Assembly: GCF_000143415.4 (NCBI RefSeq) | Contig: NW_003314261.1 | Location: forward strand, 1,502,117 to 1,566,116 | From: Selaginella moellendorffii | Lineage: Eukaryota; Plantae; Lycopodiophyta | DNA length: 64,000 bases | Reading direction: 5' to 3' | Part shown: positions 1-64,000 of the stretch, one piece after another | Layout of the letters: every line of letters starts with the position of its first letter | Position numbering within the stretch: position 1 is the first letter of the stretch | Made by a program: the position numbers and the translations under genes | Notes under the pieces: model-generated | What the model saw: only the letters and a program-made list of their open reading frames with translations | Told to the model about the DNA's origin: nothing | Database searches by the model: none

Positions 1-824
1 ATTCCAATCCACTTTGCGGAAGCGTGCAAAGCGTGTGGTAGGCACAAGAGTTAACGGCCCATACTTGCCGATCCTGAGTCAAATCTAACGTAAGCTGTAT
101 TTTCAGAATGTTCTACAAGAAACTTCTACCAATTCTTAATAGTGCCCTAGGTCTACGCTTACCCTTAACATTAAGGGCCAAATTTTAGGAAGTTTGAACC
201 ATTAGGCTCAAAACCATTTCCATAAATTTAACAGTGAGTATTGATAATGTATCATTACCTTTAAAAAGTAATTATTTGTGTTAGCAGCATTGCCATTGAC
301 CTCTCCTCTCTTTAGAAAAGTGCTCTAGTCAACTCTTGGACTCTCTCTCTCGATGACCAATCTCTGCGCTGCACTGGAGCTGTGCCTTGAGAAATTATGG
401 GAGCATTCCTGGGAATTCCACACAAATTGTGAGGTTTCAGAGCCTGGGAGATCACAGAGCTCCAAGAGGGAGAGAGATTCGCTGTCGGACAGGTTGCTTT
501 AGACAGCGCGTTGGCAAGAATGGAGTGGTGATTCGCGCTGTGTTGCTCATGCTAAGCTCCGGAACCCGCAAGCAATGGTTCTTGGCTGCATGCTAAGTAA
601 AAGCAAAGGCTGGATGAAATCGGTGAATTATAGAATACGTTAATAGTTCTTTCAGGTAAGCTCGAAATCTTCCATTCTTATGGTCTTTTGCGCATGGTCT
701 GTGATCTTCACGTTCGTCCAAAGAAAAGGACCCGATCATGTCCATCGCTTTGTACAAAATGCTGATAGCCTGCGAAGAACAAAGTCAGGACTATCTTACG
801 CGAATGGAGAAATGGCGGGCGCAC

Positions 825-1961
825 CTAGCCTCCATAACGATCACGGAGATGTTCCGGAGGCTGTTCTTTCATTATACCCGGATGAGCGTCCAAGTACTCT
901 CGTATTCTTGTTCTTCGGTCCCCGAGGTAAGTGTGGTCTAAGAAGCTTTCGAATGCATCCTGCCCAAGATTTTTCGCTGCTAGAACACTGGCACCAACGA
1001 AATGTAAGAAATGAGAAAAGAGACTGCTCATACCAATGATGAAGATAGAGTCGGCAAGGGAGTATGTCATCACGCCATATCTGCTGGATTCCATGCTTTC
1101 CATAGCGTTCGTAGAAGACGTCCTTGTTTCCTACAATCCAGTGTCGCATGTTTCGTTTCAGAAAGGTGTCCCAACAGGTAACTGTCACCTTGGCAGCGAA
1201 TGGACAAGTATTCCTCGTCGCTGTACTTGGCACAAATCACCTGGTTGCTCAAATAAGCTCAGGGATCTTCCAGATACCGTCAGAATACTCACAGCCTTAC
1301 AGAGATGAATCGCATTTTCTTCAGAAGAGTTGACAACGGCCACCTAAAGAGAGAAAAACAAATACGTAAAACAAAGGCCGGTTGAATCACCCGAGACTTA
1401 CTTCGAGAAACCGAAACTCGTGTTCCCGCTGTATGAAAGCCGGAACCTGCAATAAGAAAAAAAGAAAACGAACTCACAGAGATCCGAAACGAATGTCTAC
1501 CTCAAGCAGAGAGATTTCGAAGACAGTGACGACTATGGACTCCCCAATGCATGGCTCCACGCTCAAGCTCGACATTTCCTGTGAGGAACAAATATAACCA
1601 GCAAAAGTTGTGAAGAAAGAAAAACGTTATCGAAAAAAGTTCTACGTAGATAGTGTTTCCTACCTTTGTTTCAACATTCGCGATGCCGCGTTCCAGAAAT
1701 ATTGGAGCGATGTGCGCAAAGATCCGTCGAAAGTTTTTGACGACTCCAGGTCGGAAATTGAGAAGCCTGGGAAACGTGGAGCGAGCACTCTTTTCTAAAC
1801 GCACAGCTCAAAGTTAGATAAAAAGAAAAGGAATGAAAGAATGACTTACCAGAAAGAAGGGAACCAAAGCCACAGATTGAGACCAATCCATTGCTTGAAA
1901 TGGCCGCGAAATCCGACGCATTCTCGAGCTCTCTGGAGAATGGAGCAGCATTTGCATCCAT
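825..1961 (-). CDS. Conserved plant protein with GGCT/ChaC/AIG2-like fold (multi-exon)
   Basis: Splicing minus-strand ORF pieces at GT-AG sites gives MDANAAPF...ICGFGSLLSEKSARSTFP...FRRIFAHIAPIFLERGIANVETK/EMSSLSVEPC.../...IWRDDILPCRLYLHH/...FLDHTYLGDRRTRIREYL...DRYGG*. The GFGSL motif is typical of gamma-glutamylcyclotransferase-like folds. An extra upstream exon (~2020-2060) is possible. Confidence 0.75.
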
Positions 1962-2481
1962 CCCTGGAAATCTATGAACACCCTGACGATCGCAATGCGC
2001 AGCAAGGGAAAGAAACGTATTACCGGACTTGAGCGCCGATCTAGATCCCCTCCGCCATGGCCGCTGATGGAAATTGATGCTAGCCCTCTGGGATCTAAGG
2101 ATCAAGACGCACCTCAGAGAAATCCCTAGAATGAAACAAACAAACCCTGCGGAGAGCGCGAAACCACGAAGAACAAGAACATCCATAGGTTTTGCTTAAA
2201 GCTTATTACTTAGTATAACAAATACATTTAAATCATTTTTAATTAGTTTAATGAGGAATAACTTGGACGGTCAGGATGGAGCCAGGCCGACGGATTCTCC
2301 GGGACGAATGAGCAGCGCTACTAATCGCATGACACTCTTATATAGGGTTTGAGGCGAGCAAGCTAAGCAAAGCGTGTTCTTGGCGTCCATTCTTCCACAG
2401 GTAAGCTCCATTCTTCCATTTCCTGTGGCTTTTTGCGAGCAATGCATGTTGGCTGTGCGTAGATCGATCCAAGTTCCAACC

Positions 2482-4257
2482 ATGGCCGCAATTGCGGGAG
2501 CAGCGTCCGTGGCAGCGCCTTCTTTCGAAGAGATTTCGCGAAAATCTCGATTCCTGGGAGATGGCGTCCCATCCGCGGCAGCAGCGGCGCCGTCGGCCAG
2601 GCCGTCGAGGAGATCTCGCAGGAGCTTGCGCGTCCAGGCCAAAATCCGGGAGATCTTCATGCCGGCGCTCAGCTCCACCATGACCGAGGGGAAGATTGTG
2701 TCGTGGATGAAGGCCGAGGGCGACAAGCTGAGCAAAGGCGAGAGCGTTGTGGTGGTGGAATCGGACAAGGCCGACATGGACGTGGAGACGTTCTACGATG
2801 GCTACTTGGCCTCCATCGTTGTGGGAGAGGGAGAAGTGGCTCCCGTGGGCGCTGCGATTGGAATTCTCGCCGAGAGCTTGGACGAAGTTGCCGAAGCAAA
2901 GGCGAAGTTTGCAGCGTCGTCTGGAAGTGCTCCTCCTCCTGCTCCGCCTCCAGCAGCGATTGATTCCATTGCTCCCGCTGCTCCAGTCTCGTCGCCACCA
3001 CCGCCGCCGCCGCCACCCTCGGCAGCTCCAGCTCCTGCTGTGGCTGCTGCCACTCCTGTGGTTTCATCTCATCCTGCGTCGCAAGGAGGAACGAGGATAG
3101 TGGCTACGCCATACGCGAAGAAGCTTGCCAAGGAACTCAAGGTGGATCTGGCTGCTGTCGCTGGAACTGGTCCCTCGGGCAGGATCACTGGAGCTGATGT
3201 CGAAGCATCCACTGGAAAAGCTCCTGTTACAGCAGCTGCTGTCACTGCCGCTCCGGTGACCGCCGCTCCTTCTCCAGTTTCGTCGGCTCCAGCGGCTGCT
3301 CCAGCCCCAGTTCCGCTGGGATCGACCGTTCCTTTCACTGGCATGCAAGCGGCAGTCTCCAAGAATATGGTGGAGAGCCTCTCAGTTCCAACTTTCAGAG
3401 TGGGATACACGATCACCACCGACGCTCTCGACGCGCTCTACAAGAAGGTAAGCCATAGTTTCGACTCGATGCTTTTTGTGACTGTTGTTTTGTAGATCAA
3501 ATCCAAGGGAGTGACCATGTCCGCTCTCTTGGCCAAGGCCGTGGCTTTGGCGGTAGCACAGCACCCCGTGATGAACGCTAGCTGCAAGGATGGGAAGAGC
3601 TTCACGTACAACGCCAGCATCAACATCGCCGTTGCAGTAGCGATTGACGGCGGACTTATCACCCCCGTTCTGCAAGACGCCGACAAGGTACGCAAAAATC
3701 TTTCTATTCCTCGTTTTCGAGTTCATAGTCTTGTGTGTTGGTGGTGCAGCTGGATATCTACAGTCTATCACGGAAGTGGAAAGAGCTCGTTGACAAGGCT
3801 CGCGCGAAACAACTCCAGCCCAGCGAGTACAACTCAGGTTGGTGTTGACAAACTAGTGACTTTGACAACTTTCTTTGATGATTTCGACAGGAACTTTCAC
3901 TTTGTCAAACCTGGGGATGTTTGGCGTTGATAGGTTTGACGCGATTCTCCCACCCGGCACGGTAAGTTCTTCCTTGGATCAACAATCCCTGATTCATCTC
4001 GAAACTTTCCCAGGGAGCGATTATGGCTGTGGGAGCTTCTGCTCCAACTGTTGTGGCAACTTCAGATGGTCTCTTTGGAATCAAGAACCAAATGCAGGTT
4101 TGTATCTTAGGTTTTAGAAACTTTAGCAGTCTTGATCGAATCTTTCGCACAGGTGAACATCACTGCGGATCACAGGATCATCTATGGCGCGGACGTAGCA
4201 GCATTTTTGCAGACACTAGCGAAGATCATCGAGAACCCCAAGGATCTGACTCTATAA
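2482..4257 (+). CDS. LTA2: Plastid pyruvate dehydrogenase E2, dihydrolipoamide acetyltransferase
   Basis: Transit peptide, lipoyl domain (IFMPALSSTMTEGKIVSW...ESDKADMDVE), Pro/Ala linker, E3-binding domain (ATPYAKKLAKE...GPSGRI), catalytic TADHRIIYGA. Short GT-AG introns; probable 5'UTR intron 2401-2462. Confidence 0.95.
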
Positions 4258-4488
4258 ATTCTCTAAAGAGTTTTTTTTTTTGTTTTTTGATGCTCGCTGC
4301 TAAAAACCCAAAAGAATAAGAAATCGTTTTTACCATAATTTGTTTTTTTGCATTGAGTTTATCCAGTGCTGGCATGTCATGTGGCAACTACCAGGTAAGG
4401 ATATTCTGTTAAGTGTGACGGAATATTTTCTCAGGGTTTGGTATAAAGGGTTTGCTTTTCCACATGTGAGGAACATTGTTTTTGAGCT

Positions 4489-7400
4489 ATGGCGATGGCG
4501 CCGGCGATTGTCTCAGGCGCCATTCCCAGTGCCTCGCCGGATGCTCCTAGGGTCTGTCATCGAGGCGATGCCGCGGCCGCGTCTTGCAGCGATCGGGCGC
4601 CCCCGCATTGCGTGAATCTGGCTAGGGGTTGGCATTGCAGGGGTAAGATTTCTTGGTGGAGGCATTGCAATGGCGGTGATCCCGTCGTCTCGTGCCGCGC
4701 GATGGAGACGAGCACGTCCAGTTACAGCTCGTCGGAGAGCGTGGATGTGAAGAAATTGGCAGGGTCGCCCAAGCGAGGGAGACCCCTTCCTTTCGGCGCT
4801 ACGCCCGTGGAAGGGGGTGTAAATTTCTCTGTGCATTCTAGCGGCGCGATCGCTGTGTCCTTGTGTTTGTTCACCGAGGAAGATTTGCAAAAGGTATGGG
4901 CATTGCTCTTGTGCTTCCATCGACTTGGTTTTTACTCTTTTTGTTTGCAGGGCCGAGTTAGTAAAGAATTTCCTCTCCATCCAGTTTTTAACAGGACTGG
5001 AGATGTGTGGCATGTCTATCTCCCAGACGTATGTCCAAATTTGCTGTATGGATACCGGCTAAATGGGAAATTCAGTCTGGAGGAGGGGTGCTGCTACGAT
5101 TTGTCTCGAATTCTTGTAGATCCTTATGCTAAGGTAAGGAATGAAGAGATGAATAGATTTGACAGGAGTTTTTTGGTGCTGCAGGCTGTAGTTAGTCGGG
5201 GAAAATACGGAGCTTTAGGACCTGGAAACAGCTGCTGGCCTCAGATGGCCGGGATGGTTCCGCAGTTAAACGACGAGGTAGAGTTTGCCAAATCTTGCAT
5301 TGTTCTACAAGCTTTCTGTTTTGTTTCAGTTTGATTGGCAAGGGGATTCGCCTCCGCGTCACAAACAAAAGGATCTTATAATATATGAGCTTCATATGCG
5401 TGGTTTTACGCAGCATCCATCAAGTAATGTGGATTTTCCTGGGACATACCTCGGAGCCCTGGAGAAGCTGCCACATTTGAAGGTATATGGTTGTTTGAGA
5501 AGGTTTCAAGGACTAACATGGGGATGCTACAGGACTTGGGTATCAACGCGATAGAACTGATGCCGATTCACGAGTTTAATGAGCTAGAATACTATTCGTA
5601 CAATCCCGTGATGGGTGATCACAAGTAAGTTGTTGCATTGCTTCATTACCTTATAGTGATGCAGTTCGTTTGCCTCTCAGGATGAACTACTGGGGCTACT
5701 CGACCATCAATTTCTTTTCTCCAATGACGAGATATGCTTCGTCTGGAATACAAAACTGTGGTCGTGATGCGATTAAAGAGTTTAAAACTTTTGTAAGGGA
5801 GGCGCACAAGCTTGGCATAGAGGTATATGCATTGTCCGTGGATTTTGTACTGACCGAGATACTTCACAGGTTTTTATGGATGTAGTTTTCAATCATACTG
5901 CTGAAGGAAATGAAATGGGACCGATTATTTCTTTTCGGGGATTGGATAACCGTGTCTATTACATGACTGCGCCCAAGGTTGATAGTTACACCTTCTATAA
6001 AACAAACTGGGTTTACTTGTTTCTATAGGGAGAATTCTATAATTATTCTGGATGCGGGAACACATTCAATTGCAACCATCCTGTGGTCAGGCGATTTATT
6101 GTTGATTGTCTGAGGTATTTGATGGTTTGAACGACGTGAATCACAAAGTAACAAATCTAAATGTTTTAGGTACTGGGTGCTGGAGATGCACATTGATGGT
6201 TTTCGTTTTGATCTAGCGTCCATACTAACCCGCGCAAGTAGGTACGTCCCAATCTTGATGTTTTCAGGAGAATCTAACCTTTGTCAAATCTCCTCTAGTC
6301 TTTGGGATAAAGCAAATGTTTTTGGCACTAGCGAGGACGTGGATGGAGATTCTGTGACAACAGGCACGCCACTGAGTGAACCTCCACTTATCGATATGAT
6401 AAGTAACGATCCCGTTCTGAGAGGAGTGAAGGTCCGTGCTTGTAATTTTCATTGTACACTTTCTCAACAGCTTTTTGTACCGGCAGCTAATTGCTGAAGC
6501 ATGGGATTCAGGAGGTCTTTATCAAGTGGGAAATTTTCCTCACTGGGGAATCTGGTCTGAATGGAATGGACAGGTGATTTCCCTGGTTTTCTTACATGCG
6601 TTTCCACATTTTTCATTTCAGTATCGAGATACTGTGCGCCTTTTTATCAAAGGAACTGATGGATTGGCTGGGGCATTCGCACAGTGCTTGTGTGGCTCGC
6701 CGCACTTATATCAGGTACTTGGGAGTCTATAGTTCCCACCATGAAACTCTCTACTTTCAGGACGGAGGCAGAAAACCATGGCACAGCGTCAACTTTGTAA
6801 CTGCTCATGATGGATTTACACTACTTGACCTTGTGTCGTACAACTCGAAGCACAACATAGCGAACGGGGAGAGCAACAACGATGGGGAAACTCATAACAA
6901 CAGTTGGAATTGCGGAGAGGTAGGGATGGTGGCAAATGCGAAACATTGCAATAACGGACGGTTTTCCATGGCAGGAAGGCGAGCTCGTTAGCATTCGTGT
7001 GCGCCGCCTAAGGCACAGGCAGCTGAGGAATTTTCTGGTAGCTCTTATGGTCTCTCAGGTAAGCTAAAGTGGCTGCTTCCTTCCAACGCCAAACAAGCTG
7101 CTTCACAGGGTGTACCTATGGTAACAATGGGCGATGAGTACGCACATACAAAAGGAGGGAACAACAACACGTACTGCCACGACAATGCTGTAAGAATTCC
7201 ATCCATTGTTTCCACTCCCGGTGTTAACGAGTTTGTGCAAAAGATGTGCTTCGTGTAGATAAACTATTTCAGGTGGGATAAATTGCGAACGGATCCAACC
7301 GGTCTCTTCCGGTTCTCACGCCATCTGTTCAACTTTAGAAGGCAAGTTAGCGGCATCCATTCTCATATGAGACACTAAACATCTTTCACAGGCAATCCGA

Positions 7401-7827
7401 GTCGCTTGGACTTGGAGATTTCCCAACAGCCGAGCGCCTGGAGTGGCACGGCGTTGTTCCAGAGACTCCAGATTGGTCCGAAACCAGCCGTTTCGTCGCA
7501 TTTTCACTGGTAGGCTCTCTTAAGTTCTCATACTTCCTTACACAGCTATTGACATTCTCGCAGGTGGATGCGAAGAAGCGAGAGCTTTACATTGCATTTA
7601 ACACGAGCCATCTGCCAGTGCTGGTCACTCTCCCGGAAAGGCCAGGCTTCAAATGGCAGCCAGTGGTAGACTCGAGCAAGCCCGCCCCTTACGACTTTCT
7701 AGCCGACGACATCCCCGATTTGGCAACAGCATACGCGCAGTACAGCCCGCTTCTCAACGCTCAAATCTATCCTATGATAAGTTACAGCTCTGTCATCCTC
7801 GTCCTTGTCCCGCTCAACGAGGATTGA
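4489..7827 (+). CDS. ISA1: Isoamylase 1 (GH13 starch debranching enzyme), multi-exon
   Basis: [83 protein letters not shown] motifs across ~18 exons; one probable GC-AG intron at ~7342. Confidence 0.95.
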
Positions 7828-8027
7828 GAGAGAGAGAGCTTCATCGACTGTAAATTCCAGTTTCTCCAGCGTCAAGCAACCGTGTAGATAGAGAGAAGTT
7901 CCTGTCAATAAGAAATCCCGGAATAAGTGGAGCTTAGATTTCGCAGGAAGAGGAAAACTAGGAAAAAAAAAGCTTGGAAGTGTTCTTACCGTACAAATGG
8001 TTTTCTAGAGTTTCTTCCAAGAGTTTG

Positions 8028-9771
8028 TCAGCGCAAGCACCCCTCCCGCGGCTGCAAGATTTGCTAAACCGCATGTGTAAAGGATGGTGCTATTATCCCA
8101 TGCCTGACGGATTGAGCCCTGCAAAAGCACCAAAGACTTGTAAAGGAAATATCGATAGGATAAAACCTTTCACCCACCTGAGTTAGAAAAAGAATGAGTG
8201 CCAAGTCAGTTGGAACACGGTAAATGGCATAAACTCCTGCTCGACGAGAACTGGAGATATATCTACACAGAGAATAGCAAGAGGTTTTCGCCACGTAAGA
8301 CGATCTCGAGAACTACTTACGAGGCTCGAAAGCAAGCTAGCAAAGGCGTAGCTATCCCGACGCATATGTGAAACACACAGAACGTCGCCACCAACACTGG
8401 AATCTCCTGCAACGCAGAGCAAAAGCTTAGCCACTGCGGAAAATGGAAACATATTAAAGTTTCTACCTGGTAATCGTAGGCCGGGACTAATAAGCAGATA
8501 CTTGCAATAGCCAGCACAAGAGCAAGAGATCTCTCAGGTGTGAGCAACGGGAAGGATGAAAGGAAAGCAGCAATACTAGTCCCCACCATAACAGAGGCCA
8601 TCAAGCAAGCATATATCGATCCAACATAAATCTCTCGACCATCGGCCTGTAAAATAAACTGTTTTTCTCCTACAACAAAGCGAAAAAGGAAAACCAAAAC
8701 ACATACCACTATCGTCGGCACCCAGAGAAGCCAGAAAACGGCCACTGATACGTCAAAAACTCCTTGTACGAGTCCCAAAGTCACGACTTTTTTGTCTGCG
8801 TAAGAAAAGTGTCTCGAATAAGAAAAAAAACAAACAAGCGAAAAACCACTGACCGCGAAATGGAAGGAGCAACGGCTTGGAGATTTTTCCTTGACTCTCC
8901 TCACCCCAGTTCTCATCCCAGGATCTCGAAACGAAAAGAAAAAGAATAACTGCGGCACCGGCGGAGAGAACAGATGGTGCTCCTAGCTTCCAACCCAAGT
9001 TGGTGACGAAAAAGTTTGCAACAGCGGTGGTACCAAGTGAAGCGATAGCTCCGCCAAAACTCATCATCAGGAACGTTTCCACCATCCATTCTTGACGAAA
9101 ACCATGCTGAAACGAGACGTTAAAGACAGTCTAGTTTTGAGTTTTACAGTTTACAGTACCCTTTCATGCTCTGAGATCATCCATGTCTCAAAAACGCAAG
9201 GCAGCACCGACGAGGCCAACCCGTTGAAAATCCTCGCAAGGCAAAGAGCGTAGAGGTGTCCCCATTGCTTTAGAACAGACTCAATCACCGTAAAGACCGC
9301 ATACGCAAGGCATACTTGCTTTCGTCCTCTGGCAGCAAAAACTATTCTCCTCTAATCCGGAAGAAAAATAAAAAATCGACAAAAGCTTACAAGGAATCCG
9401 CTGAAACTGCCACAATTGTCCCTACAAAAATTGCTGCTGCGTGACCAAACAGGAGAAGACGAGCTATTTCCTTTCTCTGCAATCCATAGCTCTTGTACAG
9501 AGCTTCTACATACACATTTTGGAAACCATGGGCCACTGCAAAAGAAACATCGATTACTTGCTTCATCCTTTGCTCGCAGAAAGATTGGAAATTTACCTAA
9601 AGCCAGCAAGAAAACTTGAAAAAACCTCCTCTGGAACGCAACGAATGTAGGTGAAAGGCGAGGCGCGGCGCCATATTTCCTGGCGATCGAAGCCCGCAGC
9701 GCTAGAGCACATCCCGATCCGGCGATCAAGCACGGATAGAGCCACTCGGGCGCGCGCCATCGCTCCTCCAT
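8028..9771 (-). CDS. MFS transporter, MFSD5/DUF791 (molybdate-anion transporter-like) family
   Basis: Multi-exon hydrophobic protein: FVAFQRRFFQVFLLA, FETWMISEH, SWDENWG, IYACLMASVMVGT, RYISSSRRAGVYAIYRVP. 3' end approximate. Confidence 0.75.
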
Positions 9772-9876
9772 ACTAAAGCCCTTCTCAAACCCTAAAATCC
9801 TGAAGAATATTCTCTTCTCTTCACTATGCATTTGAGTTTGAATTGCAACCGTCCACGTGGCAGCTAGAGTTTTACG

Positions 9877-10631
9877 TTAAAAAACGCCCAATGCAGCGAG
9901 TTCCTGCCTTACTCTACTGAGATAAGTCGCATCTGGCTGCAAGAAAATTTACCAAACATCACCTAAGTAAACAAAAGAAAATTCCTTACATATCCGTATG
10001 TGCCTTCGTACTGAGTCTTGTGGTGGATGCCATTCCAGCTGCATTTTAATTATAAGTTTAAATGGTAAGAAAAAAACTCACTTACATTACACAGTTACTT
10101 AAACCTGTGGTAATTGACGTCCCCACAGTGAAAACCAGCTTTCGCTCCCATGCTATCTTCAAGAGCCTCAATATATCTCGCCCTTCTTCATTATCAGGCA
10201 AAAATGCCGTTCGTACAGTCCCTTTGTAGTGATACCCAGGATTGGGATGCTCTGGCCCCTATAATAACAATAATAATAATAATATAATAATAGAAAGAAA
10301 ATGAATAAATAACCTGGATTCCATTTGGGAAGCGGTAATTAATCGTGATAACACCGTGCAATGGAAACCCTGCACAGCTCCAATCGCTCTGCGTCTGTAC
10401 GAACATGGATCCCCGGGGCTGGGTTCCAGTGAAGATCCCGTACGGACGGAGGCAAGTTGGGCAGCTAGGGCGAGAGCGGAACCAAGATGTGACGCATTTG
10501 TGGTGGAAGTGATGGTTGCATCGAGAGAGCTCGACGACGACCTCATCACCTTGGAGCGAGCTGATGCAGATCGGGCACTCTTCATCCGGAGGATCCAAAT
10601 CCACCACCAAGTCCGATTCTTTCCAGCCCAT
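9877..10631 (-). CDS. Minimal Deltex-type E3 ubiquitin ligase (RING-H2 + Deltex C-terminal domain), 4 exons
   Basis: CPIC...CNHHFHHKC...CPTC RING-H2, then GTQPRGSM...ITINYRFPNGIQ/GPEHPNPG..Y.GTVRTAFLPDNEEG...LLKIAWERKLVFTVGTSITTG...VI/WNGIHHKT...GY/PDATYLSRVRQELAALGVF*, which matches the DTC consensus. Introns 10259-10313, ~10039-10085 and ~9939-9989. Confidence 0.9.
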
Positions 10632-10721
10632 TGCCGCAATAGAACCCTAAACAAAAGCTTTTTTACTTACCTTTTAAAAGACTTTAATGGATTTAATTTT
10701 GCTTATGGCAGCTAGAATATA

Positions 10722-12252
10722 CTAGCATATCCCTCCATAAAGCTCTGCCTTCATACGGGGAATTGCAAGAGCTCTGAGAGGCACTCTCCTCCGGAGCGTC
10801 ATCCCAAACTCCTCCTCCATATCCAGCTTTTGCAGTTTTGGTGCTAAAGTCCACTCAAATCCCTGGATCAACCTCGCCAGGGAGAGCTCCACCATGGCCA
10901 ATCCCAAGCCCATCCCTGGGCACATCCTCCGCCCGGATCCAAATGGAAGCAGCTCGAAATGCTGCCCTTTGACATCAATCGCACTCCTTGCAGCAAACCT
11001 GTCCGGATCAAACACCTCCGGACGCTCCCACCACCTTGGGTCCCTCCCGATTGACCACACGTTGACCGTGGCCCTGGTTCTGGCGGGAACGCGGAGTCCG
11101 TTGACCAGACACTCTTGCGTTGACTCGTGCGGGACCAGCAGCGGGACCGGCGGGTGCAAGCGGAAGGTCTCCTTGGCAATCGCTCTAACGTAGCCGAGGT
11201 TGAGGAGATCATCTTCGTTCACGGCTCGGTCAAACCCCACGGCCTGGTCAATCTCGCGCTGGGCTTTGAGCATGCAAGCTGGATTGCGTATGAGTTCTGA
11301 GAGGGCCCACTCCGTGGTGATGGAAGCGGTGTCGACGCCAGCACCAAACATATCCTAGAAGCAAGAAAAGATGATATTTTCTGAAGATCTTAGGACTTTC
11401 ACTCACCATGATCAGGCCCTTTCGATCATTGTCATCTACTTCATCCAGCGAGAGCAGCACATCGACAAGATCTGGAGCTCGTTGTTTCTCCGCATTTACG
11501 CATCTGTGCTCGTCGATGATTGCCTGGAATATCTTGTCAAGTTTGCCCTGCACGGCTTTCATCTTTGGAACAGTGCCCAGATAATCATCCATCCAGCCGA
11601 GATAGGGGAAGTAATCACTGGGAACAAAACCAGTCACAAGACCAATCGCCTCTTGCAAGAGCTCCACAAACGAGGATTCCTCAAACCTCCGGCTGAATGC
11701 CATGAAACTCACCAAGTTCATGTTGGTCATTGATAATTTGGCATTCATGTCAATCGCAACCCTTCCATTGTCACCCTCCCGAGCAATAGAGGTCACAAGA
11801 CGAGAAATCTCTTCCACCCTCAGCTTCTTTGACTCCTCCACCCTCTTGGCAGTGAAGAGCTCCAGAGTACAAACCTTCTTCATTGTCCTCCAGTAAGATC
11901 CATACTCGCACCACACCATATCCCTTGCGTTGAAGAAGATATGCTTGGCAGCAGCAGTCCTTGGCCTGGATGCAAAGAAGATGTCCTGCGTGGAGAGAAT
12001 GGCTTTTGCAGCATCTGGAGAAGAGATTACAAGCGTTGAAACAGAGCCTAGATCGATGCTCATGACAGATCCATATTTCTTGGAGAGACTACAGAGGGAT
12101 TTGTGTGGATGCCTTCCCAGCAAGTGAAGATGGCCCAAGAGTGGGATCGCCAAAGGCCCTGGGGCTACATTTTTCTTGCTGCAAAGCCACCACCATAATA
12201 ATGGGAGTAGCACAATCAAAAGAGCTACAATGAGGGCTGCCATGTCTTCCAT
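10722..12252 (-). CDS. Cytochrome P450, CYP71 clan (A-type), copy 1
   Basis: N-terminal TM, PGP..LPLLGHLH, I-helix AGVDT, ETFR, PERF-like DPDRF, heme PFGSGRRMCPG. Single intron 11355-11406 at the position typical of A-type P450s. Confidence 0.93.
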
Positions 12253-12821
12253 TGGTACGAAAGCTGAATGTTTTTTATGGCACGAAAGTAAGGTGTCCAA
12301 TAAATGGAAAATGACTGATCTTTGCCTTTTGCAACATGGCGAGTTTACCTTCCAAAATGTCAAGCTGGGAAACGCCAACTTGGACTTTGGAGCTCCACTC
12401 CCCAATTACACGTGTGAGGACAAGATTCAAGCAATGGGGGAGGCCACAACCACCACAACCAATAATGTTGGCCGGTGAACGGCGGCAACTATCATCCAAG
12501 CAGCTTATCTCAATACACCAGTCTCATACTTACGAGGGTTTTATACGCAGACAATAAAATGATTCAGTTAAGCTTGGAGAGACGCTTGTCTCAAATTTCC
12601 CACTCTAGCTTCTGGCTCAAATCCCAAATTTACTAATTTGATTAGCGTAAAACCTTGTTCCTGGACTGCTTGAAATCTGGTTCTTCTTGTTACTTCTTCT
12701 GTATCCTCTTGTTTTGTAGCTCAAACACCACTTTGAAGAAGATCGAGAAGGACATATCTTAGGATTAGTCTGCAAGTGAATGATTAAACATAAGAAAATT
12801 ATTTATGTATGCGCTTGATTC

Positions 12822-12875
12822 ATCGTGAAAACCAGCCGTCCTGCCAATCTTCAAGAGCTTCGATATTTTCTCGAT
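12822..12875 (-). pseudogene. Degenerate remnant of a Deltex-C exon
   Basis: gtgaaaaccagc...atcttcaagagc..c.atat..tctcg aligns with 10128-10180 (LLKI...RLVFT) and lies downstream of CYP copy 2, as the intact Deltex gene lies downstream of copy 1. Confidence 0.6.
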
Positions 12876-12921
12876 TAACTTTCAAAGTTACAGATATACG
12901 GATGGGAAACCAAATTACATT

Positions 12922-14457
12922 CTAAACGTAAAGCTCTGCCTTCAAACGGGGCATTGCAAGAGCACTCAGATGCACTCTCTTCCGGAGCGTCACCCCAAAT
13001 TCCTCCTCCATATTCAGCTCTTGCAGTCCTGCTGGCAAATTCCACTCGAATCCCTGGATCAACCTCGCAAGTGAGAGTTCAACCATGGCCAATCCCAAGC
13101 CCATCGCCGGGCACATCCTCCGCCCAGATCCAAACGGAAGAAGCTCAAAGTGCTGCCCTTTGACATCAATCACACTCCTCGCAGCAAACCTGTCCGGATC
13201 AAACATCTCCGGACGCTCCCACCACCTTGGATCCCTCCCGATTGACCACACGTTGACCGTGGCCCTGGTTCTGGCGGGAATGCGGAGTCCGTTGACCAGA
13301 CACTCTTGCGTTGACTCGTGCGGGACCAGCAGCGGGACCGGCGGGTGCAAGCGGAAGGTCTCCTTGGCAATCGCTCTAACGTAGCCGAGGTTGAGGAGAT
13401 CATCTTCGTTCACGGCTCGGTCAAACCCCACGGCCTGGTCAATCTCGCGCTGGGCTTTGAGCATGCAAGCTGGATTGCGTATGAGTTCTGAGAGAGCCCA
13501 CTCAGTGGTGATGGAAGCGGTGTCGACGCCACCACCAAACATATCCTAGAAGCAAAGAAAGGTGAGATTTTCAAAGAAATGTTGTTCAACGATCCATGTT
13601 CTTTGACTCACCATGATCATGCCCTTGCGATCATTGTCATCTACTTCATCCAGCGAGAGCAGCACATCGACAAGATCTGGAGCTCGTTGTTTCTCCGCAT
13701 TTACGCATCTGTGCTCGTCGATGATTGCCTGGAATATCGTGTCAAGCTTGCCCTGTACGGCTTTCATCTTTGGAACAGTGCCCAGGTAATCATCCATCCA
13801 GCCGAGATAGGGGAAGTAATCACTGGGAACAAAACCAGTCACAAGACCAATCGCCTCTTGCAAGAGCTCTACAAACGAGGATTCCTCAAACTTCCGGCTG
13901 AATGCCATGAAACTCACCAAGTTCATGTTGGTCATTGACAATTTGGCATTCATGTCAATAGCAACCCTTCCATTGTCACCCTCCCGAGCAATAGAGGTCA
14001 CAAGACGAGAAATCTCTTCCATCCTCAGCTTCTTTGACTCCTCCACCCTCTTGGCCGTGAAGAGCTCCAGAGTACTAACCTTCTTCATTGTCCTCCAGTA
14101 CGATCCATACTCGCACCACACCATATCCCTTGCGTTGAAGAAGATAAACTTGGCAGCGGCAGTCCTTGGCCTGGATGCAAAGACGATGTCCTGCGTGGAG
14201 AGAATGGTTTTTGCAGCATCTGGAGAAGAGATTACAAGCGTTGGAACAGAGCCTAGATTGATGCTCATGACAGATCCAAACTTCTTGGAGAGACTAGAGA
14301 GGGCTTTGTGTGGATGCCTTCCCAGCATGTGAAGATGGCCCAAAAGTGGAATCGCTAAAGGCCCTGGCGCTACATTTTTCTTGCTCTGATAGATGCGAAG
14401 CCACCACAATAGGAGAGGGAGCAGCACAATCAAAAGAGTTACCACGAGAGCTGCCAT
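12922..14457 (-). CDS. Cytochrome P450, CYP71 clan, copy 2 (tandem paralog)
   Basis: Same motifs (GGVDT, PFGSGRRMCPA), one intron ~13546-13611, and long tracts identical to copy 1. Confidence 0.93.
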
Positions 14458-14859
14458 GTTCTGGAACTCCAATTGGTATGAACTTATGAGCGGTAAGATC
14501 CAACACAAGTTGGACCTAGTGGAAGATAGCGTGTTGGATCAGATCTAGTGGAAGCGAGAGGAGATCTTGATCCCGGTATTTGCTGAAATCAATCAGCAAT
14601 CGCAATTCTAATAATGATGATAACGGTATTACCTTGGTGAGCTAGATCTTCCAGATGCGAATTGTTTAACATGGCATTGGATCACTACGTCAAGAGTATC
14701 TTCAAATGCATTTTGACAAAAGAACAAAAAATTGAACTAAAATTATCTTTTTAAAAAGAATAAAATTGTTGTTACACTGGAGAGAGAACCAACTTGTTTT
14801 AAGTCAGTCCGAACCAAGAACCAAAACTATTGCTAGAAAGTGTGATCTTTGTTTGTAAA

Positions 14860-15939
14860 TCACGTACCGCTGTAACCCGATGGAACGCTCGCCACTGGAA
14901 CTGCACTTGCGGGATACGAAACTCCATAGCCGGGGTGAATCCCATAATACTGTCCCTGACAGGCGGCTTGTCCTCCAAACGCTGCCGGATAGTTGTATGA
15001 CCCCGCCCTCGAAGATGGCGGAGGAGCTTGGGCGTAGTGATAGTTGACGAGAGGATGAGGAGCTTGTTTCATGGTGTTGTGAGCGATCGCTGGAGCCATC
15101 AAAGGCCGCATGGCTTGATGGTGGTGATGATCCATGGACGCTTGATCGTGCTTGATTTGCTGCTGCTTGGCCAGCCCCTCGGCGGCGAGCTTGCAGTGAA
15201 CTTGGTGGCCATCGATCGTCTTGAAAGGATCCAGCAGCGCCTTGCGCGCTCCCTCGGAGGTTCTGTAGATGATGAGCGCGAATCCCTTGGAAGCTCCAGT
15301 GGAGCGGTCGAATCCCAGCGGACCCTCGGCGATCTCTCCAAACTGGGAGAAGATGGCCAGCACCTTGTCCGCGCTCGTCCCCACTGGAACGCTCCCGACG
15401 TAGATCTTCCTGGTGGAGACGTCTTCGATGAATGGCCTCGGCGGAGGAGGATTGATGGATGGAGTGATCGAAGAGCAAGGAGTGGAGGAAGAAGAGGTTG
15501 ACGCGAACTGGCAAGCGGTCATTCTTCCATCGATCCTCTTGCTCGGCTCCTTGAGCGCGCGGAGAGCTCCATCCATATGCTTGAAACTGACGAAGCCGAA
15601 TCCCCGGCTCTTTTGCGTGGCCTTGTCCCGGATGATCACGGCCTCGTCCACCTCCCCGGATTGCGAGAAGACGCCCTTGAGCGTCTCGGCGGTGGTGTCC
15701 CAGCCCAATCCCCGCACGAAGAGCTTGCGGTGCGCGGGATCCCTGTCCACGTACCTCCGGACCTCTTCCAGAACAGCCGGGTGCTGCAAGCAAGAAATCT
15801 GGAGGATGTAGTGCATGGCGCCGCGATCCAGCGGCTCCAGGAGCTTGAGAACGTCGGCGCTATCGAGATCCGGCTGCTCAACTCCGCCGGCATCGCCGCC
15901 CGGATCCTCCTCCGCCTTGCGCTTCTTGCTCTCCATCAT
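14860..15939 (-). CDS. UBA2: UBP1-associated protein 2-like hnRNP with two RRMs
   Basis: DRDPAHRKLFVRGLGWDTT...SRGFGFVSF...PSKRIDGR (RRM1) and RKIYVGSVP...EEGPLGFD-like..SKGFALIIY (RRM2); low-complexity C-terminus; uninterrupted ORF. Confidence 0.9.
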   Translation of the reverse strand: MMESKKRKAEEDPGGDAGGVEQPDLDSADVLKLLEPLDRGAMHYILQISCLQHPAVLEEVRRYVDRDPAHRKLFVRGLGWDTTAETLKGVFSQSGEVDEAVIIRDKATQKSRGFGFVSFKHMDGALRALKEPSKRIDGRMTACQFASTSSSSTPCSSITPSINPPPPRPFIEDVSTRKIYVGSVPVGTSADKVLAIFSQFGEIAEGPLGFDRSTGASKGFALIIYRTSEGARKALLDPFKTIDGHQVHCKLAAEGLAKQQQIKHDQASMDHHHHQAMRPLMAPAIAHNTMKQAPHPLVNYHYAQAPPPSSRAGSYNYPAAFGGQAACQGQYYGIHPGYGVSYPASAVPVASVPSGYSGT

Positions 15940-16072
15940 GCCCTAAATTACACGCCAAGAAAGTGTAGAACGCCACGTGGCAAACACGGGAATATGCCAC
16001 ATCAGCTACTCTTTACCCATGACGTGGCATTGCAGTGACGTGGTAATAAACCTATATTTTTGGAGAGGAGAA
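15940..16072. promoter_or_regulatory. Compact bidirectional promoter (UBA2 / SET gene) with G-box/ABRE motifs
   Basis: Only ~133 bp between divergent ATGs; palindromic GCCACGTGGC at 15972-15981 and two GACGTGG motifs at ~16021 and ~16037. Confidence 0.65.
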
Positions 16073-18017
16073 ATGTGGGCGCCGGTGGCGCCGCCCAGGA
16101 TTCTTATTCTTCCCGGCGTGGCTGGATCGATCTCGAGGAGGTTTTGCGCGCTTCAGGTACGCTGATAGATCGATTGTCGATCGCTTTCGCGAGTTCTTGG
16201 CTTGATCATTCCAGAACCAGGCGCCCCGGAAGCTGAGCAATGGCTACGCAGGGTTTATGTCGTGGCTCGCGAGCCGGAACGATGACGGCGATCTATCGGC
16301 GGTGCGCATTGGGACATCGCAAGAATCTGGCAGGCAGGTCGAGTAGCAGTGGAGTTCGTGGTTTTATTTTTGTCCTTTTGATTCATTGATGAGTCTATGA
16401 CGCAGGGGATTGTTTGCGAGCCGTCCAGTTCGTGCGGGAGAACGCGTGCTGGAAATTTCTCTAGACTTGGTCTGTGTTGTTTGGTCCTTTCTTCTTTTCC
16501 ACTTAATGTTGGTTCTTGTTTACGCCCAGATGATAGCTCCTAGTGATCTTCCTGACGAGCTCAGCATGGTTTTGCCCAGCACTGTTAAGCCGTGGACCAA
16601 ACTTGCTCTTATTGTCCTCATGGAACGCTACAAAGGCCAGGCAAGTTTACTCTCAACATTTTCGTCTTCGCTTTGCTAAATCTTTCTTGCAAGAGCTCCA
16701 GTCGTCAGTATGGGCACCATACATCTCGTGTCTTCCTCAACCAGCGGAGCTCGACAACACGGTACTGGACTATCGAGTTTTTGTTTCTCAAAATTTTCAA
16801 GTGCGTAGTTTCTTTGGGAGGACACCGAGCTAAGTTACTTGAAGGCGAGCCCTTTATACGGCAAGACTCGTGAGCGGCTGGAAATGATAACAACTGAGTT
16901 TGGCCAAGTGCAAAACGTAAGTACTTGGGGTAGTTTTCTATTTTGCAAGCTTTCATTCACTTCTTTTTTACTGTTTTTTTCTTTTCCAAATGGTTTCAAG
17001 GACTTTTTTACTTTGATGCTTGAAGGATTTTTGTAAGCGTTTCTAACGTACTTGCCTGTGTACTTGAGCAGGCACTTAATGTTTGGCCTCAACTATTCGG
17101 TAAAGTTTCTCTTGAAGACTTCAAGCATGTATACGCCACAGGTACAGGAAGCAAGCTTGTTTCTTGCTAGTTTTGTTCGTCCTTCCTTTGCAGTTTTTTC
17201 TCGTTCACTAGCCATTGGAGAGGACTCGACATTAGTAATGGTATGTCTCTTTTTATTTCTGTTTACTTCCTTGTGTACATTATAACGCGGCGTTAGCAGA
17301 TACCAATGCTCGATTTTTTCAATCACAACGCAACCAGCTTTGCGAAGCTCTCCTTTAACGGGCTTCTGAACTACGCAGTTGTAAGATACGCGTGAAGTTC
17401 TTTCTTTTTCTTTTCCTTACCACAAGCAGGTTACAGCGGACAGAGCCTATACTGAAAACGATCAGGTAGAGGCAGTGGTCTTTGTTTTGTTTTCATGTTT
17501 CATTCGGCTTCGCAGATTTGGATAAACTATGGTGATCTTTCAAACGCAGAGCTTGCACTTGATTATGGCTTCACTGTGCCTGAAAATCCGTATGACGAGG
17601 TAATGAGCGTGCTAAGAGGTGTGTTGCTGAATCACTTTTCACAAACTGCAGACTGATCTATTGACGCAATTCCCGGAAATGAACACGATACTTAAAGATC
17701 AACTTGGCGGAAACACGCCGTAAAACATTCCTTTTTCTTTGAAGAGACTAATTGTTTGTGCTTCTCAGGGGTCAAAAACCACTTCATGGTTCTCCTGTGT
17801 GCCTGGAAGTAGCACGGCGAATCGAGACGCATGAAAAATCAATCCTGGTTGGGCCCTTCTCTCGAGCTTTTATCGTTTTAACACTGTCTCGCAGGAACTA
17901 AATCAACACTCATGGAGGTCGAGAAGTAGACAACTTCTAGCTGCAGCCGTCCTAGATGGTGAGCTGAGAGTTTTAAAGAGCGTGAAGCATCGGCTGGATG
18001 GCACTCGCCAGGCATAA
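16073..18017 (+). CDS. Rubisco-LSMT/SETD3-type SET-domain protein lysine methyltransferase
   Basis: Spliced: ...SGR/GLFASRPVRAGERVLEI...KLALIVLMERYKGQ/SSVWAPYISCLP...FSRS...IPMLDFFNH...IWINYGDLSNAELALDYGFTVPENPYDE. Probable GC-AG introns (gcaggt, gcaagt). Confidence 0.85.
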
Positions 18018-18258
18018 CTTTGGCATCTAGTTCCATCCTGTGACTTTTACATTTTTGTCTAAGATCCTTTTGGATTGCTCAAAGCTACCTAGAATTCTTT
18101 CGTTCTGACCACTCAGCGTAGGAGTGATCAGAGGAAAGCTTGACGAAAGCCTCGGAAAATTGCGAGCCATTCCACGTATATTTTAATGCCTTATCAGAAT
18201 AACAAGAGTTAGAGCAGATTGCTAGCGAAAAACGCTTCTTACCAAAGGTGATCACTGG

Positions 18259-20468
18259 CTAGAGCTTGAAAGAGGAAGGTTGCATCGATTTTTCAATCTT
18301 AGCTTTGGCAGCGGGCTGAGTTTTTTGCCGGTCAAGCTCCGCAAAAACCTGCAGAATTAACACGACGCTCAATACAAGCCTGCAAACTTGCGAATTCTCA
18401 CCTTGGCAGATTTCACGAAGTCGGAAGTTTGCTTCTTCTTAGGAGCTGCGGAAAGCTGTTCTTCAGTTTTGTCATCCGTTCGAGGCCTTTTAGGCAGAGC
18501 TTGGGCTTTTTGTTGAGCTGAAACACTTTGCGTAAGAACATCATATTCCTGCGATATGACACCATCCCACCTTTATATTTACGCTTCTTTGAGGCACGCC
18601 TCCTCTTCCTATCGCCTTTGTCGAGCTCCTTCTCGTCTTTTACTGCTCCTTTACCGCTAAACATCTCCTCCGGGGCTAACATCGATGCGTCCGAAACGAA
18701 TACAGGCGCCACCTAGAGAAACCATAGAGCTCAGTCTCAAGCACTTTTAAAACGCAAACACACCTCTTCCATAGCAAGCGCTGGAACATCTTTGACAGCC
18801 ATGTCTTCTATCACCTGCACAGCCAGCCTTAGCCACATGATATCACGAAGAAGTCCTTACAGGTTTTGGAGCGAAATGGAAGTGAGCCAGCGCATCCAGT
18901 TTTATGCATAACCTTTTAAACACATCTCTTGCCTGCATTAGCAGAGAGTAGGTAACAGCCACAATGAGTGAAAGAGAACAAAACCTCTTGTTTCAGTTTA
19001 TCTGCTTCGGTTTCCGGAGCTGATGCAAGCCCTGCAGATTGCATGTATTCCTCCTGAAACAAGAAAAAACGAAACAGATCAAAAGATTGCAGGAAGTTTC
19101 ACGTTGATAAATACCTCGTATAATTCACCCAATCCCTTCGTGCTTTTGCTTTCATCCTGTAAGAAATTAGAAGTTTCGACGTTAGACTTGTACGCTTAGA
19201 ACACACAATCGACTTACGATTTCCATCTTTTGCGCAAGAGGCACATCTGGTAGTTTTTGCTTCCTTTCAACATCATCGAACAGGCCCTGAAACAAAATAC
19301 AGTTTTAAGCGTTGAAGCCTTTGCGAAAAGAAAGGCGTACGTCAATGATACGACGCCGAATGAGATCTTCGAGAGAAGTCGTGACTTCTTCGGTGATTAC
19401 AGGTGCAGGTCGCGCGTTATGCTCGAAATCCAAATCAGCTTCAAGCGCGCTGTTCTTGGGTCGTTTGGCTGCCGTAATCTAGGAGAACTTGTATCAGAAA
19501 CATGGAAAAACATGCGTGAAATTACCTCTCCACGCATTGTCCAGTCTTTTGGATCCATGTTAGCCTTTTCCAGCAGCTCGATACGCTTTTGTGTCTTCTC
19601 CAGTTGTTTTTCATGCGAAGATTTTTCTTGCACCCTCTCGCTTTTACGTCCTTGTTCTTGTTGTCCTTCGTCCTCTTCATTAACCTCTTCTTCTTCATCT
19701 TCCCCTTGTTCATCATCATCATCGTCATCATCGCCTGGTTCTTCTTCTTGTTCCTTGTCATGATCTTTAACTTGGCTCTTTTCCTTGCTCTTGATCTTTC
19801 CATAGAAATCCTCGTATCTACAAAGGTCTCAGCAAGAGAAAATCAATATCGAGTTACCTTATATCTTTATCTCCGTCGTCAGAATCCGCACCATCGTCCT
19901 CGTCATCCTCCTCGTCATCCTCCTCGTCATCCTCCTCTTCATCCTTTTCAGGAGCCTCGTCCCCCCGTTGGTAGTCTTCCTCAGCATCCAGCAAAAATCT
20001 ATCCATATCCTTGAGCTTCAAGAACTTGTCCTCCAAAACATTCGACACTCCAGCCTCCGCCTCTTCCTCCTCTTCATCAGACACTTCCTCTCCCTCATTT
20101 TCCTTGTCCTCCTCACTAAGAGAATCATCACTAGCCTCCGCCTTTCCGTTCTCTTGCTCCTCAGTAACAGCATTTCCCAATCCAAAAAAATCCCCGGCAG
20201 CGTCCACCTTCTCCAAATCCCTGATCTGCCTCCTCACGGACGCAAGAAGCTGGCGATCCTGGATCTCGATCTGCTGCCATATCTGCTCGGCGTCGAATCC
20301 CTGCGTAAGCAGCCGGCGTAGCGGATTCCTGGGAAAATACGTGACAGCGAGCGCGAATATCTGCTCGGAGAAAGATCTGGCACTGCTCACAAGCTCCGGC
20401 GACGCATCCAGCCACGCGCTGGCCTCAGAATCGCGCACAGCAGCCACCTCCGCGCCATCGAGCGCCAT
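18259..20468 (-). CDS. MPP10: U3 snoRNP protein MPP10
   Basis: [10 protein letters not shown], acidic tracts, [56 protein letters not shown], terminal ...SFKL*. Confidence 0.93.
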
Positions 20469-20560
20469 AAACCCTAAAAATGCCCCAAGGGTTTTAGGGT
20501 TTAAAGGGCATATTCTACGAATATCGTCGAGTGGGGGGGTTTAGGGTTTTAGGGTTCTCG
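20469..20560. promoter_or_regulatory. 92-bp bidirectional promoter (MPP10 / RCC1 gene) with telo-boxes
   Basis: AAACCCTA at 20469-20476 and TAGGGTTT at ~20495 and ~20542, between divergent ATGs. Confidence 0.7.
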
Positions 20561-22324
20561 ATGGCGTGGAGCGCGATGCTGCGGCGAGCAGCGCCATCAC
20601 ACCTCGCATTTCGATCGCTCCAGCGGCGGCGGATAGGATATCTGGCGGATCGAGTGAGCAGCGGCGAGCCGGCGGAGCTGGAGGTATGGGCGTGGGGGCG
20701 GGGGACTCACGGGCAAGTCGGACATGGATCCGAGGACACGGAGAAGCTGCCGGTGCTAATCTCCACGCTCAAGCTCGCGGCATTCACAGGGATGGCTCCA
20801 ATCCAGGGGAGAATGCCGGTGGACATGGAAGTGGCCGCGCAGGCCGAGGAGGTGAGGCTGGATGTGCTTGAGAGGTGTGGTGTTTTTAAGAGGGCCGCCG
20901 CCGGTGGTGGTGGCGGTGGTGGTGGCGTGGATCCATCGCTCTTTGTGGAGAAGGCCAAGCCCCGGCTGGGAAACGTTGGAGTGACTTGCGGGCTCTTCCA
21001 TTCGGTGCTCTTCGCCGAGCAGGATGTTTTTGTGTGGGGGAAGGGCGATGGTGGAAGGCTGGGCATAGACACGGAGTTTAACCAGTACAAGCCTTACGTG
21101 AATCCCAGGATCAAGAGGGTCCAAATGGCGAGCGCTGGAGGATTGCACAACATCGCTCTCACAGAAGTTGGAAATGTGTATACATGGTACGTGAGATCAT
21201 CCTTGGTTTTTGATTTCTTCTTTTCTTGTTCTTGCGCTTGAGATGTGTTGATGCCAAAGCTTGCAGGGGGTACGGGGCTTTTGGTGCTCTAGGCCATGGA
21301 TCATACGAGCGAGAGCTTCTTCCCAGATTGTTGGAGGGCCCGTGGAAAGACAGGATAGTTCACGTTTCGGCCGGGGGATCGCACACCGCCGCAGTCACGG
21401 AAAGTGGTAAGCAAAGTTCTCTTTTTTCTTGAGCAAGTCTGATTGTTTTCTTCTTCTTTCTTCTGTAAAGGCGAGCTTTACACATGGGGAAGAGACGAGG
21501 GTGAAGGAAGGCTCGGGCATGGAAACCCGGACATCATGGACGAAGGTGCATTGAGCAGGCCGACGAAGGTCCAAGCGCTAGACGTTCCCATCGCCTTGGT
21601 TTATTGCGGGGGATTTTTCACAATGGCTCTCACTAAGTCGGGACAATTATGGTCCTGGGGAGGTATATTTTTCTTTTCCTGAAAACTGGGGAGACTAGTG
21701 TTGATTCTGTTCAGGGAATGCAAACCATGAGCTTGGCCATGGAACGAGAGCGAATAACTGGAAGCCCAAGGTTGTAGCCGCTCTGGAAGATGTGACTCTA
21801 GTGCAAGTAGCTTGTGGTGGATTCCATGCTGCTGCTCTCACTCGTAAGTTCTTGCCTTGGATTTTTCTTGTTGGTACGTAACATTCTACTTGTTTCGCTT
21901 AAGAGGACGGGAAAGTGATTACATGGGGATATGGTGGAAATGGCCAACTTGGTCATGGGACTTTGGAAAACGGGAAAGAGCCGGCTATTGTCGAGGCTAT
22001 GGCTGATAAAACATGCACTTACATTGCTTGCGGACCGGCTTGGACAGCAGCAATCACTGGTTAGTAGCGTTTTCTTTTTTTCTTGCCAGAAATGCTCATA
22101 TGCTTTCAGAGAATGGGGATCTATATACGTGGGGAAAGAATCGCGACTACCAGCTCGGAATTCCTGGACTTAAGGATGAGCAACTAGATCCCGTTTTGGT
22201 ACAATTTCCACAGGCTCTTCATGAGAAAACTCCGGTAGAAGTGTTGGGTGTTTCTTGTGGAGCTAATCACGGGGTTTGTATTGTTTCGAGACCCAAACCA
22301 GCTCAGGTAACACAGAGCTTGTAA
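20561..22324 (+). CDS. RUG3: RCC1/UVR8-like beta-propeller protein, probably mitochondrial (RUG3-like)
   Basis: Arg-rich N-terminal presequence; repeated VWGKGDGGRLG, WGYGAFGALGHG, WGRDEGEGRLG, WGYGGNGQLGHG, WGKNRDYQLG RCC1 repeats. Orthology to RUG3 is inferred from motif recall. Confidence 0.8.
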
Positions 22325-22440
22325 CATTGGAATTCGTAAACAAAGACGCGATGGTAAGGTGATAATCCTGGATGTCAGCTCCACTATGAAGAAGGCTTAC
22401 ACTGTGATGATTCTTCCATTTGGTTTGATTTTGAGTGAGT

Positions 22441-23663
22441 ATGGAGCCCAAGAGCAGGATTCTGATCGTTGGAGCTACGGGATACATCGGCAAGTACATC
22501 GCTACTGCTAGTATTCAATCGGGTCATCCAACTAGTATACTAGTTCGTCCACAGGTACTTTCAAGCTATCTATATTTCTTCTTTGATCTCTGGGGTGAGC
22601 TTCAGGTGTCAAAACATGTTGATAAAGTCCGGTTCCTGGTTGGGCTAAGAAAAGCCGGAGCAACGATTTACACCGTACTAGCTATCATCAGTTACTTGGT
22701 GTTGGTTCACTTACATTTCTGCTTTTTGGAAACCAGTGCTTTCTGGAAGACCGAGAGGATCTTGTGCGAATATTACAGCAAGTCGATGTTGTGATCTGCG
22801 CTCTTGGGGAAGATCAACTAAAGCTCCAGTACGATCTCATCAGAGCCGTGAAAGAAGCTGGAAACATCAAGGTGAAGTTTACGGTTTTCAAGTGAATCCC
22901 GACTTACACAGTTGTCTTCTCCAGAAGTTCTACCCCTCCGAGTTTGGGATGGACGCGGATAGGATCTGCAAGGACCAGTCCATTCCCGAGAGCCCCATGT
23001 ATAGGGACAAGGTAGCTATCCGGAGAGCCATCGAAGCAGCAGGAATTCCTCATACGTTTTTCATGGCGAACTGTATCATGGGGCTCATGCTCGCCAGTTT
23101 CGTACAAATGGACGGTTTCCCGACTTTCACTCCACCCAGAGACAAGGTTTGCATTTACAAAGATGGAGATCACAAAGGTACCAGTTTTGTTGTTTCTAGA
23201 TCATGCATTTGTCTCTTTTTACTTTGGCGGATTCACAGTCATGTATATCTCCGAGGAGGACCTCGCAACTTACTTGCTCAAGTCGGTCGATGATCCCAGA
23301 ACACTCAACAAGGCTCTTTACGTTCGCCCTCCCGGAAACGCCTTGACAATGAACGAGCAAGTAGCATTGTGGGAAGAAATGACCGGCAGCACCCTTGAAA
23401 AGAGGTGGATGAGTGAGGAGGAGGTTCTTCTACACATCAACGGTGAGAGCTTTCATTTGCGAGGTCTACTGACGGGATTGTTTGGTTTTGCAGACGCTCA
23501 AACTCCATTGCAGCTCAGAGAGGTGTGGACGCGCATCTATCACGTTTTTTACAATGGAGCTATGTGCTTCGAGTTGGCTCCTGATGATATTGAAGTCACT
23601 GCTTTGTATCCTGAGGTAGAGTATACTTCTCCACAAGTATATCTCAAGCCTTATGCGTGCTGA
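22441..23663 (+). CDS. Isoflavone reductase-like / PIP-family (PCBER/PLR/IFR) NmrA reductase, copy 1
   Basis: SRILIVGATGYIG, VDVVI, AVKEAGNIK/KFYPSEFG.D, RRAIEAAGIPHT, VDDPRTLNK, LYPEVEYT; 5 short introns. Confidence 0.92.
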
Positions 23664-24294
23664 TTCCCTGATCAACATCCTTGATCAACACGGAGCTTCA
23701 ACAATGAATACTAACTTGCTCCACGTATCAAGCAGAAACTTGCACGGCAATCTTGAAAATGTTCTGGAGGCAAACTCCATAAGTTCAATAATGTTAGTTT
23801 TCTTCTCTCAGGAATCCAAAGTGTTTGGTTACGAAGATCTTATTCACATTTTCACACTTGTTCCTGCACAACCAGCTAGAGGTCTCTTTTGTCACTAAAG
23901 TAGTGAGTGAAGGAGGTGTCATTGAGCAACTTTTCCTTGAGAGTTTTAGGCAGCAAGATGTGTACGTCGACACTGCTGCTTTGATCGATTGATCTGAGCT
24001 GGAAAAAGTGCTACAAACGATGGCAGACAAGAGAATGCAAGACTGAGCTAATGCACCACCCCGCCACCCAAAATCATTGCCTGGAAACCTCCACAGAGCT
24101 GTGCTATAATGCATTGATGCCAGCATTGCCCCAGGAAAGTCCAGCTACGTAGAGCTTGTGGTCTAAAATTTAAAGGGCTAAGCATTACTTACCACCAAGG
24201 AAGCAATGCTCAAGAAAATTAACATTTAGAAAGTTTTAATCTTCATTTTACAAACAAAATTTGGCTAATGGTTTTTTTTTTTGCTTTTTTTTTT

Positions 24295-24879
24295 TCAGTA
24301 AATCACAAATTGTTGAGGGCGTGAATAGCTTTGCTGCTGACCATATTGTGACTCAACTACAGTGTTAATAAACTGTGATTGTCCTGGAAGTAAATGTGCA
24401 CCAATCTTAGCTAACTCATCTGCAACTTGATTTCCAGCGATGTCGTAGTGCCCCTTCACCTTACAAAAATGAACTGGAACAAGTGATGTTCCTGCAAGCC
24501 AAACTATCGTCTGGATGATATCTGCATTTGGATGGCGACCCAGGGCTATTGGATCTTGCACATACATCTCCAGCAGCGTCAAGGAGTCATAACTGTCGGT
24601 GTATACAAAGATTGGCTCCCACAATCCCCAGCGCCATTCCATCTCTAAACAGATTTCGAGGGCTCGCATCAAACCCAACAGCTCAAACGTGATAGTGGAG
24701 CTTGTATGTAAGTTGTCGTTTGCCCTTCTTCCACAAGCGAGTCGCATGGAAACTCTCGGGATAAACACTCCATAACCTCCGAAAACCCCACGCTTGAAAG
24801 ATCCATCGGTAAAAGCCTGCAATCCATGATCGCTGGCTACCATTTCCCGCGTACGCACGACCTTGTCCACCTCAAACAT
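24295..24879 (-). CDS. Stand-alone RNase HI-like protein, copy 1 (intronless, 194 aa)
   Basis: AFTDGS, TFELLGL..AL, VYTDS, KVKGH, GNQVADELAK: full D-E-D-H-D catalytic set. TATATAAA ~75 bp upstream; A-rich tract directly after the stop. Confidence 0.88.
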   Translation of the reverse strand: MFEVDKVVRTREMVASDHGLQAFTDGSFKRGVFGGYGVFIPRVSMRLACGRRANDNLHTSSTITFELLGLMRALEICLEMEWRWGLWEPIFVYTDSYDSLTLLEMYVQDPIALGRHPNADIIQTIVWLAGTSLVPVHFCKVKGHYDIAGNQVADELAKIGAHLLPGQSQFINTVVESQYGQQQSYSRPQQFVIY

Positions 24880-24950
24880 ATTTCACTTGCTCACCTTTAA
24901 TGCTCTCTTCCTGTTCTGGAAAGTATACCTAACCCAAAAAGGCAATGGCA

Positions 24951-24962
24951 TTTTATATAAGC
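24951..24962 (-). promoter_or_regulatory. Putative TATA box of the RNase H gene (conserved in all six full copies)
   Basis: Minus strand reads gcTTATATAAAatg, ~75 bp 5' of the ATG. Confidence 0.55.
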
Positions 24963-25356
24963 TATGGAAATAATGCTTTAATTTGGAAATTCGAAGCGTC
25001 GAAGATGATGCACGATCCGATAGACCAACAGCCCTAGAAACCTGCCAATGCGACTTAGAAACTTCATCCTTTCGTCTGGATCGAGCCTGCAATCAGGAAA
25101 GCTGATCACGCTATCGCTCGCTGTTTAGAACTTGAAGAAAAGCCAGAAGGAAAAAGCAGCGTTAGCAGGAGAGATCAGCATGGCAGCCGGGGGCGGCGAT
25201 CTTATACGGCACTCGCTCCTCCCGTCGTTTTCCAACCGCCTCATCCGACGCATGCACGCGCTTACCGATTTATATTCCACGGCTTACATCAAGCAACGCT
25301 GTGCTTTCCTGGAGAAAAACAAGGCCTTCACAAAACCAGAAAAAGATCTTGTCTCC

Positions 25357-27290
25357 CAAAGTTATGCCTGGCGTGTGCCATCCAGCCGAAATGCTTCACG
25401 TCAGCTCACCATCTAGGACGCGGCAGCTAGAAGGTGTCTACTTCTCGACCTCCATGAGTGTTGATTTAGTTCCTGCCAGAAGGTGTTAAAACGATACAAG
25501 CTCGAGAGAAGGGCCCAACCAGGATTGATTTTTCATGCGTCTCGATTCGCCGTGCTACTTCCAGGCACACAGGAGAACCTTGAAGTGGTTTTTGACCCCT
25601 GAGAAGCACAAACAATGTGTCTCTTCAAAGAAAAAGGAATGTGTTTTACAGCGTGTTTCCGCCGAGTTGATCTTCAATTATCGTGTTCATTTCCGGGAAT
25701 TGCGTCAATAGATCAGTCTGCGGTTTGTGAAAAGTGATTCAGCACCACACCTCTTAGCACGCTCATTACCTACCTCGTCATACGGATTTTCAGTGAAGGC
25801 ACAGTGAAGCCATAATCAAGTGCAAGCTCTGCGTTTGAAAGATCACCATAGTTTATCCAAATCTGCGAAGCCGAATGAAACATGAAAACAAAACAAAGAC
25901 CACTGCCTCTACCTGATCGTTTTCAGCATAGTCTCTGTCCGCTGTAACCTGCTTGTGGTACGGAAAAGAAAAAGAAAGAACTTCAGGCGTATCTTACAAC
26001 TGCGTAGTTGAGAAGCCCGTTAAATGAGAGCTTCGCAAAGCTGGTTGCGTTGTGGTTGAAAAAATCGAGCATTGGTATCTGCTAACGCCGCGTTATAATA
26101 ATGTACACAAGGACGTAAACAGAAATAAAGGGAGACATAGCATTACTAATGTTGTCGAGTCCTCTCCAATGGCTAGTGAACGAGAAAAAACTGCAGCAAA
26201 GGCAGGACGAACAAAACTAGCAAGAAACAAGCTTGCTTCCTGTACCTGTGGCGTATACATGCTTCAAGTCTTCAAGAGACACCTTACCGAATAGTTGAGG
26301 CCAAACATCAAGTGCCTGCTCCAGTACACAGGTACAAAAGTCCTTCAAGCATCAAAGTAAAAAATTTCCTCCTTGAATAAAACCATTCGGAAAAGAAAAA
26401 AAACAGTAAGAAAACTAAGTGAATGAAAGCTTGCAAAATAGAAAACTACCCGAAGTACTTACGTTTTGCACTTGGCCAAACTCAGTTGTTATCATTTCCA
26501 GCCGCTCACGAGCCTTGCCGTATAAAGGGCTCGCCCTCAAGTAACTTAGCTCGGTGTCCTCCCAACGAAACTACGCACTTGAAAACTTTGAGAAACAAAA
26601 ACTCGATAGTCCAGTACCGTGTTGTCGAGCTCCGCTGGTTGAGGAAGACACGAGATGTATGGTGCCCATACTGACGAGAAAGATTTAGCAAAGCGAAGAC
26701 GAAAATGTTGAGAGTAAACTTGCCTGGCCTTTGTAGCGTTCCATGAGGACAATAAGAGCAAGTTTGGTCCACGGCTTAACAGTGCTGGGCAAAACCGTGC
26801 TGAGCTGGTCAGGAAGATCGCTAGGAGCTATCATCTGGACGTAAACAAGAACCAACATTATCCCCTGCGCCATAGACTCATCAATGAATCAAAAGGAAAA
26901 AACTAAAAACCGATACTCGACCTGCCCGCCAGATTCTCGCGAAGTCCCAATGCGCACCGCCGATGGATCGCCATCATCGTTCCGGCTCGCGAGCCACGAC
27001 ATAAAACCTGCGTAGCCATTGCTCAGCTTCCGCTGCGCCTGGTTCTGGAATAATCACGCCCAGAACTCGCGAAAGCGATCGATCCACAGTCGATCTGTCA
27101 GCGTACCTGAAGCGCCCAACAGCTCCTCGAGATCGATCCAGCCGCGCCGGGAAGAAGAAGAATCCTGGGCGGCCTACATTTCTCCTCTCCAAAACCAAAA
27201 CATATGTATTGCCACGTCATGGGAAAGCGTCGCTGATGTGGCAGATTCTCGTGCTTGCCACGTATTGAGTGCCTGCCACGTGGCAATCGT
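25357..27290 (-). pseudogene. Inverted full-length copy of the SET gene including its G-box promoter, copy 1
   Basis: Reverse complement of ~15970-18023 with introns retained; ATG followed directly by TAG; the GLFASRP (motif I) exon is deleted. Confidence 0.9.
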
Positions 27291-27299
27291 ATGAGCTAC

Positions 27300-27545
27300 A
27301 AACCCCGTGATTAGCTCCACAACAAACACCCAACACTTCTACCGGAGTTTTGTCATGAAGAGCCTGTGGAAATTGTACCGGAACTGGATCTAGTTGCTCA
27401 TCCTTAAGTCCAGGAATTCCGAGCTGGTAGTCGCGATTCTTTCCCCACGTATATAGTTCCCCACACTCTGAAAGCATATGAGCATTTCTTAAGGCTACTA
27501 ACAAGTGATTGCTGCTGTCCAAGCTGGTCGACAAGCAATGTAAGG
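27300..27545 (-). pseudogene. Inverted fragment of the RCC1/RUG3 3' exons
   Basis: ELYTWGKNRDYQLGIPGLKDEQLDPV...CGANHGVC, reverse complement of ~22020-22278. Recurs at ~34657-34905, ~42015-42262 and ~45951-46192. Confidence 0.88.
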
Positions 27546-27787
27546 AAACTGGGGAAAAAAAACCGCGACGCAGCAAGCTTCCGAGATGAGTTGATGTTGA
27601 ACCATATGGTGTCGTTCTTGCCAAAGTCGGACCTCCTCACCACCTGTGAGTGGGCAAGAACGTACTTGTGTGGCTGCTGCTCTCGGCCGGAGAGTCAATC
27701 TCGATGTTACTGAGCCGCATCCACAACACAGAGCGCAGAGTCTTTGTGTCGAGCAGCATCAAAGTGTTGGGGACGTGACTGCACAGC

Positions 27788-28121
27788 ACCAGTTTCGTAC
27801 AAATGGACGGTTTCCCGACTTTCACTCCACCCAGAGACAAGGTTTGCATTTACAAAGATGGAGATCACAAAAGTACCACTTTTGTTCATGCATTTGTCTC
27901 TTTTTACTTTGGCAGATTCACAGTCATGTATCTCTCCAGGAGGAGCTAGCTTGCTCAAGTCGGTCGATGATCCCAGAACGCTCAACAAGGCTCTTTACGC
28001 TCGCTCGAATGACCGGGAGCACGCTTGAAAAGAGGTGGATGAGCGAGGATGGATTCTTCTACACATCAATGGTGAGAGTTTTCATTTGTGAGGTCTACTG
28101 ATGGGATTGCTTGGTTTTGCA
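27788..28121 (+). pseudogene. Internally deleted IFR-like gene fragment
   Basis: Matches 23094-23492 with deletions and frameshifts. Recurs at ~35147-35480, ~42505-42838 and ~46434-46768. Confidence 0.88.
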
Positions 28122-28288
28122 ATCCCGTCAGTAGACTGGGCTAAGTATTAATTACCAAGGAAGCAGTGTAAACAAGCTTAATGTTGTTACTTTAATGCTT
28201 AAGTAGACTAATATTTAGAAAGTTTTAATCTTCATTTTACAAACAAAATTTGGCTAATGGGTTTTTTTTTTTTTTTTTGCTATTTTTT

Positions 28289-28876
28289 TCAGTAAATTGC
28301 AAATTGTTGAAGGCATGAATAGCTTTGCTGTTGACCATATTGTGACTCAACTACAGTGTTAATAAACTGTGATTGTCCTGGAAGTAAATGTGCACCAATC
28401 TTAGCTAACTCATCCGCAACCTGATTTCCAACGATGTCATAGTGCCCCTTCACCTTACAAAAATGAACTGGAACAAATGATGTTCCTGCAAGCCAAACAA
28501 TCGTCTGGATGATATCTGCATTTGGGTGGTGACCCAGGGCTATTGGATCTTGCACATACATCTCCAGCAGCGTCAAGGAGTCATAACTGTCGGTGTATAC
28601 AAAGACTGGCTCCCACAATCCCCAGTGCCATTCCATCTCCAAACAAATTTCAAGGGCTCGCATCAAACCCAACAGCTCAAACGTGATAGTGGAGGAACTT
28701 GTATGTAAGTTGTCGTTTGCCCTTCTTCCACAAGCGAGTCGCATAGAAACTCTCGAGATAAACACTCCATAACCTCCGAAAACTCTGCGCTTGAAAGATC
28801 CATCAGTAAAAGCTTGTAATCCATGATCGCTAGCTACCATTTCCCACGTACGCATGACCTTGTCCACCTCAAACAT
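28289..28876 (-). CDS. RNase HI-like protein, copy 2 (195 aa)
   Basis: Open ORF, catalytic residues intact, in-frame 3-nt insertion (TSSS). Confidence 0.85.
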   Translation of the reverse strand: MFEVDKVMRTWEMVASDHGLQAFTDGSFKRRVFGGYGVFISRVSMRLACGRRANDNLHTSSSTITFELLGLMRALEICLEMEWHWGLWEPVFVYTDSYDSLTLLEMYVQDPIALGHHPNADIIQTIVWLAGTSFVPVHFCKVKGHYDIVGNQVADELAKIGAHLLPGQSQFINTVVESQYGQQQSYSCLQQFAIY

Positions 28877-29440
28877 ATTTCACTTGCTCGCCTTTAATGC
28901 TCTCTTCCTGTTCTGAAAAGTATACCTAACCCAAAAAGGCAATCGCATTTTATATAAGCTATGGAAATAATGTTTTAATTTGGAAATTCGAAGTGTCCCT
29001 GAGGACGAAGATGATGCACGATCCGATAGACCAACAGCTCTAGAAACCTGCCAATGCGACTTAGAAACTTCATCCTTTCGTCTGGATCGAGCCTGCAATC
29101 AGGAAAGCTGATCACACTATCGCTTGCTGTTTAGAACTTGAAGAAAAGCCAGAAGGAAAAAAGCAGCGTTAGCAGGAGAGATCAGCATGGCAGCCGGGGG
29201 CGGCGATCTTATATGGCAGTCGCTCCTCCTGTCGTTTTCCAACCGCCTCATCCGACGCATGCACGCGCTTACCGATTTATATTCCACGGCTTACACCAAG
29301 CAACGCTGTGCTTTCCTGGAGAAAAACAAGGCCTTCACAAAACCAGAAAAAGATCTTGTCTCCCAAAGTTATGCCTGGCGTGTGCCATCCAGCCGAAATG
29401 CTTCACGCTCTTTAAAACTCTCAGCTCACCATCTAGGACG

Positions 29441-29697
29441 CGTTTTCTTTTTTTCTTGCAAGAAATGCTCATATGCTTTCAGAGAATGGGGATCTATATA
29501 CGTGGGGAAAGAATCGCGACTACCAGCTCGGAATTCCTGGACTTAAGGATGAGCAACTAGATCCCGTTTTGGTACAATTTCCACAGGCTCTTCATGAGAA
29601 AACTCCGGTAGAAGTGTTGGGTGTTTCTTGTGGAGCTAATCACGGGGTTTGTATTGTTTCGAGACCCAAACCAGCTCAGGTAACACAGAGCTTGTAA
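29441..29697 (+). pseudogene. Duplicated last exon of the RCC1/RUG3 gene (start of A unit 2; again at 36786-37042)
   Basis: Near-identical to 22068-22324, lacking upstream exons. Confidence 0.9.
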
Positions 29698-29814
29698 CAT
29701 TGGAATTCGTAAACAAAGACGCGATGGTAAGGTGATAATCCTGGATGTCAGCTCCACTATGAAGAAGGCTTACACTGTGATGATTCTTCCATTTGGTTTT
29801 GATTTTGAGTGAGT

Positions 29815-31037
29815 ATGGAGCCCAAGAGCAGGATTCTGATCGTTGGAGCTACGGGATACATCGGCAAGTACATCGCTACTGCTAGTATTCAATCGGGTCA
29901 TCCAACTAGTATACTAGTTCGTCCACAGGTACTTTCAAGCTATCTATATTTCTTCTTTGATCTCTGGGGTGAGTTTCAGGTGTCAAAACATGTTGATAAA
30001 GTCCGGTTCCTGGTTGGGCTAAGAAAAGCCGGAGCAACGATTTACACCGTACTAGCTATCATCAGTTACTTGGTGTTGGTTCACTTACATTTCTGCTTTT
30101 TGGAAACCAGTGCTTTCTGGAAGACCGAGAGGATCTTGTGCGAATATTACAGCAAGTCGATGTTGTGATCTGCGCTCTTGGGGAAGATCAACTAAAGCTC
30201 CAGTACGATCTCATCAGAGCCGTGAAAGAAGCTGGAAACATCAAGGTGAAGTTTACGGTTTTCAAGTGAATCCCGACTTACACAGTTGTCTTCTCCAGAA
30301 GTTCTACCCCTCCGAGTTTGGGATGGACGCGGATAGGATCTGCAAGGACCAGTCCATTCCCGAGAGCCCCATGTATAGGGACAAGGTAGCTATCCGGAGA
30401 GCCATCGAAGCAGCAGGAATTCCTCATACGTTTTTCATGGCGAACTGTATCATGGGGCTCATGCTCGCCAGTTTCGTACAAATGGACGGTTTCCCGACTT
30501 TCACTCCACCCAGAGACAAGGTTTGCATTTACAAAGATGGAGATCACAAAGGTACCAGTTTTGTTGTTTCTAGATCATGCATTTGTCTCTTTTTACTTTG
30601 GCGGATTCACAGTCATGTATATCTCCGAGGAGGACCTCGCAACTTACTTGCTCAAGTCGGTCGATGATCCCAGAACACTCAACAAGGCTCTTTACGTTCG
30701 CCCTCCCGGAAACGCCTTGACAATGAACGAGCAAGTAGCATTGTGGGAAGAAATGACCGGCAGCACCCTTGAAAAGAGGTGGATGAGTGAGGAGGAGGTT
30801 CTTCTACACATCAACGGTGAGAGCTTTCATTTGCGAGGTCTACTGACGGGATTGTTTGGTTTTGCAGATGCTCAAACTCCATTGCAGCTCAGAGAGGTGT
30901 GGACGCGCATCTATCACGTTTTTTACAATGGAGCTATGTGCTTCGAGTTGGCTCCGGATGATATTGAAGCCACTGCTTTGTATCCTGAGGTAGAGTATAC
31001 TTCTCCACAAGTATATCTCAAGCCTTATGTGTGCTGA
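29815..31037 (+). CDS. Isoflavone reductase-like PIP reductase, copy 2
   Basis: Near-identical to copy 1; splice sites intact. Confidence 0.9.
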
Positions 31038-31668
31038 TTCCTTGATCAACATCCTTGATCAACACGGAGCTTCAACAATGAATACTAACTTGCTCCACGT
31101 ATCAAGCAGAAACGTGCACGGCAATCTTGAAAATGTTCTGGAGGCAAACTCCATAAGTTCAATAATGTTAGTTTTCTTCTCTCAGGAATCCAAAGTGTTT
31201 GGTTACGAAGATCTTATTCACATTTTCACACTTGTTCCTGCACAACCAGCTAGAGGTCTCTTTTGTCACTAAAGTAGTGAGTGAAGGAGGTGTCATTGAG
31301 CAACTTTTCCTTGAGAGTTTTAGGCAGCAAGATGTGTACGTCGACACTGCTGCTTTGATCGATTGATCTGAGCTGGAAAAAGTGCTACAAACGATGGCAG
31401 ACAAGAGAATGCAAGACTGAGCTAATGCACCACCCCGCCACCCAAAATCATTGCCTGGAAACCTCCACAGAGCTGTGCTATAATGCATTGATGCCAGCAT
31501 TGCCCCAGGAAAGTCCAGCTACGTAGAGCTTGTGGTCTAAAATTTAAAAAGCTAAGCATTACTTACCACCAAGGAAGCAATGCTCAAGAAAATTAGCATT
31601 TAGAAAGTTTTAATCTTCATTTTACAAACAAAATTTGGCTAATGGTTTTTTTTTTTGCTTTTTGTTTT

Positions 31669-32253
31669 TCAGTAAATCACAAATTGTTGAGGGCGTGAAT
31701 AGCTTTGCTGCTGACCATATTGTGACTCAACTACAGTGTTAATAAACTGTGATTGTCCTGGAAGTAAATGTGCACCAATCTTAGCTAACTCATCTGCAAC
31801 CTGATTTCCAGCGATGTCGTAATGCCCCTTCACCTTACAAAAATGAACTGGAACAAGTGATGTTCCTGCAAGCCAAACTATCGTCTGGATGATATCTGCA
31901 TTTGGGTGGCGACCCAGGGCTATTGGATCTTGCACATACATCTCCAGCAGTGTCAAGGAGTCATAACTGTCGGTGTATACAAAGACTGGCTCCCACAATC
32001 CCCAGCGCCATTCCATCTCTAAACAGATTTCGAGGGCTCGCATCAAACCCAACAGCTCAAACGTGATAGTGGAGCTTGTATGTAAGTTGTCGTTTGCCCT
32101 TCTTCCACAAGCGAGTCGCATGGAAACTCTCGGGATAAACACTCCATAACCTCCGAAAACCCCGCGTTTGAAGGATCCGTCAGTAAAAGCCTGCAATCCA
32201 TGATCGCTGGCTACCATTTCTTGAGTACGCACGACCTTGTCCACCTCAAACAT
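31669..32253 (-). CDS. RNase HI-like protein, copy 3
   Basis: Open 194-aa ORF, catalytic residues intact. Confidence 0.85.
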   Translation of the reverse strand: MFEVDKVVRTQEMVASDHGLQAFTDGSFKRGVFGGYGVFIPRVSMRLACGRRANDNLHTSSTITFELLGLMRALEICLEMEWRWGLWEPVFVYTDSYDSLTLLEMYVQDPIALGRHPNADIIQTIVWLAGTSLVPVHFCKVKGHYDIAGNQVADELAKIGAHLLPGQSQFINTVVESQYGQQQSYSRPQQFVIY

Positions 32254-32738
32254 ATTTCACTTGCTTGCCTTTAATGCTCTCTTCCTGTTCTGGAAAGTAT
32301 ACCTAACCCAAAAAGGCAATCGCATTTTATATAAGCTATGGAAATAATGCTTTAATTTGGAAATTCGAAGCGTCCCTGAGGACGAAGATGATGCACGTTC
32401 CGATAGACCAACAGCCCTAGAAACCTGCCAATACGACTTAGAAACTTCAACCTTTCGTCTGGATCGAGCCTGCAATCAGGAAAGCTGGTCACGCTATCGC
32501 TCGCTGTTTAGAACTTGAAGAAAAGCCAGAAGGAAAAAGCAGCGTTAGCAGGAGAGATCAGCATGGCAGCCGGGGGCGGCGATCTTATACGGCAGTTGCT
32601 CCTCCCGTCGTTTTCCAACCGCCTCATCCGACGCATGCACGCGCTTACCGATTTATATTCCACGGCTTACACCAAGCAACGCTGTGCTTTCCTGGAGAAA
32701 AACAAGGCCTTCACAAAACCAGAAAAAGATCTTGTCTC

Positions 32739-34648
32739 CCAAAGTTATGCCTGGCATGTGCCATTCAGCCGAAATGCTTCACGCTCTTTAAAACTCTCAG
32801 CTCACCATCTAGGACGCGGCAGCTAGAAGTTGTCTACTTCTCGACCTCCATGAGTGTTGATTTAGTTCCTGCCAGACGGTGTTAGGGCCCAACCAGGATT
32901 GATTTTTCATGCGTCTCGATTCGCCGTGCTACTTCCAGGCACACAGGAGAACCTTGAAGTGGTTTTTGACCCCTGAGAAGCACAAACAATGTGTCTCTTC
33001 AAAGAAAAAGGAATGTGTTTTACAGCGTGTTTCCGCCAAGTTGATCTTTAATTATCGTGTTCATTTCCGGGAATTGCGTCAATAGCTCAGTCTGCGGTTT
33101 GTGAAAAGTGATTCAGCACCACACCTCTTAGCACGCTCATTACCTCGTCATACGGATTTTCAGGCACAGTGAAGCCATAATCAAGTGCAAGCTCTGCGTT
33201 TGAAAGATCACCATAGTTTATCCAAATCTGCGAAGCCGAATGAAACATGAAAACAAAACAAAGACCACTGCCTCTACCTGATCGTTTTCAGCATAGTCTC
33301 TGTCCGCTGTAACCTGCTTGTGGTACGGAAAGGAAAAAGAAAGAACTTCAGGCGTATCTTACAACTGCGTAGTTGAGAAGCCCGTTAAATGAGAGCTTCG
33401 CAAAGCTGGTTGCGTTGTGGTTGAAAAAATCGAGCATTGGTATCTGCTAACGCCGCGTTATAATGTACACAAGGACGTAAACAGAATTAAAGGGAGACAT
33501 ACCATTACTAATGTCGAGTCCTCTCCAATGGCTAGTGAACGAGAAAAAACTGCAGCAAAGGAAGGACGAACAAAACTAGCAAGAAACAAGCTTGCTTCCT
33601 GTACCTGTGGCGTATACATGCTTCAAGTCTTCAAGAGACACTTTACCGAATAGTTGAGGCCAAACATCAAGTGCCTGCTCCAGTACACAGGTACAAAAAT
33701 CCTTCAAGCATCAAAGTAAAAAATTTCCCCCTTGAATAAAACCATTCGGAAAAGAAAAAAACAGTAAAAAAACTAAGTGAATGAAAGCTTGCAAAATAGA
33801 AAACTACCCGAAGTACTTACGTTTTGCACTTGGCCAAACTCAGTTGTTATCATTTCCAGCCGCTCACGAGCCTTGCCGTATAAAGGGCTCGCCCTCAAGT
33901 AACTTAGCTCGGTGTCCTCCCAACGAAACTACGCACTTGAAAACTTTGAGAAACAAAAACTCGATAGTCCAGTACCCGTGTTGTCGAGCTCCGCTGGTTG
34001 AGGAAGACACGAGATGTATGGTGCCCATACTGACGAGAAAGATTTAGCAAAGCGAAGACGAAAATGTTGAGAGTAAACTTGCCTGGCCTTTGTAGCGTTC
34101 CATGAGGACAATAAGAGCAAGTTTGGTCCACGGCTTAACAGTGCTGGGCAAAACCGTGCTGAGCTGGTCAGGAAGATCACTAGGAGCTATCATCTGGACG
34201 TAAACAAGAACCAACATTATCCCCTGCGCCATAGACTCATCAATGAATCAAAAGGAAAAAACTAAAAACCGATACTCGACCTGCCCGCCAGATTCTCGCG
34301 AAGTCCCAATGCGCACCGCCGATGGATCGCCATCATCGTTCCGGCTCGCGAGCCACGACATAAAACCTGCGTAGCAATTGCTCAGCTTCCGCTGCGCCTG
34401 GTTCTGGAATAATCAAGCCCAGAACTCGCGAAAACGATCGATCGACAGTCGATCTGTCAGCGTACCTGAAGCGCCCAACAGCTCCTCGAGATCGATCCAG
34501 CCGCGCCGGGAAGAAGAAGAATCCTGGGCGGCCCACATTTCTCCTCTCCAAAACCAAAACATATGTATTGCCACGTCATGGGAAAGCGTCGCTGATGTGG
34601 CAGATTCTCGTGCTGCCACGTATTGAGTGCCTGCCACGTGGCAGTTGT
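32739..34648 (-). pseudogene. Inverted SET pseudogene, copy 2
   Basis: As copy 1; frameshifting deletion after ATG TGG; motif I exon deleted. Confidence 0.9.
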
Positions 34649-35637
34649 ATGCGCTACAAACCCCGTGATTAGCTCCACAAGAAACACCCAACACTTCTAC
34701 CGGAGTTTTGTCATGAAGAGCCTGTGGAAATTGTACCGGAACTGGATCTAGTTGCTCATCCTTAAGTCCAGGAATTCCGAGCTGGTAGTCGCGATTCTTT
34801 CCCCACGTATATAGTTCCCCACACTCTGAAAGCATATGAGCATTTCTTAAGGGTACTAACAAGTGATTGCTGCTGTCCAAGCTGGTCCACAAGCAATGTA
34901 AGGAAACTGGGGAAAAAAAACCGGGACACAGCACGCTTCCGAGATGAGTTGACGTTGAACCATATGGTGTCGTTCTTGCCAAAGTCGGACCTCCTCACCA
35001 CCTGTGAGTGGGCAAGAACGTACTTGTGTGGCTGCTGCTCTTGGCCGGAGAGTCGATCTCGATGTTACTGAGCCGCATCCACAACACAGAGCGCAGAGTC
35101 TTTGTGTTGAGCAGCATCAAAGTGTTGGGGACGTGACTGCACAGCACCAGTTTCGTACAAATGGACGGTTTCCTGACTTTCACTCCACCCAGAGACAAGG
35201 TTTGCATTTACAAAGATGGAGATCACAAAAGTACCACTTTTGTTCATGCATTTGTCTCTTTTTACTTTGGCAGATTCACAGTCATGTATCTCTCCAGGAG
35301 GAGCTAGCTTGCTCAAGTGGGTCGATGATCCCAGAACGCTCAACAAGGCTCTTTACGCTCGCTCGAAATGACCGGGAGCACACTTGAAAAGAGGTGGATG
35401 AGCGAGGATGGATTTTTCCACACATCAATGGTGAGAGTTTTCATTTGTGAGGTCTACTGATGGGATTGCTTGGTTTTGCAATCCCGTCAGTAGACTGGGC
35501 TAAGCATTAATTACCACCAAGGAACAAGCTTAATGTTGTTACTTTAATGCTTAAGTAGATTAATATTTAGAAAGTTTTAATCTTCATTTTACAAACAAAA
35601 TTTGGCTAATGGGTTTTTTTTTTTTTTGCTATTTTTT

Positions 35638-36222
35638 TCAGTAAATCGCAAATTGTTGAGGGCGTGAATAGCTTTGCTGTTGACCATATTGTGACTCAAC
35701 TACAGTGTTAATAAACTGTGATTGTCCTGGAAGTAAATGTGCACCAATCTTAGCTAACTCATCTGCAACCTGATTTCCAGCAATGTCGTAGTGCCCCTTC
35801 ACCTTACAAAAATGAACTGGAACAAATGATGTTCCTGCAAGCCAAACTATCGTCTGGATGATATTTGCATTTGGGTGGCGACCCAGGGCTATTGGATCTT
35901 GCACATACATCTCCAGCAGCATCAAGGAGTCATAACTGTCAGTGTATACAAAGACTGGCTCCCACAATCCCCAGTGCCATTCCATCTCCAAACAGATTTC
36001 AAGTGCTCGCATCAAACCTAACAGCTCAAACGTGATAGTGGAGCTTGTATGTAAGTTGTCGTTTGCCCTTCTTCCACAAGCGAGTCGCATGGAAACTCTC
36101 GGGATAAACACTCCATAACCTCCGAAAACTCCGCGCTTGAAAGATCCGTCAGTAAAAGCTTGCAATCCATGATCGCTAGCTACCATTTCCCGCGTACGCA
36201 CGACTTTGTCCACCTCAAACAT
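35638..36222 (-). CDS. RNase HI-like protein, copy 4
   Basis: Open 194-aa ORF, catalytic residues intact. Confidence 0.85.
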   Translation of the reverse strand: MFEVDKVVRTREMVASDHGLQAFTDGSFKRGVFGGYGVFIPRVSMRLACGRRANDNLHTSSTITFELLGLMRALEICLEMEWHWGLWEPVFVYTDSYDSLMLLEMYVQDPIALGRHPNANIIQTIVWLAGTSFVPVHFCKVKGHYDIAGNQVADELAKIGAHLLPGQSQFINTVVESQYGQQQSYSRPQQFAIY

Positions 36223-37159
36223 ATTTCACTTGCTCGCCTTTAATGCTCTCTTCCTGTTCTGGAAAGTATACCTGACCCAAAAAGGCAATGGCATTTTATA
36301 TAAGCTATGGAAATAATGCTTTAATTTGGAAATTCGAAGCGTCCCTGAGGACGAAGATGATGCACGATCCGATAGACCAACAGCTCTAGAAACCTACCAA
36401 TATGACTTAGAAACTTCATCCTTTCGTCTGGATCGAGCCTGCAATCAGGAAAGCTGATCACGCTATCGCTCGCTGTTTAGAACTTGAAGAAAAGCCAGAA
36501 GGAAAAAGCAGCGTTAGCAGGAGAGATCAGCATGGGAGCCGGGGGTGGCAATCTTATACGGCAGTCGCTCCTCCCGTCGTTTTCCAACCACCTCATCCGA
36601 CGCATGCACGCGCTTACCGATTTATATTCCACGCCTTACATCAAGCAACGCTGTGCTTTCCTGGAGAAAAACAAGGCCTTCACAAAACCAGAAAAAGATC
36701 TTGTCTCCCAAAGTTATGCCTGGCGTGTGCCATCCAGCCGAAATGCTTCACGCTCTTTAAAACTCTCAGCTCACCATCTAGGACGCGTTTTCTTTTTTTC
36801 TTGCAAGAAATGCTCATATGCTTTCAGAGAATGGGGATCTATATACGTGGGGAAAGAATCGCGACTACCAGCTCGGAATTCCTGGACTTAAGGATGAGCA
36901 ACTAGATCCCGTTTTGGTACAATTTCCACAGGCTCTTCATGAGAAAACTCCAGTAGAAGTGTTGGGTGTTTCTTGTGGAGCTAATCACGGGGTTTGTATT
37001 GTTTCGAGACCCAAACCAGCTCAGGTAACACAGAGCTTGTAACATTGGAATTCGTAAACAAAGACGCGATGGTAAGGTGATAATCCTGGATGTCAGCTCC
37101 ACTATGAAGAAGGCTTACACTGTGATGATTCTTCCATTTGGTTTTGATTTTGAGTGAGT

Positions 37160-38382
37160 ATGGAGCCCAAGAGCAGGATTCTGATCGTTGGAGCTACGGG
37201 ATACATCGGCAAGTACATCGCTACTGCTAGTATTCAATCGGGTCATCCAACTAGTATACTAGTTCGTCCACAGGTACTTTCAAGCTATCTATATTTCTTC
37301 TTTGATCTCTGGGGTGAGTTTCAGGTGTCAAAACATGTTGATAAAGTCCGGTTCCTGGTTGGGCTAAGAAAAGCCGGAGCAACGATTTACACCGTACTAG
37401 CTATCATCAGTTACTTGGTGTTGGTTCACTTACATTTCTGCTTTTTGGAAACCAGTGCTTTCTGGAAGACCGAGAGGATCTTGTGCGAATATTACAGCAA
37501 GTCGATGTTGTGATCTGCGCTCTTGGGGAAGATCAACTAAAGCTCCAGTACGATCTCATCAGAGCCGTGAAAGAAGCTGGAAACATCAAGGTGAAGTTTA
37601 CGGTTTTCAAGTGAATCCCGACTTACACAGTTGTCTTCTCCAGAAGTTCTACCCCTCCGAGTTTGGGATGGACGCGGATAGGATCTGCAAGGACCAGTCC
37701 ATTCCCGAGAGCCCCATGTATAGGGACAAGGTAGCTATCCGGAGAGCCATCGAAGCAGCAGGAATTCCTCATACGTTTTTCATGGCGAACTGTATCATGG
37801 GGCTCATGCTCGCCAGTTTCGTACAAATGGACGGTTTCCCGACTTTCACTCCACCCAGAGACAAGGTTTGCATTTACAAAGATGGAGATCACAAAGGTAC
37901 CAGTTTTGTTGTTTCTAGATCATGCATTTGTCTCTTTTTACTTTGGCGGATTCACAGTCATGTATATCTCCGAGGAGGACCTCGCAACTTACTTGCTCAA
38001 GTCGGTCGATGATCCCAGAACACTCAACAAGGCTCTTTACGTTCGCCCTCCCGGAAACGCCTTGACAATGAACGAGCAAGTAGCATTGTGGGAAGAAATG
38101 ACCGGCAGCACCCTTGAAAAGAGGTGGATGAGTGAGGAGGAGGTTCTTCTACACATCAACGGTGAGAGCTTTCATTTGCGAGGTCTACTGACGGGATTGT
38201 TTGGTTTTGCAGATGCTCAAACTCCATTGCAGCTCAGAGAGGTGTGGACGCGCATCTATCACGTTTTTTACAATGGAGCTATGTGCTTCGAGTTGGCTCC
38301 GGATGATATTGAAGCCACTGCTTTGTATCCTGAGGTAGAGTATACTTCTCCACAAGTATATCTCAAGCCTTATGTGTGCTGA
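37160..38382 (+). CDS. Isoflavone reductase-like PIP reductase, copy 3
   Basis: Essentially identical to copy 2. Confidence 0.9.
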
Positions 38383-39025
38383 TTCCTTGATCAACATCCT
38401 TGATCAACACGGAGATTCAACAATGAATACTAACTTGCTCCACGTATCAAGCAGAAACGTGCACGGCAATCTTGAAAATTTTCTGGAGGCAAACTCCATA
38501 AGTTCAATAATGTTAGTTTTCTTCTCTCAGGAATCCAAAGTGTTTGGTTACGAAGATCTTATTCACATTTTCACACTTGTTCCTGCACAACCAGCTAGAG
38601 GTCTCTTTTGTCACTAAAGTAGTGAGTGAAGGAGGTGTCATTGAGCAACTTTTCCTTGAGAGTTTTAGGCAGCAAGATGTGTACGTCGACACTGCTGCTT
38701 TGATCGATTGATCTGAGCTGGAAAAAGTGCTACAAACGATGGCAGACAACAGAATGCAAGGCTGAGCTAATACACCACCCCGCCACCCAAAATCATTGCC
38801 TGGAAACCTCGACAGAGCTGTGCTATAATGCATTGATGCCAGCATTGCCCTAGGAAAGTCCAGCTACATTCAAAGGTGGTTAGAGTTTGTGGTTTAAAAT
38901 TTAAAGGGCTAAGCATTAATTACCACCAAGGAAGCAATGCTCAAGAAAATTTACATTTAGAAAGTTTTAATCTTCATTTTACAAACTAAATTTGGCTAAT
39001 GGTTTTTTTTTTTTGCTTTTTTTTT

Positions 39026-39610
39026 TCAGTAAATCGCAAATTGTTGAGGGCATGAATAGCTTTGCTGTTGACCATATTGTGACTCAACTACAGTGTTAAT
39101 AAACTGTGATTGTCCTGGAAGTAAATGTGCACCAATCTTAGCTAACTCATCTGCAACCTGATTTTCAGCGATGTCGTAATGCCCCTTCACCTTACAAAAA
39201 TGAACTGGAACAAGTGATGTTCCTGCAAGCCAAACTATCGTCTGGATGATATCTGCATTTGGGTGGCGACCCAGGGCTATTGGATCTTGCACATACATCT
39301 CCAGCAGCGTCAAGGAGTCATAACTGTCGGTGTATACAAAGATTGGCTCCCACAATCCCCAGCGCCATTCCATCTCCAAGCAGATTTCGAGGGCTCGCAT
39401 CAAACCTAACAACTCAAACGTGATAATGGAGCTTGTATGTAAGTTGTCGTTTGCCCTTCTTCCACAAGCGAGTCGCATGGAAACTCTCGGGATAAACACT
39501 CCATAACCTCCGAAAACTCCGCGTTTGAAGGATCCGTCAGTAAAAGCCTGCAATCCATGATCGCTGGCTACCATTTCTCGCGTACGCACGACTTTGTCCA
39601 CCTCAAACAT
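39026..39610 (-). CDS. RNase HI-like protein, copy 5
   Basis: Open 194-aa ORF; G>E change in the GNQ motif; acidic catalytic residues intact. Confidence 0.83.
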   Translation of the reverse strand: MFEVDKVVRTREMVASDHGLQAFTDGSFKRGVFGGYGVFIPRVSMRLACGRRANDNLHTSSIITFELLGLMRALEICLEMEWRWGLWEPIFVYTDSYDSLTLLEMYVQDPIALGRHPNADIIQTIVWLAGTSLVPVHFCKVKGHYDIAENQVADELAKIGAHLLPGQSQFINTVVESQYGQQQSYSCPQQFAIY

Positions 39611-40086
39611 ATTTCACTTGTTGCTCTCTTCCTGTTCTGGAAAGTATACCTAACCCAAAAAGGCAATGGCATTTTATATAAGCTATGGAAATAATGCTTT
39701 AATTTGGAAATTCGAAGCGTCCCTGAGGACGAAGATGATGCACGATCCGATAGACCAACAGCTCTAGAAACCTGCCAATACGACTTAGAAACTTCATCCT
39801 TTCATCTGGATCGAGCCTGCAATCAGGAAAGCTGATCACACTATCGCTTGCTGTTTAGAACTTGAAGAAAAGTAAGAAGGAAAAAAGCAGCGTTAGCAGG
39901 AGAGATCAGCATGGCAGCCGGGGGCGGCGATCTTATATGGCAGTCGCTCCTCCCGTCGTTTTCCAACCGCCTCATCCGACGCATGCACGCGCTTACCGAT
40001 TTATATTCCACGGCTTACACCAAGCAACGCTGTGCTTTCCTGGAGAAAAACAAGGCCTTCACAAAACCAGAAAAAGATCTTGTCTC

Positions 40087-42005
40087 CCAAAGTTATGCCT
40101 GGCGTGTGCCATCCAGCCGAAATGCTTCACGTCAGCTCACCATCTAGGACGCGGCAGCTAGAAGCTGTCTACTTCTCGACCTCCATGAGTGTTGATTTAG
40201 TTCCTGCCAGACGGTGTTAAAACGATACAAGCTCGAGAGAAGGGCCCAACCAGGATTGATTTTTCATGCGTCTCGATTCGCCGTGCTACTTCCAGGCACA
40301 CAGGAGAACCTTGAAGTGGTTTTTGACCCCTGAGAAGCACAAACAATGTGTCTCTTCAAAGAAAAAGGAATGTGTTTTACAGCGTGTTTCCGCCAAGTTG
40401 ATCTTTAATTATCGTGTTCATTTCCGGGAATTGCGTCAATAGCTCAGTCTGCGGTTTGTGAAAAGTGATTCAGCACCACACCTCTTAGCACGCTCATTAC
40501 CTCGTCATACGGATTTTCAGGCACAGTGAAGCCATAATCAAGTGCAAGCTCTGCGTTTGAAAGATCACCATAGTTTATCCAAATCTGCGAAGCCGAATGA
40601 AACATGAAAACAAAACAAAGACCACTGCCTCTACCTGATCGTTTTCAGCATAGTCTCTGTCCGCTGTAACCTGCTTGTGGTACGGAAAGGAAAAAGAAAG
40701 AACTTCAGGCGTATCTTACAACTGCGTAGTTGAGAAGCCCGTTAAATGAGAGCTTCGCAAAGCTGGTTGCGTTGTGGTTGAAAAAATCGAGCATTGGTAT
40801 CTGCTAACGCCGCGTTATAATGTACACAAGGACGTAAACAGAATTAAAGGGAGACATACCATTACTAATGTCGAGTCCTCTCCAATGGCTAGTGAACGAG
40901 AAAAAACTGCAGCAAAGGAAGGACGAACAAAACTAGCAAGAAACAAGCTTGCTTCCTGTACCTGTGGCGTATACATGCTTCAAGTCTTCAAGAGACACTT
41001 TACCGAATAGTTGAGGCCAAACATCAAGTGCCTGCTCCAGTACACAGGTACAAAAATCCTTCAAGCATCAAAGTAAAAAATTTCCCCCTTGAATAAAACC
41101 ATTCGGAAAAGAAAAAAACAGTAAAAAAACTAAGTGAATGAAAGCTTGCAAAATAGAAAACTACCCGAAGTACTTACGTTTTGCACTTGGCCAAACTCAG
41201 TTGTTATCATTTCCAGCCGCTCACGAGCCTTGCCGTATAAAGGGCTCGCCCTCAAGTAACTTAGCTCGGTGTCCTCCCAACGAAACTACGCACTTGAAAA
41301 CTTTGAGAAACAAAAACTCGATAGTCCAGTACCCGTGTTGTCGAGCTCCGCTGGTTGAGGAAGACACGAGATGTATGGTGCCCATACTGACGAGAAAGAT
41401 TTAGCAAAGCGAAGACGAAAATGTTGAGAGTAAACTTGCCTGGCCTTTGTAGCGTTCCATGAGGACAATAAGAGCAAGTTTGGTCCACGGCTTAACAGTG
41501 CTGGGCAAAACCGTGCTGAGCTGGTCAGGAAGATCGCTAGGAGCTATCATCTGGACGTAAACAAGAACCAACATTATCCCCTGCGCCATAGACTCATCAA
41601 TGAATCAAAAGGAAAAAACTAAAAACCGATACTCGACCTGCCCGCCAGATTCTCGCGAAGTCCCAATGCGCACCGCCGATGGATCGCCATCATCGTTCCG
41701 GCTCGCGAGCCACGACATAAAACCTGCGTAGCCATTGCTCAGCTTCCGCGGCGCCTGGTTCTGGAATAATCAAGCCCAGAACTCGCGAAAGCGATCGATC
41801 GACAGTCGATCTGTCAGCGTACCTGAAGCGCCCAACAGCTCCTCGAGATCGATCCAGCCGCGCCGGGAAGAAGAAGAATCCTGGGCGGCCCACATTTCTC
41901 CTCTCCAAAACCAAAACATATGTATTGCCACGTCATGGGAAAGCGTCGCTGATGTGGCAGATTCTCGTGCTTGCCACGTATTGAGTGCCTGCCACGTGGC
42001 AATCG
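40087..42005 (-). pseudogene. Inverted SET pseudogene, copy 3
   Basis: As copies 1-2. Confidence 0.9.
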
Positions 42006-42996
42006 TATGAGCTACAAACCCCGTGATTAGCTCCACAACAAACACCCAACACTTCTACCGGAGTTTTGTCATGAAGAGCCTGTGGAAATTGTACCGGAAC
42101 TGGATCTAGTTGCTCATCCTTAAGTCCAGGAATTCCGAGCTGGTAGTTGCGATTCTTTCCCCACGTATATAGTTCCCCACACTCTGAAAGCATATGAGCA
42201 TTTCTTAAGGCTACTAACAAGTGATTGCTGCTGTCCAAGCTGGTCCACAAGCAATGTAAGGAAACTGGGGAAAAAAAACTGGGATGCAGCATGCTTCCGA
42301 GATGAGTTGACGTTGAACCATATGGTGTTGTTCTTGCCAAAGTCGGACCTCCTCACCACCTGTGAGTGGGCAAGAACGTACTTGTGTGGCTGCTGCTCTT
42401 GGCCGGAGAGTCGATCTCGATGTTACTGAGCCGCATCCACAACACAGAGCGCAGAGTCTTTGTGTTGAGCAGCATCAAACTGTTGGGGACGTGACTGCAC
42501 AACACCAGTTTCGTACAAATGGACGGTTTCCTGACTTTCACTCCACCCAGAGACAAGGTTTGCATTTACAAAGATGGAGATCACAAAAGTACCACTTTTG
42601 TTCATGCATTTGTCTCTTTTTACTTTGGCAGATTCACAGTCATGTATCTCTCCAGGAGGAGCTAGCTTGCTCAAGTGGGTCGATGATCCCAGAATGCTCA
42701 ACAAGGCTCTTTATGCTCGCTCGAAATGACTGGGAGCACGCTTGAAAAGAGGTGGATGAGCGAGGATGGATTTTTCTACACATCAATGGTGAGAGTTTTC
42801 ATTTGTGAGGTCTACTGATGGGATTGCTTGGTTTTGCAATCCTGTCAGTAGACTGGGCTAAGCATTAATTACCACCAAGGAACAAGCTTAATGTTGTTAC
42901 TTTAATGCTTAAGTAGATTAATATTTAGAAAGTTTTAATCTTCATTTTACAAACAAAATTTGGCTAATGGGTTTTTTCTTTTTTTTGCTATTTTTG

Positions 42997-43581
42997 TCAG
43001 TAAATCGCAAATTGTTGAGGGCGTGAATAGCTTTGCTGTTGACCATATTGTGACTCAACTACAGTGTTAATAAACTGTGATTGTCCTGGAAGTAAATGTG
43101 CACCAATCTTAGCTAACTCATCTGCAACCTGATTTCCAGCAATGTTGTAGTGCCCCTTCACCTTACAAAAATGAACTGGAACAAGTGATGTTCCTGCAAG
43201 CCAAACTATCGTCTGGATGATATCTGCATTTGGGTGGCAACCCAGGGCTATTGGATCTTGCACATACATCTCCAGCAGCGTCAAAGAGTTATAACTGTCC
43301 GTGTATACAAAGACTGGCTCCCACAATCCCCAGCGCCATTCCATCTCCAAACAGATTTCGAGTGCTCGCATCAAACCCAACAGCTCAAACATGATAGTGG
43401 AGCTTGTATGTAAGTTGTCATTTGCCCTTCTTCCACAAGCGAGTCGCATAGAAACTCTCGGGATAAACACTCTATAACCTCCGAAAACTCCGCGCTTGAA
43501 AGATCCATCAGTAAAAGCTTGCAATCCATGATCGCTAGCTACCATTTCCCGCATACGCACGACCTTGTCCACCTCAAACAT
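42997..43581 (-). CDS. RNase HI-like protein, copy 6
   Basis: Open 194-aa ORF with more missense changes (G>R, D>N, R>C); D-E-D-H-D retained. Confidence 0.8.
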   Translation of the reverse strand: MFEVDKVVRMREMVASDHGLQAFTDGSFKRGVFGGYRVFIPRVSMRLACGRRANDNLHTSSTIMFELLGLMRALEICLEMEWRWGLWEPVFVYTDSYNSLTLLEMYVQDPIALGCHPNADIIQTIVWLAGTSLVPVHFCKVKGHYNIAGNQVADELAKIGAHLLPGQSQFINTVVESQYGQQQSYSRPQQFAIY

Positions 43582-44056
43582 ATTTCACTTGCTCGCCTTT
43601 AATGCTCTCTTCCTGTTCTGGAAAGTATACCTAACCCAAAAAGGCAATGGCATTTTATATAAGCTATGGAAATAATGCTTTAATTTGGAAATTTGAAGCG
43701 TCGAAGATGATGCACAATCCAATAGACCAACAGCTCTAGAAACCTACCAATACGACTTAGAAACTTCATCCTTTCGTCTGGATTGAGCCTGCAATCAGGA
43801 AAGCTGATCATGCTATTGCTCGCTGTTTAGAACTTGAAGAAAAGCCAGAAGGAAAAAGCAGCGTTAGCAGGAGAGATCAGCATGGCAGCCGGGGGCGGCG
43901 ATCTTATACGGCACTCGCTCCTCCCGTCGTTTTCCAACCGCCTCATCCGACGCATGCACGCGCTTACCGATTTATATTCCACGGCTTACATCAAGCAACG
44001 CTGTGCTTTCCTGGAGAAAAACAAGGCCTTCACAAAACCAGAAAAAGATCTTGTCT

Positions 44057-45948
44057 CCCAAAGTTATGCCTGGCGTGTGCCATCCAGCCGAAATGCTTCA
44101 CGTCAGCTCACCATCTAGGACGCGGCAGCTAGAAGCTGTCTACTTCTCGACCTCCATGAGTGTTGATTTAGTTCCTGCCAGAAGGTGTTAAAACGATACA
44201 AGCTCGAGAGAAGGGCCCAACCAGGATTGATTTTTCATGCGTCTCGATTCGCCGTGCTACTTCCAGGCACACAGGAGAACCTTGAAGTGGTTTTTGACCC
44301 CTGAGAAGCACAAACAATGTGTCTCTTCAAAGAAAAAGGAATGTGTTTTACAGCGTGTTTCCGCCGAGTTGATCTTCAATTATCGTGTTCATTTCCGGGA
44401 ATTGCGTCAATAGATCAGTCTGCGGTTTGTGAAAAGTGATTCAGCACCACACCTCTTAGCACGCTCATTACCTACCTCGTCATACGGATTTTCAGTGAAG
44501 GCACAGTGAAGCCATAATCAAGTGCAAGCTCTGCGTTTGAAAGATCACCATAGTTTATCCAAATCTGCGAAGCCGAATGAAACATGAAAACAAAACAAAG
44601 ACCACTGCCTCTACCTGATCGTTTTCAGCATAGTCTCTGTCCTCTGTAACCTGCTTGTGGTACGGAAAAGAAAAAGAAAGAACTTCAGGCGTATCTTACA
44701 ACTGCGTAGTTGAGAAGCCCGTTAAATTAGAGCTTCGCAAAGCTGGTTGCGTTGTGGTTGAAAAAATCGAGCATTGGTATCTGCTAACGCCGCGTTATAA
44801 TGTACACAAGGACGTAAACAGAAATAAAGAGAGACATAGCATTACTAATGTCGAGTCCTCTCCAATGGCTAGTGAACGAGAAAAAACTGCAGCAAAGGCA
44901 GGACGAACAAAACTAGCAAGAAACAAGCTTGCTTCCTGTACCTGTGGCGTATACATGCTTCAAGTCTTCAAGAGACACTTTACCGAATAGTTGAGGCCAA
45001 ACATCAAGTGCCTGCTCCAGTACACAGGTACAAAAATCCTTCAAGCATCAAAGTAAAAAATTTCCCCCTTGAATAAAACCATTCGGAAAAGAAAAAAACA
45101 GTAAAAAAACTAAGTGAATGAAAGCTTGCAAAATAGAAAACTACCCGAAGTACTTACGTTTTGCACTTGGCCAAACTCAGTTGTTATCATTTCCAGCCGC
45201 TCACGAGCCTTGCCGTATAAAGGGCTCGCCCTCAAGTAACTTAGCTCGGTGTCCTCCCAACGAAACTACGCACTTGAAAACTTTGAGAAACAAAAACTCG
45301 ATAGTCCAGTACCCGTGTTGTCGAGCTCCGCTGGTTGAGGAAGACACGAGATGTATGGTGCCCATACTGACGAGAAAGATTTAGCAAAGCGAAGACGAAA
45401 ATGTTGAGAGTAAACTTGCCTGGCCTTTGTAGCGTTCCATGAGGACAATAAGAGCAAGTTTGGTCCACGGCTTAACAGTGCTGGGCAAAACCGTGCTGAG
45501 CTGGTCAGGAAGATCACCAGGAGCTATCATCTGGACGTAAACAAGAACCAACATTATCCCCTGCGCCATAGACTCATCAATGAATCAAAAGGAAAAAACT
45601 AAAACCGATACTCGACCTGCCTGCCAGATTCTCGCGAAGTCCCAATGCGCACCGCCGATGGATCGCCATCATCGTTCCGGCTCGCGAGCCACGACATAAA
45701 ACCTGCGTAGCCATTGCTCAGCTTCCGCTGCGCCTGGTTCTGGAATAATCACGCCCAGAACTCGCGAAAGCGATCGATCGACAGTCGATCTGTCAGCGTA
45801 CCTGAAGCGCCCAACACCTCCTCGAGATCGATCCAGCCGCGCCGGGAAGAAGAAGAATCCTTATGTATTGCCACGTCATGGGAAAGCGTCGCGGATGTGG
45901 CAGATTCTCGTGCTTGCCACGTATTGAGTGCCTGCCACGTGACAATCG
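44057..45948 (-). pseudogene. Inverted SET pseudogene, copy 4
   Basis: As above; the ATG region is additionally deleted (~45861). Confidence 0.9.
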
Positions 45949-46932
45949 TACGTGATTAGCTCCACAACAAACACGCAACACTTCTACCGGAGTTTTGTCA
46001 TGAAGAGCCTGTGGAAATTGTACCGGAACTGGATCTAGTTGCTCATCCTTAAGTCCAGGAATTCCGAGCTGGTAGTCGCGATTCTTTCCCCACGTATATA
46101 GTTCCCCACACTCTGAAAGCATATGAGCATTTCTTAAGGCTACTAACAAGTGATTGCTGCTGTCCAAGCTGGTCCACAAGCAATGTAAGGAAACTGGGGA
46201 AAAAAAACCGGGACTCAGCAAGCTTCTGAGATGAGTTGACGTTGAACCATATAGTGTCGTTCTTGCCAAAGTCGGACCTCCTCACCACCTGTGAGTGGGC
46301 GAGAACGTACTTGTGTGGCTGCTGCTCTCGGCCGGAGAGTCGATCTCGATGTTACTGAGCCGCATCCACAACACAGAGTGCAGAGTCTTTGTGTCGAGCA
46401 GCATCAAAGTGTTGGGGACGTGACTGCACAGCACCAGTTTCGTACAAATGGACGGTTTCCCGACTTTCACTCCACCCAGAGACAAGGTTTGCATTTACAA
46501 AGATGGAGATCACAAAAGTACCACTTTTTTTCATGCATTTCTCTCTTTTTACTTTGGGAGATTCACAGTCATGTATCTCTCCAGGAGGAGCTTACTTGCT
46601 CAAGTGGGTCGATGATCCCAGAACGCTCAACAAAGCTCTTTACGCTCGCTCGAAATGACCGGGAGCACGCTTGAAAAGAGGTGGATGAGCGAGGATGGAT
46701 TTTTCTACACATCAATGGTGAGAGTTTTCATTTGTGAGGTCTACTGATGGGATTGCTTGGTTTTGCAATCCCGTCAGTAGACTGGGCTAAGCATTCATTA
46801 CCACCAAGGAAGCAGTGAAAACAAGCTTAATGTTGTTACTTTAATGCTTAAGTAGATTAACATTTAGAAAGTTTTAATCTTCATTTTACAAACAAAATTT
46901 GGCTAATGGTTTTTTTTTTTTTTGCTATTTTT

Positions 46933-47046
46933 TCAGTAAATCACAAATTGTTGAGGGCATGAATAGCTTTGCTGTTGACCATATTGTGACTCAACTACAT
47001 TGTTAATAAACTGTGATTGTCCTGGAAGTAAATGTGCACCAATCTT
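46933..47046 (-). pseudogene. RNase H copy 7, 3' end only, truncated by retroelement sequence
   Basis: KIGAHLLPGQSQF...QFVIY*; similarity ends abruptly at 47046. Confidence 0.9.
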
Positions 47047-47890
47047 GAGATCCATGAATGCCCAATTACAGTCTATAAACAAGATGAAAATTGACATTGA
47101 TGACTTCAGCAATGCTTGCAATAGTGTAGTGGAATCAAAAAGATGATCCACAAAACGATTGAGATATTACATGTTTAAGAAGCATTGCACATTATTCATA
47201 TACTTCAGAGTAGGGAAATTTAGAACAGCCACAAGTTTGTCAAGGTAAACTTGCAAACCCTCATGAGAAATACAATACCCAAGATAAATTATGTCTTTGA
47301 ACCCAAACACACATTGCAACTGCTTTAACTTTAAACCAACTTCCCGTAGTTGATCTAGCACTTTATAAACATCATAGACGTGTTCCTCTCACATCCCCTT
47401 TGAGTGGATCAGGAAATCATTAATGAAGTCAACAATCACCTCCAACATATCGCAAAAAACCTTATCTATCATCTATTGAAAAGTTACTAGAGCATTATTC
47501 AAACCAAATTGCATCACCAAGAACTCATACAATTAAAATGATATACAAAAAGCAGTCTTAGGAATATCTTCTTTAGCTATCAGTATTTGCTAGTACCCAA
47601 AAGTAAGATCTAGCTTGATGAACCAATGACTTCTCCCTAGACGATCCAAGAGATCAGCTGTGTGAGGAAGAGGGTACATATTCAGGATCATCACTTCATT
47701 TAACAAATGATAGTCGATGTAAAAACAAATACTCTCATCAGTCTTCATCACAAGATGAGGTTCACATGCCTAAGGAATCTATGACTTTTGAATAACACCC
47801 TTTTCGAACATCTTCTTGACGTTTGCATATAAAATCTTGATCTCTTTGGGTGACTAACGATGAACAAGAACTTTGATTGGACAAACATCC
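47047..47890 (-). mobile_element. Decayed Ty3/gypsy reverse transcriptase fragment
   Basis: Minus-strand YPLPH..DLLDRL, KLDL..GY, EDIPKTAF, VMQFGLNNA, GLKLK..CVFG..IIYLGY..S..GL, with stops and frameshifts. Confidence 0.85.
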
Positions 47891-50533
47891 TGTTAGGAAT
47901 TCCCCAATTCATACCAAATTCCTGAATCTCGCTAGATTCCTGACCTGCAGACCACATTCCTGATTCTCGAGACACTTCCCTATTCCTGACTCTCGAGACT
48001 CTTCCCTATTCCTGACTCTCTGATTTCCTCTACGATTCCTAAGTCTTGAGTCACATTCTTGATGATGATGTGGCCCCTCCTTGACCTCAGCTATATTTAG
48101 GCCGTCCTCGATCCAAGAGTGGTACCTATAGTATATATAGGTTAGCCTTGTTCCATTTCTCCACAATCTGAATCAACACCAGTCTAAGGCCTCTTCTTTG
48201 TTTCCACTAGCTTTTCTCTTTGTCTTTTGCATTTTCCAGTCTTGATCTTGTTGGGGGTCTTGACAATTTGATTCAGATTGTGTTTTTTCATTTTTTTTTC
48301 CTTTAACACGTTTTGATTGTTTGACTGCCATTGCCTTTTTTCCCCCTTTTTCTTTCTTTCTGCCGATGGAGTCTCCAAGCCATCCTGATTTCTTTGCTGA
48401 AGTCCTTGCAAAAATCCAATTTGAGAATACCGAGCTGAAGGCGACCCTTCTTCGCATGTAGCAAGAGCTTGCTTCACTTTCGGCTCAAGGATCCAGCAAA
48501 GTTCCTGAACCGAAGGTGAGTTTCCCGGTGAAATTTTCAGGCAAGCATTCAGAGCTTCGCGGATTCCTGAACCAGATGGAGCTGATCTTCGCACTTCAAC
48601 ATCGGCGGTACCCCACTCCCAAGTCTCAAATTGGTGCGATTAGGACGTTGCTCGAAGGTGCAGCTTTGTCATGGTTTTCTCCTCTTCTGGAGAAGAGCAT
48701 GAAAGGGGTCGTGGTTCCGGAGCTGATGGATCTTAAATTGTTCAAAGAGAAGCTTGAAGCATGTTTTGGCGAGACAGATCGGGTTCGGGCTGCTACCACA
48801 AAGATGAGACATCTCTCTCAGGGGTCTCGTCCTGCCTCAATCTACACTGCAGAGTTCCAACTCCTTGCCTTGGACACTCACTGGGATGAGCGGGCCCTGA
48901 TTGACCAATTTCGTTTTGGCCTCAACAACGGTGTCAAGGATTTGTTGCTCACCATGGAGGATCCCAAGGACCTGTCGGACACCATCAATAAAGCTGTTCG
49001 ATGTGACAATCGTCTCTTTGAGCGTCATCAGGAAAGTCGCCGCGCCACTGTTTTTCCGTCCCAGACTCAGGAATCCCAGCTTGAGTCTTTGGGGCATGCT
49101 CCTGAACCTACTGCTCTGGTCCCAATGGATATTTCTGGTACTCCCCAACTCATCAAAGGGAAGTTGAGTCCTACTGAGAAACAACGTCGAATATCTCATA
49201 ATCTTTGCTTCTACTGTGCTGATCCTAATCACAAAGCAGGTATGTGTCCCAAGAAGCCTCCCCGACTGCTCGAGTTCACTCTGCCTCAAAATCCACCTTT
49301 GTTGCAGTCGGGAAATGACCCTGTCCAAACAGAGTAGGAGTTGTCTGTTTGGACTCCCCGAATAAAAATCACTTTTCTTCTTTATCAAGCTCCTCACCAC
49401 CTTTTATCAAAGCCACCACCAATTCCCGCAACTTCCGCGTCCCATGTCTCTTTTCTTTCACCGAACAATTAGGACTCAAGGCTCTGGTGCTACTGGACTC
49501 GGGTGCAACTTCCTGCTTCATGGACACAAACTTTGCTGCCCGACATCACGTTCCTCTTTCTTCTACTATACGGGATCTGAGGGTTTAAGGCATCGGCGGG
49601 CATTTTGTGTCTCCATCTTCTGGACTTAGGGAAACGTTGTTTGTTCGAGTACAAATCGGGTCCACTGTCACCAATATCGCCTTCAACATCATCAACAGCA
49701 AATCCTCCTCTGTGGTGCTCGGTCTTCCCGGCTTCCTCTGCTGTTCATCGAGTCCGAATCAGAAAAAGTTCCCTAAACTCAAATTGGGGTTCTGTTCTTG
49801 ACTCTACGAAGTTTTCACCCTCTTCTTTTTCCTCTCTTCCATCTTACACTGGACAGTATCTTCGTCTCATAATTCCATTTAGTCATACGCCTCCTCTTAT
49901 CTCCACAATCACTATGAAAGAACTCCTTCATGAAGAACCTATTTTCCTTTTTGCTTTGCATGTTTCTCCTGTCAGTCTTCCTAAGAAGTATCATGATTTT
50001 GGGGATGTGTTTGACAAGAAAAAAGCTAGTGTACTACCTGTTCATCGGCCTTATGACTGTCCCATTGATTTATAGGAAGGAGCGTCACCTCCGTAGGGGC
50101 CTATCTATGGGTTATCCCCGTCCGAGCTTAAGGCCCTCAAAGAGTACGTGGATGAGAACCTTGCCTCGGGGTACATTTAGCATTCGCAATCTCCATCTGG
50201 AAGAAGGATGGGAGTTTCCGGCTAGTCATCGACTACCAAGGTTTGAACAAAGTGACTGTTCGGAAGCGTTATCCGCTGCCCCTGATCTCGGACCTATTGG
50301 AACGCCTCGGCGGTGCCCGCTTCTTCACCAAGATCGACCTCCGTGGAGCATACAACCTAATCCGGATCTGGCCTGGTGATGAATGGAAGACTGCGTTCCG
50401 AACCCGCTATGGCCACTTCAAATACACTGTCATGCCATTTGGCTTGACAAATGCTCCAGCAGTTTTCCAACACATGGCAAACGACGTCTTTCAGGAGTTT
50501 CTTGATCAGATGGTGATCATCTACCTCGATGAC
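47891..50533 (+). mobile_element. 5' part of a Ty3/gypsy chromovirus-like (Tcn1/Maggy/sushi-type) element: LTR, gag, protease, RT to YLDD
   Basis: Putative LTR TGTT...AACA at 47891-48178; gag 48366-49337 (one in-frame TAG; PVKFSG...LRGFLNQ; CFYCADPNHKAGMC); protease LLDSGAT; RT YPLPLI...[11 protein letters not shown]...[11 protein letters not shown]...MPFGLTNAP...YLDD, cut by another LTR at 50534. Confidence 0.9.
47920..48045 (+). repeat. Imperfect ~26-bp tandem repeat (ttccctATTCCTGActctcgagac) inside the putative LTR
   Basis: ATTCCTGA core repeated about 5-6 times. Confidence 0.75.
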
Positions 50534-51843
50534 TATCGCGCATGTGACTTCGGGTATCGAAAGCTACCTGTCGACCAGTCCTTATGGACACTCTTACCTT
50601 ACTGCCACGATGGCAGGAGGTCGGTATTGCTAGACCCTTTATTAGTCCCTCTTGTTCAAGTGTTAGTAAACTGGACTTTGCATTTGTACTTGGCCGGATG
50701 AGCATAAGGAAGGAATTCCTAAGTGTCTATTTAGCTGAGCATACTTGGCCCGGCTTGTTAGTTCTCTTTTGCTCTATCTTGCACTAGCTTGACAAGAACC
50801 CTCGCGTATTGAGATTAGTCCCTCAATATCGCTACATAATGCTCCATGCTTGGGAGTTTGGCACCGTTCCTTCGTTCAATGGCCCAAGACCCTGAACCTC
50901 GGGTTCCACACCACATTCCTTTGGACACGTGGCATGTGACATGTGGCATCTGTCACATGGCACAAAGAGGGTTTAGGTTCCGCTTCGTGGTGTTATCCTA
51001 TGGTAAATCACCATAGTATAAAGGGTCAAAACCACGTGCGCTACATTTGGTATCAGAGCATGAGTCTCGGTGAGAACTATCCAATGAAATTGGGCAACTA
51101 GTCTCGTTGCATACTCAGAGATGAAAACGATGATCCGAGTGGGTACACGTTTTGGTGCAAAGACTTTGCATTGGTTCCTTGGGATAGGTTTTGTACCTTT
51201 TTGTTCCATATTATGTGAGCTTGCTCTTGGGCTCATAGGGTGGACTGAGTTGTTCCGTTTGCACGAGTTTGAGCTTGGGCTCGTGAGTGAGGCACATTAG
51301 CAACTCGAGGTTACATTTTGAGTTGGTAGGATTAATGTTAGCCTATCGGTGGTTCCATGAGTTGTTCCATATACCATGGGTGAAAGTTAACCTTCCTTGG
51401 GTTTGTTATGAGTGGCAAATAGGCTGGTCCGTAGCTGTTTAGCACGGCACTAGTGGATCCTTCCTAAGCATGATTATGAGTAGATCAATCAAGACTGTAG
51501 GGATTAGTCTATTGGTTCAAGTAATCATTGCCGTGCTCTCTCATAAACTTTTCTTGGATTGGACTGAAGGCAGTGCAAAAGCAAACTTGAGGTTTAGTCA
51601 AAGATGAGACCGAAAAGAGAGTCGTCAGGGACGAAGGATCAAACATGTAAATTATCTTCTCTTCTGGAGAGATGGTTTGCAACGAGGTGTTGACTCATTG
51701 CTCATGTTCACAATATGCAACCAAGAGTCCCTACCTTGATGCATGTTGGTTATGGTGGTCTTACAAGTGGTGAGTTGTGGGATGGATAGTAGTGAAGTGC
51801 TATACCATTTTGTCTAGGCTTGCTATTGGAAGACTTGGGTTAC

Positions 51844-54800
51844 TGTCGCGAATGTGACTTCAGGTATCGAAAGTTACCTGTCGGCTAGTCCTTACGGACA
51901 CTCTTACCTTACTGCCACGATGGCAGGAGGTCGGTATTGCTGGTTCCCTTTATTAGCCCCTCTTGTTCAAGTGTTAGTTTACTGGGCTTAGCACCTGTAC
52001 TTAGCCAGATGGACATAAGGTAGGAACTCCTATGTGTTTCTAGCTGAGCATACTCGGCCTGGCTTTTAGTTCTCTTTTGCTCTGTCTTGCACTGGCTTGA
52101 CAAGAACCCTCGCGTATTGAGATTGGTCCCTCAATATCGCTGGATGATAGCTTACCGTGTCTGCCAAACACCCTCGCTATCATGCCCTTTGTGTTAGTCT
52201 CATTTCGGTCCCAAATGCTATTTATGGAAAGTGTCTAGATTTGCTCATTTGGCATATCTACGGAATGTAGAGGTCGGCCTGAACACAATGGTGTTTGTCC
52301 CGTGTCCAAATTCACAATCTAGGGACATTCCATATTTAGTAAGTTTCGAGCTTGTCCCAGAGACTAACTCCTGATACTAAGGGAGGCTTGGGGTGAAAGC
52401 CCAAAGCGTGTGTTCCTCAAGGGGGGGGGGCTATGGGGGGTTCCAAATGTATAGTAGGGATAGTGGGTAGGTCGGGCATGGCCGACCAACCTGAGGCATA
52501 GTCTAGCTCCCGCTTGCGTGCCTGTCCTTGTTCTGCGTCCGGCTTGGGTCTAAGCCCAAGTTCCATTCCATGCTAGCTGGTGGAGTACCCATGTCCTCGC
52601 GTTAGGCCACCGGTATGCCGAAATAGCGCCAGACTCCGTTTGGCTCCGTTTTGCGTGCTGGTCCTGGCATTGGGATGCTGGTTGCTCTAGGACTGTTCCA
52701 AGTCGCTCCAGGCCCCTGTCCCTACGCTCCTTGGGCTGTATGCTCGGGAGTTGCTCCGTGGTTCGGTTCCATCACTCCTTGGCGTCACGCTTGGGAGTTT
52801 GGCACCGTTCCTTCGTTCAGTGGCCCAAGGCCCTGAACCTCGGGTTCCTATGGACACGTGGCATGGACACGTGGCATGTGACACGTGGCATCTGTCACGT
52901 GGCACAAAGAGGGTTTAGGTTCCGCTTCGTGGTGTTATCCTATGGTAAATCACCATAGGATAAAGGGTCAAAACCACGTGCGCTACATTTGGTATCAGAG
53001 AATGAGTCTCAGCGAGTACTATTCAATGAGATTGGGCAACTAGTCTCGTTGCATACGCAGAGATGAAAACGATGATCCGAGTGGGTACACGTTTGGGTGC
53101 AAAGGTTTCGCAATTGTTCCTTGGGTATGGATTTGGTTACCTTCTTGTACCGTAATTATGTGAGCTTGCTCTTGGGCTCATAAGATGGATTTGAGTTGTT
53201 CCGTTCACACGAGTTTGAGCTTGGGCTCGTGAGTGAGGCACATTAGCAACTCGAGGTTACACTTTGAGTTGGCAGGATTAATGTTAGCCTATCGGTGGTT
53301 CCATGAGTTGTTCCATGTACCGCGGGTGAAAGCAAACCTCCCTGGGTTTGCTATGAGTGGCAAATAGGCTGGTCCGTAGCTGTTTAGCACGGCACTAGTG
53401 GATCCTTCCTAGGTATGATTATAAGTGGATCAATCAAGACTGTAGGGAATAGTCTATTGGTTCAAGTAATCATTGCCGTGCTCTCTCATAAACTTTTCTT
53501 GGGTTGAACTGAAGGCAGTGCGAAAGCAAGCTTGAGGTTTGGTCAAAGATGAGACCGAAAAGAGAGTCATCGAGGACGGAGGATCAAATACGTAAATCAT
53601 CTTCTCTTCTTGGAGAGATGATTTGCAACGAGGTGTTAACTCATTGCTTGTGTTTACATTATGCAATCAAGAGTCCCTACCTTGATGCATGTTGGAAATG
53701 ATGGTCTTACAAATGGTGAGTTGTGGGATGGATAGCGGTGAAACGTTATACCATTTTGTCTAAGCTTGCTATGGAAGACTGGGGTTGCAGTGCTCAATTC
53801 TTTTCCAGGGAACCTTGCTATTGCTCCTTGAGTAGCTTGGTGTTGGATTAGTTTTGAGATTGGTCGGAAAGAGAGTGGCATGAGCTTGTCTGTGTTGTGA
53901 ACAAAAGTTAGTGGTGTTGGGTGTCGTAAACCTCTATTGGTGAAGTGTGGCATTTATGTTGCATTTTGTCGAATCGAGTTAGCACTTGATATTCACATAA
54001 ACCTTTGTAGTAGTGACATAGGCATTGCTCATAGTGTTGCTTGATTGATGATCAAGTCATTGTGATTTATACCATATCCATGTGATAGTGAACAATGTGT
54101 TTACCAAGTTGCTTGGATAAACGATGATCAACCCCCAAAGTGGTTGATGGAGAAGCTAGTCTACTTGCACGAAGTAGCATTGTAGTAGCTTTGACTGGAT
54201 TCTCGATGGTGGTTCATTATGCTAAGCTTATGTTGGTACCTTGTTTCCTTGAGGGTTTGCCCATAAGGTGTTGGGAATGGGTTGTAGCATTCATTTGCTA
54301 TAGCTCATCTATTGATCCGTTAGCACTTGGAGTAGATTATTGGATGGAGAAGGTGTGAGGTTGATGCATTGACATCGCTAGCACTTGTGTTAGTGGAAGT
54401 GGCATTGTTGATTCGAGTGATGAGGAATTTTCCTTAGAGCTTGATTTTCCATGTCATTTTTCTTGTTAGTGTTTTGACTTCACATTGAATCTTGAAGGTG
54501 ATTGAAGAAGAGTGTTAGTGCAATGTGGATATCCAAAGATGTGGTCTTCGTGATCAAGTTTTAGATATTCATTTAGCACTTTGCGGATGTCGGTGTTGGA
54601 TATCGGTTAAATGGGCAAAGATGTTCGATGCTTAAGCATATTGTTGGTCATGAGAACTTGTGTTGAGGTGAACCTATGTGAAGTTGTTTGTAGGATGAAG
54701 TTGGTTGAGTCTTGAAAGTTTGCAATCCTGGACTGAGAGTCATTCTTTCTCTAGGATGGAAATTTTCCACAAATTTTCTTAGACTTCTCCAATGGCTGAT

Positions 54801-57800
54801 CTGTTGGTCACTTTGCTCGAAAACCATTCCGTTTTCGTAAGCCAGTACAAACTAGTGAAAGGGTTGGAGTTGACTTCGGTTGGCTTAGATCTTAGTAGGT
54901 AGTTTGTATGATGCGACCCGAAAGGGATGCTAACTTTTGGGGCTAAAGCAATTGAGTTGGATAGAGTCTAGAGTTGGTGTAGAAAAGTGGCTGTTGCGCT
55001 TTTCTAAGAAAGGTGACCCTTGTGCCTTTCTTTTGTAGCGTTGTGCTTGGTGGCAATTTGCACCTTGCATTACGTTAAACTCTATGAGAGTAGTGAGCTC
55101 TCACTGATCTTGACTTGGTCTTAGTGGCCCTGCACCTTGGCTGAGGATGGTGATGTCCAACTTAGTTGTTTGAGGTTGAGATGTTGGTACCCGTACTATA
55201 GCTTTGTCTATGAGGAGGTTGTGTACTGATATGAGTCCATCTCATGGTCTTCACTTTAGTTTCGACTGAGTGTTGATCACATAGCTAGCCTCTTCAAGGC
55301 ATGCTCAGAGCTATTGACTAAATGCATTAGTGGGCTTATTGCGGTTGAGTTGGATTCGAGTGGTCATTTAGTTTGTGCTTGTCTATGAACTTTTATCTCG
55401 TACCTGGGGTATACGTTCATGTTGGACAAGTATATAACTTGATGACAAAGAGTTGGTGTTTGGGTCTTGTAAACGTAAGTTGAAGAGTGATTGTTAGTTG
55501 CTTTGCGACTAGTGATTACTTGTAGACTTCATCAAGGACTGTTGACACTTGCTTTGCTCGATGATGATTTAGCAGTGATGGGCTTGCTTTACCAGGTGGT
55601 GTTGCGGAGGATCGTGTCGTTAGACTTACATGAGTTTTTCATATTAGCTTGTCGACTCTACCTCTGTTGATATCATTTGGTTACGTCTAGTCCGTAGTGT
55701 TAGATTTCATTGAGTCTTGGACGTGGTGAATCACTCCTTGATGATGTGTATCTGAAACTGAGTATTGCTGAAGGATTGGTCTTGGATACACACTAAGGTA
55801 TCTTCGACTGTGGTTAGCTTGGTTGCTAGGAAGTTTTGAGTGGTGATTCACTCTTGCTTTCTTCTAGCTTTGTCCTGATGTTGATGGCATTAAAGTGATA
55901 CCTTGTCATTGATGTTGTTGACATTGAGATTCGAGTGAAATGAGATATCCTTCCAAGGATTGATATTGAGTTTCATTAGTCTTGATGAATATAGTGTTGA
56001 TGATTTGGCTATAGCTTTGTGTTGTTGGCATTCGTGCATTTGCTAGTTAACAACTGTGTTGACGTTCAAATGAACTGAGTGGCAAGTTGAGTTAGTTGTG
56101 TTCTAGACGAGATTATTTAGTAGAGGGTTGAGCTTTAGCTTTTCCTTGAAAAGTGATTTAGTCGTGGACTATGCTAACTCTACGAGAAGAAGAGTTAGTG
56201 ATCGATATTAGAATGTTGAGTCCTTGCTGGATTTGAGTTCGGAATATAGCAATCATTAATGATTCTTTTTGAGCTTGTTATGAAGTGAGTTACGTCTTGC
56301 TATAGATGGATTCATGGAGGATCGTTTGATGATCACTTGTTAAGCATAGCTTCGTTATGCTTAGCTTTTGGATTGATGCAGAAATGCTCTTCATTAGCTT
56401 TGGCATTATGAAGTTTGGCTTATGGATGTGTTGAGGAAGATATTGTGGGTTGCACCATGATTTCTTCTTTAGCATTGAAGTTAGCTTCTATGAGACTCGT
56501 GATCATTATTAGGCAAGACTTAGTTATAGGCTTCTTTGAGCTTTTGGTTCTTGAGTTTTGTGCTCATTGTTCCATTTGTTAGAAGTTGTTGGGGAAGGCA
56601 TTTTGGCTCATTAGCTTCGATGTTGAAGTTGGTTTTTGCATCTGGCAATCATTGGTGATGATTGACTATCATCTAGGGTAGTTAATTGTCCTTATCACAA
56701 GTTTTGCTTGATTATTGTTGGTTTGGAATTATTTGCTATTCTTCGGGATGGTAGATTCTTTCTTCAACGATGATTATACATCACTACATTGATGAGCTGA
56801 TTGACGATCTTTCATGATAGTTAGTTGTTCTCTTTGATGGCTTTTGGCTTTTCGCAATACCACATGTTCTTTGTGGTTTGCTCTGGATTGGTCTCTTGGG
56901 TTTGAGACATCAGTAGGATGTTGCTGACACTTGCTTAGGCAACTTGAGTTCCTTGGTATTGTTGGCTGGGATCTATTCAGATTGGCTTTTGTGATAGTTG
57001 GCAGGCATGAGTGTTTGTTGGTCTTACCACATTCATTCTCTTCTGTTGGTTGTTGCTCGAGTTAGTTTTGATAGATTTGAATGTTATTTCCTTTGGGTGA
57101 TACATTCGCGAGCATTGTGCTTGTTAGTCAATGATACTTTGTGTTCTTTGAGTTCTCTTTAGTAAGTTGTTGGCTTACTGTCTACTATCTTCGGTAGTTA
57201 AGTTTCATCATTGAGTTTCCTTGATGATATACTAGCTATTGAATTTTGTTGGATGGTCATTCCTGTGTTTGCCAAATTATGATGATCTTGGTGGTTCCTA
57301 TCTACAATACTACTGGTTTATCGGATGATAACTTGCTTAGAATACTTTTGTGTTCTACTCTAAGATATAAAGATCACTAGTAATTAAGCTTCTCAGAAAT
57401 CATTGTCTCTGACTTTGATATTGTCCATCTATTGCTCTTTGAGTTTGGGCCAGTATCGGCAGACTGGCTTCGGCACTTCGTGTGCATGGTGAAATCTCTA
57501 GTCATGGGGTAGCTACTGTCGACTGGTCACATAACCCGCCTCTCTGTCGATGTTCCTTATTCTGTGAAAGGGCGTGACCGTGTAAACAACTCTACCTGCC
57601 TGTTGACAGTAGTCTATCTAAACCTTACCGACGGGTTTGGTTTCTTTGCTCAGGAGGGTTGGGGCCTCTGGCTTCTCTCTCTATGTCCCTGCGGGCAGGG
57701 TGTATCACACTTTTGTAGCTGGGTGACACCCAGAGCAGCAAGGGTGGCTGACTCCGTTGGTCATTTCCTTGTCGGTGACGGCCGGAAGGTGTCTGAGCTG

Positions 57801-59111
57801 GTAGCGCATCCGCGTTAGACAAAGAGGTTGCTCCCTAACTCATTTAAGTTGGTGCATTTCTCACATAGTGTGAGTACCGTGAACTTTTTCTGGAGTTGTT
57901 TCCTTGGCGGTATTCTAGACTCGAGTATGCATCGACGAGGACGTCGATTTTCCCAAGGGGGGGAGAGTGTCGCGAATGTGACTTCAGGTATCGAAAGTTA
58001 CCTGTCGGCTAGTCCTTACGGACACTTTTACCTTACTGCCACGATGGCAGGAGGTCGGTATTGCTGGTTCCCTTTATTAGCCCCTCTTGTTCAAGTGTTA
58101 GTTTACTGGGCTTAGCACCTGTACTTAGCCAGATGGACATAAGGTAGGAACTCCTATGTGTTTCTAGCTGAGCATACTCGGCCTGGCTTTTAGTTCTCTT
58201 TTGCTCTGTCTTGTACTGGCTTGACAAGAACCCTCGCGTATTGAGATTGGTCCCTCAATATCGCTGGATGATAGCTTACCGTGTCTGCCAAACACCCTCG
58301 CTATCATGCCCTTTGTGTTAGTCTCATTTCGGTCCCAAATGCTATTTATGGAAAGTGTCTAGATTTGCTCATTTGGCATATCTACGGAATGTAGAGGTCG
58401 GCCTGAACACAATGGTGTTTGTCCCGTGTCCAAATTCACAATCTAGGGACATTCCATATTTAGTAAGTTTCGAGCTTGTCCCAGAGACTAACTCCTGATA
58501 CTAAGGGAGGCTTGGGGTGAAAGCCCAAAGCGTGTGTTCCTCAAGGGGGGGGGGCTATGGGGGGTTCCAAATGTATAGTAGGGATAGTGGGTAGGTTGGG
58601 CATGGCCGACCAACCTGAGGCATAGTCTAGCTCCCGCTTGCGTGCCTGTCCTTGTTCTGCGTCCGGCTTGGGTCTAAGCCCAAGTTCCATTCCATGCTAG
58701 CTGGTGGAGTACCCATGTCCTCGCGTTAGGCCACCGGTATGCCGAAATAGCGCCAGACTCCGTTTGGCTCCGTTTTGCGTGCTGGTCCTGGCATTGGGAT
58801 GCTGGTTGCTCTAGGACTGTTCCAAGTCGCTCCAGGCCCCTGTCCCTTCGCTCCTTGGGCTGTATGCTCGGGAGTTGCTCCGTGGTTCGGTTCCATCACT
58901 CCTTGGCGTCACGCTTGGGAGTTTGGCACCGTTCCTTCGTTCAGTGGCCCAAGGCCCTGAACCTCGGGTTCCTATGGACACGTGGCATGGACACGTGGCA
59001 TGTGACACGTGGCATCTGTCACGTGGCACAAAGAGGGTTTAGGTTCCGCTTCGTGGTGTTATCCTATGGTAAATCACCATAGGATAAAGGGTCAAAACCA
59101 CGTGCGCTACA
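51844..59111 (+). mobile_element. Inner, recent, full-length non-autonomous LTR retroelement of the same family
   Basis: LTRs 51844-52987 and 57968-59111 (1144 bp, TG...CA, ~3 mismatches seen by eye); PBS TGGTATCAGAG ~52990; PPT AAGGGGGGGAGAG 57955-57967; 5-bp TSD GTTAC at 51839-51843 and 59112-59116. Confidence 0.95.
52853..52903. promoter_or_regulatory. Four tandem CACGTGGC G-box/ABRE motifs in the LTR (also 58977-59027; degenerate in the outer LTRs)
   Basis: ggaCACGTGGCatggaCACGTGGCatgtgaCACGTGGCatctgtCACGTGGCa. Confidence 0.7.
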
Positions 59112-62100
59112 GTTACAATGCTCAATTCTTTTCCGTGGAATTTTGCTATTGCTCCTTAAGAGTTTGCCCATGTGGTGTTGGAAAAGGGTTGTAGCATTCA
59201 TTTGCTATAGCTCATCGGTTGATCCGTTAACACTTGGAGTAAATTGTTAGATGGAGAAGGTGTGTAGTTGAGGCATTGAGATCACTAGCACTTGTGTTAG
59301 TGGAAGTGGCATTGTTATTTAGAGTAATGAGGAATTTTCCTTAGACCTTGATTTTCCATGTCATTTTTTTTGTTAGTGTATTAAGCTTCACATTGGATCT
59401 TGAAGGTGGTTAAAGAAGAGTGTTAATGCAATTTGGATATCTAGAGATGTGGTCTTCGTGATTAAGCCTTGGATGTTCACTTTGCATTTGCGGATGTCTG
59501 TGTTGGATGTCGGAAGTATGGGTAAAGATGTTCGAAGCTTAAGCATACTATGAGTCATGAGAGTTTGTGTTGAGGTGAACCTATGTGAAGTTGTTTGTAA
59601 GAGGATGTTAGTTGAATCTTAAAAATTTGCAATCCTGGACTGAGAGTCATTCTTTCTCTAGGATGGAAAATTTTCCACAAATTTTCTTAGACTTTTCCAA
59701 TGGTTGATCTATTGATCACTTTGCCCAAAAACCATTCCGTTTTCGTAAGCCAGTACAAACTAGTGAAAAGGTTGGAGTTGACTTCGGTTAACTTAGACCT
59801 TAGTATGTAGTTTGTATGATGCAACCCGAAAGGGATGCTGACTTTTGAAGCTAAAGCAAATAAGTTGGATAGAGTCTGGAGTTGGTGTAGAAAAGTGGCC
59901 GTTGCACTTTTCTAAGAAAGGTGACCCTTGTGCCTTTCTTTTGTAGCGTTGTGCTTAGTGGCAGGTTGCATCTTGCATTTCGATAAACTCTATGAGAGTA
60001 GTGAGCTCTCACTAATCTTGACTTGGTCTTGGTGGCCCTATGCCTTGGCTAAAGATGGTGATGTCTAACTTAGTTGTTTGAGTTGAGATGTTGGTACCCA
60101 TACTAAAGCTTTGTCTATGAGGAGGTTGTGTACCGGTATAAGTCCATCTTGTGGTCTTCACTTTAGTTTCGACTAAGTGTTGATTACGCATAGCTAGCCT
60201 CTTCAAGGCATGCTTAGAGCTATTAGCTAAATGCATTAGTGAGCTTATTGCGGTTAAGTTGGATTCGAGTGGTCATTTAGTTTGTGCTTGTCTATGAACT
60301 TTTATCTCGTACCTGGGGTATCACGTTCATGTTGGACAAGTATATAACTTGATGACATGAGTTTAGTGTTGGGACTTGTGAAGGCAAGTTGAGGAGTGAT
60401 TGTTAATTGCTTTACAATTAATGAATGCTTGTAGATTTTGTCGAGGACTACTTGACACTTGCTTTGCTCGATGATGATTTAGCAAAGATGGGCTTGCTTT
60501 ATCGGATGGTGTTGCGGAGGATTATGTCGTTAGACTTACATGAGTTTTTCATATTGACATATCGACTCTACCTCTGTTGATATCATTTGGTTACATCTAG
60601 TCTGTAGTGTTGGATTTCATTGAGTCTTGGACGTGGTGAATCACTCCTTGATGAAGTGTTATCTATAACTGAGTTTTGCTAAAGGGTTGGTCTCGAATAC
60701 TGATTAAGGTATCTTTGACCTTAGTTAACTTGGTTGTTAGAGCGCTTTGAGTGGTGATTCACTCGTGCTTTCTTCTAACTTTGTTATGGTGTTGGTGGCA
60801 CTGAAGTGATGCCTTGTTGTTGACAATATTGATATTAAGATTCGAGTGAAATGAGATATCTCTTCGAAGGATTGACATTGAGTTTCATTAGTCTTGATAA
60901 AGATAGTGTTGATGATTTGGCTTCTTTGTATTGTTGGCATTCATACATTTGCTAGTTAGCAACTGTGTTGATGTTCAAACGAACTGAGTGGCAAGTTGAG
61001 TTAGTTATATTCTAAACGAGATTATTTAGTAGAGGTTGAGTTTTGGCTTTTCCTTGAAAAGTGATTTAATCGTGGACTATACTAACTTTACGAGAGAAAG
61101 AGTTAGTGATTGATATTAGAAAATTTGAGTCCTTGGATTTGAATTAGAATATGTTGATCATTGATGATTCTTCTTGTGCTTGTTATAAAGTGAGTTACGT
61201 TTTCTATAGATGGATTCATGGAGGATCATTTAGTGATCACTTGTTGAGCATAGCTTCGTTGTACTTAGCTTTTGGATTGATGCAGACATACTCTTCATTA
61301 GCTTTGGCATTATGAAGTTTAACTTATGGATGTGTTGAGGGGGATATTGTGGGTTGTACCATGATTTCTCTTTAGCATTAAAGTTAGTTTATGCGGAACT
61401 TGTGATCATTGTTAGGCAAGACTTAGCTATAGGCTTCTTCAAGTTCTTGGTTCCTTGAGTTTTTATGCTCATTATTCCATTTGTTTGAAGTTGTTAGGAA
61501 AGGCATTTTAGCTCATTAGCTTTAATGTTAAAGTTAGCTTTTGCATCTAACAATCATTAGTGATGATTGACTATCATCTAGGATAGTTGATTATCCTTGT
61601 CAAAAAATTTTGCTTGATTATTGTTGGTATAGAATGATTTGCCGTTCTTTGGGATGGTGGATTCCTTCTTAGCCAATGATTCTACATCTCTTTATTGATG
61701 GGATGATTGATGATATTTCATGATGGTTAGTTGATCTTTTTAATGGCTTATGGCTTTTATGCAATACCACATGTTCTTTGTGGTTTGCTTTGGATTGGTC
61801 TTTTGGGTTTAAGACATCAGTAGGATGTTATTGGCACTTACTTAGGCAACTTAAGTTCCTTGGTATTGTTGACCAGGATCTATTCAGTTTGGCTGGTGCA
61901 ATGGTTAGATAATTAAGTGTTTGTTGGTTTTACCACATTCATTATGTTTTATTGATTGTTGCTCGAGTTAGTTCTGATAGATTAGGATGTTATCTCCTTC
62001 AGGTGATACATTCACAAGCTTTGTGCTTGTTAGTCAATAATACTTTGTGTTCCTTGAGTTGTGTTTTGTGAGTTGTTTGGCATGCTATCTGCCATTTTTG

Positions 62101-64000
62101 GTAGTTAAGTTTCATCATTGACTTTACTTAATGATATTCTTGCTATTGAATTTTGTTGGATGGTGAATCCTATGTTGTCCAATAATAGTGATCTTGGTGG
62201 TTCCTATACTATAATACTGGTTTATTGGATGATAACTTACTTGGAATACTTTTGTGTTCTAATTTAAGCTTTATTCACTGATAATTACGACTCTACGATA
62301 TCATTATCTATGACTTTGATATAGTCCATATAATGATATTTGAGTTTGGGCCAGTAATGGGCAAACTGGCTTCAGCACTTCATGTGCATGGTGAAATCTC
62401 TAGTCATGGGGTAGCTACTGTCGACTAGTCACATAACCCGCTTCTCTGTCGATGTTCCTTATTTCGTTGAAAGGGCGTGACCATGTAAACAACTCTAACT
62501 ACCTGTTTACAGTAGTCTATTTAAACCTTACCGACGGGTTTGGTTTCTTTGCTCAGAAGGATTGGGGCCTTTGGCTTCTCTCTCTATGCCACCTGTGGGT
62601 AGGGGCGTATCACACTTTTGTAGCTGGGTGACACCCAGAGCAGCAAGGGTGGCTGATTCCGTTGGTCATTTCCTTGTCGGCGATAGCTGGAAGGTGTCTG
62701 AGTTGGTAGTGCATCTGCATTAGACAAAGAGGTTGCCCCCTAACTCATTTAAGTTGGTGCATTTCTCACATAGTGTGAGTACCGTGAACTTTTTCTGGAG
62801 TTATTTCCTTGGCAGTATTCTAGACTTGAGTATGTATCAACGAGGACGTCGATCTTCCCTAGGGGGGGAGAGTGTCGCGCATGTGACTTCGGGTATCGAA
62901 AGTTACTTGTCGACCAGTCCTTACGGACACTCTTACCTTACTGCCACGATAGCAGGAGGTCAGTATTGTTAGACCCTTTATTAGTCCCTCTTGTTCAAGT
63001 GTTAGTAAACTGGACTTTGCATTTGTACTTGGCCGGATGAGCATAAGGAAGGAATTCCTAAGTGTCTATTTAGCTGAGCATACTTGGCCCGGCTTGTTAG
63101 TTCTCTTTTGCTCTATCTTGCACTGGCTTGACAAAACAGTCGCGTATTGAGATTGGTCCCTCAATATCGCTACATAATAGTTTACCGTGTCTACCAAACA
63201 CCCTCGCTATCATGCCTTTTGTGTTAGTCTCATTTCGGTCCCAAATGCTATTTATGGAAAGTGTCCAGATTTGCTCATTTGGCATATCTACGGAATGTAG
63301 AGATCAGCCTGAACACAATGGTGTTCGTCCCGTATCCAAATTCACAATCTAAGGACATTCCATATTTCGTAAGTTTGAAACTTGTCCCAGAGACTAACTC
63401 CTGGTACTAAGGGATGCTTGGGGTGAAAGCCCAAAGCATGTGTTCCATAAGGGGGGGGGGGGGGTTCCAAATGTATAGTAGGGATAGTGGGTAGGCCGAG
63501 CATGGCCGACCAACCTGAGGCATAGTTTAGCTCCCACTTGCGTGCCTGTCCTTGTTCAGCATCCAGCTTGGGTCTAAGCCTAAGTTCCATTCCATGTTAG
63601 CTGGTGGAGTACCCATATCCTCACGTTAGGCCACCGGTATGCCGAAATAGTGCCAGACTCCGTTTGGCTCCATTTTGCGTGCTGGTCCTGGCATTGGGAT
63701 GCTGGTTGCTCTAGGACCGTTCCAAGTCGCTCTGGGCTTCTGTCCCTTTGCTCCTTGGGCTGTACGCTTGAAAGTTGCTCCGTGGTTCGGTTCCGTCACT
63801 CCTTGGCTCCATGCTTGGGAGTTTGGCACCGTTCCTTCATTCAGTGGCCCAAGGCCCTGAATGGGTTCCACACCACGTTCCTTTGGACACATGGCATGTG
63901 ACTCGTGGCATTTGTCACATGGCACAAAGAGGGTTTAGGTTCCGCTTCGTGGTGTTATCCTATGGTAAATCACCATAGGATAAAGGGTCAAAACCATGTG

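What the first reader, a model, noticed from the sequence alone, without database searches (positions are those of the whole stretch)
24295..47046. Amplified stand-alone RNase HI of non-plant type, the common core of every repeat unit
Seen: six open 194-195 aa intronless ORFs plus one truncated copy, one per repeat unit, whichever neighbours (IFR or SET pseudogene) the unit carries. All keep D-E-D-H-D and have an upstream TATATAAA; no RT, hybrid-binding domain or transit peptide is visible. Known: angiosperm RNH1A-C and plant L1/Tat RNase H domains are archaeal-like, whereas KVKGH...GNxxADxLAKxGA is the fungal/metazoan/bacterial and I/Tad-LINE style. Inference: a domesticated or horizontally acquired RNase H gene family under copy-number expansion. 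It sits beside a retroelement nest, so roles in R-loop/RNA:DNA hybrid removal, anti-retroelement defence or a selfish locus are plausible.
Basis: partly seen in the sequence, partly recalled or inferred. Interest (0 to 1): 0.85.

Follow-up and report, generated by a model that had tools for sequence, protein, structure and literature searches.

The report
Tandem stand-alone RNase H genes, spikemoss
A spikemoss (most likely Selaginella moellendorffii) carries six intact, unannotated tandem copies of a small RNase H gene that resembles the RNase H of LINE jumping genes more than the usual plant type; the copies look preserved by selection, yet no transcript of the two copies examined was found.

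Summary
Six open minus-strand ORFs (five of 194 aa, one of 195 aa) and one 37-codon remnant lie in a tandem array at 22018-47046. Each 7.36-kb unit has two halves, and each half carries one RNase H core.

- **Protein:** a type-1 RNase H (Pfam PF00075) with D25-E66-D95-H144-D154 intact. The predicted fold is closest to E. coli RNase HI and human RNase H1. No hybrid-binding domain, RT or endonuclease lies in the units.
- **Relatives:** among 1.84 billion representative proteins, the only close ones are three S. moellendorffii proteins without RT. The window is most likely from that species, so these are paralogues.
- **Origin:** the next-best relatives are RT-linked (LINE) RNase H domains. Cellular and bacterial enzymes score far lower. 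Trees do not resolve the origin, and no donor for horizontal transfer appears.
- **Selection:** substitutions among copies are 81% C>T/G>A. Even so, there are 34 synonymous, 23 non-synonymous and 0 stop changes, against 18.5, 35 and 3.7 expected (P<5e-5).
- **Expression:** in contigs from four studies the neighbouring genes are spliced and present. The two RNase H copies examined are absent except for one trace contig.

Verdict: an amplified member of a family seen so far only in Selaginella, probably domesticated from a LINE, with expression unproven. The scan had already noted this stretch (s1-420336).

The parts
22018..47046 (.). Whole tandem array. About 3.4 units of 7.36 kb, each made of [RNase H core + 'SET'/RCC1-fragment segment] and [RNase H core + IFR-like gene].
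   Evidence: Self-BLAST and repeat families, with spacings of 3994/3380/3969/3388/3971/3936.
24295..24879 (-). RNase H copy R1, 194 aa, intact.
   Evidence: ORF; PF00075 E=4.9e-9.
28289..28876 (-). RNase H copy R2, 195 aa (one extra Ser, in frame). It carries 7 copy-specific non-synonymous changes.
31669..32253 (-). RNase H copy R3, 194 aa, intact.
35638..36222 (-). RNase H copy R4, 194 aa, intact. No contig in the four runs.
39026..39610 (-). RNase H copy R5, 194 aa, intact. The only coverage is one 171-nt contig at depth 2.5 in one run.
42997..43581 (-). RNase H copy R6, 194 aa, intact. It carries 6 copy-specific non-synonymous changes.
46933..47046 (-). Truncated copy R7: the last 37 codons plus the stop. 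Homology ends at 47046, where a gypsy-type RT fragment begins.
32254..32818 (-). Upstream half of the repeated core (example: R3). It holds TATATAAA at 32326-32333. The motif sits at 24952-24959, 28949-28956, 36295-36302, 39673-39680 and 43654-43661 in the other copies.
31639..31671 (-). A-rich tract (about A10, GC, A11-17) that starts in the TGA stop codon (example: R3). It is present in all seven copies. It may be a poly(A) relic.
36827..38521 (+). IFR-like (NmrA family) gene with five exons, head-to-head with R4. It is spliced and present in all four runs. Copies lie about 7.36 and 14.7 kb further left.
   Evidence: Pfam NmrA; GT..AG joints of 51-55 nt; 99% identical copy at 22067-24148.
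40154..41399 (-). Its transcript contig runs down to 39687, seven bases short of R5's TATA motif.
   Evidence: CT..AC joints and contigs. An inverted 92% copy lies at 16085-18023. SET was not confirmed by Pfam.
47047..47400 (-). Gypsy-type RT fragment at the array's right edge, the start of the retroelement nest. A gag ORF lies at 48516-49337 (+).
   Evidence: The RT assignment rests on reading the translation by eye; Retrotrans_gag by Pfam.

Best explanation
The ORFs are tandem paralogues of a small family of stand-alone type-1 RNase H proteins, seen so far only in Selaginella moellendorffii. They are of the His subtype and lack a hybrid-binding domain.

Inferred steps:
- The family most likely began as the C-terminal RNase H domain of a non-LTR (LINE) retrotransposon that became a separate host gene.
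- The protein should cut the RNA strand of RNA:DNA hybrids by two-metal catalysis using D25, E66, D95 and D154, helped by H144.
- With a short, non-basic 'protrusion' and no HBD, it probably binds substrate weakly on its own.
- Expression is probably restricted to a stage or condition, or epigenetically damped.

Shown steps:
- An old two-part unit, in which the RNase H core sits beside either an IFR-like gene or a segment built from inverted pieces of nearby genes, was amplified recently by unequal crossing-over. This gave six full copies.
- Selection has kept the reading frames open. Four copies look constrained, while R2 and R6 may be drifting.
- No transcripts of the two copies examined were found in the available contig sets.
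For: Fold and family:
- PF00075 scores above its cut-off in all copies.
- The AF2 model has pLDDT 87. Its best Foldseek matches are E. coli RNase HI, C. tepidum RNase HI, human RNase H1 and retroviral RNase H, all at probability 1.0.
- A family profile hits human RNase H1 best in the PDB, at E=4e-5.
- The catalytic residues are invariant across the family.

Stand-alone status and lineage restriction:
- An exhaustive phmmer search of 1.84e9 representatives gave only 31 hits at E<=1e-3.
- The top three are S. moellendorffii proteins of 195, 411 and 911 aa, all without RT.
- The 195-aa paralogue is an intronless gene among ordinary host genes.
- Two further profile searches found no other plant homologue.

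LINE affinity:
- R1 is 33% identical, almost without gaps, over 136 aa to the RNase H of an EEP-RT-RNH ORF2 (pairwise E=5e-15). Against E. coli RnhA only 21 aa align.
- The family HMM scores 70-80 bits on a group that includes RT-linked RNase H. HBD-type cellular enzymes score about 40 bits and E. coli 13 bits.
- An A-rich tract starts at the stop codon in every copy.

Selection:
- dN/dS among copies is 0.05-0.40.
- In a test matched for mutation spectrum and CpG context, synonymous/non-synonymous/stop counts were 34/23/0 against 18.5/34.9/3.7 expected. P(syn>=34) is below 5e-5 and P(no stop) is 0.023.
- The ORF has one indel, of 3 bp and in frame. Several indels of 1-13 bp lie in the flanking core.

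Array structure.
Against: - No contig covers R4 in any of the four transcriptome-like runs from four studies. R5 has one 171-nt contig at depth 2.5. Both neighbouring genes are well covered and spliced.
- None of the four products looked up (R1, R3, R4, R5) is on record as a called gene anywhere.
- 81% of substitutions are C>T/G>A and 40% lie at CpG. This is the mark of methylated, possibly silenced, repeats.
- Copy-specific changes are 18 synonymous to 18 non-synonymous, a weaker constraint than in shared changes (16:5).
- The tree leaves the deep origin open. Grouping the family with the E. coli and HBD-type enzymes is not rejected (p-AU 0.18).
- No RT-linked relative from Selaginella itself was available for comparison.
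Confidence: 0.55

Rival explanations
1. The copies are silent relics. A once-functional stand-alone (or LINE-derived) RNase H gene was carried along when the IFR-containing segment was amplified. The copies are now methylated and untranscribed. Their open frames and synonymous excess come from selection before the amplification, from the youth of the duplications, and from gene conversion among the cores.
For: - Contigs are absent over R4 and R5 while the neighbours are covered.
- The copies are unannotated and not on record as genes.
- The mutation spectrum is C>T/G>A and CpG-biased.
- Constraint is much weaker in copy-specific changes than in shared ones, and R2 and R6 look neutral (13 non-synonymous to 9 synonymous).
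- 85 of 210 site pairs fail the four-gamete test, as expected if variants are shuffled by conversion.
Against: - Copy-specific changes still show more synonymous changes than the matched expectation: 18 of 36 against about 12 (from the fractions; binomial P of about 0.02 by my own estimate, not computed by a tool).
- There is no stop and no frameshift in 3.5 kb of ORF, while the flanking core has several indels.
- Contigs show presence, not absence, and only four runs were laid.
Confidence: 0.3
2. The 1.2-kb core is itself part of a mobile or selfish element (for example an unrecognised retroelement, or a captured-gene transposon) whose RNase H serves the element. Selection would then act on the element, not on the host.
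For: - The nearest non-Selaginella relatives include RT-linked RNase H.
- An A-rich tract lies at the 3' end.
- The array abuts a retroelement nest.
- The paralogue P0003 lies beside TE sequence.
Against: - The cores sit at fixed, collinear places in a tandem array, not at dispersed insertion sites.
- No RT, endonuclease, transposase, LTR or TIR was found in the units.
- The paralogue P0001 is a single gene among host genes.
Confidence: 0.1
3. The family was acquired horizontally from a bacterium or a large DNA virus.
For: The gene is intronless and its subtype is unusual for plants. One of the nearest clusters by protein features is a cluster of nucleocytoviricota proteins.
Against: - No hit outside Selaginella exceeds 35-40% identity in 1.84e9 representatives.
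- E. coli RnhA scores 13 bits against the family HMM.
- The paper on giant-virus footprints in S. moellendorffii lists no RNase H (PMC4083422).
- The feature search gives no alignment or E-value.
Confidence: 0.05

Closest known systems
S. moellendorffii SELMODRAFT_409945 / 414436 (P0001/P0032; hypothetical 'RNase H type-1 domain-containing protein', 195 aa)
   Same: Same length, intronless and stand-alone. Same catalytic residues and the same YTDSYDSLTLLEMY and HFCKVKGH..GN.VAD.LAKIGA blocks. A TATA-like motif lies upstream. It forms a clade with the window copies (98/73).
   Different: Only 46-49% identical. It is a single locus (two haplotype alleles) among PPR and pseudouridine-synthase genes, is not amplified, and has no A-rich tract after the stop.
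RNase H domain at the C-terminus of non-LTR (LINE) retrotransposon ORF2 (e.g. P0011, EEP-RT-RNH; the RT-linked P0060 group)
   Same: His subtype. Same spacing between the catalytic Asp and His, with no long basic protrusion. A shared conserved His lies about 28 residues before the catalytic His. It gives the best scores outside Selaginella (33% identity over 136 aa; 70-80 bits).
   Different: The window ORFs have their own ATG with a stop codon two codons upstream, and no RT or endonuclease anywhere in the unit. The tree does not place them firmly with LINEs.
Cellular RNase HI / H1 (E. coli RnhA; human RNASEH1 catalytic domain)
   Same: Same fold and active site. These are the top structural matches (Foldseek probability 1.0, TM by target 0.65-0.74) and the top PDB profile match.
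   Different: No hybrid-binding domain (PF01693). The protrusion is short and non-basic. Sequence similarity is low: 13 bits for E. coli and about 40 bits for HBD-type enzymes.
Plant archaeal-like RNase H (aRNH, Pfam RVT_3): cellular genes and L1/Tat domains
   Same: Type-1 RNase H fold. Often found as stand-alone or retroelement-derived ORFs in plant genomes (PMC4408406).
   Different: aRNH has a conserved Arg where this family has His144. There was no RVT_3 hit at E<=0.01.

Membership tests
Type-1 RNase H (Pfam PF00075) | Profile score above the curated cut-off | tested here: met
   36.9-37.6 bits against a cut-off of 25.8, covering profile positions 5-140 of 141.
Type-1 RNase H (Pfam PF00075) | DEDD catalytic carboxylates in place | tested here: met
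   D25, E66, D95 and D154 are present in all six copies and conserved in the paralogues.
Type-1 RNase H (Pfam PF00075) | RNase H fold | tested here: met
   AF2 pLDDT 87.1, pTM 0.83. 305 PDB matches at E<=1e-3, led by E. coli RNase HI. This is a prediction, not a solved structure.
Type-1 RNase H (Pfam PF00075) | Cleaves the RNA strand of RNA:DNA hybrids | not testable with these tools
   Needs an enzyme assay or complementation.
His-type ('fungi/metazoa-like', fmRNH) subtype as defined in PMC4408406 and PMC5348765 | Conserved His in the active-site loop, where aRNH has Arg | tested here: met
   H144 in KVKGH aligns with E. coli H124 (VKGH). H144 is nearly invariant in the 61-sequence alignment.
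Archaeal-like RNase H (aRNH / RVT_3) of plants | RVT_3 profile match and catalytic Arg | tested here: not met
   No RVT_3 hit at E<=0.01. The position holds His, not Arg.
Canonical eukaryotic RNase H1 | N-terminal hybrid-binding domain (PF01693) joined to the catalytic domain | tested here: not met
   There is no PF01693 hit. Only 20 residues precede the catalytic domain, and a stop lies two codons before the ATG.
Non-LTR retrotransposon ORF2 | RT (and endonuclease) upstream in the same element | tested here: not met
   Pfam found no RT or EEP in the unit ORFs that were scanned. The only RT nearby is a gypsy fragment beyond the array's end.
Non-LTR retrotransposon ORF2 | RNase H sequence nearest to RT-linked RNase H domains | tested here: inconclusive
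   Scores favour it. The tree does not resolve it, and a cellular grouping is not rejected.
Retrocopy / processed gene | Intronless, with a poly(A) relic and target-site duplications | tested here: inconclusive
   Intronless, with an A-rich tract at the stop codon. Target-site duplications cannot be read because the copies are array units.

The most novel reading that the evidence does not exclude
A lycophyte has domesticated a LINE RNase H into a host gene family and is amplifying one member by tandem duplication under purifying selection. Expression would be confined to a stage not sampled so far (for example the germline or gametophyte, or stress). There the enzyme would destroy RNA:DNA intermediates of retroelements, or R-loops. 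That would be a plant counterpart of nuclease-based retroelement restriction.
Probability: 0.15. Interest if true: 0.6.

Novelty: new member of a known kind. Interest (0 to 1): 0.4.

Why it matters
Plant type-1 RNase H genes described so far, apart from LTR-element domains, are reported as the archaeal-like Arg subtype (PMC4408406, PMC5348765). A His-type, LINE-like, stand-alone family kept under selection in a lycophyte would be a clean case of a retrotransposon enzyme domain turned into a host gene. The six-copy array would offer a natural dosage series. It also flags six intact genes missing from the public annotation. The practical value is modest until expression and activity are shown.

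Tried and rejected
- **Horizontal transfer:** no donor-like hit appeared in an exhaustive search of 1.84e9 representatives or in two profile searches. The giant-virus footprint paper for this species lists no RNase H.
- **Orthologue reading of P0001:** dropped once the genome proved most likely to be S. moellendorffii itself. Earlier notes say so, and a TE is 89-92% identical to a S. moellendorffii locus.
- **Simple NG86 dN/dS as proof of selection:** not trusted alone, because of the extreme transition and CpG bias. It was replaced by a spectrum- and context-matched placement test (a first version timed out).
- **First structure model:** with 9 sequences it was poor (pLDDT 53), so it was redone with 61 sequences.
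- **Tree-based origin:** unresolved. AU tests reject neither a single Selaginella clade (p 0.43) nor a grouping with cellular enzymes (p 0.18).
- **Exact-product look-ups** of R1, R3, R4 and R5: nothing on record.
- **Findings search by sequence:** blank, which means nothing.
- **Pfam confirmation of the 'SET' neighbour:** failed, because the exons are too short.
- **Tandem Repeats Finder:** reports nothing because the period exceeds its limit.
- **One paper on AtRNH1C:** held nothing on active-site subtype.
Full report
**What is there.** The ORF scan finds six open minus-strand reading frames at 24295-24879, 28289-28876, 31669-32253, 35638-36222, 39026-39610 and 42997-43581. Five are 194 aa and one is 195 aa. 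A seventh copy keeps only the last 37 codons and the stop (46933-47046). There it is joined to a gypsy-type RT fragment (read from the translation by eye) that opens the retroelement nest. Start-to-start spacings alternate between about 3.99 and 3.38 kb.

**Array structure.** Self-BLAST shows an array from 22018 to 47046 built from a 7.36-kb higher-order unit.
- One half is a 1.2-kb core (ORF plus about 560 bp upstream) next to a segment made of inverted copies of nearby sequence: a 92% match to 16.1-18.0 kb, a 90% match to the end of the RCC1 gene at 22.0-22.3 kb, and a decayed IFR piece.
- The other half is a core next to an intact IFR-like (NmrA) gene.
- To the left of the array lies ordinary gene-dense DNA: lipoyl/E3-binding, CBM48, MFS, two P450s, RRM, Mpp10 and RCC1.

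**The protein.** All copies match Pfam RNase_H PF00075 above its cut-off, and no other family matches at E<=0.01. D25, E66, D95, H144 and D154 are intact in all six copies. With a 61-sequence alignment AlphaFold gives pLDDT 87 and pTM 0.83. Foldseek puts E. coli RNase HI, Chlorobium RNase HI, human RNase H1 and retroviral RNase H at the top. A family profile hits human RNase H1 best among solved structures.

The papers that define the subtypes separate three kinds: His-type 'fungi/metazoa-like' RNase H (cellular fungal and metazoan, bacterial, non-LTR and retroviral), Arg-type archaeal-like RNase H (plant cellular genes, plant L1 and Tat), and LTR RNase H (PMC4408406, PMC5348765). This protein is of the His type. 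It has no hybrid-binding domain, and Pfam found no RT or endonuclease in the unit ORFs that were scanned. A stop codon lies two codons before the ATG.

**Which genome, and who are the relatives.** Earlier follow-up notes on the same genome name Selaginella moellendorffii. A TE at 47.9-50.5 kb is 89-92% identical to a S. moellendorffii locus. I therefore treat the window as that species, or a very close relative.
- An exhaustive phmmer search of 1.84 billion representatives returns only 31 hits at E<=1e-3.
- The top three are all S. moellendorffii: a 195-aa protein (49% identity by phmmer, 46% by BLASTP), a 411-aa protein and a 911-aa protein. None has RT. They are paralogues, not orthologues.
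- The 195-aa one is an intronless gene among PPR and pseudouridine-synthase genes.
- Two profile searches of 5.8 billion proteins found no other plant homologue in the length range seen.
- The window's own products are not on record as called genes.

**Origin.** Outside Selaginella the family resembles RT-linked RNase H most.
- R1 aligns almost without gaps over 136 aa (33% identity) with the RNase H of an endonuclease-RT-RNase H ORF2. Only 21 aa align with E. coli RnhA.
- A family HMM gives 70-80 bits to a group that includes RNase H ORFs lying downstream of RT on repeated metagenomic contigs. HBD-type cellular enzymes get about 40 bits and E. coli 13 bits.
- Every copy has an A-rich tract starting in its stop codon, which may be a poly(A) relic.
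- The maximum-likelihood tree does not settle the matter. The window copies and the 195-aa paralogue form a clade (98/73), but deeper branches are weak.
- AU tests reject neither one Selaginella clade (p 0.43) nor a grouping with cellular enzymes (p 0.18).

A LINE origin is therefore the best-supported inference, not a demonstrated fact. Nothing points to a bacterial or viral donor.

**Selection.** Pairwise dN/dS is 0.05-0.40, with dS of 0.07-0.18. The spectrum is extreme: 46 of 57 events are C>T or G>A, and 23 lie at CpG. I therefore placed the same mutation classes at random on matching bases of the consensus ORF.
- Expected synonymous/non-synonymous/stop counts are 18.5/34.9/3.7. Observed counts are 34/23/0. 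P(syn>=34) is below 5e-5 and P(no stop) is 0.023.
- The ORF holds one in-frame 3-bp indel, while the adjoining core holds several indels of 1-13 bp.
- Changes shared by several copies are 16 synonymous to 5 non-synonymous. Copy-specific ones are 18 to 18.
- 13 of the 18 copy-specific non-synonymous changes sit in R2 and R6.

The family has been under protein-level constraint. Constraint on the youngest changes is weaker, and two copies may be drifting.

**An oddity.** The core differs by 2-5% between 7.36-kb units whose IFR segment differs by 0-0.3%. In addition, 85 of 210 informative site pairs fail the four-gamete test. Three causes are possible and none was resolved: gene conversion among older, diverged cores after a very recent amplification; methylation-driven deamination focused on the most repeated segment; or assembly collapse of the flanks.

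**Expression.** Twenty runs hold part of a 6-kb stretch covering R4, an IFR-like gene, R5 and the start of the next segment. Contigs of four runs from four studies were laid on it. They carry GT..AG joints of 51-55 nt, so they are RNA.
- The IFR-like gene (36827-38521) and the minus-strand gene at 40154-41399 are covered in all four runs.
- R4 has zero depth in all four runs.
- R5 has one 171-nt contig at depth 2.5 in one run.
- A contig of the upstream same-strand gene ends at 39687, seven bases short of R5's TATA motif.

Contigs show presence rather than absence, and only sporophyte-type public runs are likely to be among them (my assumption; the runs' tissues are not on record here). The result is therefore 'no evidence of transcription', not proof of silence. 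The TATATAAA motif is real and unique to these six sites in the window. It is inherited with the core, so it is no independent evidence of a promoter.

**Verdict.** Domestication from a LINE is plausible. Horizontal transfer is unsupported, and independent expression was not found. This is an unannotated, amplified member of a family seen so far only in Selaginella that already has database entries as hypothetical proteins. It is of moderate interest until activity and expression are shown.

Noticed in passing
window 36827-38521 (+); copies at about 22109-23800 and 29450-31150: The IFR-like NmrA-family gene copies in the array are spliced (four introns of 51-55 nt) and present in contigs of four studies. 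They are live genes, not pseudogenes.
   Followed up: partly
window 31524-38881 compared with 24150-31522 and 38881-46240: The RNase H core is 2-5% diverged between units whose co-duplicated IFR segment is 0-0.3% diverged. Substitutions are 81% C>T/G>A, and many site pairs fail the four-gamete test. The cause is unresolved: gene conversion, methylation-driven mutation or assembly collapse.
   Followed up: partly
window 16085-18023 (+) and 32739-34536 (-): The non-IFR segment of the array is an inverted 88-92% copy of sequence at 16-18 kb, plus the end of the RCC1 gene (22018-22280). The array copies of that gene (minus strand) are covered by spliced contigs.
   Followed up: partly
L003:8001-10736 (S. 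moellendorffii GL377661): The paralogue P0003 is an intronless 911-aa ORF. It has an N-terminal RNase H of this family followed by about 650 aa with no Pfam match. It lies next to 8 kb without called genes that holds TE sequence 89-92% identical to window 47.9-50.5 kb.
   Followed up: partly
L002:6001-8788 (S. moellendorffii GL377584): The 411-aa paralogue P0002 (about 190 aa of unknown N-terminus plus RNase H, with introns) sits beside a Terpene_syn_C_2 (terpene synthase) gene.
   Followed up: no
window 10722-14508 (-): A tandem pair of cytochrome P450 genes, each split into two ORFs by an intron. They lie in the gene-dense DNA left of the array.
   Followed up: no
window 47047-64000: Retroelement nest with strong purine/pyrimidine strand skew (GC skew up to +0.28, AT skew down to -0.29). 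It holds a gag ORF at 48516-49337, and few ORFs stay open beyond 51 kb.
   Followed up: no
L005:4116-11496 and L006 (JGI metagenome contigs): A repeated element (found on 19 contigs) with a string of same-strand ORFs including RVT_1 and, 2.3 kb further on, RNase_H. It is probably a degraded or intron-bearing LINE of an unknown eukaryote, and it ranks among the best non-Selaginella matches to this family.
   Followed up: partly

What the first reader, a model, noticed from the sequence alone, without database searches (positions are those of the whole stretch)
24295..32253. RNase H copies show synonymous excess and are more diverged than the co-duplicated IFR genes
By-eye comparison of copy 1 vs copy 3 (both in A units) gives ~10 synonymous changes versus 2 altered codons. 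Five silent changes fall within T-D-G-S-F-K-R alone (acc/act, gat/gac, tct/tcc, aag/aaa, cgt/cgc). The flanking IFR copies differ at only ~5 sites in 1.2 kb. The only indel among the ORFs is in-frame, while neighbouring SET/IFR fragments are frameshifted. Inference: purifying selection, plus gene conversion from an older pool of RNase H paralogs.
Basis: partly seen in the sequence, partly recalled or inferred. Interest (0 to 1): 0.75.

Follow-up and report, generated by a model that had tools for sequence, protein, structure and literature searches.

The report
Selected RNase H copies, patchy array
Six intact, unannotated copies of a spikemoss-specific RNase H gene sit in a tandem array and do show purifying selection. 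Their extra divergence comes from patchy homogenisation of the array plus C-to-T decay, so no outside pool of donor genes is needed.

Summary
Copy 1 vs copy 3 differ at 13 nt: 10 silent codons and 2 altered codons. The five named silent changes in T-D-G-S-F-K-R are exact. The IFR copies differ at 5/1229 or 0/1229 sites; the RNase H ORFs differ at 13-28/582. The only ORF indel is one in-frame codon.

Purifying selection is supported. Codon-model omega is 0.33 (p=5e-6) and a context-aware omega is 0.30. No stops are seen against about 8 expected, and no frameshifts against about 4.5 expected. The signal is uneven: shared variants are nearly all silent. All 23 amino-acid changes are C>T or G>A, 13 of them at CpG. 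The B-type copies (c2, c4, c6) cannot be told from neutral decay.

The second inference, conversion from an older pool of RNase H paralogs, is not supported as stated. High divergence covers the whole 1.2-kb sub-repeat and its array-specific flanks. The IFR core and spacer Y are near-identical, introns included. Copies are mosaics of each other, and c6 is a visible hybrid. R and Y2 carry a CpG-biased transition excess (ORF ts:tv 52:3), which points to methylation-linked decay.

The only annotated paralogs are at most 46% identical, too distant to donate. Unannotated donors could not be searched. This is an ordinary process acting on a new member of a known family.

The parts
24295..24879 (-). 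RNase H ORF c1 (A-type, 194 aa), closest to the consensus
   Evidence: PF00075 at 36.9 bits against a 25.8 cut-off. Only 4 private changes over 1.2 kb, and all 4 private ORF changes are silent.
28289..28876 (-). RNase H ORF c2 (B-type, 195 aa, one extra Ser codon), the most decayed copy
   Evidence: PF00075. In-frame 3-nt indel. 18 private changes, 15 of them GC>AT. Private N:S is 7:6.
31669..32253 (-). RNase H ORF c3 (A-type)
35638..36222 (-). RNase H ORF c4 (B-type)
39026..39610 (-). RNase H ORF c5 (A position, mosaic of A-type and c4/B-type alleles; 10-bp deletion just upstream of the ATG)
42997..43581 (-). RNase H ORF c6: a hybrid with a B-type 3' end and a c1-like upstream part, followed by spacer Y instead of X
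   Evidence: Upstream part is 98.1% identical to c1. It shares indels with c1. B-type alleles occur at ORF positions 45 and 63 and in the 3' flank. Private N:S is 6:3.
46933..47046 (-). Truncated copy c7 (last 37 codons only), marking the right end of the array
   Evidence: A degenerate Ty3/gypsy RT-like sequence abuts at 47047 and beyond.
24205..25400 (-). 1.2-kb sub-repeat R: AT-rich 3' flank with an A-run, the ORF, and about 525 bp upstream. The other five are 28194-29407, 31579-32818, 35546-36752, 38936-40131 and 42904-44100.
   Evidence: Self-blast, six-copy alignment and boundaries.
22067..29439 (+). Super-unit 1 of the tandem array. SU2 is 29440-36784, SU3 is 36785-44102, and a partial fourth unit is 44103-47046. 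Layout is X (RCC1 fragment + IFR), R_A, Y, Y2, R_B.
   Evidence: Self-blast shows a 7.37-kb period at 97.1-97.5% identity. Sliding mismatch profile.
22435..23663 (+). IFR/NmrA-like gene with introns. Copies lie at 29809-31037 and 37154-38382.
   Evidence: PF05368 on ORF pieces. 5/1229 and 0/1229 differences. The spliced protein was not assembled.
25401..27202 (.). Spacer Y, of unknown nature, with CpG o/e about 1 and almost no CpG decay. An older inverted copy lies at 16085-18023.
   Evidence: No Pfam or Rfam match.
27203..28193 (.). Y2: old degenerate fragments of RCC1 (minus strand) and IFR (plus strand). It decays at CpG as R does.
   Evidence: PF00415 on 27217-27624. The IFR fragment is about 88% identical to the gene. 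CpG transitions 13/76.

Best explanation
The region is a 3.5-unit tandem array of 7.37-kb super-units in Selaginella moellendorffii. Each super-unit holds one intact IFR-like gene and two copies (A and B) of a 1.2-kb cassette, R. R encodes a 194-aa stand-alone type-1 RNase H of a spikemoss-specific family.

Shown:
- The ORFs evolved under purifying selection, with omega about 0.3, no stops, no frameshifts and the catalytic D-E-D-H-D residues intact in all six.
- The constraint is still detectable on the branches leading to the A-type copies.
- It is not detectable for the B-type copies or at CpG sites.
- The array is a mosaic of blocks of different age. The IFR core and spacer Y are nearly identical between super-units, introns included. 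R, the 640 bp 3' of IFR, and Y2 are 1-2% diverged even after CpG sites are removed.
- R and Y2 also carry a strong CpG-centred GC>AT transition excess that IFR and Y lack.
- R copies are mosaics of one another, and c6 is a crossover hybrid.

Inferred:
- The IFR and Y blocks were homogenised or duplicated recently.
- R persists as a larger pool of 6-7 exchanging copies, so it coalesces more slowly and keeps the old A/B divergence of about 8% at silent sites.
- R and Y2 are cytosine-methylated and therefore mutate faster.

The 'older pool' is thus the array's own A and B copies, not dispersed paralogs.
For: Identity:
- PF00075 scores above its gathering cut-off.
- D25, E66, D95, H144 and D154 are invariant, including in the 46%-identical paralog.
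- The AlphaFold model has pLDDT 89, and the best Foldseek hits are E. coli RNase HI and the human RNase H1 catalytic domain.

Selection:
- GY94 omega is 0.33, with an LRT p of 5e-6.
- Terminal-branch omega is 0.46 (p=0.005 against 1), and internal-branch omega is about 0.
- A-terminal omega is 0.29 (p=0.005); B-terminal omega is 0.61 (not significant).
- The context-aware test gives omega 0.30, P=5e-5. Expected stops are 8.4 against 0 seen (P=2e-4). Expected frameshifts are 4.5 against 0 seen (P=0.011).

Mosaic ages:
- SU2 vs SU3 transversions are 0/1500 in the IFR core and 0/1392 in Y. They are 10/1195 in R_A, 5/639 in the IFR 3' flank, 6/1357 in Y2 and 5/1198 in R_B. Fisher p is 4e-6.
- The partial edge unit is the most diverged, at 95-96% identity.

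Exchange:
- 43% of informative site pairs are incompatible, with Rm of at least 12 and a PHI-like p of 0.001-0.008.
- Without CpG sites, 35% are still incompatible and Rm is at least 8.
- c6 is a hybrid.

Decay:
- ORF ts:tv is 52:3, against 24:17 in X+Y.
- CpG transitions are 39/210 in R, against 2/310 in IFR+Y.
- Private changes are 50 GC>AT, 9 AT>GC and 13 transversions.
- All 23 amino-acid changes are C>T or G>A.
Against: - No methylation, expression or small-RNA data could be consulted, so methylation is inferred from the mutation spectrum alone.
- A GENECONV-like test found no tract that survives correction for 15 pairs; the best was p=0.015.
- Without CpG sites the PHI-like test is weak, at p=0.07-0.3.
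- c3 and c5 each carry 4 private transversions in 1.2 kb that no other copy in the window explains. This leaves room for donors outside the window, such as the other haplotype or unannotated copies.
- The tree-based omega tests assume one tree although the copies recombine.
- The upstream 525 bp has unexpectedly few old polymorphisms, which this account explains only by assuming a conversion hot spot there.
Confidence: 0.6

Rival explanations
1. The RNase H copies are kept diverged because tracts are repeatedly copied into them from older, dispersed RNase H paralogs elsewhere in the genome. Those donors are themselves under selection, so mostly silent differences are imported.
For: Each copy has private variants, including transversions, that no other copy in the window carries. 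Silent changes are clustered in codons 10-31. The six ORFs are unannotated, so further unannotated copies could exist.
Against: High divergence extends into flanks that are specific to this array, which dispersed RNase H paralogs would not share. The only relatives in 1.84 billion representative proteins are 34-46% identical. 69% of private changes are GC>AT, mostly at CpG, as expected of in-place decay. Five of the 13 c1-c3 differences (ORF positions 75, 81, 87, 271, 435) involve an allele shared with another copy in the array.
Confidence: 0.12
2. All six ORFs are now silenced pseudogenes decaying neutrally. The silent-site excess is a relic of selection on the ancestral A and B genes before the array expanded.
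For: Internal-branch omega is about 0 against 0.46 on terminal branches. Shared variants are 5N:16S against 18N:18S for private ones. CpG-transition singletons hit codon positions 1, 2 and 3 and the upstream DNA at equal rates (28, 36, 38 and 25%). B-terminal omega is 0.61, not significantly below 1. The ORFs are absent from protein collections.
Against: Terminal omega is still below 1 (p=0.005), and A-terminal omega is 0.29. Scaling from private silent changes alone gives about 4 expected stops against none seen; this is my arithmetic, Poisson P about 0.016. There are no frameshifts against 4.5 expected. The catalytic residues are intact in all six.
Confidence: 0.15
3. Assembly artefact. Reads from many near-identical cassettes and from the two haplotypes were mixed. 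That would produce mosaic R copies and artificially identical IFR and Y blocks.
For: The copies are mosaic with short, interleaved patterns. There are blocks of exactly zero difference.
Against: The window has no Ns. A-type and B-type 3' flanks are cleanly partitioned by position. The strong codon-position and GC>AT structure of the variants is biological whichever copy they sit in.
Confidence: 0.08
4. The cassette is part of a retroelement or a retrocopy. The silent-site excess would then reflect selection on an active element lineage and not on these copies.
For: The ORF is intronless, and an A-run of about 25-30 nt starts at the stop codon. The mutation signature resembles that of methylated repeats. 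The array abuts a nest of LTR retrotransposons.
Against: There is no RT anywhere near the ORF. The upstream DNA is non-coding, with stops and a frameshift. The top relatives lack RVT domains. The paralog P0001 has the same 195-aa stand-alone architecture. R_B carries about 66 bp of Y sequence at its upstream end, so it arose by segmental copying of R_A+Y and not by insertion. The copies occupy identical positions in each super-unit.
Confidence: 0.07

Closest known systems
Type-1 RNase H (E. coli RNase HI, human RNase H1 catalytic domain; Pfam PF00075)
   Same: The Pfam match is above its cut-off. The DEDD residues plus His are conserved. The predicted fold superposes on 1rbt, 2qk9 and related entries, with target-normalised TM 0.70-0.75.
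   Different: Only 20-24% identical to solved structures. No N-terminal hybrid-binding domain (PF01693 not hit). The C-terminal tail of about 20-25 aa is predicted disordered. Relatives closer than about 30% identity exist only in S. moellendorffii.
SELMODRAFT_409945 / 414436 (P0001/P0153), annotated hypothetical RNase H type-1 domain proteins of S. moellendorffii
   Same: Same 195-aa stand-alone architecture. Long identical blocks (VYTDSYDSLTLLEMY, VHFCKVKGH). 46% identity.
   Different: Far too diverged to exchange DNA with the array. Single locus, two alleles.
Concerted evolution and birth-and-death of tandem gene arrays by unequal crossing-over and gene conversion
   Same: Head-to-tail units, blocks of near-identity beside older blocks, a hybrid copy, and an edge unit that is the most diverged.
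   Different: Homogenisation here is strikingly patchy. A functional gene core and one spacer are near-identical, while the twice-per-unit cassette keeps 4-8% silent-site divergence.
Methylation-driven CpG decay of plant repeats (and, by analogy only, fungal RIP)
   Same: Strong GC>AT transition bias confined to particular repeated segments.
   Different: The context is CpG (plus some CHG), not the CpA of Neurospora RIP. Not all duplicated DNA is hit: IFR and Y escape. Methylation itself was not measured.

Membership tests
Type-1 RNase H (PF00075) | Profile match above the curated cut-off | tested here: met
   36.9 and 37.6 bits against a 25.8 cut-off, covering profile positions 5-140 of 141.
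Type-1 RNase H (PF00075) | Catalytic Asp-Glu-Asp-Asp carboxylates plus the conserved His | tested here: met
   D25, E66, D95, H144 and D154 are invariant in all six copies and in P0001. The motifs align to bacterial RNase HI. H144, N150 and D154 are invariant, and D25, E66 and D95 at least 90% conserved, across 56 relatives.
Type-1 RNase H (PF00075) | RNase H fold | tested here: met
   Model pLDDT 89, pTM 0.85. Foldseek probability is 1.00 to E. coli RNase HI and human RNase H1, with E about 2e-7. This is a prediction, not a solved structure.
Type-1 RNase H (PF00075) | Cleavage of RNA in RNA/DNA hybrids | not testable with these tools
   Needs a biochemical assay.
Canonical eukaryotic RNase H1 | N-terminal hybrid-binding domain (PF01693) | tested here: not met
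   No PF01693 hit at E up to 0.01. The ORF starts about 20 residues before the first catalytic Asp.
Retroelement-encoded RNase H | RNase H domain fused to, or directly downstream of, a reverse transcriptase | tested here: not met
   The upstream same-frame stretch has stops in c4 and c6 and a 10-bp deletion in c5, and no Pfam hit. The top relatives carry no RVT_1.
Tandem array under concerted evolution | Head-to-tail repeats with recombinant copies and block-wise identity | tested here: met
Annotated paralogs are at most 46% identical. A look-up by sequence in the scan's own notes came back blank.
   Divergent blocks include 23566-24204 and Y2, which are array-specific.
Methylation-linked cytosine decay | GC>AT excess concentrated at CpG and region-specific | tested here: met
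Methylation-linked cytosine decay | Cytosine methylation of the segment | not testable with these tools
   S. moellendorffii MethylC-seq data sets exist (PMC5410703) but could not be mapped here.

The most novel reading that the evidence does not exclude
A spikemoss-specific stand-alone RNase H gene, with no relative closer than about 30% identity outside S. moellendorffii, has been amplified to six intact tandem copies and kept by selection, perhaps for dosage. It would serve a lineage-specific role in RNA/DNA-hybrid metabolism, for example R-loop, retroelement or virus control. Part of the array would at the same time be eroded by repeat-directed methylation, giving a visible tug-of-war between selection and silencing.
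Probability: 0.2. Interest if true: 0.55.

Novelty: new member of a known kind. Interest (0 to 1): 0.33.

Why it matters
The result shows that six unannotated ORFs in the S. moellendorffii reference are probably real genes, or very recently real genes, of a lineage-restricted RNase H family. It also gives a clean worked example of how block-wise homogenisation and context-dependent mutation can make co-duplicated genes look very different in age. Neither point changes current understanding. Both are useful for annotation, and as a caution when dating duplicates from a single gene.

Tried and rejected
- Upstream coding extension of the ORF, or read-through: rejected, because of stops in c4 and c6 and a 10-bp deletion in c5.
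- A divergent plus-strand gene in the upstream region: rejected, because its changes are mostly non-synonymous and the 3-nt periodicity is weak.
- SET domain fragments: none found; they are RCC1 fragments.
- ncRNA or tRNA in the array: none.
- Other diverged RNase H copies in the window: none.
- GENECONV-like longest-tract test: nothing survives correction.
- Strand asymmetry of C>T against G>A among the amino-acid changes: roughly symmetric (12 C>T, 11 G>A), so no sign of single-strand editing.
- Literature search for a Selaginella RNase H array: nothing relevant.
- The scan's own notes: nothing on this family.
The loci of the paralogs and any other genomic copies could therefore not be read.
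- The IFR spliced protein was not assembled. Only ORF pieces by reference were scanned, and the joined model was left out.
Full report
**What is there**

The window is plant-like nuclear DNA. The closest relatives of the ORFs are all S. moellendorffii proteins.

Self-comparison shows a tandem array with a 7.37-kb period: 22067-29439, 29440-36784 and 36785-44102, at 97.1-97.5% identity. A partial fourth unit runs to 47046. Each super-unit reads X - R_A - Y - Y2 - R_B.

- X is a 3' fragment of the neighbouring RCC1-like gene plus an intact NmrA/IFR-like gene with introns. The IFR copies lie at 22435-23663, 29809-31037 and 37154-38382.
- Y is 1.8 kb of unknown nature. An older inverted copy lies at 16085-18023 (89-93% identity).
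- Y2 holds old, degenerate RCC1 and IFR fragments. The IFR piece is about 88% identical to the gene.
- R is a 1.2-kb cassette present twice per unit.

R carries a 194-aa ORF on the minus strand. Six copies are intact. A seventh (46933-47046) keeps only the last 37 codons, and a degenerate Ty3/gypsy RT-like sequence abuts it. After c6 the array continues with Y, not X.

Only ORF pieces were scanned, by reference.

**What the ORF encodes**

- It matches Pfam RNase_H (PF00075) above the gathering score.
- The catalytic residues D25, E66, D95, H144 and D154 are invariant in all six copies and in the nearest paralog.
- An AlphaFold model (pLDDT 89) superposes best on E. coli RNase HI and the human RNase H1 catalytic domain.
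- There is no hybrid-binding domain and no reverse transcriptase nearby. The upstream DNA is non-coding, with stops in c4 and c6 and a 10-bp deletion in c5.

A profile search of 1.84 billion representative proteins found only three hits below E=1e-10, all from S. moellendorffii:
- P0001/P0153: 195 aa, 46% identity.
- P0007: 911 aa, 34% identity.
- P0008/P0154: 411 aa, 37% identity.

Everything else is generic RNase HI at under about 30% identity, and the top hits have no RVT domains. The six window ORFs are themselves absent from the protein collections, so they are unannotated.

**Check of the observation**

- c1 vs c3: 13 nt differences, made up of 10 silent codons plus R11Q and I89V.
- The five silent changes in codons 24-30 are exactly as listed.
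- IFR differs at 5/1229 sites (SU1 vs SU2 or SU3) and 0/1229 (SU2 vs SU3). ORFs at matching positions differ at 13-28/582 (Fisher p 6e-4 to 4e-8).
- The single ORF indel is one in-frame codon. The cassette's flanks have 6-7 indels.
- The 'SET' label is wrong; the fragments are RCC1.

**Purifying selection**

Pairwise NG86 omega is 0.05-0.35 and pairwise ML omega is 0.08-0.61.

My GY94/F3x4 fit on the six copies gives omega 0.33 and kappa 27. The LRT against omega=1 gives p=5e-6.

Because kappa is extreme and CpG sites are hypermutable, I repeated the test with context classes, scaling neutral expectations from the silent changes in each class.

| Class | Omega |
|---|---|
| CpG transitions | 0.63 (not significant) |
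| CHG transitions | 0.41 |
| CHH transitions | 0.22 |
| Transversions | 0 (0 N : 4 S) |
| All classes | 0.30 (P=5e-5) |

The same scaling gives 8.4 expected premature stops against none seen (P=2e-4). It gives 4.5 expected frameshifts against none seen (P=0.011).

The signal is uneven.
- Shared variants are 5N:16S; private ones are 18N:18S.
- Internal-branch omega is about 0. Terminal omega is 0.46, still below 1 (p=0.005).
- A-type terminal branches give 0.29 (p=0.005). B-type branches give 0.61, not distinguishable from 1.
- CpG-transition singletons are equally frequent at codon positions 1, 2 and 3 and in upstream DNA (28, 36, 38 and 25%).
- All 23 amino-acid changes are C>T or G>A, 13 of them at CpG.

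Constraint is therefore real, and probably continuing for the A copies. The B copies, especially c2 and c6, may already be drifting.

**Why R is more diverged than IFR**

The excess is not a property of the ORF.

In super-unit comparisons the IFR core (22067-23565, introns included) shows 0-1 mismatch per 300 bp. The whole of R_A and R_B shows 3-16 per 300 bp, the pseudogene fragments in 27430-28028 show 4-10, and the stretch 3' of IFR (23566-24153) shows 0-7.

Counting transversions only, SU2 vs SU3 (p=4e-6):

| Block | Transversions |
|---|---|
| IFR core | 0/1500 |
| Y | 0/1392 |
| R_A | 10/1195 |
| IFR 3' flank | 5/639 |
| Y2 | 6/1357 |
| R_B | 5/1198 |

So the array is a mosaic of young and old blocks, and the old blocks include sequence found only in this array. 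The partial edge unit is the most diverged, as expected for concerted evolution.

Within R:
- Silent third positions (7.35% mean pairwise) and the 3' flank (7.8%) carry the old A/B divergence.
- Positions 1 and 2 (2.5% and 2.1%) and, unexpectedly, the upstream 525 bp (2.7%) do not.

**Exchange among copies**

- 43% of informative site pairs fail the four-gamete test. Rm is at least 12, and nearby sites are more compatible than distant ones (p=0.001-0.008).
- Without CpG sites, 35% still fail and Rm is at least 8.
- c5 carries c4/B-type alleles at several sites.
- c6 is a physical hybrid. Its 3' end and flank are B-type. Its upstream part is 98.1% identical to c1 and shares indels with it. It is followed by Y.
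- A GENECONV-like longest-tract test found nothing that survives correction, so the tracts are short or overwritten.
- R_B includes about 66 bp of Y at its upstream end. The A/B pair therefore arose by segmental copying, not by insertion.

**A second component: C-to-T decay**

- ORF ts:tv is 52:3 and upstream is 31:7. In X and Y it is 14:8 and 10:9 (p=2e-5).
- Among super-units, CpG transitions segregate at 11/108 (R_A), 28/102 (R_B) and 13/76 (Y2). They segregate at only 1/124 in IFR and 1/186 in Y (p=1.5e-14).
- Private changes over the six cassettes are 50 GC>AT, 9 AT>GC and 13 transversions. c2 and c6 are the worst hit, and c1 is nearly untouched.

This is the signature of methylated cytosines. 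It is inferred only, because no methylome could be consulted. To my knowledge methylation in this species is concentrated on repeats. The paper I opened confirms that MethylC-seq data exist but does not settle this point.

**Verdict on the interpretation**

'Purifying selection' stands, with the caveats above.

'Conversion from an older pool of RNase H paralogs' does not stand as worded. The pool that can be seen is the array's own A and B copies. The divergent blocks reach beyond the cassette. Annotated paralogs are far too distant.

A residue of private transversions in c3 and c5 leaves about a 10-15% chance of donors outside the window, such as the other haplotype or unannotated copies.

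**Novelty and interest**

These are known processes acting on a new, unannotated cluster of a lineage-restricted RNase H family. It is a useful annotation and a tidy case study, but not surprising to a specialist.

Noticed in passing
window 24262-24297 (and the same place in every copy): An A-run of about 25-30 nt begins at the TGA stop of each RNase H ORF. Together with the intronless ORF this looks like a retrocopy tail. Homology between A and B copies continues about 100 bp beyond it.
   Followed up: partly
window 24880-25400 (upstream part of each cassette): This non-coding 525 bp carries as few old shared polymorphisms as non-synonymous sites (1.7% against 8% at silent sites; p=1.6e-5). 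Its private-change density is normal. It may be a conversion hot spot or a constrained element; this is unexplained.
   Followed up: partly
window 25401-27202 and 16085-18023: Spacer Y has CpG o/e of about 1 and almost no CpG decay, unlike its neighbours. An older inverted copy (89-93% identity) lies outside the array. There is no Pfam, Rfam or tRNA match, and its nature is unknown.
   Followed up: partly
window 47047-47700 (-) and 48516-50701 (+): Degenerate Ty3/gypsy RT-like sequence abuts the truncated seventh RNase H copy, in the same reading frame. Further right lie gag (CCHC knuckle), protease-like and RT-like ORFs of another LTR retrotransposon. These were identified by eye from motifs, without a Pfam scan.
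   Followed up: no
window 51844-52987 vs 57968-59111; 54246-59104 vs 59153-64000: A 1.14-kb direct repeat at 99.65% identity (LTR-like), and a 4.9-kb tandem duplication at 88.5%. Both carry 14-bp GACACGTGGCATGT micro-arrays.
   Followed up: no
window 10738-12245 vs 12929-14459: A 1.5-kb direct repeat at 93% identity, not examined.
   Followed up: no
window 19854-20468 (-) and 20531-22324 (+): An Mpp10-like exon and an RCC1-repeat gene lie head to head just left of the array. The array's left breakpoint (22067) lies inside the 3' part of the RCC1 gene.
   Followed up: no
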